In this document: positions 1-64,000 of the stretch, in pieces | How the letters are laid out: each line of letters starts with the position of its first letter | How positions within the stretch are numbered: the stretch's first letter is position 1 | IMG/VR virus record: IMGVR_UViG_3300045988_145627 | Location: 22,146-86,145 of that record | Reading direction: 5' to 3' (one strand) | Source of the DNA: a virus | Taxonomy: Duplodnaviria > Heunggongvirae > Uroviricota > Caudoviricetes | Length of the DNA: 64,000 nucleotides | Made by a program: the position numbers and the translations under genes | Notes under the pieces: model-generated | Databases searched by the model: none | Told to the model about the DNA's origin: nothing | What the model saw: the letters and a program-made list of their open reading frames with translations, nothing else

Positions 1-2501
1 CGCCAGATGCCCCAACGTCATTAACGGCCGTTGGAGACTATCGTAATGTGATACTGAATTGGGTTAATCCAGATTCGGTAGACCTTGATCACATTAATGT
101 TTACGCGTCCCAGACCAATAATCTGGATACGGCGAAACTGATCGCAGAGTCTGCAAGCACCACCTTTACACATGCTGGTCTTGGGGATAGCGAAACGTGG
201 TATTACTGGGTTCGAGCATCGAACAAGCGAGGTATGTTAAGTCCTCCGAACTCAAACTTGGGTACAGAGGCGACAACTCGCGATGTACTGTCGTTCCTGA
301 CTGGCAAAATTACATCTTCCGAGCTTGGTCAGGCTCTGCTTGAGGACATCAACAGCAAAGCCTCTCAAGAAGCCGTTGACGAGTTAAATGAGCATATCAA
401 CCAGAGCGTCGAATCTTTGGAGGGGGCGGTAAACGACGTTAAGGAAGATATAGCTGAATTAGATAAGCAGTTCAGCGATAACCTCGCGGATTTTGAAATA
501 AAATTCAACGAGCGTAGCGATGCTTTGGAGAACGCACAAACCGAGCTTAAAGGTGAGGTTTCGGCAACGATCGACAAGGTCAATGAAGCGTTTGAAAAAA
601 TTGATGCTACTGATGCTGCAATTGTTGAAATCGAAAATACCGTATCTGAACACGATAAAGCTCTCGCTAATACAGTCGAGGCAATAAAGGCTGCAAGAGA
701 TGAAGCGGCGGCTCTTATTGCTAAGGAAAGCGAGGCTCGTGTTGAAGGCGATGCTGCAAACGCTAAACAACTGGAAGTGTTGCAGTCAACGGTAGAGGAA
801 AGCTCCGCTGCCGTTGAAGAAATGAAAAAGACGGTTGCAGAGGTCGATCGTGCAAGTGCAGAACTGACTACGAACATTGAGGCGTTAGCCAAAACAAATA
901 TTGACCTGGCTCTTCGTCAAGATGAAGACCAGCACAAGCAGATGGTCAATAACGCGAAGATCGCAACAACACAGAAAACCTTTGCTGATGATATGTCTGC
1001 AATGGCTACGAAGGTTGAAGAAATTCGCGTAGAAATTGGCGAAGACATTAAGGCCAGTATTCTGGAAGAGTCCACCGCTCGTGCCGATGGCGATGAAGCG
1101 TTGGCAAAGCGTGTCACTCAGCTGCAATCTAAGTTTGAAGGAGATATCAGCGCGGCGATTAGTACAGAACAGGAGGCTCGTACATCTGCCGATGAAGCTT
1201 TGACGAAACAAATAACTCAGCTTGAGTCGAAAGTAAGCAACGATATTGTCGCAGCCATTAAGGAAGAGCAAGAAGCCCGAGCAACGGAAGATTCGGCTCT
1301 GGCAAGCCAGATCACCCAACTTCAGGCAAAAGTTGATGATGATATTTCTGCTGCAATACGCAGTGAGCAGGAGGCTCGTGCGAGCGGAGACTCTGCGTTA
1401 GCTAAACAAATAAACCAGCTTCAAGCAAAGGTTGACGGTGATATATCAGCCGCCATCACTCAGGAGCAGGAGGCCAGAGCAAGTGCTGACGAGGCGCTCT
1501 CACGAGAAATTAACAGCCTGCGGGCGCAGACCGGAACTGACATTGCCGCAGCCGTTGCTGTAGAGACAAAGGCAAGGACTGACGCCGATAGTGCATTGTC
1601 CAGCCAGATTACATCTCTTACAGCAAAAGCTAATGATCTCGAGGCGTCTCTTGCCAAAGAAACAACGGCTCGTGCAGATGGTGATACCGCTTTAACAAAA
1701 GAGGTTTCAAGTTTAAAAGCACAGACTGCGAAAGATATTAGTGCGGCCGTTGCAGTGGAAACGCAGGCTCGAACTGATGCTGACTCGGCGTTATCATCTC
1801 AGATCACCAAGCTGACCTCTCAATACAAAGAGGATATTAAAGCGGCTGTGGCAACCGAAACGAAAACGCGTACAGAGCAAGATGCGGCATTGGCGACCCA
1901 AATCACAAACTTAGAGTCTCAAACAGCAGCCAACATTTCTGCGGCGGTCACAACTGAAACGACAGCGAGAACGCAGGCAGATAATGCTCTAAGTGGGCGA
2001 ATCGATACTCTGAAAGCAGAGGTGGATGGAAATACCGCGACAATTCAACAGCAGGCAACAGCTATTGCTGATACCAACAAAAAAGTGTCAACCGCGTGGA
2101 CGTTGAAAATGGAGACTTCAACGAGCGGAGGGCAGAAGTATGTTGCCGGTATTGCGCTTGGTATTGACACCACTGGGCTATCTCAGTTTTTGGTTCAGGC
2201 GGACAGGTTTGGTTTGGTCAACTCTGTTAACGGGAAGATCACAACGCCATTTGTTATCGAAAACAGTATCGCCTATATGAATGGAGCGTATATCAAGGAT
2301 GGCACAATCACCAATGCAAAAGTAGGCGATCTGCAATCTACCAATTTTGTTAGCGGTAGATCTGGATGGCGGTTCGGCAAAAATGGAACGCTTGAGATCA
2401 ACGGTAATAGCGGCGGCAATGGGCGATTGGTTATAAATGGTCAGCGGATTGACGTTTATGACGATAACAACGTCCTACGAGTAAGAATTGGCCGTCTGTG
2501 A
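1..2501 (+). CDS. Tail fibre / host-specificity (J-like) protein, C-terminal portion; 5' end lies upstream of the window
   Basis: Reading frame is open from nt 3 with no upstream stop in the window; WYYWVRA fibronectin-III-like segment, long periodic Ala/Glu/Gln repeats (EQEARxSADEALxKQI..), Gly/Asn-rich C-terminal tip; directly precedes the side tail fibre gene. Confidence 0.6.
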   Translation, partial: PDAPTSLTAVGDYRNVILNWVNPDSVDLDHINVYASQTNNLDTAKLIAESASTTFTHAGLGDSETWYYWVRASNKRGMLSPPNSNLGTEATTRDVLSFLTGKITSSELGQALLEDINSKASQEAVDELNEHINQSVESLEGAVNDVKEDIAELDKQFSDNLADFEIKFNERSDALENAQTELKGEVSATIDKVNEAFEKIDATDAAIVEIENTVSEHDKALANTVEAIKAARDEAAALIAKESEARVEGDAANAKQLEVLQSTVEESSAAVEEMKKTVAEVDRASAELTTNIEALAKTNIDLALRQDEDQHKQMVNNAKIATTQKTFADDMSAMATKVEEIRVEIGEDIKASILEESTARADGDEALAKRVTQLQSKFEGDISAAISTEQEARTSADEALTKQITQLESKVSNDIVAAIKEEQEARATEDSALASQITQLQAKVDDDISAAIRSEQEARASGDSALAKQINQLQAKVDGDISAAITQEQEARASADEALSREINSLRAQTGTDIAAAVAVETKARTDADSALSSQITSLTAKANDLEASLAKETTARADGDTALTKEVSSLKAQTAKDISAAVAVETQARTDADSALSSQITKLTSQYKEDIKAAVATETKTRTEQDAALATQITNLESQTAANISAAVTTETTARTQADNALSGRIDTLKAEVDGNTATIQQQATAIADTNKKVSTAWTLKMETSTSGGQKYVAGIALGIDTTGLSQFLVQADRFGLVNSVNGKITTPFVIENSIAYMNGAYIKDGTITNAKVGDLQSTNFVSGRSGWRFGKNGTLEINGNSGGNGRLVINGQRIDVYDDNNVLRVRIGRL

Positions 2502-2594
2502 TGGTGGAAAAAAAATTTTATATCGGTAAAAATAGGTAAGTATTTACTTAATGGCGGGCAAGGATAACCCGCCAAATCAAGGAGCATATTCAAC

Positions 2595-5500
2595 ATGTGG
2601 TACAGGGAAGGTACTATCACATTTACACAGGGTAGCAATACTCTGGTTGGGGCAGGGACAGCCTGGAACGTAACAGCTAATGGTGTGTTGCCGGGGATGA
2701 TCGTCATTGGCCCCGACAATAAGCTGTATGAGATCAAGCGCGTAATAAGCGATACGAATATTGTTCTCTCAGAACCTTATACCGGCGAAACTCAGTCTGA
2801 GGTTCCGTGCCGAATCATTACGACCTATGAAGGCGACTTAACACAGTTTAGCGCGCGCTTTACAGCACTAATGTCGCGTATGTCGGCTGATTCCAAGTCT
2901 ATGCGCAGTTGGTTGACTGCTCTGGATGAGGTGACAATCGAGCGTGAAGACGGTACAGAAGTAACCGTTAAGCCGCTAATGCAGATCGTCAACGAGCACA
3001 ACGAAAACGTTGAGTGGTATAAAAATAACACTGACGCGATTGATGCTGCTGGCGACAAAGCTCGTGAGGCGGCGGCCAGTGCTGCCGCAGCAGCAGAAAG
3101 CGCCAATACCGCTGGAGAAAAAGCCTCTCAAGCGTCTCAAAGTGCATCCGCTGCGGCATCCTCACAAAGTGCCGCAAGTGCGAGTGCAACTGCTGCGAAA
3201 AAATCTGAAACGAATGCCGCAGCGTCACAACAATCAGCAGCCACTTCTGCATCCACCGCGACCACGAAAGCGTCAGAAGCTGCCACCTCAGCCCGGGATG
3301 CGGCGGCCTCAAAAGAGGCAGCGAAATCATCAGAAACGAGCGCAGCCTCGAGCGCCAGTAATGCCGCTTCCTCGGCAACGGCGGCAGGAAATTCCGCGAA
3401 GGCGGCAAAAACGTCCGAGACGAACGCTAAGTCTTCTGAAACAGCAGCGGGACAGAGCGCCTCAACTGCGGCAGGTTCAAAAACAGCGGCTGCATTATCT
3501 GCCAGTGCCGCGTCAACAAGTGCCGGGCAGGCCTCAGCCAGTGCCACCGCCGCCGGAAAATCGGCAGAAAGTGCCGCATCGTCTGCTTCAACAGCCACAA
3601 CGAAGGCTGGCGAAGCCACTGAACAGGCCAGCGCAGCAGCGAGGTCTGCTTCCGCAGCGAAGACATCCGAAACGAACGCGAAAGCGTCGGAAACCCGTGC
3701 AGAATCCTCAAAAACGGCAGCCGCATCGTCCGCCAGTTCGGCAGCGTCATCGGCATCATCGGCGTCTGCTTCAAAAGATGAGGCGACCAGACAAGCGTCC
3801 GCAGCGAAGGGCAGCGCCACGACAGCATCCACGAAAGCAACAGAGGCGGCAGGCAGTGCGACGGCAGCATCTCAGAGCAAAACTGCTGCTGAATCCGCTG
3901 CGACCCGTGCGGAAGCTGCTGCTGATCGTGCTGAAGAGATTGCCGGTGCAGTTGCGATGGAAGACGCAAGCCTTACAACTAAAGGTGTTGTGAAACTTAG
4001 CAGTGCTGTCGATAGCACCAGTGAATCGCTGGCCGCAACGCCAAAAGCAGTTAAGGCCGCATATGATAATGCTGAAAAAAGACTACAGAAGGATCAGAAT
4101 GGTGCTGATATCCCCGACAAGGGCCGCTTCCTGAATAACATTAATGTTTACAGCAAAGGTGAAGTGGATAAGAAAAAGGGGATGCGAAAATACACTTTCT
4201 CTGCTCCTGCAAATGCAGTAAGCGGTAAGTGGTATCCTGTAGTCTTTCGCCGAACTGGTGGTGGCACAGATGAATTAGCCTCACGAGTGGTTATCACCAC
4301 TTATTCCTCAGCTGGCGGATACGCTATGAATAATTGTGAGTTTAATGGTTTTGTTATGCCGGGCGGTTGGTCTGATCGCGGTTCATATGCTGTTGGTTTT
4401 TTCTCAATATATTCAACCGTTGAACGATCTATACACTCGATTATCGCAAGCGTGAAAGATGATGATTTGTGTAGTGTATTTTACGTTGAGACAAGAGCAT
4501 TCCCTATCCAGATTTTTGCTGAGGAAGGATTAAATGTGATTGTTCCAACGGCTGATTATGCAGTTGGTCAAACCACTTATAAGTGGGGGGCAACTGATCC
4601 TTTATCAGAAAGTACGAATGCACAGATAATTTTGGACTTTAAAAATGGACGAGGTTATTACTGTTCACATCCATTTATTTCAAGTCTTTCAGGAAATGCT
4701 GCTACAGCAACGAAATTACAGACGGCAAGATCTATCGGTGGAGTTGGTTTCGACGGTTCTGCCAATATTAATCTTCCAGGTGTAAACACTACGGGTAATC
4801 AGAACACCACTGGTAATGCCGCAACTGCTACAAAACTACAGACGGCAAGAACTATCGGCGGCGTGAGCTTTGATGGTACTGCAAATATTAATTTGCCAGG
4901 TGTTAATACGACTGGTAATCAGAATACAACAGGTAATGCGGCTACTGCTACGAAGTTGCAGACTGCGCGTACTATTAATGGGGTGTCGTTTGACGGTTCG
5001 GCAAATATTTCCTTGTCACCAGCAAATATAGGTTGCCCAGCATCTCCTACTGGTTGGTTAACTACAGGAAGTAATGGCGGAGCAATAACAACAGCCCAGT
5101 TAGTGACGTTATTGCAAAATAATGGAGCCTTTAACACAAAGGCATGGATTGCTCGATGTGCGTGGGCCTATGCCAATAGCGCAACCATACCAAATAGTGA
5201 AACTGGTTGTGGCGTTATTCCATTGGCAGGAGCTGTTATAGAAGTATTTAATAACGGTAGTAGTTCAAATAATTATACGATCCGCATAACAACGGCCACA
5301 ACGACAAGTGTTTCCGGTGCTCTCACTAATGCGGAGTTTATCTATGTATTTAATGGCACAGATTATTCTCCAGGATGGCGAAGAGTATATAACACGAAAA
5401 ACAAACCAACAGCCTCTGATGTCGGTGCATTACCTCTTACCGGTGGTACATTATCTGGAGGTTTGACATCTTCTGGCGAGATCATTTCAAAATATGCAAA

Positions 5501-6632
5501 TGGTTTCCGCATTGCTTACGGTAGCTTTGGGTTCTTTATCCGTAATGATGGATCGAACACATATTTCATGCTAACAGCATCAGGAGACACATTAGGTTCA
5601 TGGAACGGTTTGCGACCTATTACAATTAATAATACCAGCGGTGCTGTATCAATTGGTAATGGACTAAATGTGACTGGTGGCGTAAATGGTAGTTTGAACG
5701 GTAATGCTTCAACAGCTACGAAGTTGCAAACAGCGAGAAACATCAATGGTGTTAAGTTTGATGGTTCAGGCGATATCAATATTAATACATTGGTATCTCG
5801 TGGCCGAGTTACGGCGTTAAGCGGCTCTACTCAAGGCACTGCTGGCATTCAAATGTATGAGGCGTACAACAATAGCTACCCGACCATGTATGGCAACGTA
5901 TTGCACATGAAAGGTGCGAGTGCTGCTGGTGAGGGAGAGTTGCTTATTGGCTGGAGTGGTACGAGCGGTGCACATGCGCCAGTTTTCATTCGCTCACGAA
6001 GAGATAACACAGGTGCGGCATGGTCAGCGTGGGCGCAGGTATATACCGCTAAGGATTCAATCCCTGGTGTGAATACAACTGGTAATCAGAACACTACTGG
6101 TAATGCCGCAACCGCCACAAAATTGCAGACAGCAAGGAAAATTGCTGGTGTGGCGTTTGATGGCTCTGCCGATATAACTTTGACTGCGGCTAACCTTAAT
6201 GCTTACACGAAAACAGAGGTAACAAACCTTCTAAGTTCCTATGTGAAGAGCAGTGCTCTTCCAAGCATGACTGTGCGAACTTCCTCTGTTTCAGGTGGGG
6301 ATATGGGCATGAGCTTGTCCGCATTCATTAGCCACCTAAAATCAAATGGGGCGTTTAGCAAAAGTTATTGGATTGGCTTTGGCGATGCTATGGGATTCAA
6401 TGCTGGCAGTATCAACAATATAACGGGATTTGGTGCTGTAGAATTAGCAGAATCTATAATCGAAGTTTTTAATCTACCTAACGGTGATTATACAATTCGT
6501 TTAACAACGTCACATAAAGCTGACTACGGTGGAGTTACAAACGCAATCCTCGTTTATCACTACCGTAGTAATAGAAGTCCGTCAGGTCAATGGCTGAAAT
6601 TTGCAGGTACTGTTGGGGCAACAAGTAACTGA
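2595..6632 (+). CDS. stf: Side tail fibre protein (lambda Stf-like), 1345 aa
   Basis: N-terminal Ala/Ser/Thr-rich region closely resembles lambda Stf as I recall it (KSETNAAASQQSAATSASTA.., ..LAATPKAVK..); repeated NTTGNQNTTGNAATATKLQTAR-IGGVSFDGSANINLPGV phage-fibre repeats; SD GGAG upstream. Confidence 0.8.
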   Translation: MWYREGTITFTQGSNTLVGAGTAWNVTANGVLPGMIVIGPDNKLYEIKRVISDTNIVLSEPYTGETQSEVPCRIITTYEGDLTQFSARFTALMSRMSADSKSMRSWLTALDEVTIEREDGTEVTVKPLMQIVNEHNENVEWYKNNTDAIDAAGDKAREAAASAAAAAESANTAGEKASQASQSASAAASSQSAASASATAAKKSETNAAASQQSAATSASTATTKASEAATSARDAAASKEAAKSSETSAASSASNAASSATAAGNSAKAAKTSETNAKSSETAAGQSASTAAGSKTAAALSASAASTSAGQASASATAAGKSAESAASSASTATTKAGEATEQASAAARSASAAKTSETNAKASETRAESSKTAAASSASSAASSASSASASKDEATRQASAAKGSATTASTKATEAAGSATAASQSKTAAESAATRAEAAADRAEEIAGAVAMEDASLTTKGVVKLSSAVDSTSESLAATPKAVKAAYDNAEKRLQKDQNGADIPDKGRFLNNINVYSKGEVDKKKGMRKYTFSAPANAVSGKWYPVVFRRTGGGTDELASRVVITTYSSAGGYAMNNCEFNGFVMPGGWSDRGSYAVGFFSIYSTVERSIHSIIASVKDDDLCSVFYVETRAFPIQIFAEEGLNVIVPTADYAVGQTTYKWGATDPLSESTNAQIILDFKNGRGYYCSHPFISSLSGNAATATKLQTARSIGGVGFDGSANINLPGVNTTGNQNTTGNAATATKLQTARTIGGVSFDGTANINLPGVNTTGNQNTTGNAATATKLQTARTINGVSFDGSANISLSPANIGCPASPTGWLTTGSNGGAITTAQLVTLLQNNGAFNTKAWIARCAWAYANSATIPNSETGCGVIPLAGAVIEVFNNGSSSNNYTIRITTATTTSVSGALTNAEFIYVFNGTDYSPGWRRVYNTKNKPTASDVGALPLTGGTLSGGLTSSGEIISKYANGFRIAYGSFGFFIRNDGSNTYFMLTASGDTLGSWNGLRPITINNTSGAVSIGNGLNVTGGVNGSLNGNASTATKLQTARNINGVKFDGSGDININTLVSRGRVTALSGSTQGTAGIQMYEAYNNSYPTMYGNVLHMKGASAAGEGELLIGWSGTSGAHAPVFIRSRRDNTGAAWSAWAQVYTAKDSIPGVNTTGNQNTTGNAATATKLQTARKIAGVAFDGSADITLTAANLNAYTKTEVTNLLSSYVKSSALPSMTVRTSSVSGGDMGMSLSAFISHLKSNGAFSKSYWIGFGDAMGFNAGSINNITGFGAVELAESIIEVFNLPNGDYTIRLTTSHKADYGGVTNAILVYHYRSNRSPSGQWLKFAGTVGATSN
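4692..5030 (+). repeat. Tandem ~120-bp in-frame coding repeats inside the side tail fibre gene (about 2.8 units); further diverged copies near 5695-5790 and 6060-6190
   Basis: Three consecutive near-identical 40-aa units GNAATATKLQTARxIGGVxFDGxANINLPGVNTTGNQNTT visible in DNA and translation. Confidence 0.7.
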
Positions 6633-6650
6633 TTTAGACATTATTTATAT

Positions 6651-6682
6651 GGCTGTGAGGTTTAAAATGCGATCTCACAGCC
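6651..6682 (+). terminator. Hairpin downstream of the side tail fibre gene (ggctgtgag..ctcacagcc); no clear T-run
   Basis: 9-bp perfect inverted repeat with 14-nt loop, 19 nt after the stop codon. Confidence 0.3.
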
Positions 6683-6822
6683 GCAATCATAGGGATATAT
6701 TAGTGAGTTACTAGATACGAATTTGAACAGCCGTTAAACGGCATATGCATAGATAGGTAAGTATATACCTATAATTGAAAGGAGAAGTGTGATATAAATC
6801 CGCCATCCCGATTTGACTTTTC

Positions 6823-7158
6823 ATGGAGGAAAACATGTCGAACGAGATGGCGGGCGTTACAACAGAGCAAGTTGAGCGTATTGCCGCGATCGTTGCTCGG
6901 GAGGTTGTTGGCAAATTAGGTAAAGAGCTACGTGAAGAAATTGGCCAGGAGGTCAATGATCAGCTGAAAACCTACTTTGGTGATATGACCCCGGCGCAAC
7001 ATAGTATTCAACACTCCAATCTGGACAAACTCCTTAACCGGTTAGATTCCATCTCAAGTGGGTTCTTTGGCGGCATTGTTTCTAAAATAACGTCGTTCAT
7101 TATTACCGCACTGCTTTTGGGGTTAGCCGCGTATGGCGTAAAAAGTGGACTGCAATAA
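6823..7158 (+). CDS. Small membrane protein, holin candidate (single C-terminal TM helix)
   Basis: 111 aa with hydrophobic C-terminal segment ITSFIITALLLGLAAYGV; sits immediately upstream of the putative endolysin and spanin pair. Confidence 0.3.
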   Translation: MEENMSNEMAGVTTEQVERIAAIVAREVVGKLGKELREEIGQEVNDQLKTYFGDMTPAQHSIQHSNLDKLLNRLDSISSGFFGGIVSKITSFIITALLLGLAAYGVKSGLQ

Positions 7159-7171
7159 CAGGAGATCAAGG

Positions 7172-7864
7172 ATGAAGACTCCGAGAGGCATTCGTAATAA
7201 TAACCCCGGTAATCTTGATAAAGGATCACCGTGGCAAGGTCTGGTTGCGAATCCAGACGAACCGCGCTTTTGCACGTTTAAAGACCCTGTTTGGGGGATT
7301 CGTGCGCTGGCGGTGACTCTAATTACCTACCACGATAAACGTCGCGCAAAAGACGGCACAAGTATCGATACCATTCGTGAAGTTATTGAACGCTGGGCAC
7401 CGCCGAATGAAAACAATACTGACGCCTACATTAATGAGGTGTCTAAAGCCGTTGGTGTAACCGCAGACATGATCATCGATCTGCATGATTACGACATCCT
7501 TCGACCTTTGGTTGAGGCAATCATTCGCCACGAGAATGGCCGAGGCCCGCTAAAAACGCTGAACACCTGGTATGCGGCAGAAGTTATTGAGGAAGGTCTG
7601 CGTCGAGCTGGCGTTGTTAAGCCGGTGAAAACCGTGAAGGCTGTTCCTGTAACTAAAGAAACTGCAGGCGCAACTGTTACAGCAGGTATTGGTCTGGCGC
7701 AGCTGGCCGATGTTATGCCGCAGGTTTCCGCTGCTATGGATAAGGCACAAGGTCATATCTCTAGCGGGGATACAGTACGCATCATCTTCGGCATTGCCAC
7801 TATTGTTGTGGCTGGATTCATTGCCTGGTCGCAGGTAAGAAGACACCAGAAAGGGATGGTCTAA
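7172..7864 (+). CDS. Putative endolysin / cell-wall hydrolase with C-terminal hydrophobic segment
   Basis: ORF-track frame 7145-7864; ATG at 7172 has AGGAG-type SD about 7 nt upstream; GIRNNNPGNL motif; position between holin-like and Rz/Rz1-like genes. Enzymatic family not identified. Confidence 0.4.
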   Translation: MKTPRGIRNNNPGNLDKGSPWQGLVANPDEPRFCTFKDPVWGIRALAVTLITYHDKRRAKDGTSIDTIREVIERWAPPNENNTDAYINEVSKAVGVTADMIIDLHDYDILRPLVEAIIRHENGRGPLKTLNTWYAAEVIEEGLRRAGVVKPVKTVKAVPVTKETAGATVTAGIGLAQLADVMPQVSAAMDKAQGHISSGDTVRIIFGIATIVVAGFIAWSQVRRHQKGMV

Positions 7865-7865
7865 T

Positions 7866-8117
7866 ATGCTAGGCAGCCTGATGACAAAGCTAAAAGTTGC
7901 TTTGATTACGCTGGCTGCCGTTCTTTTCGTTCTGGTCGGCGCTTACACGATGGGCGGAAATGCGGCGCGACGAGCAATGGAAGAGAAGGCAAAACAGGAA
8001 GACAGGAAACGACTTCAAAGCACATTGGACGTCAAAAATGAAACACTTGATGAGTTACGGAGCAAGGATGCTTCTACTGTTCATCATGAGTTGCACAATA
8101 AATGGTTGCGTGATTAA
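7866..8117 (+). CDS. i-spanin (Rz-like): N-terminal TM helix plus charged coiled-coil
   Basis: 83 aa, TM LKVALITLAAVLFVLVGAY followed by EEKAKQEDRKRLQ..; start ATG 2 nt after the endolysin stop. Confidence 0.5.
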   Translation: MLGSLMTKLKVALITLAAVLFVLVGAYTMGGNAARRAMEEKAKQEDRKRLQSTLDVKNETLDELRSKDASTVHHELHNKWLRD

Positions 8118-8268
8118 GCCTCAACCCGCTGGTGTGCTTTTCTGCGATGCGGCTACACCGCTATACATCAGCCGTGATGATCTCATGACCGAAGAGACTG
8201 AAAGAGAGGTGCTTTTTCACAATATGATAGGGGAGCGATTGTGTGGATGGGGCAGAAAAGTACCATAA
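8038..8268 (+). CDS. o-spanin (Rz1-like outer-membrane lipoprotein) in the +1 frame, overlapping the 3' end of the Rz-like gene
   Basis: Within ORF 7960-8268; from Met at 8038 the product begins MKHLMSYGARMLLLFIMSCTINGC (signal peptide with lipobox-like IMSC / INGC) followed by a Pro-rich short mature part; this overlapped architecture is typical of Rz/Rz1 pairs. Confidence 0.45.
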   Translation: MKHLMSYGARMLLLFIMSCTINGCVIKPQPAGVLFCDAATPLYISRDDLMTEETEREVLFHNMIGERLCGWGRKVP

Positions 8269-8445
8269 CAGAAGAGGACTTTTCTAACATAAAATTTGCA
8301 TATTATTAGAGCACAAGGTAGATTTGGCACATGGATGTCAAGTAAATCATCCCTTGCATTAATGCTGCGACGCATACTCGTAGCCTCTAAACCCTGACAA
8401 GGGTCGCCGCTATGACATTAAGTTAATACCGGCTAAGGTGGACAC

Positions 8446-8829
8446 ATGCTGAACGAAAAACGTTCTATACAAACAATTCGCGATTGCACGAGTGTTATCG
8501 CAACTCATGTGCTGAATAAGCGCAAACTTGAGGTGCGTAAACTTAACAACGATGCGACTGCGCCAAAAGACACTCGCTTCATCGTAACTTTCAAAGACGA
8601 TGTTGAGAATGCTGGTGCCAGTGTAAAACCGTTGGCTGAAGCGATTTTCCTGAACGATCGTGTTCGTTTCATTGTGAAGCCAGCAAAACAATACCCTGAA
8701 TTAGCACGGTTTAGTGACCAATTCTCTGAAATTATTGAGAGTGCAATTCGCCGCTTTCTTAATACTCATGGTAGCATTGTCAGCAATACAACTGCTGATG
8801 GTACTGCTCTAAGATGGCACCTACACTAG
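8446..8829 (+). CDS. Hypothetical protein (127 aa)
   Basis: ORF with AAGGTGGA SD-like sequence upstream; no recognisable motif. Confidence 0.4.
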   Translation: MLNEKRSIQTIRDCTSVIATHVLNKRKLEVRKLNNDATAPKDTRFIVTFKDDVENAGASVKPLAEAIFLNDRVRFIVKPAKQYPELARFSDQFSEIIESAIRRFLNTHGSIVSNTTADGTALRWHLH

Positions 8830-9566
8830 AACGCACATACTCTAAAAATCTTTATGAGTTTCCTCACCGTGGGGAAACTCGCGTTTCACGTTTTGGCTAC
8901 CTCATCAACGAAGCATCGCTTTTCAAAATATCTGAAATAACCATTATCGAGCCTGATGATGATATCTGTCTGTATATCCTGATGGAGAAAGTTGGAGCAC
9001 GAGATCAGGGTGAACTGATGGACTTCATTCTGGACAGAGGCGAAGATGGAATGTCTGATTCGGACATTATTCAAGCAATTCTGCGTTCCGACATGCTCGA
9101 TCAGAGCAGAAACACGATAGCAGGCAGAATTGCCTTGCGTGAATACACATTCATCGAGGATGGGGTAGAGATTGACTGCTATCAGATTGCAGGTGTTGAA
9201 ACAGAAAGAGCAATAAGGCAAAGGGGACTGTGCAACCTCACGTATCGCTTCCTCCTTCATTGGTACGAACATCTTGTCTGTGATTACAATCAGACCATTC
9301 CTGGCGCAAAAATCTGGGCCGGTCCATTAATGCGAACAGGTGATGTAAGAATTTACAACGCAAAAACTGAGACGTTCGAGGATGTGTTAGGCGAATATGG
9401 GATGGGAAAAGAAACCGGCTTTTTGCCGTGGAACAGAGGATTGTTACTTGATCCAGAATTAAGCTCTTGGTTTCCAAATAAGGTGCAAGTTAACGTTGAG
9501 AAATTTATCGTACTTATCATCTCCCGCAAAACAAGAACCCCAGTTGGTTTATATCTAAAAGATTAA
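8814..9566 (+). CDS. Hypothetical protein (250 aa)
   Basis: ORF overlapping the previous gene by 16 nt, followed by a strong terminator. Confidence 0.4.
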   Translation: MAPTLERTYSKNLYEFPHRGETRVSRFGYLINEASLFKISEITIIEPDDDICLYILMEKVGARDQGELMDFILDRGEDGMSDSDIIQAILRSDMLDQSRNTIAGRIALREYTFIEDGVEIDCYQIAGVETERAIRQRGLCNLTYRFLLHWYEHLVCDYNQTIPGAKIWAGPLMRTGDVRIYNAKTETFEDVLGEYGMGKETGFLPWNRGLLLDPELSSWFPNKVQVNVEKFIVLIISRKTRTPVGLYLKD

Positions 9567-9571
9567 CAATT

Positions 9572-9596
9572 AGGCGACTTCGGTCGCCTTTTTTGT
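9572..9596 (+). terminator. Rho-independent terminator
   Basis: aggcgacttcggtcgcct hairpin followed by TTTTTT. Confidence 0.75.
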
Positions 9597-9742
9597 TAAC
9601 AGCCATTGATTCTCGCCTAAAAATTCTAAGGCAGCACCTACCATTTAACCTTTACACCGCAGCCGTAGGCATTTAGGCTATATCACATATAAGAAAACAA
9701 GTTGTTTCAGACAATAATAATAGACGCAAAGGGAACTCTCCA

Positions 9743-10411
9743 ATGACCAAGATCTTTGTGGTTGGCGGCACAAAGGGCGGGCCTGGCAAATCCACCGTTG
9801 CCCAGCAAATTGCCGTTTGCCTGAAAGTCAAAAAGAAGAAGAAGGTTTATATCACTGATATAGATATTCAGCGCACGACAACAAGCTGGTGTGAAGACCG
9901 TCGACAGAACGAAGACCTTGAGCTGATTCCTTTTGCATACGTTCAGGATGACATCATTAAGCACCTAAAATCGCTTCAGGGTAGAGCTGAGTTTGTAGTG
10001 GTAGATGCTGGTGGCTTTGACTCCGAAATTCAGCGACAAGCGATGCTGATGGCCGACGTTATCATTATCCCGCTTCGTCCTAAGCGTCGTGATTTGAAAT
10101 CTCTGCGTGACATCGATCCTATTATCGACAATGTTCGTAATGTAAACGATAAAGTGAAGGTCCGCGCGGTCATGAACCAGTGCCCGGCTTTGCCATCACA
10201 AGTGTCTCGCATTCTGGCGGCTAAAGAGATTGTCGAGACGTTTGGCATCGAGTCTGCGCCAGTCAATCTATATAACCGCAACGTCTACGATGATGCGGAA
10301 GAGTCTGGTCGTTCTATCTTTGAAATGACCGGTAGCGAGCGCGACAAAAAGGCGGAAGCCGAGTTTGAAGAATTTGTAGATTATCTGTTGAGTCTGGAGG
10401 AAGAAGAATAA
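9743..10411 (+). CDS. parA: ParA-family partition ATPase (small type)
   Basis: Deviant Walker A GGTKGGPGKST near the N-terminus, 222 aa; followed by a small overlapping partner gene. Confidence 0.8.
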   Translation: MTKIFVVGGTKGGPGKSTVAQQIAVCLKVKKKKKVYITDIDIQRTTTSWCEDRRQNEDLELIPFAYVQDDIIKHLKSLQGRAEFVVVDAGGFDSEIQRQAMLMADVIIIPLRPKRRDLKSLRDIDPIIDNVRNVNDKVKVRAVMNQCPALPSQVSRILAAKEIVETFGIESAPVNLYNRNVYDDAEESGRSIFEMTGSERDKKAEAEFEEFVDYLLSLEEEE

Positions 10412-10770
10412 TGTCCATGAAAATGGGTGACCTAGCAAAGCGCAAAGAGCCTGATGCACCGGCCAAGAACACAACTCCTTTGCGCCAACCAGTCAGACCA
10501 CAGGGACGCCCGACTCGTGGCAAAGAGAAAATTAAAAGCCGCACAATGTCACTGGAAGACGAATACTTCGAACTGCTGGAGATGATGAAGTTCATCCCTC
10601 GCTTCGAGAAATTCACCCGCTCTGATGTGATTCGTGCTGCTATTTTCCATCTTGCGGAGAAGACACCGCAGGAAATCGAGGACATCGTAAAGCTGAACGA
10701 GGCGATCACAGCTGCCGATGTCACGATGCGTACCGATGAAATTAAACGCGAGTTGATGAAGAAAGGTTAA
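10411..10770 (+). CDS. Partition centromere-binding protein, ribbon-helix-helix type (ParG-like)
   Basis: 119 aa, basic disordered N-terminus then SLEDEYFELLEMM..RSDVIRAAI segment typical of RHH folds; TAATG overlap with parA. Confidence 0.55.
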   Translation: MSMKMGDLAKRKEPDAPAKNTTPLRQPVRPQGRPTRGKEKIKSRTMSLEDEYFELLEMMKFIPRFEKFTRSDVIRAAIFHLAEKTPQEIEDIVKLNEAITAADVTMRTDEIKRELMKKG

Positions 10771-10771
10771 T

Positions 10772-10800
10772 AATGTGGGCTGTCTAGCCCACATTATTTT
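10772..10800 (+). terminator. Rho-independent terminator after the partition operon
   Basis: aatgtgggctgtctagcccacatt perfect hairpin followed by T-rich run. Confidence 0.75.
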
Positions 10801-10821
10801 AATTAAAGTGGAGTGATAATT

Positions 10822-11574
10822 ATGCATTCGTTAGTATTTGCATTTAAAAACATACTCAAGAATGTTATAAACATACTAGGGATGTTAAATATTTTTTTGT
10901 CTGTGAGGGTGAGGAGAAAAGATATAAAAGATAAAATAAAGGAACTTAACAAAGAAAAAGAACAATTAAAAAGCGAAGAAATTATTATTGATTTATACAA
11001 GAAAAAACTCGCATCTAGCAAGGGGAAAGCTAATGATAAAATCAAAGGAAAAATTATTCACTATATTATTGCTAGAGAGTTGGGGAATGATCCTGATAAT
11101 GAAGATTTTCGACATAATCTTTTTACAAAGATAAAAGAATCAGAAGAACAGGTTGAAGTTCTGGTTCATCAAAGAGAAGTAAGTGAGCAGGCGAACAAAA
11201 AAGAAACGGTTGTCAATTTGTTTTTATTGTATGAAAAAAATAAATTGTTTAAAGCTAAGGGGTTGGCTGTGTTTCTTATAGTTATAAACTTAATTATAGT
11301 TGCGACTCTCGATCTTCCAGCTTGGTCATTGATTATAAGTTTTTTTATTCTCTCTTTGATTATGTTGAAAGATCAGATACTTACTATTCGTGTCTCTAAA
11401 GGATATTTTGGCACAAGTGCGTATGAAGCGGTTCAATTGCTTAAATTCATCAGAGAAAATTCAGACAAATTTGACTCAGATGATAATGACGGTAGCCCAC
11501 GACGGATATTGAATCCGAAGGGAACAACAAAAAAATCAGACAACCTATTCGATAAAGGGTGGCAAAATGTTTGA
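10822..11574 (+). CDS. Hypothetical membrane protein, very low-GC gene (first of an overlapping pair)
   Basis: ORF-track frame 10813-11574; ATG at 10822 with GGAG 8 nt upstream; Lys/Glu-rich central region, hydrophobic segments LAVFLIVINLIIVATL and SLIISFFILSLIML. Confidence 0.45.
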   Translation: MHSLVFAFKNILKNVINILGMLNIFLSVRVRRKDIKDKIKELNKEKEQLKSEEIIIDLYKKKLASSKGKANDKIKGKIIHYIIARELGNDPDNEDFRHNLFTKIKESEEQVEVLVHQREVSEQANKKETVVNLFLLYEKNKLFKAKGLAVFLIVINLIIVATLDLPAWSLIISFFILSLIMLKDQILTIRVSKGYFGTSAYEAVQLLKFIRENSDKFDSDDNDGSPRRILNPKGTTKKSDNLFDKGWQNV

Positions 11575-11989
11575 CCTTGACGCCATCACTAAGTTCTTAA
11601 ATCAGTGTTTTGATCTACTTTTGCTCAAGCAGCCTTTAAGAACTGTTTTCGGAATACTGATTGGTTTCATTATTTTTGTTTTTGTTTACACGTTTAGGTT
11701 TGCGATAGCTCAAGATTTTTATGAAATAGATGGCGTGCATTACGCTGCATGTTTCGTCATCGGTGTTTTAGTTGTTCACACAAGAACATTTTTTGACGTT
11801 ATCAAGGGCACCGCAGTTGATGAAGAAATAGATAGTATGATCAGAGTTATTACGAAGCAGCCACACCTATCTAACCATCAAAAAAACATAATGATTGCTG
11901 AAATACTTCAAAAAGAAATTGCAGCCATAAGTCAAAAGAGATTGGATAAAGTTGCACAAGAAATGACGGAGAAAAAGACAACTGATTAA
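11567..11989 (+). CDS. Hypothetical membrane protein, low-GC (second of the pair)
   Basis: ATGTTTGA overlap with the upstream gene; two hydrophobic segments (VFGILIGFIIFVFVYTF, AACFVIGVLVV). Confidence 0.45.
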   Translation: MFDLDAITKFLNQCFDLLLLKQPLRTVFGILIGFIIFVFVYTFRFAIAQDFYEIDGVHYAACFVIGVLVVHTRTFFDVIKGTAVDEEIDSMIRVITKQPHLSNHQKNIMIAEILQKEIAAISQKRLDKVAQEMTEKKTTD

Positions 11990-12160
11990 TTTAATTACCT
12001 GTTTCTGTATATAAATAATAAGTAACTTATTAAATATATATACGGAAGCAGGTCTTTTAAAAGACACCCACCAGAACAACTCCCTTCCGTTTCCACTTCC
12101 AAAAACTGCCACCAGTCGCTATCATCCGCTCATTGTGATAAGTAAGTAACTACCTACTAG

Positions 12161-12910
12161 GTGAGCCACATGAGCCAAATCTTTTTCGATACCATCGACA
12201 ACAACCAGTACGACTTCATGACAGAGTGGAATACCGCTGTTATGGACAAGTGGGTTGCTGAAAACATTGGTTTGTCGCGCTGCAAAGACGAGGCTGAACT
12301 CTTCGAGACGAAGTGGTTTGATTACCGCGACATGCATCCTCTCATGGCCACCTGCCTTTTTACGGAGGCATACAAACGTCAGTACTCAAATATCATGCTG
12401 ACGCACGGTCGCGAACACTTTGAAACAGCTCCGTTCACCACCGGGTTAAAACGCCTGCCTTATCAGGAGTTGTCGACTGCCAATAAAACGTCTCTATGGA
12501 AAGCACGCCAGTTTGCTGACCGCTATTGCTGCTCATACGACTACTTTATCTCCACCGTTCTTTCCGCAGCTGCACGACGGCTGTGGGACAAGCTGCCGCG
12601 CCCACAGCATTTATGGCAGCCAGAACTGATTGAGATATTTGAAGAGAAATTAGCCAGACGCGCAACAACCCGTCTGGATGACTCTCTGGTTAGCTTTAAG
12701 TATATGGGAGACATGCAGTTCAACCCGATTCAGGAAAGCTATTTTGAGTGGATTCTGGAGCGTTTGCGCACCATCCCTCGCAGTAAGCGCATACGCGCAA
12801 TTTTCTCCGCTATCTGGCTAATGGAAATCGTTCCAGAGCGCCTTATTTCCGCCCACTTTCCAGAAGAACTGGAAGAAGCACGGCGGTTTATTGATCCCCT
12901 ATCTAATTAA
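12161..12910 (+). CDS. Hypothetical protein (249 aa)
   Basis: ORF begins with GTG at 12161, alternative ATG at 12170; no recognisable motif. Confidence 0.5.
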   Translation: MSHMSQIFFDTIDNNQYDFMTEWNTAVMDKWVAENIGLSRCKDEAELFETKWFDYRDMHPLMATCLFTEAYKRQYSNIMLTHGREHFETAPFTTGLKRLPYQELSTANKTSLWKARQFADRYCCSYDYFISTVLSAAARRLWDKLPRPQHLWQPELIEIFEEKLARRATTRLDDSLVSFKYMGDMQFNPIQESYFEWILERLRTIPRSKRIRAIFSAIWLMEIVPERLISAHFPEELEEARRFIDPLSN

Positions 12911-12953
12911 CTAATACTAGAAAACAATTTGTTTAAAAAACAAAGGAAAGCAC

Positions 12954-14294
12954 ATGACCGAACTTTGCCATACAGGACGCGGGCTGTCCGAAGAGTTTGA
13001 TGAAGATTTCCAGAACAGACTGACGGCATATTTTTGTCGTGATCACGAGTTTCTTACTCGTGCGGGAGATCTGGTTGTGCCTAGCCAATTTGCCAATGCG
13101 GCCAATGCCATATTGGTTAATATGGTTTCGGGCTATTACCGTATGTACAAGAGCGCGCCCTCTTCATCTGCAATTCTGGATATGCTTAAGCGTGCGAAAC
13201 GCGATAAGACTATCCGTGAGGAACTATTCGCCGATGTTGTTGCTGCGTTTAAGCGCATCCTTGCAGAAAAATTGTCCGATACCTCGTACATGGTTGACCA
13301 GGTATCAACCTTCGCAAAAAGCGTAGCGTTTGATGATGCTCTGATTAAGGCTGCTGAACTGAAAGAGAAGGGCGACTTTCAGGGGGCGATGGCAATCATG
13401 GCCAAGGTTCAGCAGATAGGCTCGAACGAAGCAACCGGAATCTATGACTACTACATCTCAGCAAGTGAGCGACTGAAAGCGCGTGAATATGAGGCCTCAG
13501 AGGAGTATGTGCCAAACAGCATTACAACTGGACTCCCTCTGCTCGATAGGTTGCTGTACCAAAAAGGCTGGGCGAAGCGTGAAATGGTGCTCTTCATGGG
13601 GTTCGCTAAATCCGGTAAATCGACCGCAATGGGTGAGTTTTCCATAAACGCAACGCTTGCTGGCTACAATGTTCTGTATCTCTCGCTGGAGGTTCACACC
13701 ACCATTTTATCCGACCGTTTTGATGCAAGATTGTCGGAGACAGAAATGTCCAAGCTGGTGGAACGGCGCGATGAGGTTCATCGTAAGTTGGCAGAGTTGG
13801 GAGCCACGAAGGGGATTGGTAGTTTGTGGGTGGTTGAGCGTCCGTCAGGAAGTATGTCACCGGCAGATCTGGACCGTATGCTTAACAGCATGAAAGCCAA
13901 CGGCATGGTGCCTGACATGGTTGTTGTCGACTACGCAGATTTGATGCGTGCCAGTTATGACCTTCGTGATGATCGCGCCAACATTCGTAGTATCTACACC
14001 GATTTACGTGCTCTTTATGACAAACATAACGTTGCTGGAATCACGGCATCGCAGACAAACCGTGAAGGTGGCGCGTCAGAAGTTGCCACAATGATGCACG
14101 CCGCCGACAACATCGAAAAAGTACGTATTGCTGACCTGGTAATAACGATCAACAAAACCGAAGAAGAAGAAGCGAAAGGAGAGGCTCGTCTCTACTTTGC
14201 TGGTTCACGTAACCAGCAGGGAGGGATCAGCATTCGTGTTAAACAAAACCTCGAACAAATGCGCTTCATTGAGCGAATCTTAGACGTTACCTAA
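12954..14294 (+). CDS. dnaB: Replicative DNA helicase, DnaB family
   Basis: Walker A GFAKSGKST, Walker B VVVDYADLM, ITASQTNREG motif typical of DnaB C-terminal domain; conserved AAAGGAAAGCACATG start context. Confidence 0.8.
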   Translation: MTELCHTGRGLSEEFDEDFQNRLTAYFCRDHEFLTRAGDLVVPSQFANAANAILVNMVSGYYRMYKSAPSSSAILDMLKRAKRDKTIREELFADVVAAFKRILAEKLSDTSYMVDQVSTFAKSVAFDDALIKAAELKEKGDFQGAMAIMAKVQQIGSNEATGIYDYYISASERLKAREYEASEEYVPNSITTGLPLLDRLLYQKGWAKREMVLFMGFAKSGKSTAMGEFSINATLAGYNVLYLSLEVHTTILSDRFDARLSETEMSKLVERRDEVHRKLAELGATKGIGSLWVVERPSGSMSPADLDRMLNSMKANGMVPDMVVVDYADLMRASYDLRDDRANIRSIYTDLRALYDKHNVAGITASQTNREGGASEVATMMHAADNIEKVRIADLVITINKTEEEEAKGEARLYFAGSRNQQGGISIRVKQNLEQMRFIERILDVT

Positions 14295-14309
14295 AAAATA
14301 AGCGTGGAG

Positions 14310-14335
14310 AACACCTCCACGCTTGATTCATTGGT
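14310..14335 (+). terminator. Hairpin between helicase and primase genes (agcgtggag..ctccacgct)
   Basis: 9-bp inverted repeat; weak T tract; may act as attenuator. Confidence 0.3.
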
Positions 14336-14375
14336 GAAACAACTTTTCTTTTGCCAAACCACAAAAGAAAAACAC

Positions 14376-15557
14376 ATGAGCCTTTATGTTATATCAACAT
14401 TTAGGTTGGTCACAATATTGCCTGTTAAAAGTGGAATTATCGTGAGCGAGCTGAAAGAGATAATTACCGAATTAGATTTTGAACAATGGTTGGACACTGA
14501 AGGTATCGTTTATCGACGTGGAGGCGTGAGTTCTCGCGGTCGTGAAGTGAATATCAAAGAGTGTCCGGTATGCGGCAGCTCCAACTGGAAGGTATATTTC
14601 AATCTGACCAGTGGCGTCGGCAAATGCTTTGCTGGTGATCATCCCGAAGAGATTCAGTTCAATAAGCTGGTCTTCCTCAAGCACTACAGCGGTAAATCAC
14701 GACGACAGTTCGAGGAATATGTGCAGAACGCTCTTCTTTCCCAGGGGTGGGCACCAAAGAAAGAAGAGATAGTGCTTACAAGCACAGTCGAGTTAGAGGG
14801 ACCACTTGCACTCCCTCGTCATTACGAACTTCCTATAGATGGCCGTCTTCCAGACTATCTGGTTGAACGAAACATATCGCCTGAAATGGCAAAGTATTTT
14901 GACCTACGATACTGCGTCGAAGGCAAGCACGCTTATGTAGATCCGTATACAGATCAGGTAAAAGGACAGATATTCGATATGCGAGTACTGATACCGGTTT
15001 ACGATCTGGATGGGGTAATGAAGACATTTCAGGGACGAGACATTACCGGTACAGCAGACCGCCGCTACCTCTTTCCTATGCAGCTTCCAGCTTCAGGTAA
15101 GTTTCTCTACAACGGCCATAATGCAGTTGGCAAACAGACTGTAGTTGTCTGTGAGGGGGCGTTCGATGTTATGGGAGTTAAACGAGCTATTTTTGATGAA
15201 GAAACATTACGTGATTACGTGGAACCGATAGGAACGTTCGGGATGCATCTATCTGGTAACACCACTCAGGATGCAGAAGATCAGTTAGGCGCGTTCCTGA
15301 CGCTCAAGGCGCGTGGGTTACGTAATGTGATCATGATGTGGGATAGTGAAAAGCAAGCTATACGCAACACGATGGCCGCAGCCAGGCGATTGACCAGTAT
15401 TGGTCTTAATGTCAAAGTTGCGTGTTTGGGCGAGGAAGGACTCGACCCCGGCGATGCGACACCGGGGCAGATTATCAAAGCCTACTATTGCGCAAAACCT
15501 TACTCACGACAGCTTGAACTTTTAAGCAAGGTAAAAGGTATAGCAGCATTAGTTTGA
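14376..15557 (+). CDS. DNA primase (zinc-binding N-terminus plus TOPRIM domain)
   Basis: CPVCGSSNW..GKCF zinc-ribbon-like motif, VVVCEGAFDVMG TOPRIM glutamate motif; start set at the ATG preceded by the conserved AGAAAAACACATG context (ORF-track frame begins at 14304). Confidence 0.65.
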   Translation: MSLYVISTFRLVTILPVKSGIIVSELKEIITELDFEQWLDTEGIVYRRGGVSSRGREVNIKECPVCGSSNWKVYFNLTSGVGKCFAGDHPEEIQFNKLVFLKHYSGKSRRQFEEYVQNALLSQGWAPKKEEIVLTSTVELEGPLALPRHYELPIDGRLPDYLVERNISPEMAKYFDLRYCVEGKHAYVDPYTDQVKGQIFDMRVLIPVYDLDGVMKTFQGRDITGTADRRYLFPMQLPASGKFLYNGHNAVGKQTVVVCEGAFDVMGVKRAIFDEETLRDYVEPIGTFGMHLSGNTTQDAEDQLGAFLTLKARGLRNVIMMWDSEKQAIRNTMAAARRLTSIGLNVKVACLGEEGLDPGDATPGQIIKAYYCAKPYSRQLELLSKVKGIAALV

Positions 15558-16586
15558 ACCAGTATTAGTCACGTAAACATTGACCGAAAATGATTTAACT
15601 TCTGTGTTGAAGTTGTCAGTCATTACCGCGAGGTAGGCATTCTTGGTATCTCTGAATTGCTTCAGGATGATTTGAACGTTATCGGTGCAAACAAACGAGG
15701 TAGCCAGATTGCCTCCTTTCTCTGAAAAATCCTTTAGGAAAGTGCAGTCAATTTTGCCATCATTAGCGGTGAAGGTGGCATCATCACCCTGCCAGGTAAA
15801 TGTTGCGTTAACGCCTTTATCAATGGATTTAGCAATAAGTCGTTGAGTGGAGGATTTTGCTTTAGATCTTGCAGCTGATGGTTGGTATTTACCGCTTTCT
15901 TTTAGTTCTGCAATGTAATCACAGCCATTTTTATCTTCTTTATCGCAAGCTGCCTGATAAAGCTCAGCTGCTTTTTTATAATCTTTTTTAACCCCTTCAC
16001 CATACTCATACATAATGCCAAGATTCGCCAATGCAGATGCACTGCCTAGTTCGATTCCTTTTTTATAATACTCTATTGCCTTTTTGTAGCTTTTTGGCAC
16101 GCCTGCGCCAACATAATATAACTGTCCTAAATATGACGCAGATTCAGGGTCGCCAGCCTCTACTGCAAGTTTGTGATATTTCAGGGAAAGTTTTTGGTCT
16201 TTCTTACCCGCAAGTCCTTTATGATAAATAACACCCAGATTGTGATAAGAGTTGCCTCCAGCTGCATCACCAGCTTTCTTAAAGAGTTCCTCTGCCTTTT
16301 TGAAATTTTTATCAACCCCATACCCAAGGGCATACATTATACCTAGAGCATTAAACGCTTCTTTGTTCCCCTTAGAAGTCGCCAGTTCAAGCCATTTTCT
16401 GGCTTCATCGTAGTTTTTTTCGACACCATGAATACCTTTCATATAGTCGATACCTAAAGCACTCTGTGACTCAACGTCGCCTGCTTTTGCCGCATCGATC
16501 AGCTTTTGTATTTCATAGGCATGTGCACTCCCCGAAACAAGTAATAGCGACAACATAAAGAAAGATATTGGTTTGAAATGTTTCAT
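15549..16586 (-). CDS. Secreted Sel1-like repeat protein with non-repeat C-terminal domain
   Basis: N-terminal signal peptide MKHFKPISFFMLSLLLVSGSAHA; about eight 36-aa Sel1-type repeats; opposite strand to neighbours. Confidence 0.65.
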   Translation of the reverse strand: MKHFKPISFFMLSLLLVSGSAHAYEIQKLIDAAKAGDVESQSALGIDYMKGIHGVEKNYDEARKWLELATSKGNKEAFNALGIMYALGYGVDKNFKKAEELFKKAGDAAGGNSYHNLGVIYHKGLAGKKDQKLSLKYHKLAVEAGDPESASYLGQLYYVGAGVPKSYKKAIEYYKKGIELGSASALANLGIMYEYGEGVKKDYKKAAELYQAACDKEDKNGCDYIAELKESGKYQPSAARSKAKSSTQRLIAKSIDKGVNATFTWQGDDATFTANDGKIDCTFLKDFSEKGGNLATSFVCTDNVQIILKQFRDTKNAYLAVMTDNFNTEVKSFSVNVYVTNTGSN

Positions 16587-16767
16587 TTTTGGATTTTCAC
16601 AAGATGGTTAGGTGGTTGTGGCTACTCGGTGTAAGGCTTTGTAATCACCGATTGGTAAGGTTACTTCAATTTAGCTTAACTGTCAGCATACCCAATCGCC
16701 GAAAAGATAAGTAGATGATTACTTATTAGTGTGTAAGAATACTGCCATCTGTTAGCTAGGAGTTGGT

Positions 16768-17550
16768 ATGAAAGACGAAATTCAGAAATTAGCCTGCGAC
16801 ATCATTGATAAAACTGGTTTAGAAATCAGCGAGAGCAATCGGCTAGACATCATTGAAAAAGCCGTCAATACGGCAATGGATCATATCGCCACTCGTTTAG
16901 TCGAGATCCCGCTACCGGGGCTACCTTATCTGAAGGTTAAGTTGCGCGTATGGGGCGAACCTGCACATGCACGACGTTCTGCATTAGTTGTTTTTGTACG
17001 CAAAGAAAACTTACGAACTCTAAAAGTGCAGGTTGGGGCGTGGTTTGATGGCAGAGTCATCTATACAGATACCATTATCTGTCCTCCAGGTGACGAACAT
17101 ATTGAAGCCGTCATTCGAGAATCAATTCGAGCTATGCGCAGTTTAGCTTTGCTGGAAGACAAGCAAAACTTTGAAGATTACTTGCTGTCGGTAAAAGCTG
17201 AACCAACATTGTCTCTGAAAGCCGATTTCGTCACCCCGACAAATCTGTTGGAGGTTTTGATTAATAAAGGGGCTAATGATGCTGTAAACCTAATCAGGGA
17301 GAGCGAATATTCGACTCTTTGCGACATGTGCAAAAGCCAGTTGGATCTTGTGCATATCATTGTTGATGCGGGGAAGGCGTGTGATGGCGTAATGGCGGAA
17401 TTTGCTGGGAAGATGGTCAGGATTGCTAACGAATTACCGATGATAGAGCAAGAGGCCAAATCATACGCCACCAATCATGTCACAGAGCTTCTTGCCCCCT
17501 ATCGCTTAGAAAGCGATCAGCGCAAGATGATTAGCTGGGGAAGTTGGTAA
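16768..17550 (+). CDS. Hypothetical protein (260 aa)
   Basis: ORF with GGAG SD; no recognisable motif. Confidence 0.5.
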   Translation: MKDEIQKLACDIIDKTGLEISESNRLDIIEKAVNTAMDHIATRLVEIPLPGLPYLKVKLRVWGEPAHARRSALVVFVRKENLRTLKVQVGAWFDGRVIYTDTIICPPGDEHIEAVIRESIRAMRSLALLEDKQNFEDYLLSVKAEPTLSLKADFVTPTNLLEVLINKGANDAVNLIRESEYSTLCDMCKSQLDLVHIIVDAGKACDGVMAEFAGKMVRIANELPMIEQEAKSYATNHVTELLAPYRLESDQRKMISWGSW

Positions 17551-17617
17551 GCTCTCTGTGTGTCGTTTTTTACGCAAATAATGATAGGTAAGCACAAGAT
17601 TATTTCTGGCGGTAATT

Positions 17618-18088
17618 GTGAAAGCTGATTTGTCAAAAATCCCTTCTATTTCAGGAAATAACGGTTATTCACTTCGTTGTGAGGAAGTAAAGATAAACGG
17701 TGAGTCGGCATATTGCAGCTATTCCGTTTGCCAGCACACCATTCTTGCCTTCAAAGAAAACCGTCTTCCTCGAACTTCTTTCCAGTCGTGCGCAACCGCT
17801 ATTAAAGCAGGCAAATGTAAGGCGTTAAAAATGATGGTTGAAGAGATTCGTAAAGGAGAATCTCTGTATTTCGCAGATATGACCGCACTCATTAAGGAGG
17901 TTGAAGAACGGAATAAACAAGCCAGATCTATAAAACGAAAACGTGACAGTGTAACGATTAATAGCATGGTTAAGAAGAGCGCCACATCACAAACAGCGAT
18001 CACTGACGTGTATGCGGCGTTGCTTGAAGAAACAACAAAAGAAACACATGAGCAAATCGATCAACATATGGAGGCAAAACAACAATGA
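17618..18088 (+). CDS. Hypothetical protein (156 aa)
   Basis: ORF; start uncertain. Confidence 0.4.
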   Translation: MKADLSKIPSISGNNGYSLRCEEVKINGESAYCSYSVCQHTILAFKENRLPRTSFQSCATAIKAGKCKALKMMVEEIRKGESLYFADMTALIKEVEERNKQARSIKRKRDSVTINSMVKKSATSQTAITDVYAALLEETTKETHEQIDQHMEAKQQ

Positions 18089-19407
18089 AAAAGTTGATCG
18101 CACTTAAGCATAAGCTGGACGAAATGAAAGCTATGGGAACCAATGCAAAAAAAGAGGCATTGGCCAACATGGATGACTTTGAACAAAGCATGGTTTCATT
18201 GATGCTCAACCCTTTCATCCGTTTTGGGGTAAAGAAATACAAAGTGGCAGAGCCGCTTAGTGAGTCCGTCCCAAGTGACGAAAAAGCCATTGATGTACTG
18301 AATAAGCTGGCCTCTCGCGAGCTGACGGGGAACGCAGCAATAGCTGCTGTTGAGTCTATCGTGGCGTCAATGTGCGCCGATGGGCAGGACGTGTTCCGTC
18401 GTTTCCTCTTAAAAGACCCGAAAGCGGGTGTTGGGATTAGCCTATGCAACAAGGTTTTTGAAAATCCCATTCCGAAATTCGAGGTGCAGCTGGCGTCACC
18501 GTATAAAGAAAAAGGCGACAAATACCCCTTCAAGCCAAACCCTAAAGCAAAATGGCCGATGATTGGCAGCCTTAAGCTCGATGGTTTGCGAGTAATTTGC
18601 GAGGTTATTGTTGACGAAGAAGAGGTTAACTTCCTTTCTCGTACTGGTAATCCAATCACGTCTCTCGATCACCTAAAGCCAGCCATGCTCGAATTAGGCA
18701 AACTTTCAGGCCACAAACACATCTTCTTCGATGGTGAAGGCACAGCCGGTTCATTTAACCAGTCCGTATCTGCATTGCGCAAAAAGAACGTGCAGGCAAT
18801 TGGCGCTATTTATCATGTTTTCGACTTCTTCCTACCGGAATGGCGAGCACAGGCTAAATCCAAAGAGTATGCAAAGACATGTATGAAGCTGAAAGAGCGC
18901 CTGGCTATGCTCGTGGCGTTGTTCAAAAACGATCGCAGTGAAGGCTACGCACAAGACATTCACCTGCATCCGTTCTACATCATCCATAGCCACGAAGACT
19001 TCATCGAACGCTTCATGAAACGCCTGGACGATAACGAAGAAGGGGAGATGGGCAAAGATCCGAACTCTGTTTACGAGTTTAAACGTACCCGCAGCTGGTG
19101 GAAGTTAAAAGACGAAGATTCAGAAGATGGTGAAATTATCGATTTTGAGCCGGGCGACCCGGACTCTGGTTTTGCCAACACGCTTGGAAAAATTGTTATT
19201 CGTCTTGAAAACGGCGTCATCGTTCGTGCGAGCGGCATTAAGCATAAATATCTGGACGAGATCTGGAACAACAAAGAGAAGTACCGTGGTCGCATTGTCG
19301 AGGTTCATTGTCACGAGAAAACACCTGATGGCAGCTTACGCCACCCACGACTGAAATGGCCGCGTTGCTTACGCGATACCGAAGATCGAATCGGAGATAA
19401 AGAATGA
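18085..19407 (+). CDS. ATP-dependent DNA ligase
   Basis: Motif I KxDG in SLKLDGLRVI; size (440 aa) and position within the replication block. Confidence 0.7.
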   Translation: MKKLIALKHKLDEMKAMGTNAKKEALANMDDFEQSMVSLMLNPFIRFGVKKYKVAEPLSESVPSDEKAIDVLNKLASRELTGNAAIAAVESIVASMCADGQDVFRRFLLKDPKAGVGISLCNKVFENPIPKFEVQLASPYKEKGDKYPFKPNPKAKWPMIGSLKLDGLRVICEVIVDEEEVNFLSRTGNPITSLDHLKPAMLELGKLSGHKHIFFDGEGTAGSFNQSVSALRKKNVQAIGAIYHVFDFFLPEWRAQAKSKEYAKTCMKLKERLAMLVALFKNDRSEGYAQDIHLHPFYIIHSHEDFIERFMKRLDDNEEGEMGKDPNSVYEFKRTRSWWKLKDEDSEDGEIIDFEPGDPDSGFANTLGKIVIRLENGVIVRASGIKHKYLDEIWNNKEKYRGRIVEVHCHEKTPDGSLRHPRLKWPRCLRDTEDRIGDKE

Positions 19408-19619
19408 TCGTATTAAGTAAACGGGAGAAAGAAACGCTTCATGAAATTAGTAAGTGGCCGGAGTTCCCTGAGTACTGGAAGCCTAAAACGCGAGCTAAGT
19501 TAGAGCGTTTAGGGTTGGTTGCAAACGTTTCTGAAACGTGGTGCTCGGCCAACTACCAGTTAACTGATAAAGGGAAATTATTGCTACAGCAATTAGTAGA
19601 ATCAAGAGCCTTTAAATGA
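19404..19619 (+). CDS. Hypothetical small protein (71 aa)
   Basis: ORF overlapping the ligase stop (ATGA). Confidence 0.3.
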   Translation: MIVLSKREKETLHEISKWPEFPEYWKPKTRAKLERLGLVANVSETWCSANYQLTDKGKLLLQQLVESRAFK

Positions 19620-19764
19620 TTCCATACATCTCATTGGCTTTTATGGCTGGCTTCCTTATCGGCTTCGGCATCTGTCGTGATTTGATTAAGCAGGAACTTA
19701 AAACCAAAACACTGTGCATCGGGAAGCGTGTGTATCGGGTAGTTCATGAAACAAAGGTGAGAAC

Positions 19765-20055
19765 ATGAGCAATTTAACTTCTTGGGACTGGTGGTTGGTA
19801 CACTATTTCTTAGCGGCCGGAGTCGCATTCGCCTTTTACGTAGGTCAGTTAGTCGTAAAACTGTTGCTGATTAAATTTGCTAGTCATAAACGTATCGATG
19901 ATGGTCTGTGGCGTCTTGGCACCCTGGTGGAAACTCGCTACGGGCAACTTAAGGAGAACGAAACCATTACTATCCAAGCGAAACGATTCACTGCCACCAT
20001 CACAAGAACACCTAGTCGTAGAGTGGCCTTGATCAAAAAAGTCACAACCGAATAA
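19765..20055 (+). CDS. Hypothetical small membrane protein (96 aa)
   Basis: Hydrophobic N-terminus WWLVHYFLAAGVAFAFYVGQLVV. Confidence 0.3.
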   Translation: MSNLTSWDWWLVHYFLAAGVAFAFYVGQLVVKLLLIKFASHKRIDDGLWRLGTLVETRYGQLKENETITIQAKRFTATITRTPSRRVALIKKVTTE

Positions 20056-20833
20056 AAACACAAAGATAAGTATTTACTTACTTATCTTTTATGTATAAGA
20101 TGACTTTGTTTTCGTTGAGACGCGACTGTTTGAACTTAAATACAAGTGCAAACGAAGAAGTCTATCTGGCAGTAGCCTAATAAGCCAAACACCAGCGAGG
20201 TCAGTTTCCAGCCTCGTTACCGAAATGGGACACACTGAGCGAGTGTGATTGCAGAACGCAGGAGGGAACATTCATGTTCCCTCCGATGAAGTAACAGAAT
20301 GGGCGGTTGGTATATTTTCAACTCCATATGACTCCCGGATTCTTAGCCACTGACCGCCCATCCTGTTACGTCATTTTGTTCAATTATGTCGTTTATACTG
20401 GGTTAAAAAGCGGCGACGTAGCCCGGCTGGTATGGTTAGCCAGCACACAACGTTGAGGCCATTACATTTTTATTAATTCTAAGGTTCTATTCACAGAGAT
20501 ACCGGCGAGCGTTGATATGTAACATGTTGGGCAAACATTCAATCGGAGTAGTGGCCTCAACGTTGTGAAGACAGGATTGTTGTGTAGGTTTAACCACTGT
20601 TGCCATTGGTGCCTGTTTTCACAACAAATGATTCCATACATCACATTGTATAAATTACAAAGTAGGTGCTGTCCTCAGAAACATCATCTACTTAAAGATT
20701 TTGCCTTCTACTATTGAGCGAAGTCGAAAGCGTCTGGCACTAACGAAAAGTGCAAGTAGCGGTGCGTTTCCTGGCAGAAACTAAACCGTCGCGATTGGCA
20801 CTGTTGAGTAATAAATACTGGCAGTGCCGAATT

Positions 20834-20908
20834 GATGGTGTAGCTCAGCGGTAGAGCAGTTGGCTGTTAACCAACTGGTCGGTGGTTCGAATCCGTTAAC
20901 CGGCACCA
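20834..20908 (+). tRNA. tRNA-like sequence, anticodon GTT (Asn); acceptor and T stems are imperfect, so possibly a pseudo-tRNA
   Basis: Canonical D-arm gctcagcggtagagc, perfect anticodon stem gttgg/ccaac with loop ctGTTaa, T-loop ttcgaat and 3' CCA; acceptor stem has 2 mismatches and T stem 3 G-U pairs. Confidence 0.4.
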
Positions 20909-21121
20909 ACACAACAGGAAAGAGCATTGAGAACCGCCGAGACTGCACTGTTTGAAGCGTAAGTCCGTGCAAACGTCATACAGTGCTCTTTTCGTTGTGG
21001 TGAATGCGGCTAAGCGCACGCGGGGAAATGGTTATATTGATCCTTTGTGATGTCTATTGGCTCCGTCCACGGTGGATAACCAGCCAAAGGACACCGGGAA
21101 GCACCCGGCACCATAACAATT

Positions 21122-21208
21122 GGAGAGTAGGGAGCATGGTGCTCAAGCGGTCTTGAAAACCGTCCCATTGCGCAAGCGATGATGGTTCGATTCCATTACT
21201 CTCCGCCA
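21122..21208 (+). tRNA. tRNA-Ser (anticodon TGA), long variable arm
   Basis: 7-bp acceptor stem ggagagt/actctcc, anticodon loop ctTGAaa, 17-nt variable arm, T-arm gatgg-ttcgatt-ccatt, discriminator G plus encoded CCA. Confidence 0.6.
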
Positions 21209-21364
21209 GACACAGCGTTGAGCGGTTTGGCCTTTTAATCAACTCGATTAAGACTCCGCTAACATAAACCAGACCGCTCAACGCTGTGATAGACAATTAC
21301 GGCAGACGTTCTTAACCATAGCTTGCTAACATCCTAGCAACACTTTTTTTCAGCGCAAAATTCA

Positions 21365-21388
21365 AAGGGGCTTCGGCCCCTTTTTTGA
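21365..21388. terminator. Bidirectional rho-independent terminator (A-run, ggggcttcggcccc, T-run)
   Basis: Perfect GC hairpin flanked by AAA and TTTTTT; lies between the tRNA cluster and the 3' end of the reverse-strand gene. Confidence 0.75.
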
Positions 21389-21403
21389 AAGCAATGGGCA
21401 AGT

Positions 21404-22738
21404 TCATGCCAAATTATCCAGATTTCTTTTCTTTTGTTCAATTATATTTCTCGCGCCAGAAAAAATTTTACTCAAAATAATTGATTTGCTTGCTCTATTA
21501 TTAAGATGTAACAACGCGCTATAAAATACATAGTTATCTATTTTACTATTTAAAGTATTCCCAAGCTTCCCGTCATATATGCTATTAATAGTATTAAAAT
21601 ATACATGTTCAGGACCTATATTACAAATACCCCTATCAACTCGCTTTAAATAATGTTTAACTAAAGAAATAGCATCTTCCTTATCATTAATAACATAAAG
21701 TCCTGAGCGTTTACCCAGTTTGCTGTTCGAGAGCAATTTACAACCTACAAGCTCACTTAACGTATCTTCAAAATTTTTCAACTCTTTGTCGGCGTTTTCC
21801 AGATAATGCTCAATCTCTTTCTCCATATTACTTATTAGAGAATTAAATTCTGCTCGTAACAAATCACCACCAGGTGATTTATAACTCCATAAAATTGAAT
21901 TGGTAATACGTACTACGTCAGATACTTCTGGTTTCTCTGAATAGTTTTTGTATCTAGTGCAAATAATGCTGTGCTTTATATATTCTCTAACTAATGATCG
22001 ATAATCCCTTTCGAAAAGGGTTTTGACATCTAGTCTTCCATTGCTTGTTGTTATTAGTGTGGTATTTAAAACTGGGTCGCCTTCAAAAAAATTATATTTA
22101 TTTAGTAATCGTTTTAGCTTGTGTGAATTATGTGATGTTTCGCCATAATAATTTAGCCCAAAAATAGCAATTATTAGCATAACATCAGGAGTGATGAAAT
22201 GTCGTAATTGCTCGGCATAAACTTTTTTCTCTTCGATTTTCGAAGATGGAGAGTAAAAACCTTTGTCTATATATTCTAATATTGAAACAATATTACTAAC
22301 ATAACGTATAAAAACTTGATTCATTACAACGGAACCATAAACCTGATGCAAATAATCTACTCTCAAGTTGTTTTTTATTTTTTCCCCTGTGCTAGATGAT
22401 AACTCTTCTTTTACCTGCCCAAGTAGCTTTTCGTGGTGCTCCAGCAATGTTTTAAACCATTGTTCAAATGATGATTTTCTTGCCTCAGTTAATGAATCTG
22501 ATGTTATCTGGACAGCTTTCATAGCTGCTTTCGCACTTTTCTTTGCTTCATAAGCGTTCCATGCTGTAGCACAAAAAGCTGCCGCCGTGATGCAACTGGT
22601 AAAAATAGAAATCCTATCTGCAACATTCAAGCTCCAGAACCAATCAGACGATGAAATCAAAACCACAGATATTACGGGAACAATGAAAATCAAAACAGGC
22701 ATGTATGTACTCGCTCTAATAGTTATTAGTCGAGGCAA
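21404..22738 (-). CDS. Hypothetical membrane-anchored protein, low-GC (444 aa)
   Basis: Two N-terminal hydrophobic helices followed by ~380 aa Lys/Asn/Tyr-rich soluble region; opposite strand to neighbours. Confidence 0.5.
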   Translation of the reverse strand: MPRLITIRASTYMPVLIFIVPVISVVLISSSDWFWSLNVADRISIFTSCITAAAFCATAWNAYEAKKSAKAAMKAVQITSDSLTEARKSSFEQWFKTLLEHHEKLLGQVKEELSSSTGEKIKNNLRVDYLHQVYGSVVMNQVFIRYVSNIVSILEYIDKGFYSPSSKIEEKKVYAEQLRHFITPDVMLIIAIFGLNYYGETSHNSHKLKRLLNKYNFFEGDPVLNTTLITTSNGRLDVKTLFERDYRSLVREYIKHSIICTRYKNYSEKPEVSDVVRITNSILWSYKSPGGDLLRAEFNSLISNMEKEIEHYLENADKELKNFEDTLSELVGCKLLSNSKLGKRSGLYVINDKEDAISLVKHYLKRVDRGICNIGPEHVYFNTINSIYDGKLGNTLNSKIDNYVFYSALLHLNNRASKSIILSKIFSGARNIIEQKKRNLDNLA

Positions 22739-22880
22739 ATATTATATAAATCTCGTTATGATTTACAGACATGTATACGTATTGCTAATTATCACCAACA
22801 AATGATAGGTGTGTACATATTTATCATTTGTTGTAAAATTAATGTATACGCTATGAATACACTAATAATATGAGGTAATC

Positions 22881-23126
22881 ATGACTATCGTTATCTACGG
22901 ACGAGATAACTGTTCATACTGCAAACGTGCGGTCGAGCTGGCGAAGCAACTAAAGGGACATGGCTACGGTGATTATGAGTACATCGACATCACCACTGCT
23001 GGTATCGACAAGGAAAAACTTAGTGAAATTGTTGGTAAACCGGTAGAGACTATCCCCCAGGTACTGATCGATGGCCAACCGATTGGCGGATACACAGAAC
23101 TGGCTGCATACGTCAGCACCCTCTGA
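22881..23126 (+). CDS. nrdH: Glutaredoxin-like protein (NrdH-type redoxin)
   Basis: 81 aa with CSYC redox motif near the N-terminus. Confidence 0.7.
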   Translation: MTIVIYGRDNCSYCKRAVELAKQLKGHGYGDYEYIDITTAGIDKEKLSEIVGKPVETIPQVLIDGQPIGGYTELAAYVSTL

Positions 23127-23131
23127 TTTTA

Positions 23132-23156
23132 ACGGCTCACAGGAGCCGTTTTTTAT
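23132..23156 (+). terminator. Rho-independent terminator
   Basis: aacggctcacaggagccgtt hairpin followed by TTTTT. Confidence 0.75.
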
Positions 23157-23206
23157 TCCCACCAAACTCACACCTGTTTCCCTTAAAATTCAAAAAACAA
23201 CATCTA

Positions 23207-23239
23207 AATGATTCCATACCTACTATGTATGGAATCATT
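23207..23239. other. Candidate recombinase core site: 13-bp inverted repeat aatgattccatac / gtatggaatcatt around a 7-bp spacer
   Basis: Perfect palindrome ~100 bp upstream of the tyrosine recombinase gene; the same 14-17-mer recurs as half-sites at 19614-19630 and 20626-20642. Confidence 0.45.
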
Positions 23240-23337
23240 ACTGAAAATGAGTTACTTTTACTCTTGATCCTATAAGAATCTATGCCTAATATACTGTTTA
23301 CTTATACAGTGCATCGGCGTAACTCGGTGATTGTCAT

Positions 23338-24441
23338 ATGAAAAATAGCTTTGACAGAGCACGCGCTGCGGAGAACACCTCAAAAGAGGCGATTGAGTAT
23401 CTCGAAAGAGCATCTCAAATGCAGGCCGTTATGATCTCCCAGGTCAGCAATGACATGAGATTCTCGGACGCATTCATGTTATTCACTCGCTTATCTCTGC
23501 TGATAACAAGACGTCGGCCAGAGATCGCTGTTCATTGTATTTTGATACATGTTTTGCCGCACATTGCCGATGTAAAAGTAAGTGATATTAATAGGTTCAT
23601 GGTGAACCAACTGGTCAACCCACTAATACTGGATGGCAAAATTGTTATGGGTCGCCGCGTTTTCTCTCTGATGAAGCAGTTCCTCAGCTGGTGCGCCTTC
23701 CAGGGGATGATCGACGTGTCACCGTTAAACGATATGTCACTTAACAAAGTTGCCGGTGGCGCAAAGCCCACACCTCGCGAGCGGAAGCTAACCGACGCAG
23801 AGGTATGGGTGTTCTGGAATATATGGGACTACTTCAATGTGTGTGCTGGTACAAAATGGGCGGCCAGGCTATGTCTTGTATCCGCAAGACGACCTGACGA
23901 AGTACTGCGGGCTAAAAAAAGTGAGTTCAACCTCCAGCGTGGGGTTTGGAATCAAGGCAAGAGAAACAAATCAGCCCGTGAGCATTCTCTGCCTTTAAGC
24001 ACATTAATGCGCACATGCATTGAAGAGTTATTCGAATATGGTAAAGGCAGCCAGTGGCTTGTGCCTTCGAATAAAAAAATCGGGAAAGATCTTCCGATGT
24101 CTAAAGTGGCAATAGCCCAGGCATTACGCCGTATCCTGGAACGACCAGAACTGATGGAGCTTGAGCCATTTACACCACGAGATTTGCGTCGTACTGCGCG
24201 TAGTTACTTCCCAGCATTAGGCATAAGCCAGGAGGTATCACGTAAAATCATGAACCACAGTCTTGAGGGGATAGATCGGGTCTACGACCGGCACGATTAT
24301 ATGGACGAGATGCGAGACGCCTTAGAAAGTTTCTCGACGTACATCGCATCAATCGTAGAGCAACCGGATTTAGACGAAATTGACCACAAATTCAAGGGAG
24401 ATCGTCTATCGACAGAGCTTATTCGTGTAAATTTTTCATAG
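23338..24441 (+). CDS. int: Tyrosine recombinase / integrase
   Basis: C-terminal catalytic boxes LVSARRPDEV, FTPRDLRRTARS, NHSLEGIDRVYDRHDYMDE (R..H-x-x-R..Y pattern). Confidence 0.75.
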   Translation: MKNSFDRARAAENTSKEAIEYLERASQMQAVMISQVSNDMRFSDAFMLFTRLSLLITRRRPEIAVHCILIHVLPHIADVKVSDINRFMVNQLVNPLILDGKIVMGRRVFSLMKQFLSWCAFQGMIDVSPLNDMSLNKVAGGAKPTPRERKLTDAEVWVFWNIWDYFNVCAGTKWAARLCLVSARRPDEVLRAKKSEFNLQRGVWNQGKRNKSAREHSLPLSTLMRTCIEELFEYGKGSQWLVPSNKKIGKDLPMSKVAIAQALRRILERPELMELEPFTPRDLRRTARSYFPALGISQEVSRKIMNHSLEGIDRVYDRHDYMDEMRDALESFSTYIASIVEQPDLDEIDHKFKGDRLSTELIRVNFS

Positions 24442-24822
24442 AGACTTTATGGCCTCAACAACCTTTTGTGATGCGCCTTTCTCTTTACCGAATCGCTCGT
24501 TATATGCAGCAAGAACCTGTTTTTCGTCCTCGTTAAGAGGAGCAGTGCCTTCTTTGTATAAAAATGCTGCGAGTTCGGGTTGGCGTTCTTCCAGCACCAT
24601 CATCATAAGACGACTTGGCTCAATACCCAGTGCCAGCGCCAGCGGACGAACCTTATCGATAGGCAAAGGAATTTTGCCGCTTTTAATTAAAGAAAGGTTG
24701 TTGGCGTTTTTATACCCAATTGTTTTGGCTATCTGGGCCTGGCTCATAGGTGAGGATTCAATCAACCCTGCGATAAAAGCAGCGTAGCGACTTTCTATAA
24801 ATTCAATCTTGTTGTCAGACAT
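24436..24822 (-). CDS. Helix-turn-helix transcriptional regulator (XRE/Cro-CI type)
   Basis: HTH segment SQAQIAKTIGYKNANNLSLIKSGK; 128 aa; convergent with int and divergent from a small + strand ORF. Confidence 0.65.
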   Translation of the reverse strand: MSDNKIEFIESRYAAFIAGLIESSPMSQAQIAKTIGYKNANNLSLIKSGKIPLPIDKVRPLALALGIEPSRLMMMVLEERQPELAAFLYKEGTAPLNEDEKQVLAAYNERFGKEKGASQKVVEAIKSL

Positions 24823-25073
24823 TGTTACAACCTTTGCGCGTTCAATTCTCTCTGGTAAGTGCTTACCGATATTACATCAAAGGTTAGGGTTGTAAAGCTA
24901 TTATCATTTTTTTCGGCAGGCACTTTAAAGACCGGACAAAGACCAATGCATGGTGAAAAACTAGCCCCAAATAGGTAAGAAAATTAACTTGCATCTAATA
25001 TGGATGTATTCAGTATTGATATAAATTTTAGTAGTATTCCTTACAATAGTATAAGTAAGAATGGATTGATTGA

Positions 25074-25286
25074 ATGAACACCACTATTTCCAGCCTAATA
25101 GCTCTTGAGATCGGACACGTACAAAAATTAGCTGATGAGTGTGTAGCTGACATCCTCACCGAGCTACCGAATGAGCAGATTGAGGTTGGTGTGAATGACA
25201 CAACTGGCTTTATATTCGAACTTAACAACAAACGCTTCACGCTTATCAATACCGGCTCCGGGTCTTTAGCCGTCAGAACCTGTTAA
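25074..25286 (+). CDS. Hypothetical small protein (70 aa), divergent from the HTH regulator
   Basis: ORF only; upstream intergenic region carries a GGTAAGTGCTTACC palindrome. Confidence 0.3.
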   Translation: MNTTISSLIALEIGHVQKLADECVADILTELPNEQIEVGVNDTTGFIFELNNKRFTLINTGSGSLAVRTC

Positions 25287-25384
25287 TCCCTCTTCTACCT
25301 GCGCGAATGGCTTAGTTCCCTGTTCGCGCAGTGCTACATTAAACACACTAGTAAATAATTTGTTTTCATAACAAAGGATTAGCC

Positions 25385-27493
25385 ATGTCCAAAAAACGTT
25401 CCATCAAAGAGGTTCAGGACTTCCGTGACAGTGTAAAACGAGTAGTCGCTCTCCTTTCAGGTAAAAACATCCCTGTTGCAGAACGAGGGGACGACGCTTA
25501 TGTACGCTATAACGATGATGGAGAGCCAATTCTCGTAAACATCCCATCAATCCCAGATAACGCAACACCGGCATTGATGAATGCAGTACGCGGATTTCTA
25601 GATCATGAAGTTGCTCACATTTTGTTTACCGATATTCATGTGTCCAACAAAATGAGAGAAAAAGGACACGTCCCTTCCTGGTCACTATGGAATGCCTTAG
25701 AAGACGTGTTCATCGAGCGAAAAATGGGGCAGGTCTTTAACGGAACAAGACGTAATCTGATGGCAACTCAGCGCCTGATAATCGAAAAAGTCTTTAAACC
25801 AAAGGCTTCAGAGGCTATTACTTATTGTGGCAAAGATCAGCGCGCGCTTTTTCTAAACTTCTTTCTCTGTCCGGTTGTAAGAGCCTGGGATGGCCAAGCA
25901 CCGTTCGTAGATTTCATGGATGAATACTGGCCTGTCATTGAGAAACCAATTTCATTATTAAAAGAACATGGTATCGATGTGGCCGTGCGTAACATGTCTT
26001 GCACGGAGGATTGTTTAAAGGTGGCTGCGACCATAGCTAAGATCCTCAAAGACACAGAAAGTGAAAGCAAAGGTAAGGAGTCAGCTCCGGGAAAAACTCC
26101 CGATCCTTCAGACGCTGACCAAGCGGATTCCTCTGGAGAAAGTAATGAAGACAATGAAGATCACAAGACACATGAGATGCTAGATAATCACATATCTATA
26201 GATGATGAGTCACACGGTAAGTACATACATGATGATAACGATAGTGATGATTCAGATAATTCTGAATCATCAGAAACAATATTCGATGATACAAAAAATG
26301 ATAAAGAGGTATTAGATTCTGATACTTCCAATAGCGCGACGACAGAAGCAACTACCTCGGATCACGAAAAAAGAAAAACGGCAGAAGACGGCTCTTCAGA
26401 CATTCCCACTCCGTCCAAAATGAGTCTGGAAGAGGCTTTAGAGGAGCTTGATAGCATGGAAGATGAAGTCGGAGGCATGACAGAAGATGCACTATCCGAA
26501 ACGATTAAAAGCGAGTTAACAGAAAGCTCGAAAAGCGAATACAGGCCATACAATCGCTCATACGACTTCATCGGTTCGATTGATCAGGCAGAAGCCCATA
26601 TCAAACGGCTTATTAAAACATTCTCCGATATTGATTTAGGTGGATATCCAATCAGCCGTTATCGCATCGTTCCTGAAGGCAACCAACTCTTCGACAAATA
26701 TATTGAAAAGCATCTTTCGTCAGGTGTTTCGTCGACGCTGGCAAAAGACCTGGAGCGTGCAATTGCAAGCAGAAACAGAGTTCAGTTTATACCGGGCCAG
26801 CGTCGGGGGCGCATTCATGGTTCTAGTATCTACAGATTAGCAATGAATGATGATCGCGTGTTTCGTAAAAAAGAAGAATCTAAGGCCGTTAACGCCTGTG
26901 TTCAACAAGTGATTGATTTATCAGGTTCAATGAGCGGCGAAACGATTAAACTGGCTCTTGCAAGTGCATATACCATCGCCGATGCGCTTGATCGAATAAA
27001 TGTTCCCAACATTATCACCGGCTTCACAACATTTGGTAGTCATATGGCAGCAGGAGAGCTTAAGGCAATCAAGTATGAGTTCTCTCGCTTTGAATCTTTA
27101 ATGCTACCTATCATCAAAAATTGGAATGAAAAGGCAAATTCTCGCGAAGTTCGCTCACGTATGGGGTGCGTAGGCTACACATTCCCACTTCTTAATAACG
27201 TGGATGGTGAAAGCATAGCCAGCCTTGCATCGTTATTTTCTGGTCGCATGGAGGACAAGAAGATCATGCTTGTTCTAAGCGATGGCGCGCCGTGGGCTGT
27301 TGGGAGAGGTTTTGACGCTCATTTGCGTTCGGTTGCGAAGCAAATTGAAACGCAGACTGACATTGATTTGATGGCAATTGGCATCATGACTGACGCACCG
27401 GAGAGATTTTACGCAAACCATGCCCTAGTAACGAGCGTTGATAGTCTTGGTTCATCTGTAGTTACTGAACTATCTCGTATCATTTTGAAGTGA
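25385..27493 (+). CDS. von Willebrand factor A (vWA) domain protein with N-terminal HExxH motif and acidic low-complexity linker (CobT-like)
   Basis: HEVAH at aa ~74; C-terminal MIDAS-like DLSGSMSG plus LVLSDGAPW; Asp/Ser/Glu-rich central region. Confidence 0.6.
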   Translation: MSKKRSIKEVQDFRDSVKRVVALLSGKNIPVAERGDDAYVRYNDDGEPILVNIPSIPDNATPALMNAVRGFLDHEVAHILFTDIHVSNKMREKGHVPSWSLWNALEDVFIERKMGQVFNGTRRNLMATQRLIIEKVFKPKASEAITYCGKDQRALFLNFFLCPVVRAWDGQAPFVDFMDEYWPVIEKPISLLKEHGIDVAVRNMSCTEDCLKVAATIAKILKDTESESKGKESAPGKTPDPSDADQADSSGESNEDNEDHKTHEMLDNHISIDDESHGKYIHDDNDSDDSDNSESSETIFDDTKNDKEVLDSDTSNSATTEATTSDHEKRKTAEDGSSDIPTPSKMSLEEALEELDSMEDEVGGMTEDALSETIKSELTESSKSEYRPYNRSYDFIGSIDQAEAHIKRLIKTFSDIDLGGYPISRYRIVPEGNQLFDKYIEKHLSSGVSSTLAKDLERAIASRNRVQFIPGQRRGRIHGSSIYRLAMNDDRVFRKKEESKAVNACVQQVIDLSGSMSGETIKLALASAYTIADALDRINVPNIITGFTTFGSHMAAGELKAIKYEFSRFESLMLPIIKNWNEKANSREVRSRMGCVGYTFPLLNNVDGESIASLASLFSGRMEDKKIMLVLSDGAPWAVGRGFDAHLRSVAKQIETQTDIDLMAIGIMTDAPERFYANHALVTSVDSLGSSVVTELSRIILK

Positions 27494-27588
27494 TTAGAAT
27501 AGCCTTAATGATAAGTAATCACTTACGATATTTGATGGTATATTTATATAAGAAGTTGAAAGCTCATTAGAAAACAAAGGAAAAACGC

Positions 27589-28824
27589 ATGACTACTACT
27601 GCACTGCAAAATGAAAAAAATCCTTCTGATTACCTTGTTTGCAAGTGGTGCGGAAAATCATTTCACTATTTTAAGTCCCATGTAGCCAATGGTAATTGCG
27701 AGGGCATTCCTGAGTCAGTAAAAGATGCCGATCCTGACACCGTACTGAAAATGTACACAACGCAGTTTCCAGATGAGCCAACGCTATCGAAAAAGGCACT
27801 TGATGCAATTCAAGCTAAACGTGCCGAGCAAAAAAGCGAAATGGCCAAATCATCTGGCGTGACCAATAGCCCAGGCTATACAGGCACAGTTGAGTACAAG
27901 ACAGATCTGGTCGCAGCTCACGAACTGCTAAATGTAACGGTGAAAGAACTCGGAACAAAACGTGGGACGCCGCTCATGGTTAGCGTCAACGTCAATACGC
28001 CGTTTCCAGAGTTCGTTCCAGAAGTGAAGAAGGGATACGTATATGGCGACTTCGAACTGATCAAAGACATTTTCATGATGCTTGAACTTGGCATACCAGG
28101 CTATTTGTGGGGTCATGCAGGAACAGGCAAATCTTCATTGCCTACACAACTATGTGCTTTGCTCAATCGTCCGTTAATCCGTGCCCAACATACAGCATCA
28201 ATGGAAGAGGCTCATGTTACGGGACAAATTCTGGCGCGTGATGGCTCTACGTATTTCGAGCCTGGCTTGCTTGCGCTCGCAATGAAGCATGGCTGGGTTT
28301 ACCTCGCGGATGAATACGACTTTGCGTTTCCACAGATTCTTGGCGTGTATCAGCCAGTGCTGGAAGGTGAAGCGTTGGTCATCAAAGAGGCGACTCCAGA
28401 ATGGCGTCGCATTACTCCGCATGAACGGTTTGCTTTCATTGGCACTGGCAACACGAACGGATCTGGTGATGAAACCGGCTTGTACCAGGGTACAAACATC
28501 CAGAACGCCGCTAACTTTTCGCGTTTTGGCATCGTTTCGAATGTGAAATACATGAGCAAAGAGGCAGAGATCAGCATGTTGATAAATGCTGGCATCGTGG
28601 ATGAATACGCTGAAAAGATGGTTAAGTTTGCCGGTATCGTTCGCGATGGATACGAAGAACACCTGATCAGTCAGCCGATTGGCCCTCGTGAACTTTTGTT
28701 GTCGGCCAAGATTGGAATGATGCGAGGCGACTTTGTGACAGGTATTGAGCGTTCTTTCATTAACAAACTCCCTTCAGCTTCTGCGCAAGCGGCACGTGAA
28801 GTTGTTCAAAAAATATTTGGTTAA
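27589..28824 (+). CDS. AAA+ ATPase, MoxR/CobS-like
   Basis: Walker A GHAGTGKSS, Walker B VYLADEYD, N-terminal Cys-rich segment CKWCGKSFHY; directly downstream of the vWA gene. Confidence 0.65.
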   Translation: MTTTALQNEKNPSDYLVCKWCGKSFHYFKSHVANGNCEGIPESVKDADPDTVLKMYTTQFPDEPTLSKKALDAIQAKRAEQKSEMAKSSGVTNSPGYTGTVEYKTDLVAAHELLNVTVKELGTKRGTPLMVSVNVNTPFPEFVPEVKKGYVYGDFELIKDIFMMLELGIPGYLWGHAGTGKSSLPTQLCALLNRPLIRAQHTASMEEAHVTGQILARDGSTYFEPGLLALAMKHGWVYLADEYDFAFPQILGVYQPVLEGEALVIKEATPEWRRITPHERFAFIGTGNTNGSGDETGLYQGTNIQNAANFSRFGIVSNVKYMSKEAEISMLINAGIVDEYAEKMVKFAGIVRDGYEEHLISQPIGPRELLLSAKIGMMRGDFVTGIERSFINKLPSASAQAAREVVQKIFG

Positions 28825-28826
28825 TC

Positions 28827-29030
28827 GTGCGTAAAGGATGTTTCGGCTCTCTTATCGCTGCTTCTGAAACTGGCAAGGCTTGCCTGGTGTGTCCAGACAA
28901 GCCCGATTGTCACCAATCAGCAAAAGAAGTTGCGATTTCGATGTATGGGAAGTTCGTAGGCTTCCCCAATGACAAAATCAAAAAAACCAGAAAGGTAAAA
29001 ACACATGAAGGCTCTGATGGTTCGAACTGA
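28827..29030 (+). CDS. Possible small Cys-rich protein (67 aa), overlaps the dnaE start
   Basis: ORF only (CLVCPDKPDC). Confidence 0.2.
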   Translation: MRKGCFGSLIAASETGKACLVCPDKPDCHQSAKEVAISMYGKFVGFPNDKIKKTRKVKTHEGSDGSN

Positions 29031-32000
29031 CTTCTCTCTTGGGGAGTCGGCTCTAAAAGCAGAAAACGCGGTGAAGATTGCCAGAGAAGCTGGCTACACC
29101 GCTGTAATTTCGGCAGATAGCATGAATATTGCGAGTGTTATTCCACTACAACGTGCCGCTGGTGACGACATGGCGGTTATTTGTGGTGTGAAACTAAACA
29201 TTGTTGATGATCCCACATACGAGCACCGGGCTAAACTTGCTAAAGAGTCTATGGGATGTATGGAATCATTAGAGCGTGGGCGGAACTACTCCTTTACCGC
29301 TCTAATTAAAAATGAGCAGGGATATCGAGACATCTGCGAACTAATGACGGCGGCCAACACACGAGAACAGTTCTACTTTGTACCGCGTCTCTCGCTCGAA
29401 CAGTTGGTTTCTACATATGCCAAAGGCAACATCATCCTGCTCACTGCCGACATCGGTAGCGTGTTCCAACGCAACGATTTTGCAAAAATCATAAGCTCAC
29501 TGATTACAGCGGGTGGAAAAGACAACTTCTATAGTGTGGTTTATCCGCACCCTACCCCATTCTACGACCAGATTAACGTCCGGGCGATGAAAGTCGCCAG
29601 CGCACTGAAAATAGAGCCAGTAGCGTTCTATCCCGCTTATTACGAATCGATCGACGATGCAGACATTAAAGACATTGCGCACATGGTTACGAACAACATC
29701 AAAATCGACCAGCCGCATCGTCTGCGTATCCCCCACCAGCGAGATAACGCCGTCAATGGTCGCCGCCATCTCCTTGAGGCGCTGAAAGCCTTCTCCGTTC
29801 GCATGGATGTGCCGGTAACAGCTGCAATGGCCTCAACAACGCAGGATACCATTATCGATGCCTGCACATGGCGCTGGCATGAATTGCCACCAGCACTGCC
29901 AAAGATGGCAGACGACGAGCCTGCAACGCTGATGAAACTGGCCGTTGCTGGGCTGCGTAAACGTCTTACCACAAAAGAGTTTGGCTACACACCACCGGCT
30001 TCTGAGAACAGGGTTTATGTTGAGCGACTTAAGTACGAAATGGACACGCTTACTCGCCTGGGATTTTGTGGTTACTTCCTGATGGTACGCGATCTGATGA
30101 ATCACAGCCGTGAAACTGGCATTCCTGTCGGGCCTGGTCGTGGTTCCTCCGCTGGCTCTTTGGTGGCATGGTGCATAGGCATAACCAACGTCGACCCTAT
30201 CCGTCACGGTCTTCTGTTTGAACGTTTCATCAACCCTGAGCGTCTCGACTTGCCAGATGCGGACTTGGACTTCAGCCAGGCACGTCGCCATGAGGTGATC
30301 GAGTATCTGAATGAACGCTACGGCGAAGATTACGTTGCAGGCATTCCGAACTTCACCTACCTGGGCGCGGCCTCTGCACTACGTGACACCGCTCGTATTT
30401 ATGGTGTGGAGTCCGCAGATATGGCGGTATCAAAAGAACTGAAGAACGTCGAGGATGATAGCCTTCCATTGGAAGAGCTGCGCGAACAACTGGCAAGCCT
30501 CGACAAATACGCGACAAAATATCCTGATGCATTCAATGCAGCCTGCAAGTTACAAAGCCTTATGCGTGGCTATGGTAGACATGCGGCAGGGATGATCGTA
30601 GCAGGTGTTCCTCTGACAGAACGAACACCGGTTGAACGACGTGGTGACGCGCGTTGTATCGCATTTGACAAGCGTTACTGCGAGGCTATGGGCCTAATTA
30701 AGCTGGACGTACTTGGCCTGGCGACTCTCGATTTGCTCGATAGTGCAAAACGCTACATTAAAGAGAACACAGGTGAGGATATCAATCTTGATGCCATTTC
30801 TCTTGAAGATCGCAAGGTGCTGGATGGTTTTGCTGCTGGGTACACTCAAGGTGTTTTCCAGCTTGAATCAGGCCCAATGCGCAAGCTGCTTAAAGATTTA
30901 GGTGGTGGAATTGAGCCAATGAGCTTTAAAACGGTCGTTGCTACGACTGCGCTCTTCCGGCCGGGGCCAATTCAGTCAGGCATGTTGGATGATTATGTTT
31001 CTGTCGCCAAAGGCTTTATGACGCCGGAATCATTACACCCCGTTCTTGATGAACTTACCGCAGAAACAAATGGCGTGATTCTTTATCAGGAACAGACGAT
31101 GAACGCGACTCGATTGCTTGCGGGCTTCACAATGGCTGAAGCTGACGGCGTTCGTAAAGCGATCGGCAAAAAAGACATGGAGAAAATGAAGAGCATGGGT
31201 GAGAAGTTCATCGTTCAGGCTCAAGCTGGCTGGATAGACGTTGAGCTGGAAGATTGCACTACACAGCGCATTCACCGTGCGGAACATTTTAAATGCGAAG
31301 ACGGAACACTGAAAACTGTCGAAGAGGCGCTTGAACACGGCGCAAAACTACCTATAAACGCAGTACGCGTGACAGCGTCACACCCAGGGCTATCAGAGAT
31401 GAAAGCGAAGGAGATCTGGACCGCATTCGAAAAAAATGGTGCCTACCAGTTCAACAAATCACACTCTGTTGCTTACTCCTTGATCAGTTATCAATCTATG
31501 TGGTTGAAAACTCATTATCCCGCAGAGTTTTTCGCTGCTGCTCTCACTATTCTTGGCGAAGATAAACACCAGGGGCTGGTTAAAGATGCGCTGACCTATG
31601 GTATTCGCGTATTGCCACCAGACGTTAACGTGTCATCCAACCGAATCGAGATCCGCACGCTTGAAGATGGCAGCCAGGTGCTGTATGCGCCCTTCTCTGC
31701 TGTGAAGGGGTGTTCTGAGAATGGCTGCCAAGCCATCATGAGAGCGCGAGAAAAAGTTGGCGGCAAATTCGAGTCACTGGCGCAATTCGAAGAAGCTGTC
31801 GAGAAACGTGCCTGTAATAGTCGAGTGCGCGAATCGCTGCAAAAAGTAGGGGCGTTTGCATCCATCGAGCCAGGTAGTCTGCCAGCAACTGATCCAGAGC
31901 GCCTACGCGACCAGGCTGAATTGATGGGAAACCTTGTCATAGACGCAGTTAAAGCCTCACGTCCGTTTGAGATGAACCCCAAACGTTCGGCTGAGATTAA

Positions 32001-32523
32001 CGTGCTCATGACACGGATGGCGGCTGAAATGGGCTTAGGTGATGAACTAATCCGCCCCAGCATTGGTATTAAGCCGAAAATCATGATCATTCTGGACAAT
32101 GCGAACGGCAATGATGCTCGAACCGGTTACTTTATGGAGAACGGATACGACGATTTTAAGGCCAAGCTATTGACGGCTGGAGATTTACGCATGGGCGATC
32201 TCTATGTCACAGGCGTTTGCAAGAAGGTTAAAGACAAAGAAAAAGACTACACCAAAGACGAGATCGGCCAGTTCACCGACTTTATGCGTGAAGAGATCAA
32301 TCTGGTGCGTCCAACCTATGTGCTGACGTGTGGCAGCCGGGCGACATCGCTCTTCAACAACAAGAGCAAACCATCCGACCTGGTTGGACGCAAAGAGTAT
32401 CTGCCGGAGCTGGATGTGACTGTTTTCTACGGATTTAACCCGAATATTTTGTACTTTCACCCAGAGGAAGGCGAAAAGCTGGAAGCAATTCTTGCAGAGG
32501 TAGCGGAGACTATTAGCAAATGA
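29005..32523 (+). CDS. dnaE: DNA polymerase III alpha subunit (DnaE-type replicative polymerase)
   Basis: 1172 aa; N-terminal PHP-like region, catalytic-core motifs GPGRGSSAGSLVAWCIGIT and ILYQEQTM; conserved GGTAAAAACACATG start context. Confidence 0.85.
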   Translation: MKALMVRTDFSLGESALKAENAVKIAREAGYTAVISADSMNIASVIPLQRAAGDDMAVICGVKLNIVDDPTYEHRAKLAKESMGCMESLERGRNYSFTALIKNEQGYRDICELMTAANTREQFYFVPRLSLEQLVSTYAKGNIILLTADIGSVFQRNDFAKIISSLITAGGKDNFYSVVYPHPTPFYDQINVRAMKVASALKIEPVAFYPAYYESIDDADIKDIAHMVTNNIKIDQPHRLRIPHQRDNAVNGRRHLLEALKAFSVRMDVPVTAAMASTTQDTIIDACTWRWHELPPALPKMADDEPATLMKLAVAGLRKRLTTKEFGYTPPASENRVYVERLKYEMDTLTRLGFCGYFLMVRDLMNHSRETGIPVGPGRGSSAGSLVAWCIGITNVDPIRHGLLFERFINPERLDLPDADLDFSQARRHEVIEYLNERYGEDYVAGIPNFTYLGAASALRDTARIYGVESADMAVSKELKNVEDDSLPLEELREQLASLDKYATKYPDAFNAACKLQSLMRGYGRHAAGMIVAGVPLTERTPVERRGDARCIAFDKRYCEAMGLIKLDVLGLATLDLLDSAKRYIKENTGEDINLDAISLEDRKVLDGFAAGYTQGVFQLESGPMRKLLKDLGGGIEPMSFKTVVATTALFRPGPIQSGMLDDYVSVAKGFMTPESLHPVLDELTAETNGVILYQEQTMNATRLLAGFTMAEADGVRKAIGKKDMEKMKSMGEKFIVQAQAGWIDVELEDCTTQRIHRAEHFKCEDGTLKTVEEALEHGAKLPINAVRVTASHPGLSEMKAKEIWTAFEKNGAYQFNKSHSVAYSLISYQSMWLKTHYPAEFFAAALTILGEDKHQGLVKDALTYGIRVLPPDVNVSSNRIEIRTLEDGSQVLYAPFSAVKGCSENGCQAIMRAREKVGGKFESLAQFEEAVEKRACNSRVRESLQKVGAFASIEPGSLPATDPERLRDQAELMGNLVIDAVKASRPFEMNPKRSAEINVLMTRMAAEMGLGDELIRPSIGIKPKIMIILDNANGNDARTGYFMENGYDDFKAKLLTAGDLRMGDLYVTGVCKKVKDKEKDYTKDEIGQFTDFMREEINLVRPTYVLTCGSRATSLFNNKSKPSDLVGRKEYLPELDVTVFYGFNPNILYFHPEEGEKLEAILAEVAETISK

Positions 32524-32662
32524 ACAAAGCGAACACCATGAAGGTGGCCAAAGAGCAAAGAGTTTATGGAAGTAAACAAGATTGGCGATGTGAGACAGTA
32601 CAGGCTGAAGCGCCAGACCAGAGTCACGCTATCCAATATTTTTGGTAAGAAAGTCGCCTAAT

Positions 32663-32695
32663 GAAAAGCTCGTCAATTGACGAGCTTTTCATTTG
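32663..32695. terminator. Bidirectional hairpin terminator (gaaaagctcgtcaattgacgagcttttc)
   Basis: 12-bp perfect stem with flanking A/T runs, between convergent dnaE and the reverse-strand gene. Confidence 0.7.
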
Positions 32696-32696
32696 A

Positions 32697-33695
32697 CTAT
32701 CTTGAATTAGGGGCTTTCTCTATAATTATTCGATTCAGAATATGATTACGATCACTGTATGGTTCGAAATGTTCTGCAATCGAGTATGAACCGACACTAC
32801 GTGCGACCACATCTTCAAAATATTCAAGGATTTTAGGTAGATACTTTTCATAATTTTGTGAACAAATCGACACTACAGGATCGAATTCTACTAATCGACG
32901 CTTTACACGTATATGGTTATTTATTTTTTCATATTCATTCATCATAGAGTTCAAGTCTGGTACTACCCGCTCAGGGCTACACAGGTAGGTGCTGCGGTCA
33001 TACTCGTCTCCGAATTTATCAAGAGGAACACCTATCTCTAGCAACGTCTTGTTTACTCGCTTTGCAAGCTCAATTATCTCTTTATCTTCTTCTGTAAGCC
33101 ACATGTCGACCCACTTTTGTTTGTCTGCCCATTCAGACAGATAATCATCCTTATTGAAAGTTACAGGAGCACATCCAGAGTCACTTCTTAATGCTTTATC
33201 CTTTATTTTAGAAATTGTTTTTTTATCTAAATGCTTCCAATAAATAGCAGGTTCGTCTAATTCATTATCATCGTGTAGGCATATCAAAACAATTACCACA
33301 GGAAAATCACAACTTCCCCAATAGGTTATATTTTTATAAGGTATTTGTACGCTTAACCTTCTCTTCATTTTGCGTGAGGTGGTTTTTATCTGAACGCCGA
33401 TAAAAAAACCTGTCGAAAGATTATTTTCATATATTTCAACCTGAGCATCCAATCCCATATCAATATCTAGCAATCGACAAGGCCATCTGAAATAACGAGA
33501 AATCCAATAGGCAAACAAGTACTCTCCAGCGTGTCCATCCGCACTGGTTTTCGGATATGTCATACCTTCAGTTTTATTCTTTTCTGCCGCTGGCTTTACA
33601 GACTTAGCTTTTGGGGGGAGGGCTGTTTTTTTAGTCGGCACTGACTTTGTTGCTTTGACTTGTTTGTTAGCCTTATCCATTGGTTTTATTCTCAA
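32697..33695 (-). CDS. Hypothetical protein with restriction-endonuclease-like (PD-(D/E)xK-type) core candidate, low-GC (332 aa)
   Basis: Lys/Pro-rich N-terminal tail then GHAGEYLFAYWISRYF..DIDMGLDAQVEIYE..FFIGVQIKTT (D..E..QxK spacing); only reverse-strand gene in the replication block; TTG start at 33695, alternative ATG 15 nt downstream. Confidence 0.5.
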   Translation of the reverse strand: MRIKPMDKANKQVKATKSVPTKKTALPPKAKSVKPAAEKNKTEGMTYPKTSADGHAGEYLFAYWISRYFRWPCRLLDIDMGLDAQVEIYENNLSTGFFIGVQIKTTSRKMKRRLSVQIPYKNITYWGSCDFPVVIVLICLHDDNELDEPAIYWKHLDKKTISKIKDKALRSDSGCAPVTFNKDDYLSEWADKQKWVDMWLTEEDKEIIELAKRVNKTLLEIGVPLDKFGDEYDRSTYLCSPERVVPDLNSMMNEYEKINNHIRVKRRLVEFDPVVSICSQNYEKYLPKILEYFEDVVARSVGSYSIAEHFEPYSDRNHILNRIIIEKAPNSR

Positions 33696-33823
33696 TTTGC
33701 TTTGCTCGGTGTGCCTCCTGATTCTGCACCTTAGCGCCGATACTGTCTACCGCCAATCATGACAGTAAAGCTCTATTTGTTTGATATAATCAGATACACG
33801 AAAGTAAGTTTGAGCATATCAAT

Positions 33824-34255
33824 ATGAACACCGATATTTACGAGAAAATAATGTCTGATCTCGAGTTTGACAGAGACAATCTGGAAGACGTCTGGCGTAA
33901 ACAACCTCGCCTGTTGATGGAGTATGGTTCAAAGCTCGCCCATGCAGAAAGAAGTGTCGCAGAGGCAAAACTTAACCTTGAAGCTGTTGAAGCAAAGCTA
34001 TACGACACAGAGCGTAAAAACTTGAGTATGAACGGCATTAAGTTTAACGAATCTGTACTAGACGCTAAGGTTAAAACAAACCCACAGTATCTGTCTAAAC
34101 GGCAAAAGTTGGATGAAGCACGGCACATCGCAGACATATACAAACATGCTGTCGCCGCCTTTTCGCATCGCCGAGACATGATCGTTCAGGCGTCGAAGAT
34201 GGCTATCGTTGAATTAGAGCGATTAGGCTCTGAACGCTTTATTACTCCCCGTTGA
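33824..34255 (+). CDS. Hypothetical protein (143 aa), predicted coiled-coil
   Basis: ORF; no recognisable motif. Confidence 0.4.
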   Translation: MNTDIYEKIMSDLEFDRDNLEDVWRKQPRLLMEYGSKLAHAERSVAEAKLNLEAVEAKLYDTERKNLSMNGIKFNESVLDAKVKTNPQYLSKRQKLDEARHIADIYKHAVAAFSHRRDMIVQASKMAIVELERLGSERFITPR

Positions 34256-34372
34256 TTTTTGATAGATAATAAGTAAGTACTGATCTATCATTTAACAGCT
34301 CGAAAGAGCCACGAATGAACGAAAGCCCAACGCGCATAGCGCCATCGGCCAAATCACAACAAGGAGAAACAC

Positions 34373-35401
34373 ATGTCTAAGACATTACTTGATTTGCTTA
34401 ACAAAACTCGTGAAGACATTGCCGCCAAACGTGGCAACAACGTTGATCTGACTCGTTTAAAAGACGGCGTCAACTATATCCGCATCTTCCCGAATAAAGA
34501 CGACCCAAACGGTAAGTTCTTCCAGACTTTCGGTATGCACTACGTTAAGTATCAGAACGAGGAAGGTAAAGAAGCAACCAACGCTTATATTTGTGAGCAA
34601 CATACTCACGGTCGCGCTTGTCAGCTATGCGAAATGGTGATGGAAGGTCGCGCTCGTCACAAGGGTAACAAAGCAATGGAAGAACGCATCGGTCAAATGC
34701 GTGCCACTCCTCGCTACCTGGTCAACGGCATTCTTTCTGCTCGTGAGGATTTCGCAGATGCTGAGAAATGCCAGTTAATCGAGCTGCCGTCTACTGTATT
34801 CGATGATATCTGCAAAGCAATCACCGAAGACATCGCTGATGATATCGGCAATCCACTGAGCAAAGAGGAAGGCTACGCATTCCTGATTAAACGTACTGGC
34901 TCTGGTCGCGATACCAAATATGACGTCTCGCCTAAGCGTAAAGTCTACAAAGGCGATATCGAAGATAAATTCTGGAACACCCAGCATGATCTGATCGCAT
35001 ACGCAAATCAGGCTGATGAAACTCGTCTTCTGTCGACAGTTCGCACTATGGGTCGTCTGATTGGCATCGCTGCACCAACTGCCGCAGCATCTGCACCAGC
35101 AATTTCCTCAACCGCGAAAACATCGGCTGCGGCACTACCTGGATTTGGCTCTGTCACTGGTCATACAGAAGGAGCGACGGCTGTAGCAACCGCGCACACA
35201 CCGGCTTCTGAACCAACCAGTCTGGTTGATGAAGAAATCCTCCGTGCCGTTGAAACTGAATTTAAACCAGAGGCAAGTTCCGCTGCCGTTGCCGTATCAG
35301 TCAAAGAGTCTGAAGCAGTCGCAGCGACATCTGTAGCAACCGCATCTGCGACGGAAGATGAAGGTCTGGATGACCTACTGAGAGAGCTGGACTCTCTGTA
35401 A
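34373..35401 (+). CDS. Single-stranded DNA-binding protein, T4 gp32-like
   Basis: N-terminal layout resembles gp32 (YIRIFPNKDDPNGKFF.., His/Cys cluster CEQHTHGRACQLC), acidic C-terminal tail DEGLDDLLRELDSL. Confidence 0.5.
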   Translation: MSKTLLDLLNKTREDIAAKRGNNVDLTRLKDGVNYIRIFPNKDDPNGKFFQTFGMHYVKYQNEEGKEATNAYICEQHTHGRACQLCEMVMEGRARHKGNKAMEERIGQMRATPRYLVNGILSAREDFADAEKCQLIELPSTVFDDICKAITEDIADDIGNPLSKEEGYAFLIKRTGSGRDTKYDVSPKRKVYKGDIEDKFWNTQHDLIAYANQADETRLLSTVRTMGRLIGIAAPTAAASAPAISSTAKTSAAALPGFGSVTGHTEGATAVATAHTPASEPTSLVDEEILRAVETEFKPEASSAAVAVSVKESEAVAATSVATASATEDEGLDDLLRELDSL

Positions 35402-35410
35402 TCCCATTAC

Positions 35411-36406
35411 GTGACCAGTAAGGCGTCTACGGACGCCTTACTTTTTGGAAGGAATGTACCGGTGAATTATCTCTTCGTAGATGGCAATAGCCTGGGTTAT
35501 TACCACCAACAATCTGACAAATTGCACAACGGCGAAATGGAAGTACAGGCTGCTTTCGGCTTTGTTAAGAACGTCCGTCGTTATGCCTCCATCCTCCATG
35601 CCCGACCTATGATTCTTTGGGATGGATTTAGTGACAAGCGTCGCGACTTTTACCCGGACTACAAAGCAAATCGCGACGACGATCCTGATATGAAAAAGAT
35701 GAAGGAAGGCTTTGCTATCCAGAAGCCATACATCCTCAAAATGATGACCGCGCTTGGTATTAACCAAATCATTGCAAAAGATGCAGAAGCGGATGATCTG
35801 GCCGGGCTGCTGGTATCCCGCATGGCACCGCAGCCAACCGTTGAACACATCTATCTGTTAACAGGCGATAGCGACTGGCTTCAGTTAGTTCGCGAAAACG
35901 TAAGCTGGGTAAGCCTGCGTGAAGACGCCAAAAACAAGCAGGTTAATTTTGAGCAATTTGCGGAGCTGACAGGATTCGCCACGCCTCGCGCATTTTTGGA
36001 AGCAAAAGCATTACAAGGCGATAACTCGGACAACATTAGCGGTGTTGGTGGCATTGGTGCTGGCGGTGCGAAAGAGCTGCTGCATGAATGGGGAAGTGTC
36101 GCAACGATGGTACGCGGCATCAACGACGGCTCAATCGTGGTTAATAAAGGGCGTCATAAGACCGCCTTCAACAAACTAGCGAAGAATGCCTTCAACGAGA
36201 AAACAGGCTGTCGAATGCTCGAAGCGTTCAAGAGAAACATCACGCTAATGAACCTGATTGAGACGAAGTTTCCGCCTACCGAAATCGAAACAATCAAAGG
36301 CAATCGTGACGTGAAAGCATTCGAGCAACTGTGCTACGAGCTGAATTTCCGTTCGTTCCTTGAAGACCTTGAAGTGTTTGTTCTTCCATTCGAAAGGTAT
36401 TGCTAA
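35411..36406 (+). CDS. 5'-3' exonuclease / flap endonuclease (RNase H-like FEN family)
   Basis: FVDGNSL N-terminal motif, acidic clusters, H3TH-type GDNSDNISGVGGIG motif. Confidence 0.75.
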   Translation: MTSKASTDALLFGRNVPVNYLFVDGNSLGYYHQQSDKLHNGEMEVQAAFGFVKNVRRYASILHARPMILWDGFSDKRRDFYPDYKANRDDDPDMKKMKEGFAIQKPYILKMMTALGINQIIAKDAEADDLAGLLVSRMAPQPTVEHIYLLTGDSDWLQLVRENVSWVSLREDAKNKQVNFEQFAELTGFATPRAFLEAKALQGDNSDNISGVGGIGAGGAKELLHEWGSVATMVRGINDGSIVVNKGRHKTAFNKLAKNAFNEKTGCRMLEAFKRNITLMNLIETKFPPTEIETIKGNRDVKAFEQLCYELNFRSFLEDLEVFVLPFERYC

Positions 36407-36672
36407 TGCTTAAATCGATTATCAATGGCGCTACAACCACCCCTGCCCAACTGGCAAAAGAGATTGTCTTTTATCACGGTGAGTACGCTGTCATCGCACT
36501 GCCGTCAATTCTAGGCGCTGCCGGAATGAAAGCGACAGATCGCGAGTTTGGATTAGTCAGCGAGCAGGTCGTAAAAATCCTCGCTCGTGTATCCAGACTC
36601 CTTAACCACGATGCGATTGTATTCGATGAATCCGCCGCTTTAAAACGAATCAACGAAACAAAAGGAGCCTGA
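36400..36672 (+). CDS. Hypothetical protein (90 aa)
   Basis: ORF overlapping the upstream gene end. Confidence 0.35.
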   Translation: MLMLKSIINGATTTPAQLAKEIVFYHGEYAVIALPSILGAAGMKATDREFGLVSEQVVKILARVSRLLNHDAIVFDESAALKRINETKGA

Positions 36673-36674
36673 TC

Positions 36675-37748
36675 ATGGCAAAAGGAAAATCCGCACTGGC
36701 ACTTGCTCTGAAAAAGAAAATCGGTAGCAACGACGAAATTCAGAAAGTAACTCATTGGATTGATACAGGCTTTCCACCGTTAAACAAAGCTATTTCTGGT
36801 CGTTACGATGGCGGCTTCCCATGTGGTCGTATCGTCGAAGTATTCGGTCCTCCAAGTGCAGGGAAAACGTTCCTTGCAACAGCAGCGATGATCTCCGCTC
36901 AAAAACAAGATGGTCTGGCGGTATTCCTCGATCATGAAAACAGTTTTGACGTTGGCCTGGCTGTAGCCAATGGCCTGAACGCAGATGAGGATGACGGTCA
37001 GTGGGTATACAAGCAGCCTGACACCTTCGAAGACTCTGTAGAGTTGATCGGCACAATACTTAAATTGGTACGTGATGAAGAGCTTATCCCTGAATCAGCA
37101 CCTATCTGTATCGTGGCTGACTCACTTGCGTCTATGGTTCCGAACTCCAAAGCCGAGAAGTTCGAAAAGATGGCTGAAGGCACTGCCAAAGACAAAGATC
37201 AGCTAAACATGAACGACAATACGGCACTGGCTCGTGCGACAAGTGCGAACTTCCCTACTCTGGCTTTGTGGGCACGCAAATACAACGCCTGCATCATCTT
37301 CTTGAATCAGGTTCGCACAAAAATCGGTGTAATGTTTGGCGACCCTACTACGTCGCCAGGTGGAGATTCACCGAAGTTCTACGCTTCTGTACGTATCCGT
37401 CTTGGTGCATCGGTGATGAAGGATGGTAAAGAGAAGATCGGCCAGGACGTAGGCGCAGAATGCATCAAAAACAAAGTTGCACCACCGTATGGCAAATGCA
37501 CCTGGAAATTCTACTTCGATCCTACTCGTGGCCTCGACGTTATCGAATCGCTCGTCGAGTACATGCTGGAAGAAGGATACCTGCCAAAGAACGCCAGCGG
37601 GCGAGTTGAAATTGGTGACAAGAAATACACCAAATCGCAGATCGTCGAGATGTATCGGGAGAAGCCACTGGCTGAAATCATTGCGGCTTTGCAGGCAATC
37701 GACGACCGAAGAGCAAAAGACAACCCCACCGAGTCAGTAGAAGAGTAA
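36675..37748 (+). CDS. recA: RecA-family recombinase
   Basis: Walker A GPPSAGKT; IFLNQVRTKIGVMFGDPTTSPGGDSPKFYASVRIRL closely matches the E. coli RecA L2 region as I recall it. Confidence 0.85.
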   Translation: MAKGKSALALALKKKIGSNDEIQKVTHWIDTGFPPLNKAISGRYDGGFPCGRIVEVFGPPSAGKTFLATAAMISAQKQDGLAVFLDHENSFDVGLAVANGLNADEDDGQWVYKQPDTFEDSVELIGTILKLVRDEELIPESAPICIVADSLASMVPNSKAEKFEKMAEGTAKDKDQLNMNDNTALARATSANFPTLALWARKYNACIIFLNQVRTKIGVMFGDPTTSPGGDSPKFYASVRIRLGASVMKDGKEKIGQDVGAECIKNKVAPPYGKCTWKFYFDPTRGLDVIESLVEYMLEEGYLPKNASGRVEIGDKKYTKSQIVEMYREKPLAEIIAALQAIDDRRAKDNPTESVEE

Positions 37749-37752
37749 ACAC

Positions 37753-37777
37753 AAGGCGTCCACAGGACGCCTTTTTT
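37753..37777 (+). terminator. Rho-independent terminator (aggcgtccacaggacgcct + T6)
   Basis: GC-rich hairpin plus TTTTTT; almost identical to the terminator at 38892. Confidence 0.8.
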
Positions 37778-37840
37778 ATCTCTTGAAAATATATAAGCAC
37801 TTACTTATTATTTTCGCATAACAACCACATAGGAAAACAC

Positions 37841-38041
37841 ATGATCAAAATCTATCTATTGGCAGTAGCCACAGGCCTTTCAGTGGCTCTCATCTACGGT
37901 TTACTGGTTCCGTCGCTGATTTCTACCAAGAGTGATTTAGCCGTCATGTTTGGAGTTATCGTTGGTTTTGGTGCTCCTGTAATCGGTCTTATTGCTGGTC
38001 GTAAGTTTATCAACTCATTAATCAAAGCAAAGGGGAAATAA
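37841..38041 (+). CDS. Small membrane protein (66 aa)
   Basis: Two hydrophobic helices; ends 4 nt before the SPFH lipoprotein gene. Confidence 0.35.
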   Translation: MIKIYLLAVATGLSVALIYGLLVPSLISTKSDLAVMFGVIVGFGAPVIGLIAGRKFINSLIKAKGK

Positions 38042-38044
38042 GTA

Positions 38045-38875
38045 ATGAAGAAAGGTTTACTTGCAGTTGCTCTGGCGGCTATTTGCACAATGGGTCTTAC
38101 TGGCTGTGATCGCGTGGAGCCTGGATACGTTGGCATCAAAGTAAACAAATTAGGTGAAGACAAAGGGATTGGTGAAGTGGTTGGCGTTGGTCGCCAATGG
38201 ACAGGTCTTAACACCGAACTTTACGTATTCCCGACCTTCAAACAAATGAAGACCTACGACGAGCCGTTCACATTCCAGATGAGTGACGGTACTGCTATTG
38301 GTCACAAAATTGGCGTTGCGTATCTGGTTAATCGTGACAAGGTAACGACGGTGTTCCAGACCTATCGCAAAGGCGTAGACGATATCACCGAATCAGATCT
38401 GCGTCAGAAAATTGCCGACTCTCTAAACCGTTTGGCCAGCCGTATGACCACTGACTCATTTATCGACGGTGGTAAGGCACAATTGCTGGACAACGCACTG
38501 AAAGATATTCAGAAAGAGATGTCTCCGGTTGGTATTGAGGTACTGAGCCTGTCATGGGTTGGAAAGCCTGATTACCCAAAAACTGTCATTGAATCTATTA
38601 ACGCCAAAGTAACGGCTAACCAGCGTACTCTGCAACGTCAGCAGGAAGTTGAACAACGTAAAGCTGAGGCGAATATGCTACGTGAACAGGCTAATGGTGA
38701 AGCTGATGCTATCCGTGCTCGTGCGCAAGCAGAAGCAGACGCCATTCGTCTGCGCGGTGAAGCTCTGCGTCAAAACCCGAACGTTATGGAACTGGAAGCC
38801 ATCAATAAATGGAATGGCCAGTTACCGCAGTACATGACTCAAGGGGCTAACACTCCTTTCATTACAGTGAAATAA
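38045..38875 (+). CDS. SPFH/band-7 (stomatin-prohibitin-HflK/C-like) domain lipoprotein
   Basis: Signal peptide with lipobox LTGC; core layout and Ala/Glu/Arg/Gln-rich coiled-coil C-terminus typical of SPFH proteins. Confidence 0.55.
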   Translation: MKKGLLAVALAAICTMGLTGCDRVEPGYVGIKVNKLGEDKGIGEVVGVGRQWTGLNTELYVFPTFKQMKTYDEPFTFQMSDGTAIGHKIGVAYLVNRDKVTTVFQTYRKGVDDITESDLRQKIADSLNRLASRMTTDSFIDGGKAQLLDNALKDIQKEMSPVGIEVLSLSWVGKPDYPKTVIESINAKVTANQRTLQRQQEVEQRKAEANMLREQANGEADAIRARAQAEADAIRLRGEALRQNPNVMELEAINKWNGQLPQYMTQGANTPFITVK

Positions 38876-38891
38876 CTCCCCTAAAAAGTTC

Positions 38892-38917
38892 AGGCGTCCA
38901 GTTGGACGCCTTTTTTA
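38892..38917 (+). terminator. Rho-independent terminator (aggcgtccagttggacgcct + T6)
   Basis: GC-rich hairpin plus TTTTTT. Confidence 0.8.
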
Positions 38918-38966
38918 TCGCAATTATCTTATTAAGAAAACAATTTGTTTAAAAGAATAAGAAAAC

Positions 38967-39392
38967 ATGACAGCTATTAAGAAACTCTACGATGCCGCAA
39001 ACGTGGCTCTGGATGTTATTGATGATGAAGCAGCAAAAGGCTTTCCTGAACCTGATTGGGCGCATCAGCTACGAAACGCTATCGCCGAAATGAATCCACC
39101 AGATCCGAGCACCGACGAGACAGACTGGCAGCGATTTATCCGTATGTACGCTCAGGAAATAGGTCCAACGCCAACGGCAGAGCAAGCAATGCTGCTGAAA
39201 TACTTCAAAGAGGCGGGAGAGGATTTACCAATTGATGACTCAGCATATTGGTTCCACTGCGCATGGCGTAAGTATGACGTGATATTCACACAAGGCATGG
39301 GGAGCAAAGATATGGTTGTGTGGCATCTACTCCATATAGACACAGCCGTTGACAGAGTTATTGAACAGTTTTTCCCTAAACAAGAAGATTGA
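38967..39392 (+). CDS. Hypothetical protein (141 aa)
   Basis: ORF preceded by the AAACAATTTGTTT box and an SD. Confidence 0.4.
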   Translation: MTAIKKLYDAANVALDVIDDEAAKGFPEPDWAHQLRNAIAEMNPPDPSTDETDWQRFIRMYAQEIGPTPTAEQAMLLKYFKEAGEDLPIDDSAYWFHCAWRKYDVIFTQGMGSKDMVVWHLLHIDTAVDRVIEQFFPKQED

Positions 39393-39447
39393 TCGCCTAT
39401 TCATAACTAACAAAATAAGTAAACACTAACCACAAAAGGAAAAACAC

Positions 39448-39723
39448 ATGAGAGTTTTAGTTCGAATCGTTACCAGCACTGTCTATGACGTGTTTCCGCT
39501 TTTTATGGTCAAAGCCGATGGCCTTAACGACGAAGAAACTGACGCGCTGATCCAGCGTATTCTCGTTGAATATACAGGTCATGACGCTGATTCAGTGATG
39601 GTTGATGATGATGGTGTTTGTTGGCATAACGGCAACTGTTGGTACGTAGAAGAGACTCAACAAATCAGTGATGAAGATGCCGCACATCTTGAGCGTATTT
39701 TAAGCATCAGCACTTTTGAGTGA
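39448..39723 (+). CDS. Hypothetical protein (91 aa)
   Basis: ORF with conserved AAAGGAAAAACACATG start context. Confidence 0.4.
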   Translation: MRVLVRIVTSTVYDVFPLFMVKADGLNDEETDALIQRILVEYTGHDADSVMVDDDGVCWHNGNCWYVEETQQISDEDAAHLERILSISTFE

Positions 39724-39765
39724 GTTTACAGTAAATTTATATAAATAAGTTAGTATCTACCTATC

Positions 39766-39945
39766 ATGAAGATTTTTATTGAATACTTGTTACTCATCGT
39801 TTCAATAGCTTTTGTCATCGACTGCATTTTCACCGGTGTCATTCGTAAAGTCTTTTCCCCGGTGAACGACGTAGTCATAAACGCTTTGGCTATCGTGCTC
39901 GTATTTAATTCAGCATTTGATGTAATCAAAGAGGTGGCAGCATGA
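39766..39945 (+). CDS. Possible small membrane protein (~59 aa), not in the ORF track (below size cut-off)
   Basis: ATG after the palindromic motif; translation MKIFIEYLLLIVSIAFVIDCIF.. is strongly hydrophobic; stop overlaps the next start. Confidence 0.25.
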   Translation: MKIFIEYLLLIVSIAFVIDCIFTGVIRKVFSPVNDVVINALAIVLVFNSAFDVIKEVAA

Positions 39946-40277
39946 AGGCCATCCCATTCGCGCTGTTGTTCCTTTCTTCGATCGTTGTGGCCGACACCAC
40001 TGTTTATCAGTGTGAAATGTCTGTAGCCGACGTTAAGAATGGCGCTCTTACCGACGTCATAAAAGCACCATATGGAGCGATGGTCGTAGACAGCGGCGAC
40101 CAGTTCTATGTTGTGCGTGACGATCGAGTGTTGTCATCCCCATATCTCACAAATCGTAATGGCAAATTAACCGGCGTCGGAGAAGACCACTTCGTATACA
40201 ACAAATACAAGGGCTTCTATGGTGTTCACGCTTCTCAGCAAAGCTACCTTTTCGATGACTGCAAGGAGGTTGGATAA
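39942..40277 (+). CDS. Hypothetical secreted protein (111 aa)
   Basis: N-terminal signal-peptide-like MKAIPFALLFLSSIVVA. Confidence 0.4.
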   Translation: MKAIPFALLFLSSIVVADTTVYQCEMSVADVKNGALTDVIKAPYGAMVVDSGDQFYVVRDDRVLSSPYLTNRNGKLTGVGEDHFVYNKYKGFYGVHASQQSYLFDDCKEVG

Positions 40278-40489
40278 TGGCATTAACACTGGCAGGTCTG
40301 GAAATCGAGAAAACAAGCGGCTACTGGCGTGCTAAGGGTTTCAAGCAGCCTGGCATTCTTGAGCGTCTGGAACGTGAAGATGGGTATATCGTCCACCAGC
40401 GGCGTGAATGGCGTATGTACGATCCAGAAACAGGAAAACTGACTACAAAAGCCGGAACACTTTGGGGTCTGTTAAAGAAAATACACTAA
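40277..40489 (+). CDS. Hypothetical small protein (70 aa)
   Basis: ORF overlapping the upstream stop; followed by a hairpin. Confidence 0.35.
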   Translation: MALTLAGLEIEKTSGYWRAKGFKQPGILERLEREDGYIVHQRREWRMYDPETGKLTTKAGTLWGLLKKIH

Positions 40490-40498
40490 ATGCAAACT

Positions 40499-40520
40499 GA
40501 CTGCGGCACGTTCCGCAGTC
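40499..40520 (+). terminator. Hairpin terminator (gactgcgg..ccgcagtc)
   Basis: 8-bp GC-rich stem, 6-nt loop, followed by an A/T-rich tract. Confidence 0.5.
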
Positions 40521-40536
40521 ATATTTCATAGTCGTC

Positions 40537-41069
40537 ACCGCTGACAGCATACACAATCAACTACCGCTGATAGCATATCGAGAGTCTATCTCACCGCTCA
40601 CAGCATACTTTACTCGATTTTTTACCGCTGACAGCATACTTAAGACATTGCATGAATAATGTGTACCGGTATGGGTATAACCAGAACAAAATTACCGCTG
40701 GCAGCATACGAAGGTCTGACATATACCATTAATTACCGCTGATAGCATATCCAAACAAAAATTCCTCAATAAAACACCGCTGACAGCATACGTTCTATCA
40801 GGGAGCAGCAGGCAATAAATGCCTTTCACTACAAGCAATCAGCGCAATAGCAATAGAATGTTAGTGAGCGCAAACCTATATGGAATGCACTCTTCGAGGT
40901 TAGTAACCACTGGGGAGGTATGACAGAGCATTGAGTGGTGATAGATGATTTACCGCCCACAGCATACGTTCATCTCACTATACCGCTGGTAGCATATCTT
41001 TAACCGTTCACAGCATACTTTTCAGAAAAATAGCCGCTGATAGCATACATTTCACCGCTGACAGCATAT
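40537..41069. repeat. Iteron array: about 12 copies of a 16-bp repeat (consensus ACCGCTGACAGCATAC) on the 3' side of repA
   Basis: Copies at approximately 40537, 40563, 40593, 40624, 40694, 40735, 40776, 40952, 40982, 41003, 41033, 41054 with 1-3 variant positions each; spacings mostly 21-41 bp. Confidence 0.85.
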
Positions 41070-42163
41070 CAAAGCAGTTTGAGACTATTGGAAAGGATCT
41101 CAATCATCTTGATATTTTCAGGCGTCAAATTCTGCGAAAGTTCGGTTATCTTGTTGATAATGTTCTGTTTGGCATCAATTTCCCCAGCTTTCTCATCTAG
41201 TTTTTTGGGTTCGATGTCTTCAGGTTTTGGCGGTGCGACTTTGAGTTTTGGATTGCGGCTGTGAATCTGGATATAGATCGACCGCCCTCGTTTAATCTCG
41301 CTGTATTCGAGATAACCCAAATCTTGGAGAGCTTTTAAGCCGTTGCGTATAGTCTGATTCTGCGAGCTGACATTCCTGCTACTCAAATTGAGTCGCGCAC
41401 GCAATCGAGCAAGCGACACCGGCGCAGGCTTGGTTGGAAGACTTTCGATGAAGGTGTACAGAGCCTGTGCTGTTTCTTTGCGTGGTAGCTTATTGATAAC
41501 CTTTAACTGCAAAAGAACCTTATGGTCAAAGCGATATAGTTCGGCCAGCTTCGGTTCTGCATAGAACACCACCGTATCTTTCTGCTCGTTGTAGTCCACG
41601 CTATTGATGAGGTGCACCATCAGAAGCGAGATCTTGTTAGAGCCGTCGACGTTCTTTTCTTCATACGTTCTCTGGAAAGACAGAGTTGTACGCATGATCT
41701 TCAAAAGACTGTTTGTAAGCCGGTCGCGGAGTGTTTTGCGGATCTGTGACGATGGATAGCCACAAAACTTCGCAAATTTCGTGATGCTTAACTCGACACG
41801 ACCGTTAGGTTCGCCGTATTCTGCCAGCGAACGCACAACGCCCACCCACGTTTTGAAATCATGATCCATGTCGAGACGAGGACCGGTTATCTTGATATCG
41901 GAATAGCCTTCAGAACGGGCTACTTCGAGCTGAACAAGCTCCTTTGAAGCATCGATCTCATTTGGCTTGTTACGCTTGCTGTATTTTGTCCCCTTGAGCG
42001 TGGGCACGAACAATCCCAGCCGCATCAACGCAATTGGTTGGACTGTATTGTTGCTATTAGGGACAAGTTCCCCTGTGTACAATTCAAGGGAACCTTCTTC
42101 AAAGTTGTCGAGATTATCTTCTACTTCTTTGTTATTTTTACCTTTTTTATTTTTTGTGGACAT
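41069..42163 (-). CDS. repA: Plasmid-type replication initiator (RepA-like, iteron-binding)
   Basis: Gene bracketed on both sides by iterons; basic protein; start placed at the ATG giving MSTKNKKGKNN.. (the ORF-track frame extends to 42283 into the upstream iterons). Confidence 0.65.
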   Translation of the reverse strand: MSTKNKKGKNNKEVEDNLDNFEEGSLELYTGELVPNSNNTVQPIALMRLGLFVPTLKGTKYSKRNKPNEIDASKELVQLEVARSEGYSDIKITGPRLDMDHDFKTWVGVVRSLAEYGEPNGRVELSITKFAKFCGYPSSQIRKTLRDRLTNSLLKIMRTTLSFQRTYEEKNVDGSNKISLLMVHLINSVDYNEQKDTVVFYAEPKLAELYRFDHKVLLQLKVINKLPRKETAQALYTFIESLPTKPAPVSLARLRARLNLSSRNVSSQNQTIRNGLKALQDLGYLEYSEIKRGRSIYIQIHSRNPKLKVAPPKPEDIEPKKLDEKAGEIDAKQNIINKITELSQNLTPENIKMIEILSNSLKLL

Positions 42164-42183
42164 GTGGACACCTTTGTCATTCA

Positions 42184-42284
42184 ACCGCTGACAGCATACT
42201 TGATTTGCCGCTGACAGAATACCAAAAACAGTTGGCAGCATACGGTGAACCGCTGACAGACTATCAATTACCGCTGACAGCATA
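42184..42284. repeat. Second iteron cluster (4-5 copies) upstream of repA; likely origin / autoregulatory operator
   Basis: accgctgacagcatac at ~42184 and ~42269, variants gccgctgacagaatac, accgctgacagactat and a partial copy in between. Confidence 0.8.
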
Positions 42285-42484
42285 CATGAACATGGCTTCA
42301 GACCAGTCGTGGCGCGGCTTACAGCGATCGGGGATCTTATTTGATCTATACAAGGATCTATCTATGGATCTCTTTATTAGGATCTATCCTGTGGATATGT
42401 GAATAATTAAAACAGGCATTTACTACCTTCGGCGCACCTGGTGGGTTATCGTTGCCTCGGCTAACAATCACAGAAAAATGACAT

Positions 42485-43129
42485 ATGGATCTAAAACGCA
42501 CGCGCTGGGTTCGTCGTCTTGAAGACGGATCCTACACTATCGAATCAAATTCCAACCTGAATAAGCAGAAGTTGCTTTGTGACATCTGCGGTATAGCGGC
42601 GAAGTGCCCGATCTACGAAACCAGAATTAAACTTGATAAGGCTGGTGTGAATTTTCATTTAAACAGTTGCATCAGGTACGTTCCATTACTCGCATTTCGT
42701 AAACCGATCATCGGATTGGATGCCCCCTACTTCAACACACTCCGTTCAGGTGTGACGTGGCGAGATCGTTTATCACCAGACAAGCTGATTTGCCTCGTAT
42801 CCGCAGACACAGGAAAAATCATCCGTTTTGGGAAAGTAGACAAGGTTTACTCAGGCCCAGTAGACGAAATGTTGCGGAAACACAGCCGGTTTAATCATCT
42901 CTGTATGGGTGGTGAGAAAATCGAGAAGGTAGAAGAAGTGATCCGCAAATCCTACGGACACTTTCTGACCAAAGATAGCCTGCTCACCGCAATCTACATC
43001 AGACATGTAAAACGTGAGTTCGACCTCGAATACCACAGCGAAGAAGAGCTTAACCTTGTTGACCCACGTCCAAAAGCTGGCGTCATAAGCATAAACGCAG
43101 CGCGTAAAAAGCCCACTGACGCGCTGTAA
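42485..43129 (+). CDS. Hypothetical protein (214 aa)
   Basis: ORF; Cys cluster CDICGIAAKCP; function unknown. Confidence 0.45.
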   Translation: MDLKRTRWVRRLEDGSYTIESNSNLNKQKLLCDICGIAAKCPIYETRIKLDKAGVNFHLNSCIRYVPLLAFRKPIIGLDAPYFNTLRSGVTWRDRLSPDKLICLVSADTGKIIRFGKVDKVYSGPVDEMLRKHSRFNHLCMGGEKIEKVEEVIRKSYGHFLTKDSLLTAIYIRHVKREFDLEYHSEEELNLVDPRPKAGVISINAARKKPTDAL

Positions 43130-43383
43130 CCCTCCAGATCGTATATTGGCGTAGATAGAATCTACGCCTCCTCAAAATAGCTCTCATAGCGTTCTACAGT
43201 GATCCTGTCTTATTTTTAGTCATACAGACAAGCAAAGTTGCGCCACAATAAATAGGTATATACTTACTTATAAATTTTGTATATTAAGACGCTCGTTTCA
43301 TTCCTAACATACCGTTATGCATAGTTGTTTACCTTCTCATTGCTCTTAAAATTTGTATCAAAATAACCACAACGGAAAAACAC

Positions 43384-44469
43384 ATGACTTTGCCATACGG
43401 CGTCATTTCTGACTGCCACTACCACAAATGGGATGCGTTCTCCACGACGAACGCAGAGGGGCTTAACTCCAGACTTGAAATACAGTTGGAAGCAACGAAA
43501 GAAGCAGCCATCGCCATGAAGAAGGCCGGTTGTAAGTACATGTTGGTTGCCGGTGATACATTTCACGTCCGAGGAACTGTGTCCCCTTCTGTTTTGCATT
43601 ACGTAACTGAAACGTACAAGTGGATTATCAACGAGCTTGATCTGATAGTAGTAATGCTGGCCGGTAATCACGATCTTGAAACCAACGATTCAGTATATAG
43701 CGCCAACGCAGCAGCATCGCTGAGTTCTATCGGCGTGGTAATCGTATGTGGCAAGCGCCCACACTCAATAAAAATTGGTGATGTGACTGTCCACCTGATT
43801 AGCTGGCGTAACAATCATGCGGAGCTTATCAGCGATCTGAAAGCATTACGTAAGAGCGTAGAAGGTGATAACCATGACGTTGTTATCCATACATCCATTA
43901 ACAAAGCCATTCCAACAATGCCTGACGTCGGTATCGATGCGCAGGAGTTAAAGGATATCGGCTTTCGTCTCGTGCTTAGTGGGCATTACCACAACCACAA
44001 AGAGGTCATTCCTGGAGTTATCAGTGTCGGTGCGCTGACCCATCAAAATTGGGGAGATGTTGGATCTCTGGCTGGTTACATGATCGTAAACCCGGACGGC
44101 AGTTTCAGTCACTACGAAACCAGTGCGCCTAAATTCATTAACCTGGAAGATTATGTTGCCGATGACCAAATTCGCGGCAACTACGTGCGTTTCCGCGCCG
44201 TAATCGAGAACGATGAAGAAGGCATTAAGTACCAGAACATCCTTAAAACAATGGGTGCAAAAGGTGTTGTGTGCAACTTCATCCGTAAGTCATCAATGAT
44301 GGAAGGGACAGCAAGCACAACGGAAACCAGCAAAATCGATAGCCTGGGAGAGTCGGTATCTGCTTATTGCAAGATTGTCCACGATACTGACGGCGGATTT
44401 GATCTGAGCAAGTTGGATATTTTGTGTCAGGAAATCCTCACCGAAGCGGAGAGTTCGGAGGCTGTGTGA
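43384..44469 (+). CDS. sbcD: SbcD/Mre11-family nuclease (calcineurin-like phosphoesterase)
   Basis: Phosphoesterase motifs SDCHYH, GDTFH, GNHD; upstream of the SbcC-like ATPase. Confidence 0.75.
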   Translation: MTLPYGVISDCHYHKWDAFSTTNAEGLNSRLEIQLEATKEAAIAMKKAGCKYMLVAGDTFHVRGTVSPSVLHYVTETYKWIINELDLIVVMLAGNHDLETNDSVYSANAAASLSSIGVVIVCGKRPHSIKIGDVTVHLISWRNNHAELISDLKALRKSVEGDNHDVVIHTSINKAIPTMPDVGIDAQELKDIGFRLVLSGHYHNHKEVIPGVISVGALTHQNWGDVGSLAGYMIVNPDGSFSHYETSAPKFINLEDYVADDQIRGNYVRFRAVIENDEEGIKYQNILKTMGAKGVVCNFIRKSSMMEGTASTTETSKIDSLGESVSAYCKIVHDTDGGFDLSKLDILCQEILTEAESSEAV

Positions 44470-44510
44470 GGCAAAGTCGTTATGGGAGCTTTCGAGACTT
44501 TGCCATCACG

Positions 44511-44702
44511 ATGAAAAGACTTGAACGAGGCCAGACGGTGATGTTTCACAAGCCCTACCCGCCACAAGGAAATCCCGTAGCGTTTTATCTTGGAAGGTTA
44601 ACAAGAAAAGGCGTATTGAGGCGCAGATCCTTCCCGGCGCATACGGAGTTCAGATTGAAAGAAGGCCAAAAGCTAACACACGGTATCAGAGGTGTTATAT
44701 GA
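44511..44702 (+). CDS. Possible small basic protein (63 aa) between sbcD and sbcC
   Basis: In-frame ATG within ORF 44424-44702; stop overlaps the sbcC start; no motif. Confidence 0.2.
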   Translation: MKRLERGQTVMFHKPYPPQGNPVAFYLGRLTRKGVLRRRSFPAHTEFRLKEGQKLTHGIRGVI

Positions 44703-46615
44703 AGTTTTTAAAGCTCCAGGTTGAGAATTTTATGGCTATCGCCAGCGCGGAGGTCGAGTTAGATCAGCGTGGTTTAGTGCTCATTCAGGGTGTTAATAGT
44801 GATGATAGTTCCGCATCAAGTAATGGCTCTGGAAAGTCAACGCTAATGAATAGCCTGATGTGGTGTCTTTATGGCGAAACAGCTCATGGTGTGAAGGGTG
44901 ACGATGTGTTGTCTACCGACCATGAAAAGAACTGTCGTGTTGCAGTAACCATCGAGGATGAAGGCAAGAGATATGCGATCATTCGTCACCGTAAACACAA
45001 AGAGTTCAAAAATCGGCTTATCGTTCGTGGTGAAGACGGCGATATGACGAAAGGCAAAGATGCGCTGACGCAAGAGTTCGTCGAGCGTCTGATCGGTGCA
45101 TCTAAAGAGGTTTTCATGGCTTCCATCTATGCGAGCCAAGAAGCTATGCCAGATTTACCTGGAATGTCCGACAAAAACCTCAAAACCATCGTAGAAGAAG
45201 CCGCTGGCGTTGACAGACTGACACGCGCCTACGCTATTGCTCGTGAGCGAGCTAATGCAGCTGCCGCACGTATGGATGTGGTTAAAACCAAATTGGAGTC
45301 GACAATCTCGACCATTGAGGCAACACAGTCAGAAATTGAGTCAGCGAAAGCCTCCTCTGAATCATGGGAGCAAGAGCGTTCTAAACGTTATGACGATGCC
45401 CTGGCTGGGCTGGCCAGTGCCGAAGTTGAGTTAACGGAAGTTGAACTTGAGATCCGCACTCTTCCCGAACAGATCCGTGATACCGAGAAGGCAATCGAAA
45501 GTGAGCGCAAAAAGTTAGCCTCAAAAGAAGAACATGACGCCAAGTTGCTCAAAGTTCGTGGTGCGATAACTGATATTCGGGCAAGCATCAAAGCTACAGA
45601 AAATAGTCAGGCTGATGCAATGAACCGCGCGCGTAATTTTAAGACCAAAGCAGAAGAGGTTGGTACTAAAGTGGGATCACCATGCCCTACTTGTGGCAAA
45701 GCCTACTGCGAAGAAGATCTATCAACGGTGAAGGAGAATTTCATTGAACAAGCACGTCAGGAAATTGGTCAGGCGAAGACACTTGCAGAGGCAATGGCTA
45801 AACACAAAACGAATCTTGAGAAAGCGTTAAGCATTGAGTCTGCCCTTGTTAAAACGACACCTGATGTAACGGCTATCATTGCCCGGATTGAAGAGCTTAC
45901 GAAACAACTCTCATCTTTGCGTCATCGTGAGAAGGAGGTTGTTGCTATTGAGTCTCTTGTGACTCGTGCTCGTACTGAGGTCGATCGTATATCAAAAGAG
46001 ATTAATCCGTTTATTGCTCTTATCGCCAGACACGAAGATAACCTGGTATCCAGTAAGTCTACCTTCAAGTCCTTAAAAGATGAGTTGAAGGCTATTCAGG
46101 AACAAACGTTGCTATTGGAAAAAGCTCGTCAGGTCTACTCTCCTGCCGGGGTGCGTTCTCATATTTTGACGTCTGTTACGCCTTTCCTGAATACACGCAC
46201 TGCCGAGTATCTCAATACGTTGTCTGACGGGAATATTACTGCTGAGTGGTCGACGATGGATGTCACTAAAAAAGGTGAGTATCGCGACAAATTCAACATT
46301 AGTGTGCAGAAGAAAGGTTCAAGTAAGTCGTTCCAGACCCTCTCTGGTGGTGAGAAGCGGAAGGTTCGCATTGCGTGTTCTTTGGCATTGCAGGATCTGG
46401 TTAGTAACCGGGCGAGTAAAAACATCGATTTGTTTATCGGCGACGAAATTGACGATGCACTCGATACAGCCGGTCTTGAACGCCTCATGGGTATTCTGGA
46501 GTCCAAAGCTCGCGAGCGAGGTACTGTGCTGATTATCTCCCATAAAGAGATGAAGTCATGGTTCCGGGAAACTATTACGCTGGAAGTTAAAGAGGGGCGC
46601 AGCTATGTCGTTTAA
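44699..46615 (+). CDS. sbcC: SbcC/Rad50-family ATPase
   Basis: N-terminal Walker A GSGKST, central coiled coil with CxxC zinc hook CPTCGKAYC, C-terminal signature LSGGEKRK and Walker B LFIGDEID. Confidence 0.75.
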   Translation: MKFLKLQVENFMAIASAEVELDQRGLVLIQGVNSDDSSASSNGSGKSTLMNSLMWCLYGETAHGVKGDDVLSTDHEKNCRVAVTIEDEGKRYAIIRHRKHKEFKNRLIVRGEDGDMTKGKDALTQEFVERLIGASKEVFMASIYASQEAMPDLPGMSDKNLKTIVEEAAGVDRLTRAYAIARERANAAAARMDVVKTKLESTISTIEATQSEIESAKASSESWEQERSKRYDDALAGLASAEVELTEVELEIRTLPEQIRDTEKAIESERKKLASKEEHDAKLLKVRGAITDIRASIKATENSQADAMNRARNFKTKAEEVGTKVGSPCPTCGKAYCEEDLSTVKENFIEQARQEIGQAKTLAEAMAKHKTNLEKALSIESALVKTTPDVTAIIARIEELTKQLSSLRHREKEVVAIESLVTRARTEVDRISKEINPFIALIARHEDNLVSSKSTFKSLKDELKAIQEQTLLLEKARQVYSPAGVRSHILTSVTPFLNTRTAEYLNTLSDGNITAEWSTMDVTKKGEYRDKFNISVQKKGSSKSFQTLSGGEKRKVRIACSLALQDLVSNRASKNIDLFIGDEIDDALDTAGLERLMGILESKARERGTVLIISHKEMKSWFRETITLEVKEGRSYVV

Positions 46616-47363
46616 ATTAAGCCGCTCGCAGTTTTTGCAGGTATTTGCAGTGATGCAGTCGATAAAACTGATCAATGGGCATACTTCCAATGGTGCGGCT
46701 CCACGTATTCTATGGGGCAGCAACAATATTGACGGAGTACAATTCGCCGCGTTGCTTGGTCTAATATCCGAGACGCCATTGATGCAAAGTTTGAAATCAC
46801 TACCACCTGGATGTATTGCGCCGATCCTGATTAATCCTTTTGTTGAGGGGGGATATCTTCCCAACGTCGGGCCTGGGTTTATTGCATCCCATGAAACTGA
46901 AGATCTTAACATTAATAGCGAAGGGTTCTTTGGGGGAATGGGTGCGCATCACTGTATGGCTTTCACGAACCTTATTCGACTTGCCAATAAGCGGGTGGAT
47001 AGTTTGGCATCGCCAGGTGATGCTTTTACTGGTTTCCTTATCCAAAGGAGGGATAAAAAGTACAGTGCGGACAAACTACAGTTTGTTGGTAAGTATGGAG
47101 AAATGGTAGAAATCGAACTTCAGCTCCCTCATGTTTTAGCAAACGATAGTGCAGACAGTCGGAGGCTGTTGGGCATCATGCGTCATTTCATAGCAAGTGG
47201 TGTAAAACATGCCGCAGATAAACATGCCGCAGATAAACGTGTCACGCAGGAAAATGAGTATTCAGACTTTGCAAACTATCCCCAACCAACGTTGCAAACG
47301 GCAATAGTAGCCAATTCGTTGGAGGCGAGATTATTGGAAAACCCTATATGGGGAACATGGTAA
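46605..47363 (+). CDS. Hypothetical protein (252 aa)
   Basis: ORF overlapping the sbcC end; no recognisable motif. Confidence 0.45.
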   Translation: MSFKLSRSQFLQVFAVMQSIKLINGHTSNGAAPRILWGSNNIDGVQFAALLGLISETPLMQSLKSLPPGCIAPILINPFVEGGYLPNVGPGFIASHETEDLNINSEGFFGGMGAHHCMAFTNLIRLANKRVDSLASPGDAFTGFLIQRRDKKYSADKLQFVGKYGEMVEIELQLPHVLANDSADSRRLLGIMRHFIASGVKHAADKHAADKRVTQENEYSDFANYPQPTLQTAIVANSLEARLLENPIWGTW

Positions 47364-47372
47364 GGAGACTAT

Positions 47373-47942
47373 ATGAGTAAAAAAATCAGCGTAGTTGGTG
47401 TTGATCCCTCAATGAGCAACTTTGGGCTTGCTGTGGGCACTTTAGACCTTGAGACGGACGAACTTGAGATTCACGGCCTTACTCTTGTTGAGACTAAAGC
47501 GGGGAGTAACAAAAAGACCGTTCGTGTGAACAGTGACGATCTGCGCCGAGCCAGTGAAATATGGCGTGTTGCGAAGCCAATCATTGATAAGGCAAATATG
47601 GTTTTTTGTGAGCTACCGGTTGGGAGCCAAAACTCTCGTTCGCAGACGTCTTACGGTATTTGTATCGGTGTACTTGCGTGTGTGGATAAGCCATTGATCC
47701 AGGTTACTCCAAACGAAATCAAGCATTTTGTCGGCAATAAACTTACTACATCGAAAGAAGAGATTATCCAGTGGGCTACGAAAAAACACCCTAAAGCACC
47801 GTGGCTGCGTCGTAAGCAATCTGGACAGGATGTTCTCGTGAACAAAAACGAACATTTGGCTGATGCGGTGGCTGCCATCCATACCGGTATGCAAACAGAT
47901 CAGTTCCGCCAGGTGCGCGATGTTCTTAAGTCTCTCATTTGA
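47373..47942 (+). CDS. ruvC: RuvC-like Holliday junction resolvase
   Basis: N-terminal VVGVDPS..NFGLAV and C-terminal EHLADAVAAIH segments resemble RuvC catalytic regions. Confidence 0.55.
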   Translation: MSKKISVVGVDPSMSNFGLAVGTLDLETDELEIHGLTLVETKAGSNKKTVRVNSDDLRRASEIWRVAKPIIDKANMVFCELPVGSQNSRSQTSYGICIGVLACVDKPLIQVTPNEIKHFVGNKLTTSKEEIIQWATKKHPKAPWLRRKQSGQDVLVNKNEHLADAVAAIHTGMQTDQFRQVRDVLKSLI

Positions 47943-47975
47943 TTTCATTGATAGGTAAGTGCTTATCTATTAACA

Positions 47976-48005
47976 TGGGCCACTATATTTAGTGGCCCTC
48001 TTTAT
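47976..48005 (+). terminator. Rho-independent terminator (gggccactatatttagtggccc + T-rich)
   Basis: Hairpin followed by tctttatttg. Confidence 0.6.
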
Positions 48006-48015
48006 TTGGTGATAC

Positions 48016-50331
48016 ATGATAAGCATCGTAAAACGTAACGGCCAAACAGAGCCGTTATCCGAAGAAAAATACAACCGCGTCGTAATGTATGGCGTAGAAG
48101 GCATTCGTGGTGTAAGCGCATCCGCTGTAGCAATGGGAGCTGCGGCCAGCATTTTTGATGGGATGACCACCAGCCAGTTGCATGAGGCTTTGGTTAAATC
48201 TGCCGCTGATTTGATCTCACCAGAAGCACCAAATTACTCACAGGTGGCTGCCCGCCTGAACATTTTTAAAATCCGCAAAGATGCCTTCGGTCGTTACGAC
48301 TATCCGAACTTCTACCAACACATTGTCAAGAACGTTAACAAGGGCGTTTATGACAAGGATTTGCTGACACATTATTCGTTTGAAGAGATCGAAGAACTCG
48401 GCAATTACATTAAGCCGAAACGTGACGATCTTTTTGGCTATGCAGCTACGGTGCAGTTGCAAAGCAAATACCTCGTTCAAAACCGTGTTACTGGTGAGAT
48501 TCATGAGGGGCCGCAACATATCTATATGCTGGTAGGCATGTGTCTGTTCCAGAATTGGGAAGACGACTGCGCTGGCAAAACACGTATGGAGATGGTCAAA
48601 GGTTTCTATGACGTTACAAGTACGTTCAAACTGTCTCTGCCCACACCAATCATGGCCGGCGTCCGTACTCCAACCCGTCAGTTCTCCAGTTGTGTGCTGA
48701 TTGAGTCTGGCGATAGTCTGAAAGGGATTAGTGCAGCTTCAGCCGCAATTATCGACTACGTTTCACGTCGTGCTGGAATTGGTATTGGTTTTGGCCGTAT
48801 CCGTGCGCTGGGCAGCGAGATCCGCAATGGTGAAGCCACCCATACCGGAGTTATTCCATTCCTGAAGCATTTCCAGACGGCTGTTAAATCTTGTTCGCAA
48901 GGTGGTGTTCGTGGTGGCGCAGCAACAGCGTTTTACCCGATCTGGCATCTTGAAGTTGAAAGTCTGCTGGTGGTGAAAAATAACCGTGGTATTGATGAAA
49001 ACCGCGTTCGCCATCTTGATTACGGCGTCATGAGTAACCGTCTGATGTACCGTCGACTCGTCAGAAGCGAGAACATCACTCTGTTCAGCCCGCATGATGT
49101 GCCTGATATGTACGAAGCCTTCTTCACAGACCAGGATCTGTTTGAAAAGCTGTACCATAAATACGAAGCCGATGATTCAATTCGCAAGAAGTCAGTACCT
49201 GCCATTGAGCTGTTCTCATCTCTGATGCAGGAACGAGCGTCCACAGGCCGAATTTATATTGCGAACGTCGATCATATTAATGAGCATGGCGCTTTCATTC
49301 CTGCTCTTGCACCTGTCCGCCAGTCAAACCTGTGCATGGAGATCACTCTACCCACTCGTCCACTGGCATTTACCGACGACCCGAACGGTGAGATCGCGCT
49401 ATGCACTTTATCCGCTTTTAACCTCGGAGCCATCCGTTCACTGGAGTCTCTTAAAGAGGTGGCGTTCTATGCCGTTGCTGCACTGGATTCGTTACTGGAT
49501 TATCAAGACTATCCGATGGAGGCAGCCGAAGTGCCTGCCAAAGCTCGTCGTAGCTTGGGAATTGGTGTAACCAACTTTGCTTATTACCTGGCAAAGAATG
49601 GCGTTCGTTATTCTGATACCGCTGGCAATAAACTGGTGCATGAAACGTTCGAAGCTATCCAGTATTACCTTCTTGATGCCAGCTGCCGACTTGCTGAAGC
49701 AAAAGGTGAGTGTGACTGGTTTGAGCAGACCAAGTACGCAATTGGTCAGTTGCCGATCGACCATTACCGTTCTTCATTAGACGAAAGTGGCGAAACCAAC
49801 TTTGAGTTAAAGATGCCGTGGGAAGAACTGCGTGAACGTATTGCAAAATACGGCCTTCGCAACTCCACACTGACGGCACAAATGCCATGCGAGACTTCCA
49901 GCCAGATCACTAATTCCACCAACGGCATCGAACCGCCTCGTGGCCCGGTGTCGGTGAAATCTTCTAAGGACGGCATCGTTAAGATGGTCGTGCCTGAGTT
50001 TGAAAAACTGAAGGAACAGTATGAATACCTGTGGGATATGCCGGACAACCGCGGCTATCTGACAAAGGTGGCGATCATCCAGAAGTTCTTTGACCAGGCT
50101 ATTTCAGCCAATACCAACTATGACCCTTCTCGCTTTGAAGGCGATAAAGTCCCAATGATGACGCTACTGTCAGATTTGCTTCTCGCCTACAAGATGGGAG
50201 TTAAAACGCTTTACTACCACAACACCAGAGATGGGGCAGGAAAGCGTGATGACGACGAACCGCAGAATCCACTGACGCAAGCTGTAGCCGTCGAGCCAGA
50301 AGATGAGTGCGACGGAGCCTGCAAAATCTGA
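48016..50331 (+). CDS. nrdA: Ribonucleoside-diphosphate reductase large subunit (class Ia NrdA)
   Basis: 771 aa; N-terminal ATP-cone-like start, catalytic-region motifs (..FSSCVLIESGDSL.., ..NLCMEITLP..), C-terminal Cys pair. Confidence 0.9.
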   Translation: MISIVKRNGQTEPLSEEKYNRVVMYGVEGIRGVSASAVAMGAAASIFDGMTTSQLHEALVKSAADLISPEAPNYSQVAARLNIFKIRKDAFGRYDYPNFYQHIVKNVNKGVYDKDLLTHYSFEEIEELGNYIKPKRDDLFGYAATVQLQSKYLVQNRVTGEIHEGPQHIYMLVGMCLFQNWEDDCAGKTRMEMVKGFYDVTSTFKLSLPTPIMAGVRTPTRQFSSCVLIESGDSLKGISAASAAIIDYVSRRAGIGIGFGRIRALGSEIRNGEATHTGVIPFLKHFQTAVKSCSQGGVRGGAATAFYPIWHLEVESLLVVKNNRGIDENRVRHLDYGVMSNRLMYRRLVRSENITLFSPHDVPDMYEAFFTDQDLFEKLYHKYEADDSIRKKSVPAIELFSSLMQERASTGRIYIANVDHINEHGAFIPALAPVRQSNLCMEITLPTRPLAFTDDPNGEIALCTLSAFNLGAIRSLESLKEVAFYAVAALDSLLDYQDYPMEAAEVPAKARRSLGIGVTNFAYYLAKNGVRYSDTAGNKLVHETFEAIQYYLLDASCRLAEAKGECDWFEQTKYAIGQLPIDHYRSSLDESGETNFELKMPWEELRERIAKYGLRNSTLTAQMPCETSSQITNSTNGIEPPRGPVSVKSSKDGIVKMVVPEFEKLKEQYEYLWDMPDNRGYLTKVAIIQKFFDQAISANTNYDPSRFEGDKVPMMTLLSDLLLAYKMGVKTLYYHNTRDGAGKRDDDEPQNPLTQAVAVEPEDECDGACKI

Positions 50332-50336
50332 CATAT

Positions 50337-50368
50337 GGTGGGGGATATCCCCACCTTCTCTTTGATTT
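50337..50368 (+). terminator. Hairpin (ggtgggggatatccccacc) with T-rich tail after nrdA
   Basis: Palindromic GC-rich hairpin followed by ttctctttgatttg. Confidence 0.55.
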
Positions 50369-50437
50369 GTAAGCCTTGTTTAAACACATAAGATAACAAC
50401 TTGTTTAAACGCACCAAAAAAGAAAAAGGAAAAACAC

Positions 50438-51580
50438 ATGTCATATTCAACGTTCCGTTTGGGTGCTAATGATGCAACCAAAGAGCCTATGTTCCTCGGA
50501 CAATCTGTCAACGTGGCACGTTACGATCAGCAAAAATACCGTGATTTTGAAAAGTTGATTGAACGTCAATTGTCTTTCTTCTGGCGGCCGGAAGAAGTTG
50601 ATATTTCGAGCGATCGTATCGACTTCAACACGAAGCTGCGGGACCACGAACGTCACATTTTTCTGAGCAATCTCCGTTATCAAACGTTACTCGATTCAGT
50701 TCAGGGACGTAGCCCAAATGCAACGCTGCTGCCGCTTATCTCTATTCCTGAACTGGAAACGTGGGTTGAAACATGGTCTTTCTCTGAGACTATCCATAGC
50801 CGCAGCTACACCCACATTATTCGTGGCATGGTGGACGATCCGAGTATTGTTTTTGACGGTATTGTTACGGATGAAGAAATCATCAACCGAGCGATCAGTA
50901 TCTCTGCTGAATATGACAGGCTTTATAGGATGACCTGCGAGCGCCAGTCGTTAGGTGAGAAAGAGTTTGAACGTCTGTACGTAAATGAATATGGCTGGGA
51001 GCCATACCCTTTGCACCGTCAGCTTTTCCGCACGTTGGTGTCCATTAATGCGCTTGAGGCGATCCGTTTCTATGTAAGTTTTGCATGTACGTTTGCCTTT
51101 GGCGAACGGAAGTTGCTTGAGGGTAACACCAAAATTATGCGCTTTATTGCCCGTGATGAAGCTCTGCATTGCGAAGGAACTGAACGCATGATCCGCTTCA
51201 TGCGTACCGGTCGCGAAGGTTTATTGTGGAAAGAGATTGCTGCTGATGAAGAAAACGTCATTTACGACACCATGAAATCAGTCGCCGAACAAGAAATGAA
51301 CTGGGCAGACTATCTCTTCAAAGACGGTTCGATGATTGGTTTAAACGCGGATATTCTGAAGACCTATGTAAAATACCGCACCAATCTGGCTATGAATCGT
51401 CTTGGCCTGAAGGCTTTATTTCCAGAAGTTACCACAGATCCGCTGGTCTGGATGAACAAGTGGTTGTTAACCGACACACTGCAAATTGCACCACAAGAGG
51501 CAGAGCAAAGCACATATCTGGTAGGTCAGATCGATTCTACCGTGGACAAGGCTTCTCTAAGCCAGTTTGCAGACCTGTAA
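50438..51580 (+). CDS. nrdB: Ribonucleoside-diphosphate reductase small subunit (NrdB)
   Basis: 380 aa; iron-ligand and radical-site region (..[12 protein letters not shown].., ..[24 protein letters not shown]..). Confidence 0.85.
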
Positions 51581-51657
51581 ACCGATACAAAGCATTATGT
51601 GGCCTGGCAACGCTGGGCCACAATGGATCACAAGAATTAAGAAGGAACAAAACTAGC

Positions 51658-52527
51658 ATGAACTTTACCAAACTGACTGACCACCTGAAACTTGCCACCG
51701 ATCGACTCATTGGATTTAAGCCAGAACCATATGAGTTGCATGAAGGTCATGGTGTAGCTACTGAAAGTATTTACAAGATGGTCGATCAGTTTCATGAACT
51801 CTTCCAGCATCCGAGACGCGTTATGCCGACACCAGAGCTGCTTCGTCTCCGTGCAAGCCTGATTCATGAAGAAGCTGTAGTGGAAGGTATTCCAGCCGCA
51901 ATGAATGGGGATATTGAGCAACTGCTGGATGCAATGGCCGACTTTTTATACGTTGGTGTTGGTACGATGGTCGCCATCAAAGGTGGTATTTCTACCGGCA
52001 TGACCTATTACACGCAGGAACAGAGCATTGATCGCTTTATGCAGACAATTTTTGTGCCCGGTAACACTGTTTTCGATGATATGGCAATGCCATTTCAGGA
52101 AGCTCGTGAGGCGTCATGTATGCTCGAAGAGCTGGCAGATAAACTTGAGAACAAGACTGTTAAGGATTCTGAACTGATTCAGGAACTGCGCCGTGTCATG
52201 AACAAAATCTATGTGGCGTGCATGATGACCTATCGACTGGCTGATTTCCTCGGTATCAATGTAGTCGAGCTGGTTGGCGAAATTCATCGGTCTAACATGA
52301 CAAAATTATGGCCTGCTGATGTAGAGGAACGTCGCCAGGCTGTGGCCAACTGCAAATACGACTCTTCAGACCTAGGATTTCGCCATGCTGATGGTACCGA
52401 TAAGATGATCGGTTTTCGAATTTCCGATGGAAAGATTCTGAAGTCTCCAACCTATAGTGATGTCGATTTATCCTCCTTTGTTGAGCAAGCTAAAGCCTCA
52501 GCAATGTACGGAATGATCAAAAAATAA
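51658..52527 (+). CDS. Hypothetical protein, possible MazG-like nucleotide pyrophosphohydrolase
   Basis: Start placed at the ATG with AGGAACAAAACTAGCATG context (ORF-track frame starts at 51460 inside nrdB); two acidic helical segments (IHEEAVVEG..DIEQLLDAMADFLY; EAREASCMLEELADKLE); product call is weak. Confidence 0.35.
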   Translation: MNFTKLTDHLKLATDRLIGFKPEPYELHEGHGVATESIYKMVDQFHELFQHPRRVMPTPELLRLRASLIHEEAVVEGIPAAMNGDIEQLLDAMADFLYVGVGTMVAIKGGISTGMTYYTQEQSIDRFMQTIFVPGNTVFDDMAMPFQEAREASCMLEELADKLENKTVKDSELIQELRRVMNKIYVACMMTYRLADFLGINVVELVGEIHRSNMTKLWPADVEERRQAVANCKYDSSDLGFRHADGTDKMIGFRISDGKILKSPTYSDVDLSSFVEQAKASAMYGMIKK

Positions 52528-52595
52528 TTGTAGGTAGTTATCTATCTGTGTATATTTAACATGCGTAATAAAACTCTGGAATGACTATTCGTTTT

Positions 52596-52620
52596 GGTGG
52601 CCTATGGCCACCATTTTTTT
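52596..52620 (+). terminator. Rho-independent terminator (ggtggcctatggccacc + T8)
   Basis: Hairpin followed by ATTTTTTTT. Confidence 0.75.
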
Positions 52621-52697
52621 ATCTGTCTGGTCTTGTTCTCTCAATGAATGTAAACTCACACGATGAATAAGTAATTACTTATCTTTGTGAGGTTTTT

Positions 52698-53801
52698 GTG
52701 TCACTCCTTTTGAATCGAGAGCATACGAACGGTCAGGTAACAAACGCATCGTATGCAAAAGTTATTGAGACGGTGCTTAAAAGCGGCGTGCAGGCTGATG
52801 ATCGCACAGGCACTGGTACTTTAAGCACCTGCTACGTTCCCTCTTACTACATGCTTACTGGTGGGACTGTGCCGCTTATTTCTGGAAAGGCGGTAAATCT
52901 TAAGCCACTACTTGTCGAACTTGAGTGGTATCTGAAAGGCACGGGCAACATCCAATTTCTCAAGGATAACGGCGTTAAGATTTGGGATGCATGGGCCGAT
53001 GAGAATGGCGATTTGGGGCCGGTTTACGGTAAGCAGTGGCGTCGATGGGAAGATACCCGCATCGTGAGCCATAGTGAATATCTGAGCAAGATCGCTACTT
53101 TCCGTGAACGCGGGTACAAAGTCGAGGGATACCTGGGTATCAGTGAAGATCGCGTAGTGCTGTCCCGTGAAATCGATCAGCTACAGCGTATTGTCGATAC
53201 ACTGCGCACGAACCCTACCGATCGTCGCATCATGCTTAACGCATGGAACGTAGGCGAGCTTGAGGATATGAAACTGCCACCTTGCCACTTTGTCTTCTCT
53301 TTGTGGAGTCGTGAGCTGGATTTTGAAACCCGTTTAACGATGGCAACTGACATTGGTCTTCAACACAGTCGCCTCGGTTACGAGTCTATCTACACCAAGA
53401 TGCTATACGATCTGGATATGGACGGCAGTGTTACTGAAGCTGAACTGGATGAACTTGGAATCCCCAAACGCATCCTCAACTCCTGCCTCGTACAGCGTAG
53501 CGTAGACACTTTTGTTGGTATGCCATTCAATATTGCTGGCTATGGCATTCTCACTCATTTTCTCGCGAAGATTACGGGTCACATGGCCGGTGCATTTGTG
53601 CATTTTGGCTTTGACGTGCATTTGTACAACAACCACATGGAAGGTGTGTGTGAGCTAATGAAACGACAGGCTCCAGAGCATTCAGATCCGGTCGTTATTT
53701 TCCCTCATGAATGGTCAGAGTTGGATGATTTCAAATGGGACGAGGTTTTAATTCTTGGCTATGACCCTCTACCGTGGATCAAGGTTCCAGTGGCGGTGTG
53801 A
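52698..53801 (+). CDS. thyA: Thymidylate synthase (ThyA) with insertions
   Basis: DRTGTGTLS, IWDAWADENGDLGPVYGKQWR, RRIMLNAWNVGELEDMKLPPCHFVF (active-site Cys context) and C-terminal GYDPLPWIKVPVAV match E. coli ThyA as I recall it; 367 aa versus ~264 for E. coli. Confidence 0.8.
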   Translation: MSLLLNREHTNGQVTNASYAKVIETVLKSGVQADDRTGTGTLSTCYVPSYYMLTGGTVPLISGKAVNLKPLLVELEWYLKGTGNIQFLKDNGVKIWDAWADENGDLGPVYGKQWRRWEDTRIVSHSEYLSKIATFRERGYKVEGYLGISEDRVVLSREIDQLQRIVDTLRTNPTDRRIMLNAWNVGELEDMKLPPCHFVFSLWSRELDFETRLTMATDIGLQHSRLGYESIYTKMLYDLDMDGSVTEAELDELGIPKRILNSCLVQRSVDTFVGMPFNIAGYGILTHFLAKITGHMAGAFVHFGFDVHLYNNHMEGVCELMKRQAPEHSDPVVIFPHEWSELDDFKWDEVLILGYDPLPWIKVPVAV

Positions 53802-53802
53802 T

Positions 53803-54216
53803 ATGGCAAGAGGTATGTATGTCTTATGCGAAATTGAAGGTGTGCTGGCAAATGCCAGCCATCGTAAATCAGTATCTGACGCGGATGCAGGCCAGCTCAT
53901 TGCCGGTGATGAACTCATTTTCCCCACCAGCCGTATGTTGCGTGGTTTTGCTCGCTCAGGGGCTGAAGTGGTGCTTATCAGTAGCCGCTCTGAAACTCTT
54001 GAAGCGCCAACTAAACGATGGCTGAAAGATTTTGGCGTTGATTATGACTGGCTTCATCTTGTACCGAATGGCACCAGTTATGAGAAGCATATTAAGCGCA
54101 CATTAGCGGAGCATAAAGGCGATCTGCTTATCGCTGCGCTGGTGCACGATCCTCGACTCCGTGCCGCTTTAGCCGACTCTCACCATCGACCGGTCATCTA
54201 TGAGGTGAGCAAATGA
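53803..54216 (+). CDS. Hypothetical protein (~137 aa)
   Basis: Start placed at the ATG overlapping the thyA stop (ORF-track frame starts at 53755); no clear motif. Confidence 0.35.
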   Translation: MARGMYVLCEIEGVLANASHRKSVSDADAGQLIAGDELIFPTSRMLRGFARSGAEVVLISSRSETLEAPTKRWLKDFGVDYDWLHLVPNGTSYEKHIKRTLAEHKGDLLIAALVHDPRLRAALADSHHRPVIYEVSK

Positions 54217-54689
54217 AGATGATCGCTGCTGTTGGCCGTAACTATGAGATCGGCATAGCGAATGAACTCCCCTGGCGTTGTTCTACCGATCTGAAGCTAT
54301 TTAAGAGACTCACCAAAAACGCCACTGTCGTTATGGGGCGTAAAACGATGGAAAGTCTCAAACGCCCTCTTCCAGAGCGTCATAACCTCGTTTTGACGCG
54401 CTCTCATGGCTTTGTACCAAATGGATTCTACCCTGCTGGTGTGGATGATGTGTTGCGATTACCAGAGCCTGTGTGGGTGATTGGCGGGGAACAAATTTAC
54501 TCGCTATTCATGCCGCATGTTGAAGAGATTTGGCTCTCCCACATCGGCGTTGATGTGCCAAACGCCGATGCATTCTTCCCGGCAAGCATGATGCGTAATT
54601 TAGGCTTTGTGCCTGTTGAAACAGTTTTTACCCAACGAGCCAGCGAGGAAGAGCCTGGCTTTTCGCAGATCGTATACAGAAGGTCGTAA
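54213..54689 (+). CDS. folA: Dihydrofolate reductase
   Basis: MIAAVGRNYEIGIANELPW, VVMGRKTMESL, VIGGEQIY motifs. Confidence 0.8.
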   Translation: MKMIAAVGRNYEIGIANELPWRCSTDLKLFKRLTKNATVVMGRKTMESLKRPLPERHNLVLTRSHGFVPNGFYPAGVDDVLRLPEPVWVIGGEQIYSLFMPHVEEIWLSHIGVDVPNADAFFPASMMRNLGFVPVETVFTQRASEEEPGFSQIVYRRS

Positions 54690-55333
54690 TGGATTACCGG
54701 ATTGGGATCACTGGTGCTCAGGGCAGTGGGAAAACAACCCTGGCAAAATATATCGACAAACATTACGGAATCCCTTACGTGGATGCTGGTGTCGGAAGTT
54801 TGATGAGCCGACTCGGTGTTCGAGTAGGTGAGTCTATGCCTCTATATGAGCGGCTTCAGATTCAAATGGAAATAGCAAAGCATATAGAGCTACTTACGCG
54901 TGGTGTTGAAGGCTTTGTTATCGATCGCACACCTGCTGATGTTATGGCCTACACGTTGGATTTGGTCGGCCATACCAATGAAGATCGATGTATTGAGTTA
55001 GCCCTCGATATCGAAAAGTTTTGCCACAAAACTGCTATTTCAAACTTTAACGCCATTGCTGGCCTACGCCCGGGAGTCGCTCTCTCAGAGCGAGATTACT
55101 TGCGATCACAACGAGCATCATTAGACCGTCTGTATGTCGCTCGTATTGATGCGTTGATGTGCGGGGAACTGACAAAAATTCACCTGCATCCGCAAAGGGG
55201 GGATCTGCAAACCTTCGTCGTTTCCAACCGATATCGCACGGTTGAAGCAAGAGCCAGATCAGTGATGAGAATGCTAGATAACGCTGTAGAAAAGATAGAA
55301 AACCGGTTCTGTGGCCGAGTGACCGTTCATTAG
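54689..55333 (+). CDS. P-loop nucleotide kinase (probable deoxynucleotide / nucleoside kinase)
   Basis: Walker A GITGAQGSGKTT at the N-terminus; context next to thyA/folA. Confidence 0.5.
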   Translation: MDYRIGITGAQGSGKTTLAKYIDKHYGIPYVDAGVGSLMSRLGVRVGESMPLYERLQIQMEIAKHIELLTRGVEGFVIDRTPADVMAYTLDLVGHTNEDRCIELALDIEKFCHKTAISNFNAIAGLRPGVALSERDYLRSQRASLDRLYVARIDALMCGELTKIHLHPQRGDLQTFVVSNRYRTVEARARSVMRMLDNAVEKIENRFCGRVTVH

Positions 55334-55394
55334 AAATTGTTCGCCTCTTCGACATTGCGACAATAAAACTCTCAAAATGGGTTAAGGATAAAAA

Positions 55395-55814
55395 ATGTTT
55401 AGTGAAATGTTGCTTGAAGATGAACTGGATCGGAAAACAACAGAGGCTTTGATTCGTGTAGCGGACGAACATTCCCGGTCTCTTATGAGCGATCGAGAGG
55501 CTCGTCTGGCTATTCGTGCCATATTCGAAACTGCGCAGGGGCTTGTTGGCGCACAAGTAGGTGAAGCCATTAACATCGCCATGTCTCAGTTCAGTGAAGG
55601 CAGTAAAAAGCCTCTGTTTCCTATGCATTTGATGCTGGCTGGTGGCACGGTGCTTTATATCTCTGTTTGTCTGGATAGCAACCAAATCAATATTCTCAAC
55701 ACTGCGTCAGGTAAGTGGAAAGATCCGATTGTCTGTGAAACCAGTGAAGAAACTTTGAAAAAAGCGGCTCAATTTGTACGTAGCGCACTACTTAAGGGCG
55801 CTAAGAAGTTGTAA
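55395..55814 (+). CDS. Hypothetical protein (139 aa)
   Basis: ORF; no motif. Confidence 0.4.
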   Translation: MFSEMLLEDELDRKTTEALIRVADEHSRSLMSDREARLAIRAIFETAQGLVGAQVGEAINIAMSQFSEGSKKPLFPMHLMLAGGTVLYISVCLDSNQINILNTASGKWKDPIVCETSEETLKKAAQFVRSALLKGAKKL

Positions 55815-55823
55815 GGAGTTCTG

Positions 55824-56381
55824 ATGACAACGATTGTTGCAGGCATCGATATCGAGTCTACGGGACTGGATTTCCTTGCTGGTCATAAAATTATTGAAAT
55901 CGCAATTACCCGCTATGAACTGGAGACACAGAGACATAGTGATAGTCTGGAGATGCGTTTTAACCCTCGCAGAAACATAGATCCGAAAGCTCAAGCCGTT
56001 CATGGCATTTCATTAGAACAGCTCGCAGCTGAACCTTTGTTGTCAAATCATGCCAGCGAAATTGGCGCTTATATGGAGGCATGTAGTGCGTGGGTTGCTC
56101 ATAACGGCGAAGCGTTTGATATACCATTTATTAGACACGAGTTTTCAGGGTATGGAGTAAGACTGCCAGACGTTCCCGTTATAGATACTATGTTATCGGG
56201 ATTGTGGGCCACAGAAGACGGTAAACGTCCTCGTCTTGAAGAATTGGCCTTCTCTCTTGGCTTTATATACGATCATGCCAAAGCACATAGTGCCTTATAT
56301 GACACAAACTTAATGATGCAATGCTTCTTTAAGGCACGTAATAAATACGGATTTTTTAAATTACCCTCTGAAATTGTGTAA
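55824..56381 (+). CDS. dnaQ: DnaQ-like 3'-5' exonuclease (DEDDh family)
   Basis: Exo I GIDIESTG, Exo II HNGEAFDIPFI, Exo III HSALYD motifs. Confidence 0.75.
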   Translation: MTTIVAGIDIESTGLDFLAGHKIIEIAITRYELETQRHSDSLEMRFNPRRNIDPKAQAVHGISLEQLAAEPLLSNHASEIGAYMEACSAWVAHNGEAFDIPFIRHEFSGYGVRLPDVPVIDTMLSGLWATEDGKRPRLEELAFSLGFIYDHAKAHSALYDTNLMMQCFFKARNKYGFFKLPSEIV

Positions 56382-56385
56382 AACA

Positions 56386-56427
56386 AAAGCCTGCTTTAAA
56401 GAGAGTTTGAAGCAGGCTTTCTTTTAA
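56386..56427 (+). terminator. Rho-independent terminator (aaagcctgctt..aagcaggcttt + T-rich)
   Basis: 11-bp inverted repeat followed by cttttaaag. Confidence 0.6.
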
Positions 56428-56541
56428 AGAACAGTCGCCTTTCAATCATTTCCTGCCTGTATTTAATACTTTTCCGCCTGATAGGTTTAGTCAAAATGTA
56501 GCCATCGAAACGCAAATGCAACTAAACAGAAGGAGACTTAC

Positions 56542-57351
56542 ATGAGTTCGGTTGAAAATGTAATGACAAATGATGATCTGGATGAGCTGACAGCCATGTT
56601 GCAATCACTTGATGAACCAGTAAAAAAAGCTGCACAGGTTGAAAATACTGATGATATTGACGATCTGCTTCTCGGCCTCGATGCTGGCGTAGCCATGAGT
56701 TCTGATGATGTTGCCGAAGAACTGTTCAATGAAGAAAAAGCAGGTGATTTCAGCTCCGCTTTAAATGAGTTGGAGTTAGCTCATGAGCCTATAAACGTAA
56801 TTAATGCTGAAAGTGTTGAAGCTGCCGTAAACGAGCCAGAACAATTGGGATTTATTGAGGTTGAAGGGTGTGTTGAGGTTAATGAAGAATTAAAAGTTCA
56901 ACAGTCAAATGATAGCAATACAAATAAAAAAGCTCGTACTGCAAGAGGTCCTCGCTTCACTTTAAGTGATAAAGATGATTCGTTTTTCAATAAAGCGGGC
57001 TTAGAAAAAGATATTTTCTTAGACGCTTACGATAACGCGCCTGTCAAAGCAAAGGATAAGATATTAAACCTTCTTAATTGGTTTAGCGGAGGTCCAGATA
57101 TTAGTGTTTACACGGTAATTTCCATGAGACACCTTCTCACAGAAAAGAAGGCTACAAGTAATAGTATTAAGATTGCTTTAATGAGCAATCCAGAAAAACC
57201 GTATCCGCTTAACACTGCGTCAACTCAGGCTGGGCAAATGATGGCTGTATTTCCAGCTACAGGAATTGCCGTTAGAGACGGTGGAAATCTAACATTGAAC
57301 GAAGAATCACCGATCGTTAAGAAGTTTGTCGCGGAGTACACTATTGGATGA
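56542..57351 (+). CDS. Hypothetical protein with strongly acidic N-terminal half (269 aa)
   Basis: First ~120 aa rich in Asp/Glu (DDLDELTAMLQSLDEP..DDIDDLLLGLD..); followed by two hairpins. Confidence 0.45.
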   Translation: MSSVENVMTNDDLDELTAMLQSLDEPVKKAAQVENTDDIDDLLLGLDAGVAMSSDDVAEELFNEEKAGDFSSALNELELAHEPINVINAESVEAAVNEPEQLGFIEVEGCVEVNEELKVQQSNDSNTNKKARTARGPRFTLSDKDDSFFNKAGLEKDIFLDAYDNAPVKAKDKILNLLNWFSGGPDISVYTVISMRHLLTEKKATSNSIKIALMSNPEKPYPLNTASTQAGQMMAVFPATGIAVRDGGNLTLNEESPIVKKFVAEYTIG

Positions 57352-57428
57352 CGTTCCCCTACTGAAAATAAAGCCCATAGAGAGCTTTATAGTGCTGGGT
57401 AAGCTAACCCATACCCAGCACCACAAAA

Positions 57429-57475
57429 ACGCGCCAGAGAGCTTCTTGTTCGCATTTCTGGCGCGTTTTATTTGA
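57429..57475 (+). terminator. Rho-independent terminator (acgcgccaga..tctggcgcgt + TTTTATTT), preceded by a second hairpin at ~57392-57421
   Basis: 10-bp inverted repeat plus T-run. Confidence 0.7.
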
Positions 57476-57533
57476 TTGCTATACATAAAACCAAATGCAA
57501 AAATAGGTAATCACTTACCTATCGAGAAAGAAG

Positions 57534-58127
57534 ATGATTGCAGCCGAAAAAATCAAACAGCGAAAGCGCGACAACTCTCTTCGTGACCTCTGGAGAACAC
57601 CTGATTGGCTGTTTTCTGCCATTCAACGTTATCTTGGAGTGACATTTGATGTTGACGTTGCCTGCAACAAGGACAATGCAAAGCTGCCTAATTTCATAGG
57701 CGTTGAGCGCGATGCTTTGAAATCTGAATGGGGGCAGCCAGGTACAATTGCCTTCCTCAATCCACCCTACTCCAAAATCTCCCCCTGGATTGATGCGGCT
57801 ATACGTGAGCAGGCTCGCGGAGTTACAACAGTGATGCTAATTCCTCAATCCCTCGATACAAAGTGGTATGAGCGTGCAACAGAGTGTGCGAATGAGACGA
57901 TTATTCTGTCTGGTGGCCGCGTAGCGTTTGTCGAGCCTGACGTCAATTTGGGTCAGGTAGAAGTAAACATCAACCCCGGTGGCAGTATGCTCGTTGTTTT
58001 TCGAGGATTCTGTCAGGACGCTGGGCACTCTATAAGCAAGATCCCTTTGGACGTCATGAAAAGTCTGGGAGGGTATGATCCTGCGAATGTGATCAGGAAA
58101 AAAAGACCATCAAAGAAGGCTGCTTAG
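57534..58127 (+). CDS. dam: Orphan DNA N6-adenine methyltransferase (phage Dam-type)
   Basis: N-terminal WRTPDWLF and catalytic NPPYS motif in a ~200-aa protein; no adjacent restriction gene. Confidence 0.65.
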   Translation: MIAAEKIKQRKRDNSLRDLWRTPDWLFSAIQRYLGVTFDVDVACNKDNAKLPNFIGVERDALKSEWGQPGTIAFLNPPYSKISPWIDAAIREQARGVTTVMLIPQSLDTKWYERATECANETIILSGGRVAFVEPDVNLGQVEVNINPGGSMLVVFRGFCQDAGHSISKIPLDVMKSLGGYDPANVIRKKRPSKKAA

Positions 58128-58312
58128 TTTGTTCTGGCGTCTGTAATTAGCCTGCTTCTGTATATATAAATAACTACATATTAATTATTAATATACGGAA
58201 GCAGGCTGTTTTGTATCAGAGACTCCAGACCTGAACATCACTACAGAATCCACTAGAACCCCTTCCCAGACGCTTTAAAATCGATTTTATGAACCACTTT
58301 AAGGAAACCAAC

Positions 58313-58543
58313 ATGTCATACCCGACTAATGTCGTTGCGCTCGTAGAGAGCGATTTTCTGGCCCAGGCTCGTGAAATGATGAAAGATCGTGAGCAGGCTT
58401 TCAACTTGTACGAGTGGGCAATTAAGTGCTTGCATCTTGGCGAGCATCGCGAACTTGTTGAACAGCTTTTAGGTGAGTTGATCAATGAGGTGTTTGCCTT
58501 GAATGTTCAACTACATGGTCGAGAAAATAATCAATCACAATGA
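58313..58543 (+). CDS. Hypothetical small protein (~76 aa)
   Basis: ATG with AAGGA SD (ORF-track frame starts at 58289). Confidence 0.35.
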   Translation: MSYPTNVVALVESDFLAQAREMMKDREQAFNLYEWAIKCLHLGEHRELVEQLLGELINEVFALNVQLHGRENNQSQ

Positions 58544-59125
58544 TAGATAAGTACAAACTATTCATAAAGTGAATTGTAAGTGCTAAGATATGATAGTTTC
58601 CAGTCGTAGACTGGAGGCTCGACCTGATGGGTGGGGGTAAGCGTCACTGGCGTCAGGTTTAAAAAAGCTCACTACCAGCGTAGAACCGGTGCCGTATAGG
58701 TGTCGGGGAAGGGGGAACCAAAGTGAGCAGAGACAAGGGTCACTTTATGATTGTCGAGTCTGGGGTGTTTCGAGAGGTTGAATCCAGTACTCCCCTTCAT
58801 AAAGTGTGGGAAGATCTCGGTTCTGGGGTGCTGTCATCCATAACTTCCCAAGTCTAAGCTGGCAGTAGACTTAGACCATAGCTTTTCAGGTTATGAAACG
58901 ACCAGGTTGGTGAGGAATTTTATACTCACCTCCCTGGGAGAGTATTACCTGAAAAGACAACCTCTCACTTCGTTCGAGGTGAACTTCACTCACTTCGTTC
59001 GTTCAGTTCAGGTTTATAAAAACCTGTTCTGGGAAGTAATTTGTTTATTTTAATAATTATTAACACGCACGCGTGTGCGCACGCGCGAGGAAAAAATCGG
59101 CGCGGCGCTTGATTCAGGAGTTTAT

Positions 59126-59719
59126 ATGACGACGAAGACACCAGCCCGATCGCAAGCAAAAACTCGCAAAAAAGCCAAAAACAAAAATTCTCCCCGCACC
59201 AATCCCACAACGCCTGTCGTAGAGTTCAATCCCCAGCTCAAAACCGTGAAAATCTTTAGTGATGGCTCTTGCCTTAAAAATCCGGGTGGCCCGGGCGGTT
59301 ACGGTATCGTTCTCCAGTATCGTGGTGAGGAACGCGAGTTCTCAGATGGTTTTCATAGCACCACCAATAACCGCATGGAGATGATGGGCGCACTTATCGG
59401 GCTGGAGCGTTTGAAATATCCATGCAACGTTATTTTGTACTCTGATAGCCAGTATCTGAAAAACGGCATGACACAGTGGATGAAATGGTGGAAACGTAAT
59501 GGATGGATGACTTCTGATAAAAAACCGGTAAAGAATGTTGATCTGTGGAAACGTCTGGATGAGGCCGCAAGTCGACATAATGTTCGCTGGAAGTGGGTTA
59601 AAGGTCACGCCGGGCATCGTGAAAATGAAATATGTGATCGACTCGCGAAGATCGCAGCTTTTTCAGCAGCAGATATGCCTCACAAGAAAGATATTGGTTT
59701 TGTTTATAACAAGTGGTAA
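59126..59719 (+). CDS. rnhA: Ribonuclease HI
   Basis: [74 protein letters not shown] closely match E. coli RNase HI as I recall it; start placed at the ATG with AGGAG SD (ORF-track frame begins at GTG 59075). Confidence 0.85.
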
Positions 59720-59864
59720 GTAAGTGTTTACCTATCATTTTAAATCATGTATCTTATCAGCGTCAGGATGACAATGTGTCGGTAAGACACAGTTCCAGGA
59801 TGGAACGAGAAAGGCGGCTGGCAATCGCCAGCCGCAACTCTTTCTGACATTGGATGGAGTCCAC

Positions 59865-60359
59865 ATGGCACGTCAAACCTATTTCACTTCTGCAACTAAA
59901 CGTCCTCGTTCTTTACGTCAAATTTTGGCCGAATTGTTTAGCGGTCGTGTTATGTCACGTCTTGATGAACTAGAGACTACCGTTCGGTTGCTGAATGAAC
60001 GTTTAGATAATCAAGCGTCAGTTGTTGCGAACGTGGGGGCGATTGTTGCCTCTGGTTCTTCACGCGAAGCGAAAAGTACACGGCCTTTAGTGAAGGAGAA
60101 AAACAACAAGGACAGTTCGAATGGAAAATTTTCAAAGAAAGAGGCTGAAACCAATGGCCTACGTTCTCATTATAGTTTTACTGGCGACGGTAGCCGTTCC
60201 AGCCGGCCAGAGCCTTTTGATGCCGGGTTCATCCATCACCACACCTCCGTCGACGACAATTACCACCACTACAGTAGAGCGTCCTGTCACTCTGGATGGG
60301 ATGACGGTGGATGCGATACCTCAAGTTCATCCGGTTACTCAGGATCATGCTGTGACTAA
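59865..60359 (+). CDS. Hypothetical protein; C-terminal third looks non-protein-like and overlaps an alternative frame
   Basis: N-terminal ~90 aa plausible (coiled-coil LDELETTVRLLNERLDNQ); overlapping +1-frame ORF 60121-60372 encodes signal-peptide-like MAYVLIIVLLATVAVPAGQS plus Thr/Pro-rich segment. Confidence 0.3.
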   Translation: MARQTYFTSATKRPRSLRQILAELFSGRVMSRLDELETTVRLLNERLDNQASVVANVGAIVASGSSREAKSTRPLVKEKNNKDSSNGKFSKKEAETNGLRSHYSFTGDGSRSSRPEPFDAGFIHHHTSVDDNYHHYSRASCHSGWDDGGCDTSSSSGYSGSCCD

Positions 60360-60368
60360 GGCGGTTGT

Positions 60369-60557
60369 ATGAACTGGTTTTCAAATCACTTTGGAAAAAT
60401 TTGGCTGGCAATTCTTGCCCTCATGGCCGCCGGTTGGGTATCGAACATTATAAAACTTGTTTGCTCTGGCGATCTCCAGTTTCAGGCTGGCATGACCTTG
60501 GCTCGTGTAGTTGGGATTTTTGTTTTTCCAGTCGGTTCGGTACTTGGTTATTTCTGA
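60369..60557 (+). CDS. Hypothetical small membrane protein (62 aa)
   Basis: Two hydrophobic segments (IWLAILALMAAGWV; VVGIFVFPVGSVLGYF). Confidence 0.3.
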   Translation: MNWFSNHFGKIWLAILALMAAGWVSNIIKLVCSGDLQFQAGMTLARVVGIFVFPVGSVLGYF

Positions 60558-60650
60558 CGGTTGTTAGTGCATATGCATTGACCGTCTTTTCGTAAGCAAT
60601 TCATGTAACTAGAAAACAACTTGTTTTAACAAATAACAAAAGGAAAGCAC

Positions 60651-61076
60651 ATGTTAGGTTTATTCAAAAAGAAAACTCGTAAAGCTGTTATCGAGGTCAA
60701 AAAAATGGAGAACCGAGATGCGGTTGAAGCCACCGTGTGGGGCGCGTACATGATCTCCTATGCCGATGGCACATGCGACGCAAAGGAAATTTCCATTCTT
60801 GAGAAAACAATTGCAGCTCTGCCTGCGTTTTCTCCGTTTGCTGGTGAGATTGCCCAAATGAGCGCCAATATCCGTGCTCAATACGAAGCCTCACCGCGCC
60901 GCGCTAATGCCCAGGCTTTACGTGAGCTGGCTGATGTGGCCGGGACTAATGATGCAGTAGATGTACTGTGTCTGTGCCTTGATATTGCCGACCAAGACGG
61001 TATTGGCGAACAAGAAGAGCTGGCACTGAAAAAGATCGCACAGGCGCTTCAGTTGTCACTGGATGCTTATCTCTAA
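60651..61076 (+). CDS. TerB-like (tellurite-resistance TerB fold) protein candidate
   Basis: 141 aa with two halves each carrying an ADG/DQDG..EE..L..I pattern (MISYADGTCDAKEISILEKTI; LDIADQDGIGEQEELALKKIA); AACAACTTGTTTT box upstream. Confidence 0.45.
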   Translation: MLGLFKKKTRKAVIEVKKMENRDAVEATVWGAYMISYADGTCDAKEISILEKTIAALPAFSPFAGEIAQMSANIRAQYEASPRRANAQALRELADVAGTNDAVDVLCLCLDIADQDGIGEQEELALKKIAQALQLSLDAYL

Positions 61077-61234
61077 TGCTTGAGAGATTCCGGCTTGTGA
61101 CCGTCATTGCTCTTCTGGTGATGGCGGTGTTGGTGGATTTTACGGGAAAGATGATGTCTGTCATTTCTGATGGCGTCCTCATTGGTCTGGCGATCTACTT
61201 CGCTTATCCGCTAGTCCGTAAAGCAACGTGTTAA
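61076..61234 (+). CDS. Possible small membrane protein (~52 aa) overlapping the TerB-like stop (TAATG)
   Basis: Translation MLERFRLVTVIALLVMAVLVDF..VLIGLAIYFAYPLV; below ORF-track cut-off; followed by a terminator. Confidence 0.3.
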   Translation: MLERFRLVTVIALLVMAVLVDFTGKMMSVISDGVLIGLAIYFAYPLVRKATC

Positions 61235-61236
61235 TG

Positions 61237-61265
61237 ACAAGGGCCAAATGGCCCTTGTGTTTCGT
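61237..61265 (+). terminator. Rho-independent terminator (acaagggccaaatggcccttgt + T-rich)
   Basis: Hairpin followed by gtttcgttg. Confidence 0.6.
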
Positions 61266-61373
61266 TGACCGAAATAGAGAGTTTGCACCTTTACGTTTAG
61301 CTTGCTCCCCTTTTATGCCACATCACAATAAAGCCAATAAGAAAACAACTTGTTTAAGCATTAGGAAAAACAC

Positions 61374-61943
61374 ATGTGCAAGAAATGCAAAGCGATAGCT
61401 GATGAACAAAACGCCTTATTCGAAGAAATGGATGCTAATGAACTGGTCAAAATGTTAGCCATTCTTCGAGGAATAGAAGACGTTTCCATATTTGAGAGAG
61501 TGGTTACAGCACTTAATTTTGAGTCCACCTTTGAAGAGCCAACTCAGGTTGTAGCTTTAGCACATCATTTCGGTGTTCATTATCTTGCTGAAAAAGAGCG
61601 CGCTGATAAGTTGCAGGCGACTTTGGATATGGTGAGCGAGACTCAACGAACTGATGACACTAACAAGAGTGAGGCGATTATTGCCAGCAAAGATCGTGAA
61701 ATTGCTGGGCTTAAATCCTCTCTAACGATGTTGATGTCTGCGTTCAATCTTATGTCTTCTCAGGCGGGTTATAAAATGCCATCACTAAACAGCGATGATC
61801 CGATGGCCGTTCGTCAGCTTTTGGGAGCAATGGCCGACCAACTCGACGACACAAAGAGTCGGCTTGAAGACATGATGCGTGAGTTAAGCCATCGACATAA
61901 CCTCGCAACACAGCCACACAAAGCCTTTCAAAGCTCTAATTGA
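61374..61943 (+). CDS. Hypothetical protein (189 aa)
   Basis: ORF with AACAACTTGTTTAA box and conserved AGGAAAAACACATG start context. Confidence 0.45.
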   Translation: MCKKCKAIADEQNALFEEMDANELVKMLAILRGIEDVSIFERVVTALNFESTFEEPTQVVALAHHFGVHYLAEKERADKLQATLDMVSETQRTDDTNKSEAIIASKDREIAGLKSSLTMLMSAFNLMSSQAGYKMPSLNSDDPMAVRQLLGAMADQLDDTKSRLEDMMRELSHRHNLATQPHKAFQSSN

Positions 61944-61947
61944 TCTG

Positions 61948-61977
61948 ATATGGCCGCATGATCGGCCATATTGTGTT
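61948..61977 (+). terminator. Hairpin terminator (atatggccgcatgatcggccatat)
   Basis: 9-bp inverted repeat followed by a T/G-rich tract. Confidence 0.5.
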
Positions 61978-61998
61978 GATAAAAAACAAGGATGAAAA

Positions 61999-62280
61999 AT
62001 GGCATACGGTACAGGGATTTACAACAATAAAGGAATTAACGTTACTGGCTTCCTTACACCTATTTTTTTTCTTGATCGATTTACGGCGTCATCAGGCTCT
62101 AAGACGTACTCTAATCCGCCATCGGGTAAATCACTTCATGCCGTGTGGTCATTGATGCCTCTTAACAACGACAACTACATCAATTTACCTGTTCCAAAAG
62201 TTACTATTAATGGAAATACGGTTAGTTGGTCAAATTTATATACGGGGCTTGGTTCTTACATATACACATATTGGGGATAA
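61999..62280 (+). CDS. Hypothetical protein (93 aa), Gly/Asn/Tyr/Thr-rich
   Basis: ORF immediately upstream of a second gene of similar composition. Confidence 0.35.
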   Translation: MAYGTGIYNNKGINVTGFLTPIFFLDRFTASSGSKTYSNPPSGKSLHAVWSLMPLNNDNYINLPVPKVTINGNTVSWSNLYTGLGSYIYTYWG

Positions 62281-62282
62281 TT

Positions 62283-62897
62283 ATGTTCGGGATGTCAATT
62301 ACTCAATCAGATGGAAGTTTGTGGATGAGTCCAGAATTTACTCCGCAAAATCTGATTAATAAAGGGACAATGTCTGCATCTAAAGGTTCTGTTTTTAAAA
62401 CATCAATCCCATCAAACAAATCATGCTTTTTCTTCATAAAAAGCAGTAATAAGGCGAACATGATGTTTATTCATGAACATAGTAACGGATACAATGCTCT
62501 CAGATTGCATCAGGTAAATGGTAGCCCCGGAACAATAACAGTTTATGCTTTTTCTGATATGGTGTTACCACATTCTGGCTATGGCATTGCCATGTATAAC
62601 AGCGCAGGCGCAATGGTGTATCACGGTGAGATGATGCCCCTTGATGCGAAACTTATCACTATTTCGGACCCTCAATTTACCATAGATGTGGGGTATCCGT
62701 GTGCGGTAATGCCTGCTATGGTTGGGGTTTATAACTATAGACGAACCGATTACGACAGACCTGTCTATGTAACTATGACCGGTGCAACTGGAAACCAAGT
62801 ATATAACGGTCAATGGTATTCCGGTAATGTCACATGGGATATTAAGAAGATTTATACAAACAAAATCCTGGTTATAAATACCTCAAAGTATGATTAG
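62283..62897 (+). CDS. Hypothetical protein (~204 aa), Gly/Asn/Tyr-rich
   Basis: Start placed at the ATG 2 nt after the upstream stop (ORF-track frame starts at 62226); composition suggests a beta-rich structural or receptor-binding type protein. Confidence 0.4.
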   Translation: MFGMSITQSDGSLWMSPEFTPQNLINKGTMSASKGSVFKTSIPSNKSCFFFIKSSNKANMMFIHEHSNGYNALRLHQVNGSPGTITVYAFSDMVLPHSGYGIAMYNSAGAMVYHGEMMPLDAKLITISDPQFTIDVGYPCAVMPAMVGVYNYRRTDYDRPVYVTMTGATGNQVYNGQWYSGNVTWDIKKIYTNKILVINTSKYD

Positions 62898-63000
62898 CAA
62901 ATACCTTTATTTAAAGGATTGCCTGTTAATTTCTATTTAGCACCTTTTCATTTTTGAAATAATTGCACTATTAAACAAATCTTTTCTTAATGGTGCAATT

Positions 63001-63477
63001 ATGAATACAGCTCTTTCCATCATCGACGATACCAACTCAAACACTGCTATCGATTATCGTCAGGAAATGAACGTCATCCACGAAATCGTAGCCGAGTGCG
63101 AGAAAGAGATCGCCTTCATGTATCAGGTTCACGACTTCGTTTATGGCGACGAACGCCACAACATGATTAATCGCCTGCTGCAACTGAACCATCGACCAGA
63201 TGAAGAACGCTCACGTTTGAATCGAGCTTGGCTGGATAAAGTCGATCTGGAATGGGTGAAACAGAATATTTGGGCCGAGTACTGGAGGAAGGTCACGGAT
63301 ATGACTAACGTTTTGCTGATCATGCCAGCTTCCCGTCGCGACGAGTGGCGTGAGCAATTTATCGAGGGCAAGCAGGAAGTCATCAAAACTGACAGAACCG
63401 GCTATCAGATGAAGGTTAAAGAGTTCGTTGGTGTACCGGAGTTCAAAGTGGATACAGACATCCCTACGATGGCTTGA
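63001..63477 (+). CDS. Hypothetical protein (158 aa)
   Basis: ORF; no motif. Confidence 0.4.
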   Translation: MNTALSIIDDTNSNTAIDYRQEMNVIHEIVAECEKEIAFMYQVHDFVYGDERHNMINRLLQLNHRPDEERSRLNRAWLDKVDLEWVKQNIWAEYWRKVTDMTNVLLIMPASRRDEWREQFIEGKQEVIKTDRTGYQMKVKEFVGVPEFKVDTDIPTMA

Positions 63478-63535
63478 TCTGACAGCTATCTGCAATTTGC
63501 ACAGATATCTGCCAGATCTGGTTCAGATTAATACA

Positions 63536-64000
63536 CTATATCTGCCCACCTACTCCTTTGAACTTTTCAATAAACGTGACGATTTTCTGGAAAACCGTCT
63601 GTTTTTTCGTTTTATATTGCGGGTTTAACGGACTAAGTTTTGGTAATGTCTCGTTTAATTCTGTGCCATTTTCGGTGGCGTATTCGCGTTTTAAAGACGT
63701 GCGAATATAGCGTTTCGCCGCCTCTTCATTGAGATTTTCTTCTTTAATCAACGCTTCTGCTTCACGTAGCTGTTCGTGTTGAGCAAAGGTAAAGAACGCG
63801 TCAATGATGCTGGCTTTGTCTGGTAAATCATCCAGGTTCGTTTGCTGAATAAAATCGACCACCAGGCCCTCTTTCGCCCGGTTCCCCAGGCTTGAACGAA
63901 TTAAGCGTTTGACCTCTTCGATCATTTCGCCCTTACCTTTGTTTTGTCTGTTGTGTTCGAAAATCAGTCCAAGGATATAATCCAGGTTTATTTCCTGAGA
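63536..64000 (-). CDS. Hypothetical protein, C-terminal part; reverse-strand gene whose 5' end lies beyond the window end
   Basis: Reverse frame stays open from 63925 up to nt 64000 with no stop; helical Glu/Lys-rich C-terminus; function not assignable from this fragment. Confidence 0.4.

Follow-up and report, generated by a model that had tools for sequence, protein, structure and literature searches.

Dispersed symmetric palindromes as probable operators of a candidate XRE-type repressor in an SSU5/pHCM2-type phage-plasmid

A family of 20-bp palindromes dispersed between the genes of an E. coli phage-plasmid probably represents the operators of a symmetric (dimeric or tetrameric) phage-plasmid repressor, for which the XRE-type HTH protein encoded at 24436–24822 is the most probable candidate. 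The window, i.e., the whole stretch of 64,000 nucleotides analyzed here, is of the SSU5/pHCM2 type and is ~96% identical to phage Cyrano. We infer that the motif is bound by a protein, that this binding represses transcription, and that the HTH protein is the binder. The full-text-searchable literature yielded neither the motif nor a repressor-operator system of the SSU5 type, and nothing was found there on lysogeny control of SSU5/pHCM2/pMT1-type phage-plasmids; subscription papers (e.g., Gilcrease & Casjens 2018) are beyond that scope and may hold an earlier description.

One symmetric motif at intergenic sites

All 15 palindromes listed in the initial annotation were present in the sequence, and their realignment yielded a single 20-mer with the consensus ATAAGTAAGTACTTACCTAT; the family can be written as one symmetric motif, ATARGTAAGT/ACTTAYCTAT (the slash marks the center), which covers 20 bp, or ~26 bp with flanks. 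The half-site repeats internally every 4 bp (TAGG TAAG TA), which makes register shifts possible. The limits of some listed elements changed: the copy 'ggtaagtgcttacc', placed at 24844–24857, is found at 24854–24867 within the 20-mer 24851–24870; the element reported at 34261–34289 exists and contains the family 20-mer at 34269–34288; and the perfect 16-mer at 52667–52682 is real, with its best family alignment being the 20-mer 52663–52682.

The excess of the motif over chance in the window was ~12 to 170 times. We found 25 matches to TAAGTANNTACTTA with at most two mismatches (2.0 expected; none of 100 shuffles reached 25) and 12 matches to the half-site ATARGTAAG (0.73 expected). A PWM identified 22 positions with at least 14 bits, as compared to 0.13 expected from Markov-1 simulations, a contrast that is partly circular since the PWM was trained on the same sites. 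All 15 strong sites fell outside ORFs of at least 80 aa, a fraction representing 14.7% of the window (p ~3e-13), i.e., they are confined to noncoding DNA, except that the strong site at 59716 shares 4 nt with the end of the ORF before it. The description of the palindromes as lying mostly just upstream of operon starts also held, with 13 of the 15 strong sites located 3–120 nt before a plus-strand ORF or the tRNA cluster (Table 1). The family thus combines the many copies, the intergenic location, and the association with operon starts that characterize a dispersed-operator regulon.

Table 1. Palindromic sites in the window, with the candidate repressor gene and its promoter.
Feature	Coordinates	Strand	Context	Details
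Palindrome ATAGGTAAGTATTTACTTAA	2532..2551		43 nt upstream of tail-fiber gene (2595)	Orthologous site in Cyrano and SSU5
Palindrome	6753..6772		Upstream of holin/lysis cassette (6823)	
Palindrome	12138..12157		Abuts Shine-Dalgarno and start of gene (12161) ahead of DnaB-like helicase	Kept in SSU5, Klebsiella
Palindrome	16707..16726		Upstream of 16768	
Palindrome	20066..20085		Upstream of tRNA cluster (tRNA-Asn 20834, tRNA-Ser 21122)	
Palindrome TCTGGTAAGTGCTTACCGAT	24851..24870		Directly downstream of -10 of HTH gene promoter; proposed autoregulatory operator	Eight-lineage alignment
Palindrome	27511..27530		Upstream of cobS/MoxR-like ATPase gene (27589)	
Palindrome	34269..34288		Upstream of gp32-like SSB gene (34373)	Within promoter-like match 34263–34291 (TAGATA-17-TATCAT)
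Palindrome	37789..37808		Fills 17-nt spacer of near-consensus promoter 37783–37811 (TTGAAA-17-TATTAT)	
Palindrome	39745..39764		ATG of 59-aa ORF (39766) 2 nt beyond	Kept in SSU5, Klebsiella, pMT1
Palindrome	43252..43271		Upstream of sbcD-like gene (43384)	
Palindrome	47951..47970		Between ruvC-like stop (47942) and nrdA (48016)	Inside promoter-like match 47948–47976 (TTGATA-17-TAACAT)
Palindrome	52663..52682		Upstream of thyX (52698)	Includes the perfect 16-mer
Palindrome	57503..57522		11 nt upstream of dam-like methylase ATG (57534)	
Palindrome	59716..59735		Overlaps end of ORF 59075–59719, upstream of 59850	
Weaker site, good left half only	17584..17603		Upstream of 17618	PWM 13.9 bits; kept in Cyrano and viral loci
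Weaker site ATAGGTGTGTACATATTTAT	22805..22824		Upstream of glutaredoxin gene (22881)	PWM 17 bits; stronger orthologues in other lineages
128-aa HTH protein of the XRE family (putative immunity repressor, candidate palindrome binder)	24436..24822	-		Pfam HTH_19 (weak), phrog_8 transcriptional regulator
Inferred sigma-70 promoter of HTH gene	24869..24896	-	Predicted start site	-35 TTTACA 24891–24896, spacer 16 nt, -10 TAATAT 24869–24874

A terminator hairpin (47977–47998) directly follows the site at 47951 and is kept in SSU5 with compensatory changes. Other features in the vicinity of sites include a hairpin (2553–2575) after the palindrome at 2532, a terminator (37753–37773) just upstream of the palindrome at 37789, and the lysogenically expressed parA operon, which is upstream of the site at 12138.

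Approximately 24 sites were found in each of Cyrano and SSU5, and sites recur at orthologous positions in SSU5, in plasmids of Klebsiella, and in pMT1 of Yersinia pestis. Orthologous sites of Cyrano and SSU5 share 88.7% identity in the 20-mer and ~54% in the flanks; as judged by these alignments, the motif is a clear phylogenetic footprint. Both pMT1 of Y. pestis and the 56% class of Klebsiella retain the site at 24851 as well; in the 48%-identity Klebsiella group, its counterpart is a diverged copy, GTAAGTAATCACATATTTAC. Two isolated half-sites in the vicinity of the HTH gene (24971 and 25051) show no conservation beyond the E. coli lineage and were not retained.

Flank preferences mirror each other to ~13 bp on either side of the motif center, and non-Watson-Crick pairs across the motif comprise 39 G·T and 37 A·C combinations. 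Because the mismatches show no G·U bias, the motif is most probably a DNA site for a symmetric protein and not an RNA hairpin. The proposal that the palindromes are binding sites of one dimeric regulator thus draws sequence-level support from their symmetry, the lack of RNA wobble bias, the phylogenetic footprint, and promoter overlap in several registers.

Promoter context and the candidate repressor gene

Overlap with predicted promoter elements was recognized from sequence at 37789, 34269, 47951, 16707, 20066, 27511, 43252, and 57503, as well as at the HTH promoter, while a convincing promoter was absent at several other sites; sigma-70 promoter prediction returned none near 2532, 6753, 12138, and 16707, nor at the TerL/portal junction in Cyrano. 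The palindrome fills the 17-nt spacer of the near-consensus sigma-70 promoters at 37783–37811 and 34263–34291, with the same layout at Cyrano 3527; the layout at 37789 is the same in Cyrano, SSU5, and pMT1. At four places, the palindrome stands instead of the -35 of conserved extended -10 promoters, i.e., 5 nt upstream of TGTAAGAAT at 16707 (conserved in five of the six lineages compared and degenerate in the sixth), 8 nt upstream of a conserved TATAAGAT at 20066, 6 to 8 nt upstream of a conserved TATATTTATATAAGA block at 27511, and 6 to 9 nt upstream of a conserved extended -10 at 43252 (TGTATATT in the window, TGTCATAAT in SSU5). An extended -10-like sequence, TGTGATATAAA, is found ~18 nt downstream of the site at 6753 and is conserved in the window, Cyrano, and SSU5. 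The palindrome at 57503 covers a predicted start site, as TTGCTA-17-AAAAAT upstream of it would place the start within the palindrome; these hexamers are kept in SSU5 and their spacer has diverged. At the orthologous tRNA promoter of Klebsiella, the position of the palindrome with respect to the -10 differs by 4 to 6 bp. The optimal 17-nt spacers and good hexamers suggest that no activator is needed, and the variable promoter geometry, as it appears in these alignments, fits a repressor better than an activator.

Other candidate regulatory elements were discarded. The sequence GTAAGAAT was not enriched as a separate recurrent promoter element (4 matches versus 2.2 expected), and LexA boxes, considered as an induction route, gave a single chance-level match (23294–23309). 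A sigma-70 family annotation in one Acinetobacter relative had Pfam support below the cut-off, and no homologue of this putative element-encoded sigma factor was found in the window, Cyrano, or SSU5.

The HTH protein matched HTH_19 with E = 7.8e-4, which is below the Pfam cut-off, and phrog_8 with 1.3e-11. Its AF2 model (pLDDT 77.5; 80–91 for residues 11–90) gave Foldseek matches to C.AhdI, P22 c2, 434, Stl, SinR, and DdrO, with weak E-values (4e-3 and above) and an rmsd of 1.4 to 2 Å to P22 c2, 434, and C.AhdI. The model thus contains a predicted lambda-repressor-like five-helix HTH domain, and the protein is assigned on this basis to the XRE/lambda-repressor-like fold, with a helical C-terminal part.

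The gene for this protein was found in 865 plasmids, adjoining an integrase; it is oriented divergently to the lytic genes. It is near-universal in plasmid forms, with per-genus counts equal to those of a core lytic gene; besides one incomplete record, SSU5, a free phage isolate, is the sole member without it. Because SSU5 is without the int-HTH module and retains all its sites, the module appears to be dispensable for lytic growth, as expected of a repressor and not of an activator. The hexamers of the HTH promoter are invariant across eight lineages, while its spacer varies; in all eight, the palindrome begins at the edge of the -10 and lies over the start-site region, an arrangement that, at the sequence level, represents a putative palindromic operator overlapping the regulator's own promoter. 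The Cyrano gene (CYRAN_45) was reported to be expressed 10-fold above background in a lysogen of LF82; the authors of that study labeled it the putative repressor (PMC9928086).

A scan of genome contigs with the HTH alignment yielded no relatives, and viral contigs were then used. Two Acinetobacter baumannii relatives carry differing variants of the palindrome, i.e., GTCAGT/ACTGAC (11 matches versus 0.9 expected) and GTAAGC/GCTTAC (9 matches versus 0.13 expected), each with a different HTH recognition helix; wherever the motif does not vary, neither does the recognition-helix block. The covariation in Acinetobacter is non-specific, since divergence between the two elements amounts to 35 to 70% in most of their proteins. 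As both variants occur within one host species, the motif is not set by the host species, as it would be in a host transcription-factor regulon, suggesting that the binder is encoded by the element and is not a host factor. The initial annotation had named the HTH protein as candidate binder; circumstantial support for this choice comes from the site at its own promoter, its near-universal occurrence in plasmid forms, its expression in the lysogen, its absence from SSU5, and the parallel between recognition helix and motif.

Proposed mode of repression and alternative explanations

While the element persists as a plasmid (lysogenic state), bound repressor would keep the virus silent from about 25 sites per genome, including the 15 strong ones in the window; each would overlap a promoter or head a lytic gene cluster, and nearly all lytic clusters have such a palindrome ahead of them. 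Putative targets are genes for tail fiber, lysis, helicase-primase, ligase, tRNAs, cob functions, DNA polymerase and SSB, recombination, sbcCD, nrdAB, thyX, and dam, as well as head and tail modules outside the window. RNA polymerase would be blocked through occlusion, and the repressor may also stop read-through from plasmid-maintenance operons interspersed among the lytic clusters. Negative autoregulation would result from a copy of lower affinity, which covers the start-site region of the promoter from which the repressor itself is expressed. It would be unusual for one small XRE protein to repress about 25 promoters directly, structural operons included.

A sigma-70 promoter is not recognizable at many sites, which an activator-dependent design could also explain, and the core AAGT/ACTT with a frequent TAT+NNT at its 3' edge resembles the P1 late promoters, which have a 9-bp inverted repeat, AAGTnACTT, centered near -22, together with a TAnnnT -10, and whose activity requires Lpa and the SspA of the host. 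The main alternative, conceivable though unlikely in our judgment, is that the palindrome is the recognition element of analogous activator-dependent lytic promoters, at which an element-encoded activator present in SSU5 recruits RNA polymerase and shuts off the HTH promoter. The P1 late arrangement, cAAGTGACTT-N4-TAnnnT, can be compared with the core GTAAGT/ACTTAC followed 3 nt on by TAT+NNN, with a T at +3 in 60% of the sites; most sites are without canonical -35 hexamers, several genes begin 11 to 16 nt past the palindrome, fitting short-leader transcripts, and structural genes are also preceded by sites, as with late promoters. However, the half-sites have an even spacing with no central base, unlike in P1, and the fixed 4-nt distance to TAnnnT is not found: the distance from the palindrome to the conserved -10 block varies (0, 3, 8 to 9, 14, and 20 nt), also between orthologues, and the putative -10 is conserved no better than its mirror image (27 of 45 on each side, with the last T at the same 60% as the mirror position), leaving no directional element. 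Moreover, at some sites the palindrome occupies the spacer of a near-consensus promoter, for which an activator is unnecessary, and the strong Shine-Dalgarno sequences abutting the palindrome at 12138 and SSU5 57746 would drop out of the transcripts. A tblastn search with P1 Lpa (phrog_1704) against the window, Cyrano, and SSU5 found no homologue (best E = 0.7); CYRAN_116 gave a weak pairwise match that was not convincing.

The candidate binders encoded outside the window include small proteins without assigned function and, just beyond its limits, two ParB-like proteins preceded by a site (Cyrano 105107). RK2 KorB, which belongs to the ParB family and has 12 palindromic operators at dispersed positions, offers a precedent for a different element-encoded protein, either a KorB/ParB-like global regulator or a small protein, that silences or organizes the DNA through these sites, with the HTH gene as merely one target. 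The support for an element-encoded binder applies here as well, and the ParB-like genes are annotated in both Cyrano and SSU5, with the palindrome 17 nt upstream; nevertheless, we regard this explanation as improbable, since ParB sites are usually near-perfect and often inside genes, whereas the palindromes here are degenerate and strictly intergenic, and since the genes expressed in the lysogen (PMC9928086) do not include the ParB-like ones, which sit within the terminase-proximal lytic block. Leaving aside the HicB antitoxin of hicAB (which may also bind DNA), lysogen expression was reported for a single regulator-type gene, the XRE HTH gene, whose promoter carries a site. Action of the palindromes in RNA, as processing sites, translational operators (e.g., for the FljA/Hfq-like protein, whose gene is outside the window), or terminators, is very improbable. 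Sites do lie in transcribed intercistronic gaps, often abutting a Shine-Dalgarno sequence or ATG, and Cyrano and SSU5 encode an FljA-family protein (PF03614, 1e-80), but the half-sites vary independently of each other, the AT-rich, loopless stem would make a poor hairpin, no T-run follows, and one copy is in the HTH promoter region on the opposite strand. The motif thus differs from REP/BIME-like and terminator-type RNA palindromes, and an RNA hairpin or processing site was rejected given the balanced mismatches and the absence of an Rfam family match. The FljA-like protein was likewise dismissed as binder, as its gene is outside the window and has no site in the vicinity; more probably, it is a moron directed at host flagellin.

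With the palindromes read as repressor operators, the SSU5 supergroup and the Acinetobacter AB-like phage-plasmids might share an ancient design in which a small XRE protein gates all lytic operons (replication and virion) via about 25 single symmetric operators without a cascade and in which lineage-specific re-tuning (GTAAGT, GTCAGT, GTAAGC) sets immunity groups; a dual-mode palindrome, serving as repressor operator and as promoter element for an Lpa-like factor, is the other form of this proposal, which we offer tentatively. If the shared design is true, homo-immunity would extend to every enterobacterial member, with Y. pestis pMT1 and the pHCM2-type plasmids of S. Typhi among them.

Significance and comparison with known systems

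Phage-plasmids of the SSU5/pHCM2/pMT1 type are among the commonest in Enterobacterales; surveys of phage-plasmids have described resistance gene carriage (PMC9600943) and a group membership that includes pMT1 (PMC7969092), on which the F1 capsule operon is annotated. An operator consensus together with a named candidate repressor provides a testable model of the lysis-lysogeny switch, helps to predict immunity groups and cross-immunity between plasmids, and gives handles to induce or cure these plasmids; about 25 putative lytic promoters can moreover be annotated from the positions of the sites. The absence of the int-HTH module from SSU5 would offer a simple explanation for the use of this phage in lytic biocontrol.

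The analogy with P1 C1 drawn in the initial annotation applies to the regulatory design, but not to the type of operator and protein. The P1 C1 operator consensus is ATTGCTCTAATAAATTT, and the C1 protein is much larger than the small XRE-type HTH protein considered here. As in P1, one element-encoded repressor (a candidate here) would act on many operators across a ~100-kb plasmid prophage, and the P1 operators, according to the P1 annotation, overlap lytic promoters at variable positions relative to the -35 and -10. In contrast, P1 operators are annotated as asymmetric 17-bp monovalent sites, whereas the sites described here are symmetric 20-mers, which places the system outside the P1 C1 family proper; furthermore, the late structural operons of P1 are under indirect control via Lpa, while here the same site also fronts head, tail, and lysis genes. 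The P1 late promoters themselves share with our sites the AAGT/ACTT inverted half-sites just upstream of TAnnnT and the many promoters without a -35, but differ in arm spacing and length, in a fixed -10 register, and in that the palindromes described here also occur next to genes of early replication and overlapping the HTH promoter.

Similarities with lambdoid CI, P22 C2, and 434 include the HTH fold, palindromic operators (putative here), a gene divergent from the lytic genes, and an operator at the gene's own promoter. Lambdoid repressors, however, act at two or three clustered operator regions followed by a cascade, as compared to about 25 single operators over ~85 kb here, and since the HTH protein is without an S24 peptidase domain, induction must work differently. 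The KorA and KorB systems of RK2/RP4 also use a small set of palindromic operators dispersed on a plasmid to coordinate many operons; KorA is described in PMC2665229 as a global repressor of RP4. These proteins belong to other families with unrelated operator sequences, and their regulons comprise conjugative plasmid functions, unlike the phage lytic program that the palindromes described here would control.

Distribution and conservation of the palindromes

All 15 palindromes proposed in the initial annotation are present in the window. Most of their coordinates held, while three needed small corrections; the copy adjoining the gene for HTH, an XRE-type protein of 128 aa and the candidate repressor, lies at 24851–24870 once corrected, the family 20-mer within 34261–34289 is 34269–34288, and the perfect 16-mer at 52667–52682 aligns with the family as 52663–52682, a shift in register that arises because the half-site is 4-bp-periodic (TAGG-TAAG-TA). 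The realigned sites, named here by the start of the 20-mer, represent one 20-bp palindrome with the consensus ATAAGTAAGT followed directly by ACTTACCTAT (degenerate form ATARGTAAGT-ACTTAYCTAT). The motif is overrepresented: the core pattern TAAGTANNTACTTA of the initial annotation occurs 25 times with ≤2 mismatches (2.0 expected; no shuffle reached 25) and the half-site ATARGTAAG 12 times (0.73 expected); a PWM scan gave 22 positions with ≥14 bits, as compared to 0.13 in Markov-1 simulations, a result that is partly circular since the PWM was trained on the same sites. A chance origin of the motif was excluded. The proposed non-coding placement also stood, with 15/15 strong sites in the 14.7% of the window without long ORFs; 13 of these precede a + strand gene or the tRNA cluster by 3 to 120 nt, and site 59716 overlaps the final 4 nt of the preceding ORF. 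No site was found by the PWM scan in the plasmid-maintenance promoters upstream of parA (9567–9742) and repA (42284–42484).

The window (64 kb; G+C content of 45%) belongs to an Escherichia coli SSU5/pHCM2-type phage-plasmid, with ~96–97% identity to Escherichia phages CMS-2020a, Cyrano, and PhiR41_1 and ~80% identity to Salmonella phage SSU5 and Klebsiella relatives. Its gene order follows that of Cyrano: the end of tail gene J, tail fibre, lysis cassette, toxin-antitoxin genes, and parA; helicase, primase, ligase, tRNAs, and integrase with the divergently transcribed HTH gene; cob-like genes, dnaE, gp32-like SSB, exonuclease, and recombinase; and repA, sbcCD, ruvC-like, nrdAB, thyX, dhfr, and dam. 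Nearly all lytic genes are carried on the + strand. Three accessory genes on the minus strand, absent or different in Cyrano, interrupt the series of lytic operons (see table). A 129-aa ORF near the window end has a match confined to the C-terminal part of type I restriction R subunits (PF12008, 1.6e-27) and is either a fragment or a stand-alone domain. Outside the window, Cyrano and SSU5 encode a protein homologous over its full length to FljA, the repressor of Salmonella phase-1 flagellin (PF03614, E = 1e-80); its C-terminus is weakly Hfq-like, and it may modulate host flagellin.

The complete Cyrano genome contains ~24 sites, including virion-module sites outside the window at the TerL/portal junction, at the 3′ end of the portal gene before the scaffold and capsid genes, after the capsid gene, and before tail genes; one site precedes two ParB-like genes, and the 85–105 kb accessory region is without any site. 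SSU5 has ~24 sites at orthologous positions, and between these two genomes the 20-mers show 88.7% identity versus ~54% in the ungapped flanks. The same motif was found in the same places in Klebsiella plasmids with an HTH protein 56% and 48% identical to that of the window; viral contigs of eight identity classes also carry it, as does Yersinia pestis pMT1. In this virulence plasmid, the HTH gene persists together with its predicted promoter-operator and the set of palindromes; in Y. pestis pMT (NC_017266), the F1 capsule operon (caf1R, caf1M, caf1A, caf1) directly adjoins the integrase-HTH module. The window also carries an AT-rich near-palindrome with half-site words of the family in the stretch from the parA operon end to strong site 12138, and a similar element is located at Cyrano 31175.

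Coordinates of genes and elements (window positions unless another record is named)
Feature	Coordinates	Strand	Remark
HTH gene	24436–24822	-	
Predicted HTH promoter	-35, 24891–24896; -10, 24869–24874; palindrome, 24851–24870	-	eight-lineage alignment
Second conserved block	24990–25073		...CTGATATAGAT.TATT..GTATTGATACA...GGTAGTAGTAT...
First rightward ORF	25074–25286	+	phrog_2627
AT-rich near-palindrome	12011–12040		ATAAATAATAAGTAACTTATTAAATAT
Sel1-repeat protein gene	15549–16586	-	accessory; then palindrome site and start of next lytic operon
Borderline AbiC-like abortive-infection domain gene	21404–22738	-	accessory; palindrome site at start of next lytic operon
DUF4365 protein gene	32697–33695	-	accessory
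129-aa ORF	63536–63925	-	
Hairpins after palindromes	47977–47998; 2553–2575; Cyrano 5468–5487, 15538–15560		
FljA homologue	Cyrano (L004) 10780–11301	-	also SSU5_121
F1 capsule operon	NC_017266 (L094) 22245–27373		
Locus of the sigma-70-annotated gene	pA52-1 (L093) 12902–13567; p107.0Kbp (L010) 14900–15583		

The HTH protein and its gene

The HTH protein is an XRE-type regulator, with a Pfam HTH_19 match below cut-off and a match to phrog_8 (“transcriptional regulator”); no sequence relative was found in the PDB. Its AlphaFold2 model (mean pLDDT of 77.5; 80–91 over residues 11–90) resembles, at weak Foldseek E-values (4e-3 and above), the HTH domains of C.AhdI, P22 c2, and 434 repressor, as well as repressors with helical C-terminal parts (Stl, SinR, and DdrO). 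Upstream of the gene, TTTACA and TG-TAATAT are invariant in eight lineages, with a 16-nt spacer of variable sequence between the hexamers, and the palindrome comes directly after; this arrangement is the phylogenetic footprint of a predicted strong promoter with its start-site region under the palindrome, the classical layout of negative autoregulation. This copy is off-consensus at its outer positions, which suggests a lower affinity. Between this promoter and the first rightward ORF, a second conserved block (also present in L033–L078, loci of aligned relatives) showed no match to the palindrome family and may be a rightward early promoter or the site of another regulator.

The HTH gene was found beside the integrase in 865 plasmids, and its counts per genus (Klebsiella 348, Escherichia 230, Enterobacter 92, Yersinia 63, Salmonella 49, and Citrobacter 25) match those of the core gp32-like SSB gene (347, 224, 92, 63, 49, and 25, respectively). 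In an LF82 lysogen, transcription of CYRAN_45, the Cyrano copy, was 10-fold over the prophage background, and the authors called it a putative repressor (PMC9928086). Among phage records, HTH is absent only from SSU5, a free phage isolate, and one incomplete 84-kb record. SSU5 lacks the entire integrase-HTH-small-ORF module yet keeps all palindromes; nothing in the module is therefore needed for lytic growth, which fits a repressor and excludes HTH as an essential activator.

Nature of the site and candidate binders

Several observations bear on whether the palindromes act at the RNA level. Among 41 distinct sites, non-Watson-Crick positions comprise 39 G·T and 37 A·C, a parity that speaks against an RNA stem because a stem, whichever strand it came from, should show an excess of one of these types. 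The halves vary independently, the hypothetical stem would be loopless, no T-run follows the palindromes, and tRNA was the sole match in an Rfam scan of the window. Flank preferences are mirror-image (a/t, a/t, a/g before the site; c/t, a/t, t after), with weak T-rich and A-rich tracts farther out. Given the lack of RNA-type mismatch bias, loop, and T-run, together with the mirror-image flanks, the element is best read as a DNA site, symmetric over ~26 bp, of the kind that a dimer or tetramer would bind, and action as RNA is highly improbable. The main competing explanation is that the palindromes are elements of activator-dependent promoters like those served by Lpa, the P1 late-promoter activator, as AAGT/ACTT half-sites and a nearby TAnnnT are common to P1 late promoters (cAAGTGACTT-N4-TAnnnT) and the sites here. 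However, the palindromes have longer arms and no central base, T occupies the last position of the putative -10 at only 60% of sites while the mirror-image A is equally frequent on the other side, and no Lpa homologue was detected by tblastn in the window, Cyrano, or SSU5. In addition, the layout relative to promoter elements differs from site to site. At 37789, the palindrome occupies the 17-nt spacer of a near-consensus sigma-70 promoter (TTGAAA-17-TATTAT), the top match in a 20-kb scan by an independent promoter tool, with an intrinsic terminator directly upstream; the portal gene of Cyrano and SSU5 contains an identical layout (TTGAAA-17-TATGAT), and 34269 and 47951 likewise lie within tool-predicted promoters. 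At 16707, 20066, 27511, and 43252, diverged lineages, when aligned, differ over the 5 to 8 nt after the palindrome and then agree in an extended -10-like block (TGTAAGAAT, TATAAGAT, TATATTTATATAAGA or TGTATATT), so that the palindrome appears to stand in place of the -35; in the orthologous Klebsiella tRNA promoter, the distance from palindrome to -10 is 4 to 6 bp greater. Site 6753 has a conserved TGTGATATAAA ~18 nt downstream, and at 57503 a conserved TTGCTA-17-AAAAAT lies upstream, with the predicted start within the palindrome. Several sites adjoin a strong Shine-Dalgarno sequence (e.g., 12138), and the transcript there would therefore have to start at or before the palindrome. This variety favours a repressor, because steric repression tolerates it and an activator normally needs a fixed geometry, and no activator is required where the hexamers are good and the spacer is optimal; we therefore consider the Lpa-like explanation unlikely, if still the strongest competitor.

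Two distant Acinetobacter baumannii relatives keep synteny, including the HTH gene beside the integrase, and have different dispersed palindromes: ATCAGTCAGT joined to ACTGACTGAT in p107.0Kbp (NZ_CP035046; 11 matches versus 0.9 expected) and ATTAGTAAGC joined to GCTTACTAAT in pA52-1 (NZ_CP034093; 9 versus 0.13 expected). Two specificities within one host species imply that the putative binder is element-encoded. This would also hold for another protein of the element, such as the ParB-like proteins, to which we give a small probability, below that of an Lpa-like activator. For HTH, enterobacterial classes with 55–70% identity elsewhere have an almost unchanged recognition-helix block (GYKNxNNLSLIKSGKIPLP), in line with the invariant enterobacterial motif; in the Acinetobacter pair, where the motifs are variant, the block is GFKRPNVLSMIKSGETRLP and GINQNMVSFIVRGKSKLP. 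This apparent covariation is only suggestive because these elements differ in most proteins.

The integrases of these two “AB-like” phage-plasmids are 99% identical, and the remainder of the elements just 30–65%. In one of the two, a gene between that for a MoxR-like ATPase and dnaE is annotated as a sigma-70 family factor (Pfam Sigma70_r2 match below cut-off), with no homologue in the enterobacterial elements.

Proposed lysogeny control and known systems

We infer that HTH binds the sites and thereby represses. Most likely, in the plasmid state, the XRE repressor would sit on single operators heading every lytic gene cluster, supplied by its own strong but self-limited promoter, and would block RNA polymerase there. 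Probably, it would also stop read-through from same-strand maintenance operons active in lysogeny, such as the parA operon, which ends ~150 nt before site 12138. If the repressor were lost or inactivated, all clusters would be released together. The HTH protein is without an S24 peptidase domain. SSU5-like elements in Enterobacter are mitomycin-inducible (PMC9600943). No significant LexA box was found; a single LexA-box-like CTGTTTACTTATACAG at 23294–23309, just upstream of the integrase gene, is at chance-level frequency (35% of shuffles).

Several palindromes have a stop codon on one side and a strong hairpin on the other. The nrdA hairpin (47977–47998) is a full intrinsic terminator, the structure of which SSU5 keeps via compensatory changes. 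A predicted start ~10–13 nt past the palindrome would lie in the 5′ arm of the hairpin, and the terminator would thus halt upstream read-through and spare transcripts from the local promoter.

These results provide a concrete, testable model of lysogeny control for phage-plasmids that are very common and of clinical relevance, and suggest one immunity specificity common to all enterobacterial members, with divergence in the Acinetobacter relatives. No description of the motif or of the repressor-operator pair was found in the full-text literature outside subscription papers. The proposed design matches the multi-operator immunity of P1, where C1 is the immunity repressor, and the global KorA/KorB regulons of RK2; the element described here falls outside both families, as its putative operator has a symmetric, unrelated sequence and its candidate protein is a small XRE HTH. 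Unlike in P1, the same site also heads structural and lysis operons.

Follow-up and report, generated by a model that had tools for sequence, protein, structure and literature searches.

A conserved 13-base palindrome at promoter-like sites of a gene subset in an SSU5-type phage-plasmid

Palindrome copies in the window and the genes that they precede

The window analyzed here (64,000 nucleotides) belongs to an SSU5-type Escherichia coli phage-plasmid with 96-98% identity to phage Cyrano. A 13-base palindrome, AAACAANTTGTTT, was detected in this window in five exact copies (positions 9695, 12922, 38938, 60614, and 61343), compared with 0.01 copies expected from dinucleotide-preserving shuffles, and a further copy with one mismatch, TAACAACTTGTTT, was found at 50394 before nrdB (Table 1). 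All six palindromes that the original prediction had placed before named start codons were thus recovered, with 16-35 nt separating the end of the palindrome from the ATG (35 nt for parA). When copies with at most one mismatch were considered, seven of eight were intergenic, although intergenic DNA makes up only about 14% of the window (binomial P = 7 × 10−6); the exception, at 11238 within a coding sequence, is probably a chance occurrence. The ttgtttaaac sequence near 50378, which had been taken for a second copy at nrdB, is present but fills the -10-like position of the module described below and forms no second palindrome. Weaker sites in the window were found to have better preserved counterparts in related genomes, including: (i) the site of the cobT-like gene (core at 25353), with intact orthologues in SSU5 (42729) and pJN2-26 (91040); and (ii) the decayed copy before ORF 63001, where the orthologous positions carry perfect sites in SSU5 (82468) and pJN2-26 (19224) and the leader aatggtgcaat..ATG is shared. 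A terminator hairpin (38892-38911) lies 26 nt ahead of the ORF 38967 site, and a terminator-like hairpin (61237-61258) lies ahead of the ORF 61374 site. With terminators positioned just upstream of sites, a new transcription unit would have to begin there.

Table 1. Coordinates of palindrome sites, start context, and parA operon genes in the window
Feature	Position	Strand	Remark
Forward site AGA-AAACAAGTTGTTT-CAG, before parA (ATG 9743)	9692..9710	+	exact match
parA, small ParA/MinD-type ATPase, 222 aa	9743..10411	+	Pfam MipZ/AAA_31/CbiA matches
Candidate binder gene, 119-aa protein; start overlaps parA stop	10411..10770	+	probable ParG/omega-like RHH protein
Forward site AGA-AAACAATTTGTTT-AAA, before DnaB-like helicase gene (ATG 12954)	12919..12937	+	exact core
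Weakened forward site AGT-AAATAATTTGTTT-TCA, before cobT-like gene (ATG 25385)	25350..25368	+	one core mismatch
Forward site AGA-AAACAATTTGTTT-AAA, before ORF 38967-39392	38935..38953	+	exact core
Forward site AGA-TAACAACTTGTTT-AAA, before nrdB (ATG 50438)	50391..50409	+	one mismatch
Forward site AGA-AAACAACTTGTTT-TAA, before TerB/TciA-like gene (ATG 60651)	60611..60629	+	exact core
Forward site AGA-AAACAACTTGTTT-AAG (full consensus), before ORF 61374-61943	61340..61358	+	exact core
Start context AGGAAAAACACATG, example copy	61363..61376	+	exact; others 39437-39450, 50427-50440
Decayed copy AAACAAATCTTTT, before ORF 63001 (DUF4942 methylase-like)	62973..62985	+	two mismatches

The palindrome had also been described as followed by an invariant start context. 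This context, AGGAAAAACACATG, is real and enriched yet not invariant: it was exact at only three starts (39448, 50438, and 61374), matched with one mismatch at four further starts (14376, 27589, 34373, and 43384) compared with 0.05 expected, and fit the starts at 29005 and 37841 only when an insertion or deletion was allowed. The exact context followed only two of the six palindromes, with GGAAAGCACATG after two more, and contexts of the AGGAAAAACACATG type were also found at seven genes devoid of a palindrome. Because few palindromes precede the context and seven genes have the context alone, the two elements are separable; AGGAAAAACACATG is a separate, strong ribosome-binding context of leader-preceded genes that is mechanistically untied to the palindrome. 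CAC-ATG was found at 12 of 40 leader-preceded genes but at none of the 20 genes that are tightly packed. A second palindrome family, TAGGTAAGT..ACTTACCTA, was found to mark a different, non-overlapping gene set: among 41 leader-preceded genes, 7 have the palindrome described here, 14 have the second family, and none has both. The gene of an HTH immunity-type repressor carries a palindrome of the second family (GGTAAGTGCTTACC at 24854) and not of the AAACAANTTGTTT type. This partition is consistent with the idea of a defined gene subset.

Conservation and anatomy of the site

The palindrome is the commonest palindrome with 6-bp arms in Cyrano, SSU5, pJN2-26, and KpPF25 p2, with 9-16 perfect copies per genome and, across these four family genomes together, 76 sites when one mismatch is allowed. 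At orthologous promoters it forms a conserved island in diverged intergenic DNA, as observed for parA (five-genome alignment) and the DnaB-like helicase gene (four-genome alignment), and all 73 metagenomic relatives carry it ahead of parA. Sites are kept at the orthologous core genes parA, dnaB, terB, and terS even in the divergent KpPF25 p2, where protein identity to Cyrano is often only 30-60%. Individual sites vary in their retention; that of the TerB/TciA-like gene is kept in pJN2-26 and KpPF25 p2, and that of nrdB is kept in SSU5, degenerate in pJN2-26, and missing at this gene in KpPF25 p2. Site density is highest in the mosaic accessory region (e.g., eight sites in Cyrano 93-98 kb). When IMG/VR was examined, the multi-copy palindrome was confined to SSU5-type contigs, with the 18 other matches being singletons or pairs. 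Cross-genome conservation and the shuffle controls together exclude local A/T richness as a trivial cause of the motif.

Built around the palindrome core, the full site, AGA-AAACAAnTTGTTT-AAg, is 19 bases long and asymmetric. Among 44 forward sites, the 12 arm positions were 89-100% conserved, while other positions of the module varied. Since the differences that do occur in one arm (AAACAT.. or ..TTATTT) are not compensated on the opposite arm, it is the bases of this dyad-symmetric site that are conserved rather than their pairing. Upstream of the sites the consensus includes a TGnGATAAT-like sequence at -22 to -14 and CCA at -9 to -7, with T at -14 from the site in 93% of cases, indicating a fixed spacing to a -10-like box; the distance to the start codon, by comparison, varies from 7 to 44 nt. 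The TGn of an extended -10 was present in about half of the sites. A simple sigma-70 scan on the + strand detected no canonical -35/-10 pair ahead of the window sites. Because this hexamer pair was not found and A occupies the '-11' position of the -10-like box in only 48% of sites, we infer rather than observe that the module is a promoter and that the palindrome lies at about +8 to +20. The original prediction argued against a -35/-10 promoter from the short distance to the start codon, which is only half right. The palindrome itself is indeed not a -35/-10 element, but a conserved promoter-like module includes it as an integral component, and it probably falls within the region that is transcribed first.

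Of the 76 copies, 24 (about a third) are inverted. These carry the same 19-mer reversed and lie outside of 5′ leaders, either upstream of promoters or after terminators, typically following terminator hairpins. An upstream copy at a distance of 50-52 bp was detected for 6 of the 44 forward sites (exactly 51 bp for four of these), so that paired reverse and forward sites are a minority.

Expression in lysogens and the parA operon

RNA-seq of the LF82(Cyrano) lysogen (PMC9928086, S1 table) revealed that 12 of 13 palindrome-preceded genes were at background, with the parA operon the only one expressed (values of 50-90 versus a median of 9.8). As a group, the palindrome-preceded genes displayed no statistical contrast in level (Mann-Whitney P = 0.64), since the bulk of phage genes is silent in the lysogen in any case. 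The silence of the gene set fits repression; it could equally mean that these genes need an activator.

The parA gene is the first of this sole expressed palindrome-preceded operon, and the gene that overlaps its stop codon (10411-10770; CYRAN_29) had a value of 89 in the same lysogen data. Its product probably is a ParG/omega-like ribbon-helix-helix (RHH) centromere-binding protein, as judged from its sequence: (i) a disordered N-terminus followed by helices is predicted; (ii) homologues of down to 48% identity retain an invariant KIKSRTMS strand and FTRSDVIRAAI helix; and (iii) a weak match was found to the RHH family aCcr1 (E = 2 × 10−4). The protein family is confined to SSU5-like contigs. 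Since the motif and all candidate binders are confined to the SSU5 group, co-occurrence does not separate the candidates. The links between this probable RHH protein and the sites are gene position, expression, and the parallel invariance of the putative DNA-reading strand and the motif, and these make it the best candidate for the palindrome binder. Before parA, a single palindrome (two inverted 6-mers) and no array of adjacent short repeats was found; extra TTGTTT half-sites were detected at this position only in KpPF25 p2.

A proposed operator and its alternatives

The palindrome most likely serves as the docking site of a single shared regulator at the promoters of one gene subset. We favor, at somewhat better than even confidence, its function as the DNA operator of a dispersed regulon that is silent in lysogens with the exception of the parA operon. 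The earlier suggestion of an operator for a dimeric DNA-binding protein agrees with the conserved bases, the inverted copies outside of leaders, and the fixed spacing to the -10-like box. In the proposed arrangement, a (TGn)GATAAT-like box would be followed after about 6 nt by CCA as the presumed start, n-AAGA, the palindrome, an A-rich leader, and a strong Shine-Dalgarno sequence, such that the palindrome would fall within the RNA polymerase footprint. A regulator encoded by the phage-plasmid would bind both 6-bp arms, as one dimer or two, and would hold the dispersed promoters under common, mainly negative, control during plasmid life. This regulon would include parA, dnaB, the cobT-like gene, ORF 38967, nrdB, terB/tciA, and ORF 61374 in the window and, elsewhere in the genome, numerous small accessory genes along with the terS late operon. 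Inverted copies over the -35 region or just past terminators may provide a second contact at some promoters. The most likely binder is the probable RHH partition protein, whose gene is expressed in lysogens as part of an operon that bears a palindrome and would hence control itself.

The absence of a canonical -35, an only moderate -10, and the lysogen silence of the palindrome genes would also suit a positive promoter element, with a lytic phage activator or an RNA polymerase-modifying factor binding the palindrome to switch genes on. The terS late operon shares its module with genes of early type, and a second candidate binder, the highly conserved winged-helix-like protein CYRAN_123 (78-89% identity), is silent in lysogens and encoded just upstream of the terS sites. 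We regard such an activator as unlikely, since the parA operon bears a site and yet is on in lysogens where the activator would be absent, the TGn extended -10 in about half of the sites should need no activator, and proteins bound near +14, where the site would be centered, normally block RNA polymerase.

Translational control, raised originally as the other option, fared less well. T4 RegA is known to repress translation of many mRNAs, and FljA is reported to be a Salmonella repressor of fliC that binds the fliC mRNA leader. A full-length FljA homologue (PF03614, E = 1 × 10−80) belongs to the core gene set of the SSU5 family, being encoded outside the window and present in all SSU5-type records searched; it could bind a leader hairpin to repress many mRNAs. 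The forward sites resemble the FljA-fliC system in lying in presumed leaders beside a Shine-Dalgarno sequence like that of fliC. Unlike that system, the inverted copies, which would read differently as RNA, the anchoring to promoters, and a weak hairpin argue for a DNA site, and the distance to the ribosome-binding site varies. As RNA, the hairpin is marginal (-0.5 to -1.7 kcal/mol), the 13-mer alone does not fold, palindrome-bearing leaders are no more structured than shuffles, and an Rfam search of the window found no family at the palindrome, the sole match being a tRNA elsewhere. A profile of 46 forward sites had no match in fliC leaders (nhmmer, 75 loci), and the resemblance of the palindrome core to the fliC leader (4 mismatches in 12; about 0.14 expected per leader by chance) is not significant. 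The FljA homologue also diverges to 36% identity in KpPF25 p2, where the motif is unchanged. We therefore consider an RNA-level operator improbable, and repression of host flagellin is suggested as the simpler role of this homologue.

Recognition of the palindrome by a conserved DNA-binding protein of enterobacteria would account for the identity of the motif in Escherichia, Salmonella, and Klebsiella elements, including the divergent KpPF25 p2, with hosts ranging from Escherichia to Yersinia. A host factor is nevertheless very improbable given that the multi-copy palindrome occurs only on SSU5-type contigs in IMG/VR; no regulator of enterobacteria is known to us to have such a consensus, and the sites of KdgR, MntR, Zur, PurR, and IHF have other spacing or arms. 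In T4-type phages, promoter-stem-loop repeats act as recombination joints for gene shuffling, and the membership of the sites in a longer shared module with similar leaders, as well as their density in the mosaic accessory region, could likewise reflect inherited leader-cassette copies, or a by-product of A/T-rich leaders, with no regulatory role. This reading has the least to recommend it in view of the arm conservation amid variable module positions, the retention of sites at orthologous core genes of divergent genomes, and the minute copy number expected from shuffled sequence.

An operator of the proposed kind has several precedents. Omega (pSM19035) and ParG (TP228) are type Ib partition proteins that also act as repressors. 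The parA operon described here is similar in its gene order, a small ParA first and then a small protein, here predicted to combine a flexible N-terminus with an RHH-like C-terminus, and in that sites lie in the promoter region before parA, where the partition site of omega and ParG doubles as operator. In type Ib partition loci generally, the centromere/operator is located upstream of parA and is bound by an RHH protein whose N-terminus is flexible (PMC5016525). Sites are shared by several promoters of one replicon, as for omega, and the two 6-mers, 7 bp apart center to center, may correspond to the omega heptad register. However, omega and ParG bind arrays of 7-bp or 4-bp repeats at one to three loci, in contrast to a single 13-bp palindrome that recurs at about 15-20 dispersed promoters in a constant position downstream of a -10-like box. 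In phage-plasmid P1, C1 operators occur at many promoters, including that of the helicase gene ban, and the scattering of one operator type that includes a replicative-helicase gene is paralleled here; the likeness is at the system level only, as the C1 operators are asymmetric 17-mers (ATTGCTCTAATAAATTT), the palindrome is unrelated in sequence, and the SSU5 family is not known to encode a C1 homologue. The KorB OB site of IncP plasmids is a 13-bp palindrome with 6-bp arms at about 12 promoters. Dispersed palindromes bound by a partition protein that affects expression are thus common to KorB and to SopB of phage-plasmid N15, which has four dispersed IR centromere sites (PMC7205306). These binders are ParB/SopB-type HTH proteins, their sites are unrelated in sequence to the palindrome and differ in number (4 in N15 and 12 in RK2 versus 15-20), and the ParB_N proteins of the SSU5 family (CYRAN_119/120) are silent in lysogens. 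Similar to lac O1 (+11), the palindrome would occupy the downstream part of the stretch covered by RNA polymerase (about +8 to +20 relative to the presumed start) and sometimes has an auxiliary upstream copy; unlike lac O1, it forms a genome-wide set rather than serving a single operon, and its upstream copy overlaps the -35 region at a distance of only about 51 bp. The palindrome would thus represent a switch of a familiar kind, one with no earlier description for the widespread SSU5-type family of phage-plasmids.

Occurrence of the palindrome in the window and in SSU5-type phage-plasmids

The AAACAA-N-TTGTTT palindrome is a genuine, strongly conserved cis-element. The exact sequence AAACAANTTGTTT was found at positions 9695, 12922, 38938, 60614, and 61343 of the window, where 0.01 copies were expected based on dinucleotide-preserving shuffles, and the nrdB copy at 50394 differed by a single mismatch; all six copies of the original prediction were located upstream of the genes it had named. 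At a tolerance of at most one mismatch, eight sites were detected, seven of which were intergenic in a window that is about 86% coding (p = 7e-6).

The window was found to share 96–98% identity with Escherichia phage Cyrano, which in E. coli LF82 is the plasmid-prophage pLF82, and with related E. coli phage-plasmids, and 76–81% identity with Salmonella phage SSU5 and Klebsiella relatives. It includes the tail-gene end, the lysis genes, parA, genes for replication, recombination, and nucleotide metabolism, repA, and a number of accessory genes. As comparators, four whole genomes of the family were assembled, namely those of Cyrano, SSU5, pJN2-26 from Klebsiella, and the divergent plasmid KpPF25 p2, also from Klebsiella. 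In each, AAACAA-N-TTGTTT was the commonest perfect palindrome with 6-bp arms (9–16 copies), and a tolerance of one mismatch gave a total of 76 sites across the four. The palindrome was detected at orthologous positions before parA, dnaB, a cobT-like gene, nrdB, terB, and terS, and upstream-region alignments revealed it as a conserved island within diverged intergenic surroundings. It was also present 5′ of parA in all 73 metagenomic loci that held the parA operon. When IMG/VR was scanned with an 18-mer, 118 stretches were recovered, including 100 that were SSU5-like and 18 others with one to three copies each; the near confinement of the multi-copy palindrome to SSU5-like stretches thus makes it a signature of the SSU5 family. 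To test for co-occurrence of the motif and the candidate binders, an independent lineage with either of them was sought by IMG/VR pattern scan, metagenome scan, and protein searches; none was found, all matches being inside the SSU5 group. KpPF25 p2 was examined for co-variation of motif and regulator; the motif is unchanged in this divergent member, which therefore gives no leverage on regulator identity. No description of the palindrome, or of the regulation of SSU5-type phage-plasmids, was found in the searchable literature.

Several differences between the related genomes were also observed. Only about 73% of window positions 9000–20000 could be aligned to Cyrano, which together with two ORFs absent from the Cyrano annotation (see table) points to strain-specific insertions. 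Rfam detected a single tRNA gene (20834–20905), while the Cyrano record annotates three (Asn, Thr, and Ser) in the corresponding region. A module of an integrase, a helix-turn-helix (HTH) repressor, and a small divergent ORF (23338–25286) is shared by the window, Cyrano, pJN2-26, and KpPF25 p2 and is missing in SSU5 (compared with SSU5 L002, ~42.5–42.8 kb). SSU5 has been termed virulent in one paper, and loss of this module may be the reason.

Coordinates of features in the window and in related phage records
Feature	Location	Strand	Remarks
ORF without counterpart in Cyrano annotation	15549-16586	(-)	345 aa
ORF without counterpart in Cyrano annotation	21404-22738	(-)	444 aa
Intrinsic-terminator-like hairpins	9572-9589, 38892-38911, 61237-61258		26-105 nt upstream of palindromes
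Sites of the second palindrome family	2534-2550, 6755-6771, 12140-12156, 20064-20080, 24854-24867, 27512-27525, 34270-34283, 37794-37807, 43253-43270, 47952-47968, 52668-52681, 57505-57520, 59718-59733
terS palindromes	Cyrano 57-69, 82-94; SSU5 56-68, 81-93 (L006 and L002)		Outside window
FljA homologue	Cyrano L005:31780-32301 = SSU5_121 = pJN226_0046	(-)	Outside window; Pfam PF03614, E = 1e-80
CYRAN_123	Cyrano L005:39051-39317	(+)	Outside window; 88 aa; immediately upstream of terS palindromes

Site architecture and the form of recognition

Alignment of the sites on the palindrome revealed that the full site is an asymmetric 19-mer, AGA-AAACAAnTTGTTT-AAg, which is oriented toward the downstream gene at 48 sites and inverted (CTT-AAACAAnTTGTTT-TCT) at 24. 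The inverted copies were typically positioned directly after a terminator hairpin or 5′ of a promoter-like module, and an upstream copy at 50–52 bp was found for 6 of 44 forward sites. Forward sites displayed a constant spacing to a -10-like box (T at -14 in 93%), with a consensus of TGnGATAAT at -22 to -14 followed by CCA at -9 to -7. Taking the A of CCA as the start would place the palindrome at about +8 to +20 and an inverted partner at about -44 to -32. The box spacing is fixed, while the distance to the start codon varies between 7 and 44 nt; the position of the palindrome is therefore set relative to the promoter-like box and not to the ribosome-binding site. Furthermore, the terminator-like hairpins just 5′ of several window sites imply that a new transcription unit must begin in the short interval holding the module, which we infer to be a promoter. 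A two-hexamer scan around four window sites found no plus-strand match to a canonical sigma-70 promoter; hence, these promoters would have to be (i) of the extended -10 type or (ii) factor-dependent. The order of terminator, promoter, operator, and gene is a 'moron-like' layout that recurs for almost every small gene in the 93–98 kb accessory region of Cyrano. At the beginning of the linear phage records, two tandem palindromes 25 bp apart, followed by a GC-rich hairpin, were also located immediately 5′ of terS, thus placing the late/packaging operon in the same regulon.

As RNA, the palindrome was predicted to form a hairpin of only -0.5 to -1.7 kcal/mol, with the 13-mer alone unfolded; leader structure did not rise above that of shuffled versions, and no Rfam family was detected at the sites. 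The arms were conserved as sequence, with variants such as AAACAT.. and ..TTATTT uncompensated on the opposite arm, and inverted copies outside leaders retained the same flanks. The weak hairpin, uncompensated arms, inverted copies, and promoter anchoring favour a model in which the palindrome would be recognized as double-stranded DNA by a symmetric protein.

The start context AGGAAAAACACATG, an extended Shine-Dalgarno and spacer, had been described as invariant. It was found to be enriched (exact at three starts and with one mismatch at four more; 0.05 expected) but not invariant, and was seen both with and without the palindrome. CAC-ATG occurred in 12 of the 40 genes whose leader was 40 nt or longer, compared with none of the 20 that were tightly packed (Fisher p = 0.005), and the start context was kept at orthologous genes. 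We regard it as a strong ribosome-binding context that the family uses at the first genes of transcription units, distinct from the palindrome.

A second palindrome family and expression in the lysogen

A second dispersed palindrome family, with a consensus of approximately TAGGTAAGT-nn-ACTTACCTA (TAAGTA/GGTAAG type), was identified at a minimum of 14 sites in the window, including upstream of tail-fibre, holin, cobS-like, gp32-like SSB, sbcD, nrdA, thyX, and methylase genes. Among the 41 plus-strand genes preceded by a leader, 7 had the AAACAA type, 14 the TAAGTA/GGTAAG type, none both, and 20 neither. The proposed 'defined gene subset' is therefore real, its members do not overlap with those of the second family, and the promoters are split between at least two operator types. 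The control region of the HTH repressor gene (24436–24822, minus strand) carries a perfect second-family copy, GGTAAGTGCTTACC, and this family is probably the operator set of the lysogeny repressor.

Transcript levels in the Cyrano lysogen were taken from the RNA-seq of an LF82 study (S1 table, PMC9928086). Of the 13 genes directly behind a forward site, 12 were at background (5.7–25.5 versus a prophage median of 9.8). The exception was parA, which at 49.8 exceeded the authors' cut-off, as did its two downstream neighbours (89 and 55), while none of the remaining 15 genes over the cut-off had a site. This profile fits repression in combination with autoregulation of the parA operon, and promoters that depend on an activator would be expected to give the same pattern. 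Palindrome-preceded genes were not significantly different from the rest (p = 0.64), since lysogens leave most phage genes unexpressed. Overall, the palindrome is best explained as a putative operator that serves a dispersed regulon in SSU5-type phage-plasmids. Such an operator would work in a similar way to (i) the scattered operators of P1 C1; and (ii) the promoter-embedded partition sites of omega (pSM19035) and KorB (IncP), but the palindrome lies outside all three sequence families.

Candidate binders and a possible regulatory circuit

Four proteins were considered as binders; annotation by Pfam, PHROGs, and NCBIfam returned mostly 'unknown function' for the small conserved proteins. The best candidate appears to be the 119-aa product of the gene at 10411–10770, the start of which overlaps the parA stop, the same position as that of the centromere-binding partner gene in type Ib partition loci. 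Two elements are invariant among its homologues, even at 48% identity: a KIKSRTMS stretch with a helix after it, and the start of a helix, FTRSDVIRAAI. Both are typical of ribbon-helix-helix (RHH) proteins, a predicted fold for which a weak match to the RHH family aCcr1 was also detected; the N-terminus that precedes them is variable, disordered, and basic. This candidacy is based on (i) the parA-partner position, (ii) the RHH-like sequence, (iii) expression of the gene in lysogens, and (iv) the precedent of type Ib systems, in which binding sites upstream of parA serve also as operators (PMC5016525). A point against it is that the parA leader has one palindrome and no array.

The FljA homologue is a core gene of the family, encoded at full length by every SSU5-type element, and is expressed in the LF82 lysogen. 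It was detected in 831 PLSDB plasmids, including Yersinia pestis plasmids of ~96–137 kb, and in 12 SSU5-type phage records, with two further matches that were short and fragmentary. Its AlphaFold model (pLDDT 83) has two tandem Sm/Hfq-like domains and no HTH. FljA, the Salmonella phase-1 flagellin repressor, is reported to act on the fliC mRNA leader (cited in PMC2652032), an action that the modelled fold would suit. The Salmonella fliC leader is similar to the sites by eye; when compared with the site profile no match was found, and the core resemblance was at chance level. The protein has also diverged to 36% identity in KpPF25 p2, which keeps the motif unaltered, and it is disfavoured as the palindrome binder. 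Its target is more probably the host flagellin, the silencing of which may be a lysogenic-conversion function. The HTH immunity-type repressor is not favoured either, with a control region that lacks the AAACAA palindrome and carries the other one. CYRAN_123 is unusually conserved (78–89% identity across the family), weakly matches winged-helix domains (Sta1/Lrs14/LexA N-terminal domain), and is silent in lysogens; together with the adjacent terS site, this makes it a possible lytic-phase regulator.

A more specific scenario, to which we assign a low probability, is that the RHH-like ParA partner uses the 15–20 dispersed palindromes as both partition sites and operators, so that the plasmid-segregation machinery would directly silence a large group of replication, nucleotide-metabolism, accessory, and late promoters in lysogeny, with the parA operon as a self-regulated hub. 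If true, a global circuit of the omega/KorB kind would operate at phage scale, alongside a separate repressor regulon with TAGGTAAGT palindromes, and the segregation of the plasmid and the silencing of phage genes would clearly depend on the same protein and the same sites. SSU5-type phage-plasmids are frequent in clinical Escherichia, Klebsiella, Salmonella, Enterobacter, and Yersinia. The two palindrome families concretely map two promoter sets that do not overlap, and they supply short DNA probes together with a shortlist of candidate regulators, which make the lysogeny/lysis and plasmid-maintenance circuit of this clinically common family directly testable.

Follow-up and report, generated by a model that had tools for sequence, protein, structure and literature searches.

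The window analysed here, a stretch of 64,000 nucleotides, is an SSU5-like phage-plasmid. On its plus strand, two genes, designated A (10822–11574; 250 aa, with an alternative GTG start at 10813) and B (11567–11989; 140 aa), lie between the partition genes and two further backbone genes. To the left are found parA (9743–10411), encoding a protein of 222 aa that matches Pfam ParA/MipZ/CbiA and shows 82–100% amino acid identity across relatives, and a parB-like backbone gene (10411–10770; 91–100% identity across relatives). To the right lie the backbone gene X (12170–12910; ~246 aa, PHROG 2500, function not annotated) and, 3′ of it, a gene for a DnaB-like helicase (12954–14294), all in the same orientation.

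ORF calling on the window places the overlap of A and B at ATGTTTGA, in agreement with the overlap reported in the initial annotation, and the same two CDSs are annotated in RefSeq on near-identical plasmids. A ribosome binding site, GGAG (10810–10813), is located 8 nt 5′ of the start of A. The Shine-Dalgarno sequence of B, AAGGGTGG (11555–11562), is embedded in the final codons of A, whose TGA is in turn overlapped by the start codon (ATG) of B, so that the whole junction spans 11555–11574. In most of the alleles examined, down to ~20% identity, the start of B overlaps the stop of A by 4, 8, 11 or 14 nt; at the distant loci L023–L025 there is no overlap and B starts 4–8 nt from the stop of A. 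A Gly codon situated 4–6 codons before the stop of A is conserved and coincides with the Shine-Dalgarno sequence of B. With the overlap kept in most alleles and this coincidence of codon and signal, translational coupling of the two genes, as originally suggested, appears plausible. Promoter candidates at the cassette were not more frequent than in shuffled sequence, and no promoter is claimed for this reason.

The two genes differ markedly in composition from their surroundings. The coding GC content is 0.313 for A and 0.352 for B, versus 0.47–0.49 in parA, parB, X and dnaB, and the corresponding GC3 values are 0.29 and 0.33 versus 0.51–0.57. Only 0.56% of equally sized segments are as AT-rich as the A/B segment, a lower GC content being confined to the ORF at 21404–22738; the description of this segment as among the most AT-rich in the window thus holds.

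The borders of the exchangeable cassette, comprising a leader, A and B (~10774–11995), were defined by blastn. When the window was compared with relatives that have a close backbone and other cargo (loci L010, L015, L002 and L003), homology ended at 10772–10774 and resumed at 11972–11998. A hairpin with a perfect 13-bp stem over the parB stop, followed by UUUUAAUU, occupies 10769–10798 and is terminator- or attenuator-like; the surrounding 71-nt stretch has a folding energy of −21.5 kcal/mol (z = −3.8). The KAP-NTPase cassette of L004 has the hairpin too, with homology extending up to window position 10837, whereas the cassette types of L002, L010 and L015 lack it (homology ends at 10773–10774). 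In alleles of the SSU5 type, the start of A is 1 nt 3′ of the parB stop. Judged from this comparison of sequences, the hairpin belongs to the leader of this cassette type and is no constant par-operon terminator. Hence the par terminator initially placed at 10772–10800 is a real hairpin, yet its position is slightly different and it belongs to the cassette-type leader. The right border of the slot is formed by a conserved AT-rich palindrome of the backbone, 57 nt long (11997–12053; −26.1 kcal/mol, z = −6.6), which has at least a partial match in 15 of the 15 related loci compared, whatever their cargo, and is probably a bidirectional terminator or a recombination boundary. It is this structure that stands out in the region, whereas the TAAGTA palindrome previously pointed out at 12137–12158 did not exceed chance expectation (z = −1.45; 16 of 200 shuffles).

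Hydropathy analysis supports the original description of A and B as proteins with hydrophobic helices and Lys/Glu-rich segments. In A, a weakly hydrophobic N-terminal helix (aa 11–30) is followed by a variable, helical, Lys/Glu-rich region (aa 31–125, nt 10912–11196) with 22 K+R and 20 D+E in 95 residues, a conserved helix ETVVNLFLLYEK (aa 126–140), a predicted transmembrane (TM) hairpin (aa 141–189, nt 11242–11388) and, within aa 190–250, the conserved juxtamembrane motif RVSKGYFG...EAVQLLKFI and a C-terminal tail. B begins with an N-terminal helix predicted to be cytoplasmic; the motif PxRTxxGxxxG opens TM1 (aa 22–49), a very short, acidic loop predicted to be periplasmic leads to TM2 (aa 54–76), and a charged helical tail of 64 aa, predicted to be cytoplasmic, completes the protein. 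According to hydropathy and charge distribution, the periplasmic loops of both proteins have at most 10 residues and are flanked by charged segments. The AlphaFold model of A is all-helical with a pLDDT of 60 (~78 for aa 120–215 and low elsewhere), and that of B is likewise all-helical, with a mean pLDDT of 68, both models being of low confidence; the assignment of two TM helices, an N-in/C-in topology and a charged C-terminus to B comes from hydropathy and charge distribution. Foldseek returned no match with E < 1 in PDB for either model, or in BFVD for the model of B. Because the models are of low confidence and matched no fold, the sensor and effector roles and the A–B interaction considered below are to be regarded as conjecture. 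The sole PDB sequence-profile match, 9hnh_A (1.8e-4), was judged compositional, its sequence being apparently repetitive, E/K-rich and helical, and no paralogy between the C-terminal module of A and B was detectable (hhalign probability 10%).

Neither protein matched a family in Pfam (none at E ≤ 1), NCBIfam or PADLOC, and the earlier statement that they lack recognisable motifs is thereby confirmed at the family level. In PADLOC-DB v2.0.0, no HMM match was significant, the weak coiled-coil-type matches being PDC-M02B (0.0024), LeoBC (0.011) and JetC (0.02); the homologue of A at locus L048 was likewise without a PADLOC match. A corresponds to PHROG 22270 (5.9e-115 over aa 12–250) and B to PHROG 17322 (1.8e-68 over aa 1–136), the function of both being not annotated. 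Word-indexed homologue searches returned 8 clusters for A and 4–16 for B, all named 'hypothetical', and an exhaustive profile search revealed that B belongs to a nameless family of ~210 clusters. The JGI product names 'DNA gyrase/topoisomerase IV subunit A' for A and 'histidine transporter YuiF' for B were discarded, as no family match lies behind either. No homology to structural, lysis, holin, toxin, antitoxin or superinfection-immunity families was detected in Pfam, or in NCBIfam, PADLOC and PHROG where these were scanned. Neither SSU5_035/036 nor any of the WP accessions and PHROG identifiers is mentioned in the literature searched, none of six accessions looked for, both proteins included, is present in the DefensePredictor supplements, and the A/B pair is not described in the P2/P4 hotspot papers or in the SSU5 survey.

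Among 715 plasmids with a match to the par region, tblastn detected A in 74 and B in 73, and other cargo proteins, namely KAP, PD-T4-3-like and DUF2971 proteins, in 128, 174 and 473, respectively; these are counts of records that match the protein anywhere along their length and not of occupied slots. The alternative occupants of the slot that were sampled match PD-T4-3 (1e-23), PDC-S31/DUF2971 (3e-41 and 2e-33) and PDC-S49/KAP NTPase (2e-22), so that every one of them corresponds to a known or candidate defence model, and all are single-gene defence candidates and not toxin-antitoxin pairs. A GNAT/DUF1778 pair is found in a neighbouring slot of relatives. The slot is thus fixed between conserved genes and its alternatives are of defence type, which assigns A/B operationally to hotspot cargo as the class is used by Rousset et al. 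2022. A scan of genome contigs with a narrow pattern added one further SSU5-like locus, in Buttiauxella. The sharp borders, the presence in ~10% of relatives and the exchange between backbones described below support the proposal that the segment was acquired; neither homology to structural or lysis proteins, nor synteny common to all relatives, nor a backbone-like composition was found.

The alleles of the pair are far more diverged than the elements that carry them. Backbone proteins are 82–100% identical between elements, whereas most A and B alleles share 26–53%; the mean pairwise identity is 89–95% for the flanks, 39% for A and 47% for B. Between the window and L010, for instance, identity reaches 98% for ParA, 99% for ParB, 99% for X and 100% for DnaB, and falls to 30% for A and 40% for B. 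The reverse is seen between L009 and L010, where dS is 0.08–0.18 in the cassette versus 0.9–1.7 in the flanks. These synonymous distances indicate that the cassette has been exchanged between backbones. The dN/dS ratios of A and B, 0.07–0.29, correspond to purifying selection, and the two ORFs are therefore considered real genes. At the level of sequence comparison, alleles so diverged in a conserved backbone context are more suggestive of antagonistic coevolution than of a housekeeping-like benefit.

The pair is not restricted to SSU5-like elements. In IMG/VR, A was followed by an overlapping B at 22 of 22 loci, and an A-family gene lies directly 5′ of B at all B-family loci with at least ~700 nt of upstream sequence. 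In P2-like prophages, the pair is inserted between the tail-completion gene and the baseplate gene V, which equals the position of P2 orf30 (between S and V), known as a site of genes gained by horizontal transfer (PMC3091744). In a P4-like context it is located 3′ of Ash and an alpha-type primase and adjoins a STAND/NACHT NTPase gene; in others it lies near NsnA/PD-T4-2-like and methyltransferase genes, adjoins an Mrr nuclease gene, resides within a Salmonella ICE that also has a Hok/Gef gene, or occurs in a Kluyvera chromosomal island near an invasin-like gene. The GC content of the pair is 0.26–0.39 in every context. A spread outside Enterobacterales is indicated by metagenomic contigs with a GC content of 0.27–0.61.

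Since the cassette occupies, across element types, slots that are usual for anti-phage genes, A/B is a good candidate for a new anti-phage system, on the basis of guilt by association. The candidacy for exclusion or abortive infection put forward at the outset is strengthened by this location, both by the defence-type alternatives in the slot and by the other sites, which are recognised for the insertion of foreign or defence genes. In a P4 hotspot study, six of eight randomly chosen cargos of unknown function were phage-protective (PMC13586616). We tentatively favour, with slightly less than even confidence, the reading that A and B are a self-contained accessory cassette of two genes, moved horizontally and lodged in the defence hotspot of an SSU5-like phage-plasmid, whose small inner-membrane protein pair would act at the membrane in defence or exclusion and be expressed in lysogeny. 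Counting against it are the lack of a match to any PADLOC model, the absence of the accessions searched from the DefensePredictor supplements, the negative comparisons with RexA, RexB and P2 Orf30, and the fact that hotspots house partition systems and toxins too (PMC9122126). As judged from gene position, transcription in the plasmid (lysogenic) state may occur by read-through from the par operon, which would be damped by the leader hairpin; the strong hairpin between parB and the cassette genes in the allele of the window speaks against such expression. Coupling of B to the translation of A would ensure that both proteins are made together. Inserted as helical hairpins, they may have almost their entire mass in the cytoplasm and assemble via those transmembrane and juxtamembrane segments that are conserved. 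Sensing of an invading phage or another mobile element would fall to the N-terminal part of A, which is variable and predicted to be cytoplasmic, and the conserved membrane core of A and B would subsequently compromise the inner membrane, so that infection is aborted or excluded, in functional analogy to RexAB-type systems.

The likeness to RexAB-type systems (lambda; Sbash gp30/31, CarolAnn gp44/43, P. putida RexABpp) lies in the two-gene prophage cassette and its presumed lysogenic expression, and the logic proposed for these systems is that of a sensor and a membrane effector (PMC12894663). The sizes are also comparable, with 214–282 aa for the first gene product here and 279 for RexA, and 133–166 aa for the second and 144 for RexB (lambda record). 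In sequence, the systems are apart: hhalign gave a probability of 0.06% for the A profile against lambda RexA and of 0.24% for the B-family profile against lambda RexB, and no Pfam RexA or RexB match was obtained. Moreover, A is predicted to be embedded in the membrane by its TM hairpin, whereas RexA is soluble and binds DNA, and B has two predicted TM helices, unlike RexB, which has four. The cassette also resembles the defence genes that occupy P2/P4 hotspots (Rousset et al. 2022; NAR 2026 survey) in being AT-rich, swappable and confined to a fixed slot with defence systems as alternatives, and PMC9122126 describes transmembrane partners thought to be effectors in some validated hotspot systems. 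Nevertheless, A/B is none of the systems named in the available parts of these sources (gop-beta-cII, RT-nitrilase+TM, HAD hydrolase+TM, PARIS, AC1 TIR/TM, Crouga, Bandua, Aernus, Toga, Reve and Hailong), and its main carrier is an SSU5-like phage-plasmid. The words 'orf30' and 'baseplate' do not occur in PMC9122126, so the S–V orf30 slot is not there, and the comparison of P2 Orf30 with A and B by sequence and profile was negative.

Superinfection exclusion at DNA entry, in which an A/B complex would block the genome translocation of related phages and leave the cell unharmed, as proposed for T4 Imm and P22 SieA, is an unlikely explanation of the pair. Like T4 Imm and Sp and P22 SieA, phage proteins that protect the carrier cell, A and B are small predicted inner-membrane proteins; they belong to a temperate element and are probably made in lysogeny, and an arms race with related phages would fit the deep divergence of alleles whose backbones are nearly identical. 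On the other hand, they constitute an obligate two-protein module predicted to face the cytoplasm almost wholly, with periplasmic loops of ≤10 residues and the variable part of A on the cytoplasmic side; no family-level similarity and no superinfection-immunity family was found in Pfam, and for an ICE, a P4-like satellite region or non-phage islands the exclusion of the carrier's relatives is less obvious. Comparably improbable is addiction, or stabilisation of the element, by a membrane-damaging toxin and its neutraliser that would kill element-free cells, with any anti-phage effect being secondary. The compact overlapping operon straight after the partition genes suits such a function, as do the GNAT/DUF1778 pair next door and the carriers (plasmids, prophages, satellites and ICEs), elements on which toxin-antitoxin pairs are common. 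Hok/Gef-type systems are similar in being compact plasmid or ICE cargo with a possible action at the membrane. However, the membrane toxins known so far are far smaller peptides whose antitoxins are RNAs, while both A and B are proteins of considerable size (133–282 aa) that have separate sets of conserved motifs, and two sizeable predicted integral membrane proteins differ from known membrane toxins paired with RNA or small soluble antitoxins. Resemblance to toxin or antitoxin families was not detected in Pfam, NCBIfam or PADLOC, the sampled occupants of the same slot are single-gene defence candidates, and ~90% of related plasmids lack the pair.

Some other accessory membrane function, such as anti-defence, entry exclusion against conjugative elements, stress or ion homeostasis, or host-interaction cargo, is equally doubtful. 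It is accommodated by the fact that no family assignment constrains the role of A/B, by the occurrence of the pair on an ICE and near the invasin-like gene in Kluyvera, and by the non-defence cargo, e.g., partition systems and toxins, that hotspots also hold (PMC9122126); it is opposed by the repeated adjacency of the pair to defence-type genes in unrelated elements and by the allele divergence, which points to antagonistic coevolution. Least probable by far, and disfavoured, is a holin/antiholin-like module for lysis timing of the phage-plasmid. By hydropathy and charge distribution, B would resemble class II holins and pinholins in its small size, two predicted TM helices, predicted N-in/C-in topology and charged C-terminal tail, but matches no holin family in Pfam and no PHROG lysis entry. 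Furthermore, the lysis cassette of the element is found elsewhere (~6823–8268), with the par operon and further genes lying between it and the pair. It comprises a holin-like ORF (6823–7158) and, 2.5 kb upstream of the pair, ORFs at 7145–7864 and 7866–8268, which correspond to genes annotated as endolysin and Rz/Rz1 spanins in Cyrano and pJN2-26. B is always paired with A, the pair is missing from ~90% of relatives, and it resides on a non-lytic ICE and on islands free of lysis genes.

Beyond the favoured reading of a membrane-acting defence cassette, a broader and more speculative proposal, to which we give somewhat less credence, is that A/B could be the founding example of an unrecognised, widely mobile two-protein inner-membrane immune family. 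Its effector core would consist of the TM hairpin of A with YRxxKGxFG...EAxQLLKF and the PxRTxxGxxxG hairpin of B, the interchangeable N-terminal region of A would set specificity, and phage-plasmids, P2-like phages, P4-like satellites, ICEs and islands would trade whole alleles with one another.

If the pair is phage-protective, it would represent a very compact new membrane-based system for bacterial immunity, from two families that no database names, and the parB-proximal slot of SSU5-like phage-plasmids would rank with the P2 and P4 hotspots as a site of defence genes. SSU5-like phage-plasmids are common in E. coli, Shigella, Salmonella Typhi and Klebsiella. If A/B is an addiction or exclusion module instead, this would still account for a recurrent unannotated cargo of clinically relevant plasmids. 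The natural series of alleles on near-identical backbones offers a ready system for mapping specificity and the movement of cassettes between unlike mobile elements.

The two overlapping ORFs reported by the initial annotation downstream of the partition operon, here designated A (10822–11574, + strand, 250 aa) and B (11567–11989, + strand, 140 aa), are both present in the window, and the identical two CDSs are annotated by RefSeq on near-identical plasmids. The ATG of B and the TGA of A overlap within the string ATGTTTGA. A GGAG motif is found 8 nt upstream of the A start codon, while AAGGGTGG is located directly upstream of the B start codon, within the final codons of A; a conserved Gly codon of A, 4–6 codons upstream of its stop, coincides with the Shine-Dalgarno sequence of B. 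The very low G–C content ascribed to the pair was borne out as well: the coding G–C content is 0.313 for A and 0.352 for B versus 0.47–0.49 for parA, parB, gene X (the next backbone gene downstream) and dnaB, and the GC3 values are 0.29 and 0.33, respectively, versus 0.51–0.57 in the same four genes. Just 0.56% of windows of the same size reach the AT-richness of the A/B segment. Low G–C content (0.30–0.39) and a start/stop overlap of 8, 11 or 14 nt were observed in every allele compared at the parB-proximal slot.

The window belongs to an SSU5-like phage-plasmid of E. coli (99.9–100% identical here to NZ_CP050499.1), with the local order lysis genes, variable slot, parA, parB, A–B, gene X, DnaB-like helicase and primase. 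Among 715 plasmids matching the par region, homologues of A and B were found in 74 and 73, respectively. The plasmids bearing the pair, all of them non-mobilizable replicons of mostly about 105–130 kb, come from Klebsiella, Escherichia, Enterobacter, Cronobacter, Citrobacter and Salmonella, and the pair is also present in phage SSU5 (SSU5_035/036) and Klebsiella phage pJN2-26. The window's exact allele is rare: it was found in 7 of 5,426 complete E. coli genomes, each time on a plasmid. In relatives lacking the pair, the same slot harbors a 255-aa GIY-YIG protein matching PD-T4-3 (1e-23), DUF2971 proteins matching PDC-S31 (3e-41, 2e-33), or a 564-aa KAP-family NTPase matching PDC-S49 (2e-22); by tblastn, matches anywhere in the record were obtained in 174, 473 and 128 plasmid records, respectively. 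PD-T4-3 has been reported in E. coli/Shigella SSU5-group elements by an independent survey (bioRxiv 10.1101/2025.09.12.675607). On these matches, the slot is a hotspot, and its other occupants resemble defence genes.

Cassette borders were determined by comparison with relatives whose backbone is close to that of the window but whose cargo differs. On the left, homology ends at 10772–10774, directly downstream of the parB stop codon, and on the right it restarts at 11991–11998, directly downstream of the B stop; in the case of locus L010, which carries a divergent A/B allele, it restarts at 11972. The leader of the A/B cassette is common only to the KAP-NTPase cassette of locus L004, where homology extends to 10837. 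This match (10774–10837 in the window, 2575–2638 in L004) comprises the hairpin and the RBS as well as the first five codons, which places one recombination junction inside the start of the cargo gene. The SSU5-type alleles lack the hairpin, and their A begins 1 nt downstream of the parB stop. The hairpin following parB, initially placed at 10772–10800, is real (13-bp perfect stem, z = −3.8), and its position is 10769–10798. The TAAGTA palindrome proposed at 12137–12158 proved indistinguishable from chance (z = −1.45), and a much stronger AT-rich palindrome of 57 nt was found at 11997–12053 (−26.1 kcal/mol, z = −6.6). It has at least partial matches in 15 of 15 related loci compared, irrespective of cargo, and is a part of the backbone that marks the right border of the hotspot, where it may act as a bidirectional terminator or a recombination boundary.

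Across 13 loci, the mean pairwise protein identity is 89–95% for ParA, ParB, X and DnaB, and only 39% and 47% for A and B, respectively. The window and L010 share 98% (ParA), 99% (ParB), 99% (X) and 100% (DnaB) identity, yet their A and B proteins are only 30% and 40% identical. Between L009 (Enterobacter ludwigii) and L010 (E. coli), dS is 0.08–0.18 in the cassette versus 0.9–1.7 in the backbone, so that the two share a recent cassette on old backbones; a similar, weaker pattern was observed between the window and another compared locus, L006. Divergent alleles on near-identical backbones, together with a recent cassette on old ones, thus indicate that recombination at the borders of the slot replaces entire alleles. 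The dN/dS values of A and B (0.07–0.29 versus 0.01–0.06 for the flanking genes) indicate that both are real, constrained genes, evolving faster than the backbone.

Comparison of the alleles revealed that A is conserved only in its C-terminal half. The helix TVVxLFLLxEK and a tight TM hairpin are found there, together with the juxtamembrane motif LTYRVxKGFFG....EAxQLLKFIxxNxD and an acidic/Gly stretch that ends in R(K/R)I. The N-terminal part varies: in the window allele, a weakly hydrophobic helix is followed by a Lys/Glu-rich helical region of ~95 residues, while other alleles have one or two clear TM helices and then a shorter coil or a ~110-residue non-coil domain. Conservation of B spans its full length: an N-terminal helix precedes TM1, which opens with PxRTxxGxxxG; a short loop leads to TM2, where a Gly is conserved, and GxAxxE is followed by a charged helical tail containing LSxxQK. 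No paralogy between B and the C-terminal module of A was detectable. Based on hydropathy and charge distribution, both proteins are predicted to insert as hairpins with periplasmic loops of ≤10 residues and nearly all of their mass in the cytoplasm. AlphaFold models are all-helical but weak (mean pLDDT 60 for A, about 78 for aa 120–215, and 68 for B), and Foldseek searches against PDB (both models) and BFVD (B model) gave no match with E < 1. The one sequence match in PDB, 9hnh_A, involves apparently repetitive E/K-rich helical sequence and is regarded as compositional.

Word-indexed searches returned very few A/B clusters. An exhaustive HMMER search with the B profile yielded 210 representative clusters at E ≤ 1e-3, of which 27 reached E ≤ 1e-10; almost all are 120–160 aa long and can be aligned over most of their length. 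In every context with enough upstream sequence, a 144–282-aa gene lies directly upstream of B, either overlapping with it or separated from it by a few bases, and these genes are homologous to the A C-terminal module (BLASTP, 1e-6 to 1e-24; HMM, 1e-29 to 1e-48). Likewise, overlapping B follows A in 22 of 22 IMG/VR loci with the A motif, 14 with an SSU5-like backbone and 8 with others. In P2-like prophages of Enterobacter bugandensis, the pair is located between the tail-completion gene and baseplate gene V, the position of nonessential orf30 in P2 and one of three loci of horizontally acquired genes in P2-like phages (PMC3091744); in a variant of this context, NsnA/PD-T4-2-like and cytosine methyltransferase genes are found nearby. 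The pair also occurs in a Kluyvera chromosomal island, in a Salmonella ICE that also encodes TraG/TraD, topoisomerase III, AcaB and Hok, in an integrase-bearing island, where it adjoins an Mrr-type restriction enzyme, and in further prophage regions that contain antirepressor, ParB-like, tail or excisionase genes or a divergent HTH repressor. A Pantoea element (L040) with an Ash protein and P4-alpha-type primase carries it beside a STAND/NACHT NTPase, in a stretch of low G–C content. This low-GC 650-aa protein (L040 7362–9314, just downstream of the pair; PHROG 18297) has a weak Avs2 match and is probably another defence gene in that accessory stretch. In all non-SSU5 contexts, the G–C content of the pair is 0.26–0.38 versus 0.45–0.6 in the surroundings. 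A few deep B-family members (loci L049–L051 and L053; proteins P0046, P0059 and P0080) have a 55–60-residue N-terminal extension, and no A-type partner was detectable upstream of them in short contigs; thus, relatives of the module with a single gene or a different partner may exist.

Several other features of the window were recorded. A second variable slot (8446–9566), between the lysis genes and parA, contains two overlapping genes (127 and 250 aa) without Pfam or PADLOC matches; in relatives, this place is taken by a toxin-antitoxin pair of GNAT/DUF1778 (KacAT-like) type, a HEPN-domain protein, or a gene of 173–185 aa on the reverse strand. The most AT-rich stretch (G–C content of about 0.32) harbors a 444-aa ORF (21404–22738, − strand), which has no PADLOC match and may likewise have been acquired as cargo. 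In a patch of low G–C content, a 332-aa ORF (32697–33695, − strand) matches the PADLOC model Aga_REase-PNTD1-PNTD2, of Argonaute-associated nuclease type (1.7e-10). Convergent with the primase gene, an ORF at 15549–16586 (− strand) encodes a 345-aa protein of apparently repetitive sequence with what looks like an N-terminal signal sequence; the counterpart of this protein in NZ_AP022089 is annotated as a tetratricopeptide repeat protein. The most GC-rich kilobase is 3001–4000 (0.583 versus a mean of 0.45).

In organisation and proposed logic, the closest analogue of A/B is RexAB. Membership in that system was rejected, with no Pfam match and hhalign probabilities of <1% against lambda RexA and RexB, and P2 Orf30 is unrelated. 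The systems described in the available excerpts of P2/P4 hotspot papers include no pair of small membrane proteins, the six accessions searched are absent from the DefensePredictor supplements, and a literature search found no paper citing these genes.

Taken together, A and B make up an autonomous cassette of two genes, each encoding an inner-membrane protein. The gene geometry is coupled, both genes are under purifying selection, and the cassette is exchanged as alleles and resides in slots where the other cargo of mobile elements is defensive. The favoured, though tentative, reading is a membrane-acting anti-phage or anti-mobile-element module that would work like RexAB-type systems. From its position, the pair would be expressed in the plasmid state, either together with the par operon or downstream of it; the architecture suggests that the conserved TM and juxtamembrane segments of the two proteins may form a complex, with specificity possibly provided by the variable cytoplasmic N-terminal region of A. 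As background in favour of the defence reading, a recent study of P4 hotspots reports that 6 of 8 randomly chosen loci with cargo of unknown function protected against phage (PMC13586616). A block to DNA entry seems unlikely, given the cytoplasm-facing predicted topology and carriage on an ICE and on islands, and the same low probability is assigned to an addiction module, against which speak the failure to find a toxin or antitoxin domain in A or B and the absence of the pair from most relatives. Another accessory membrane function is considered equally improbable. A role in the element's own lysis is very hard to reconcile with the location of its lysis cassette elsewhere and with the presence of the pair on elements that do not lyse.

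A/B is rated as two-gene membrane cargo of prophage type that is carried in hotspots and composed of two unnamed protein families. It is well supported as a candidate anti-phage or anti-mobile-element module. Many candidates of this kind exist, and the allele series makes A/B attractive for experiments.
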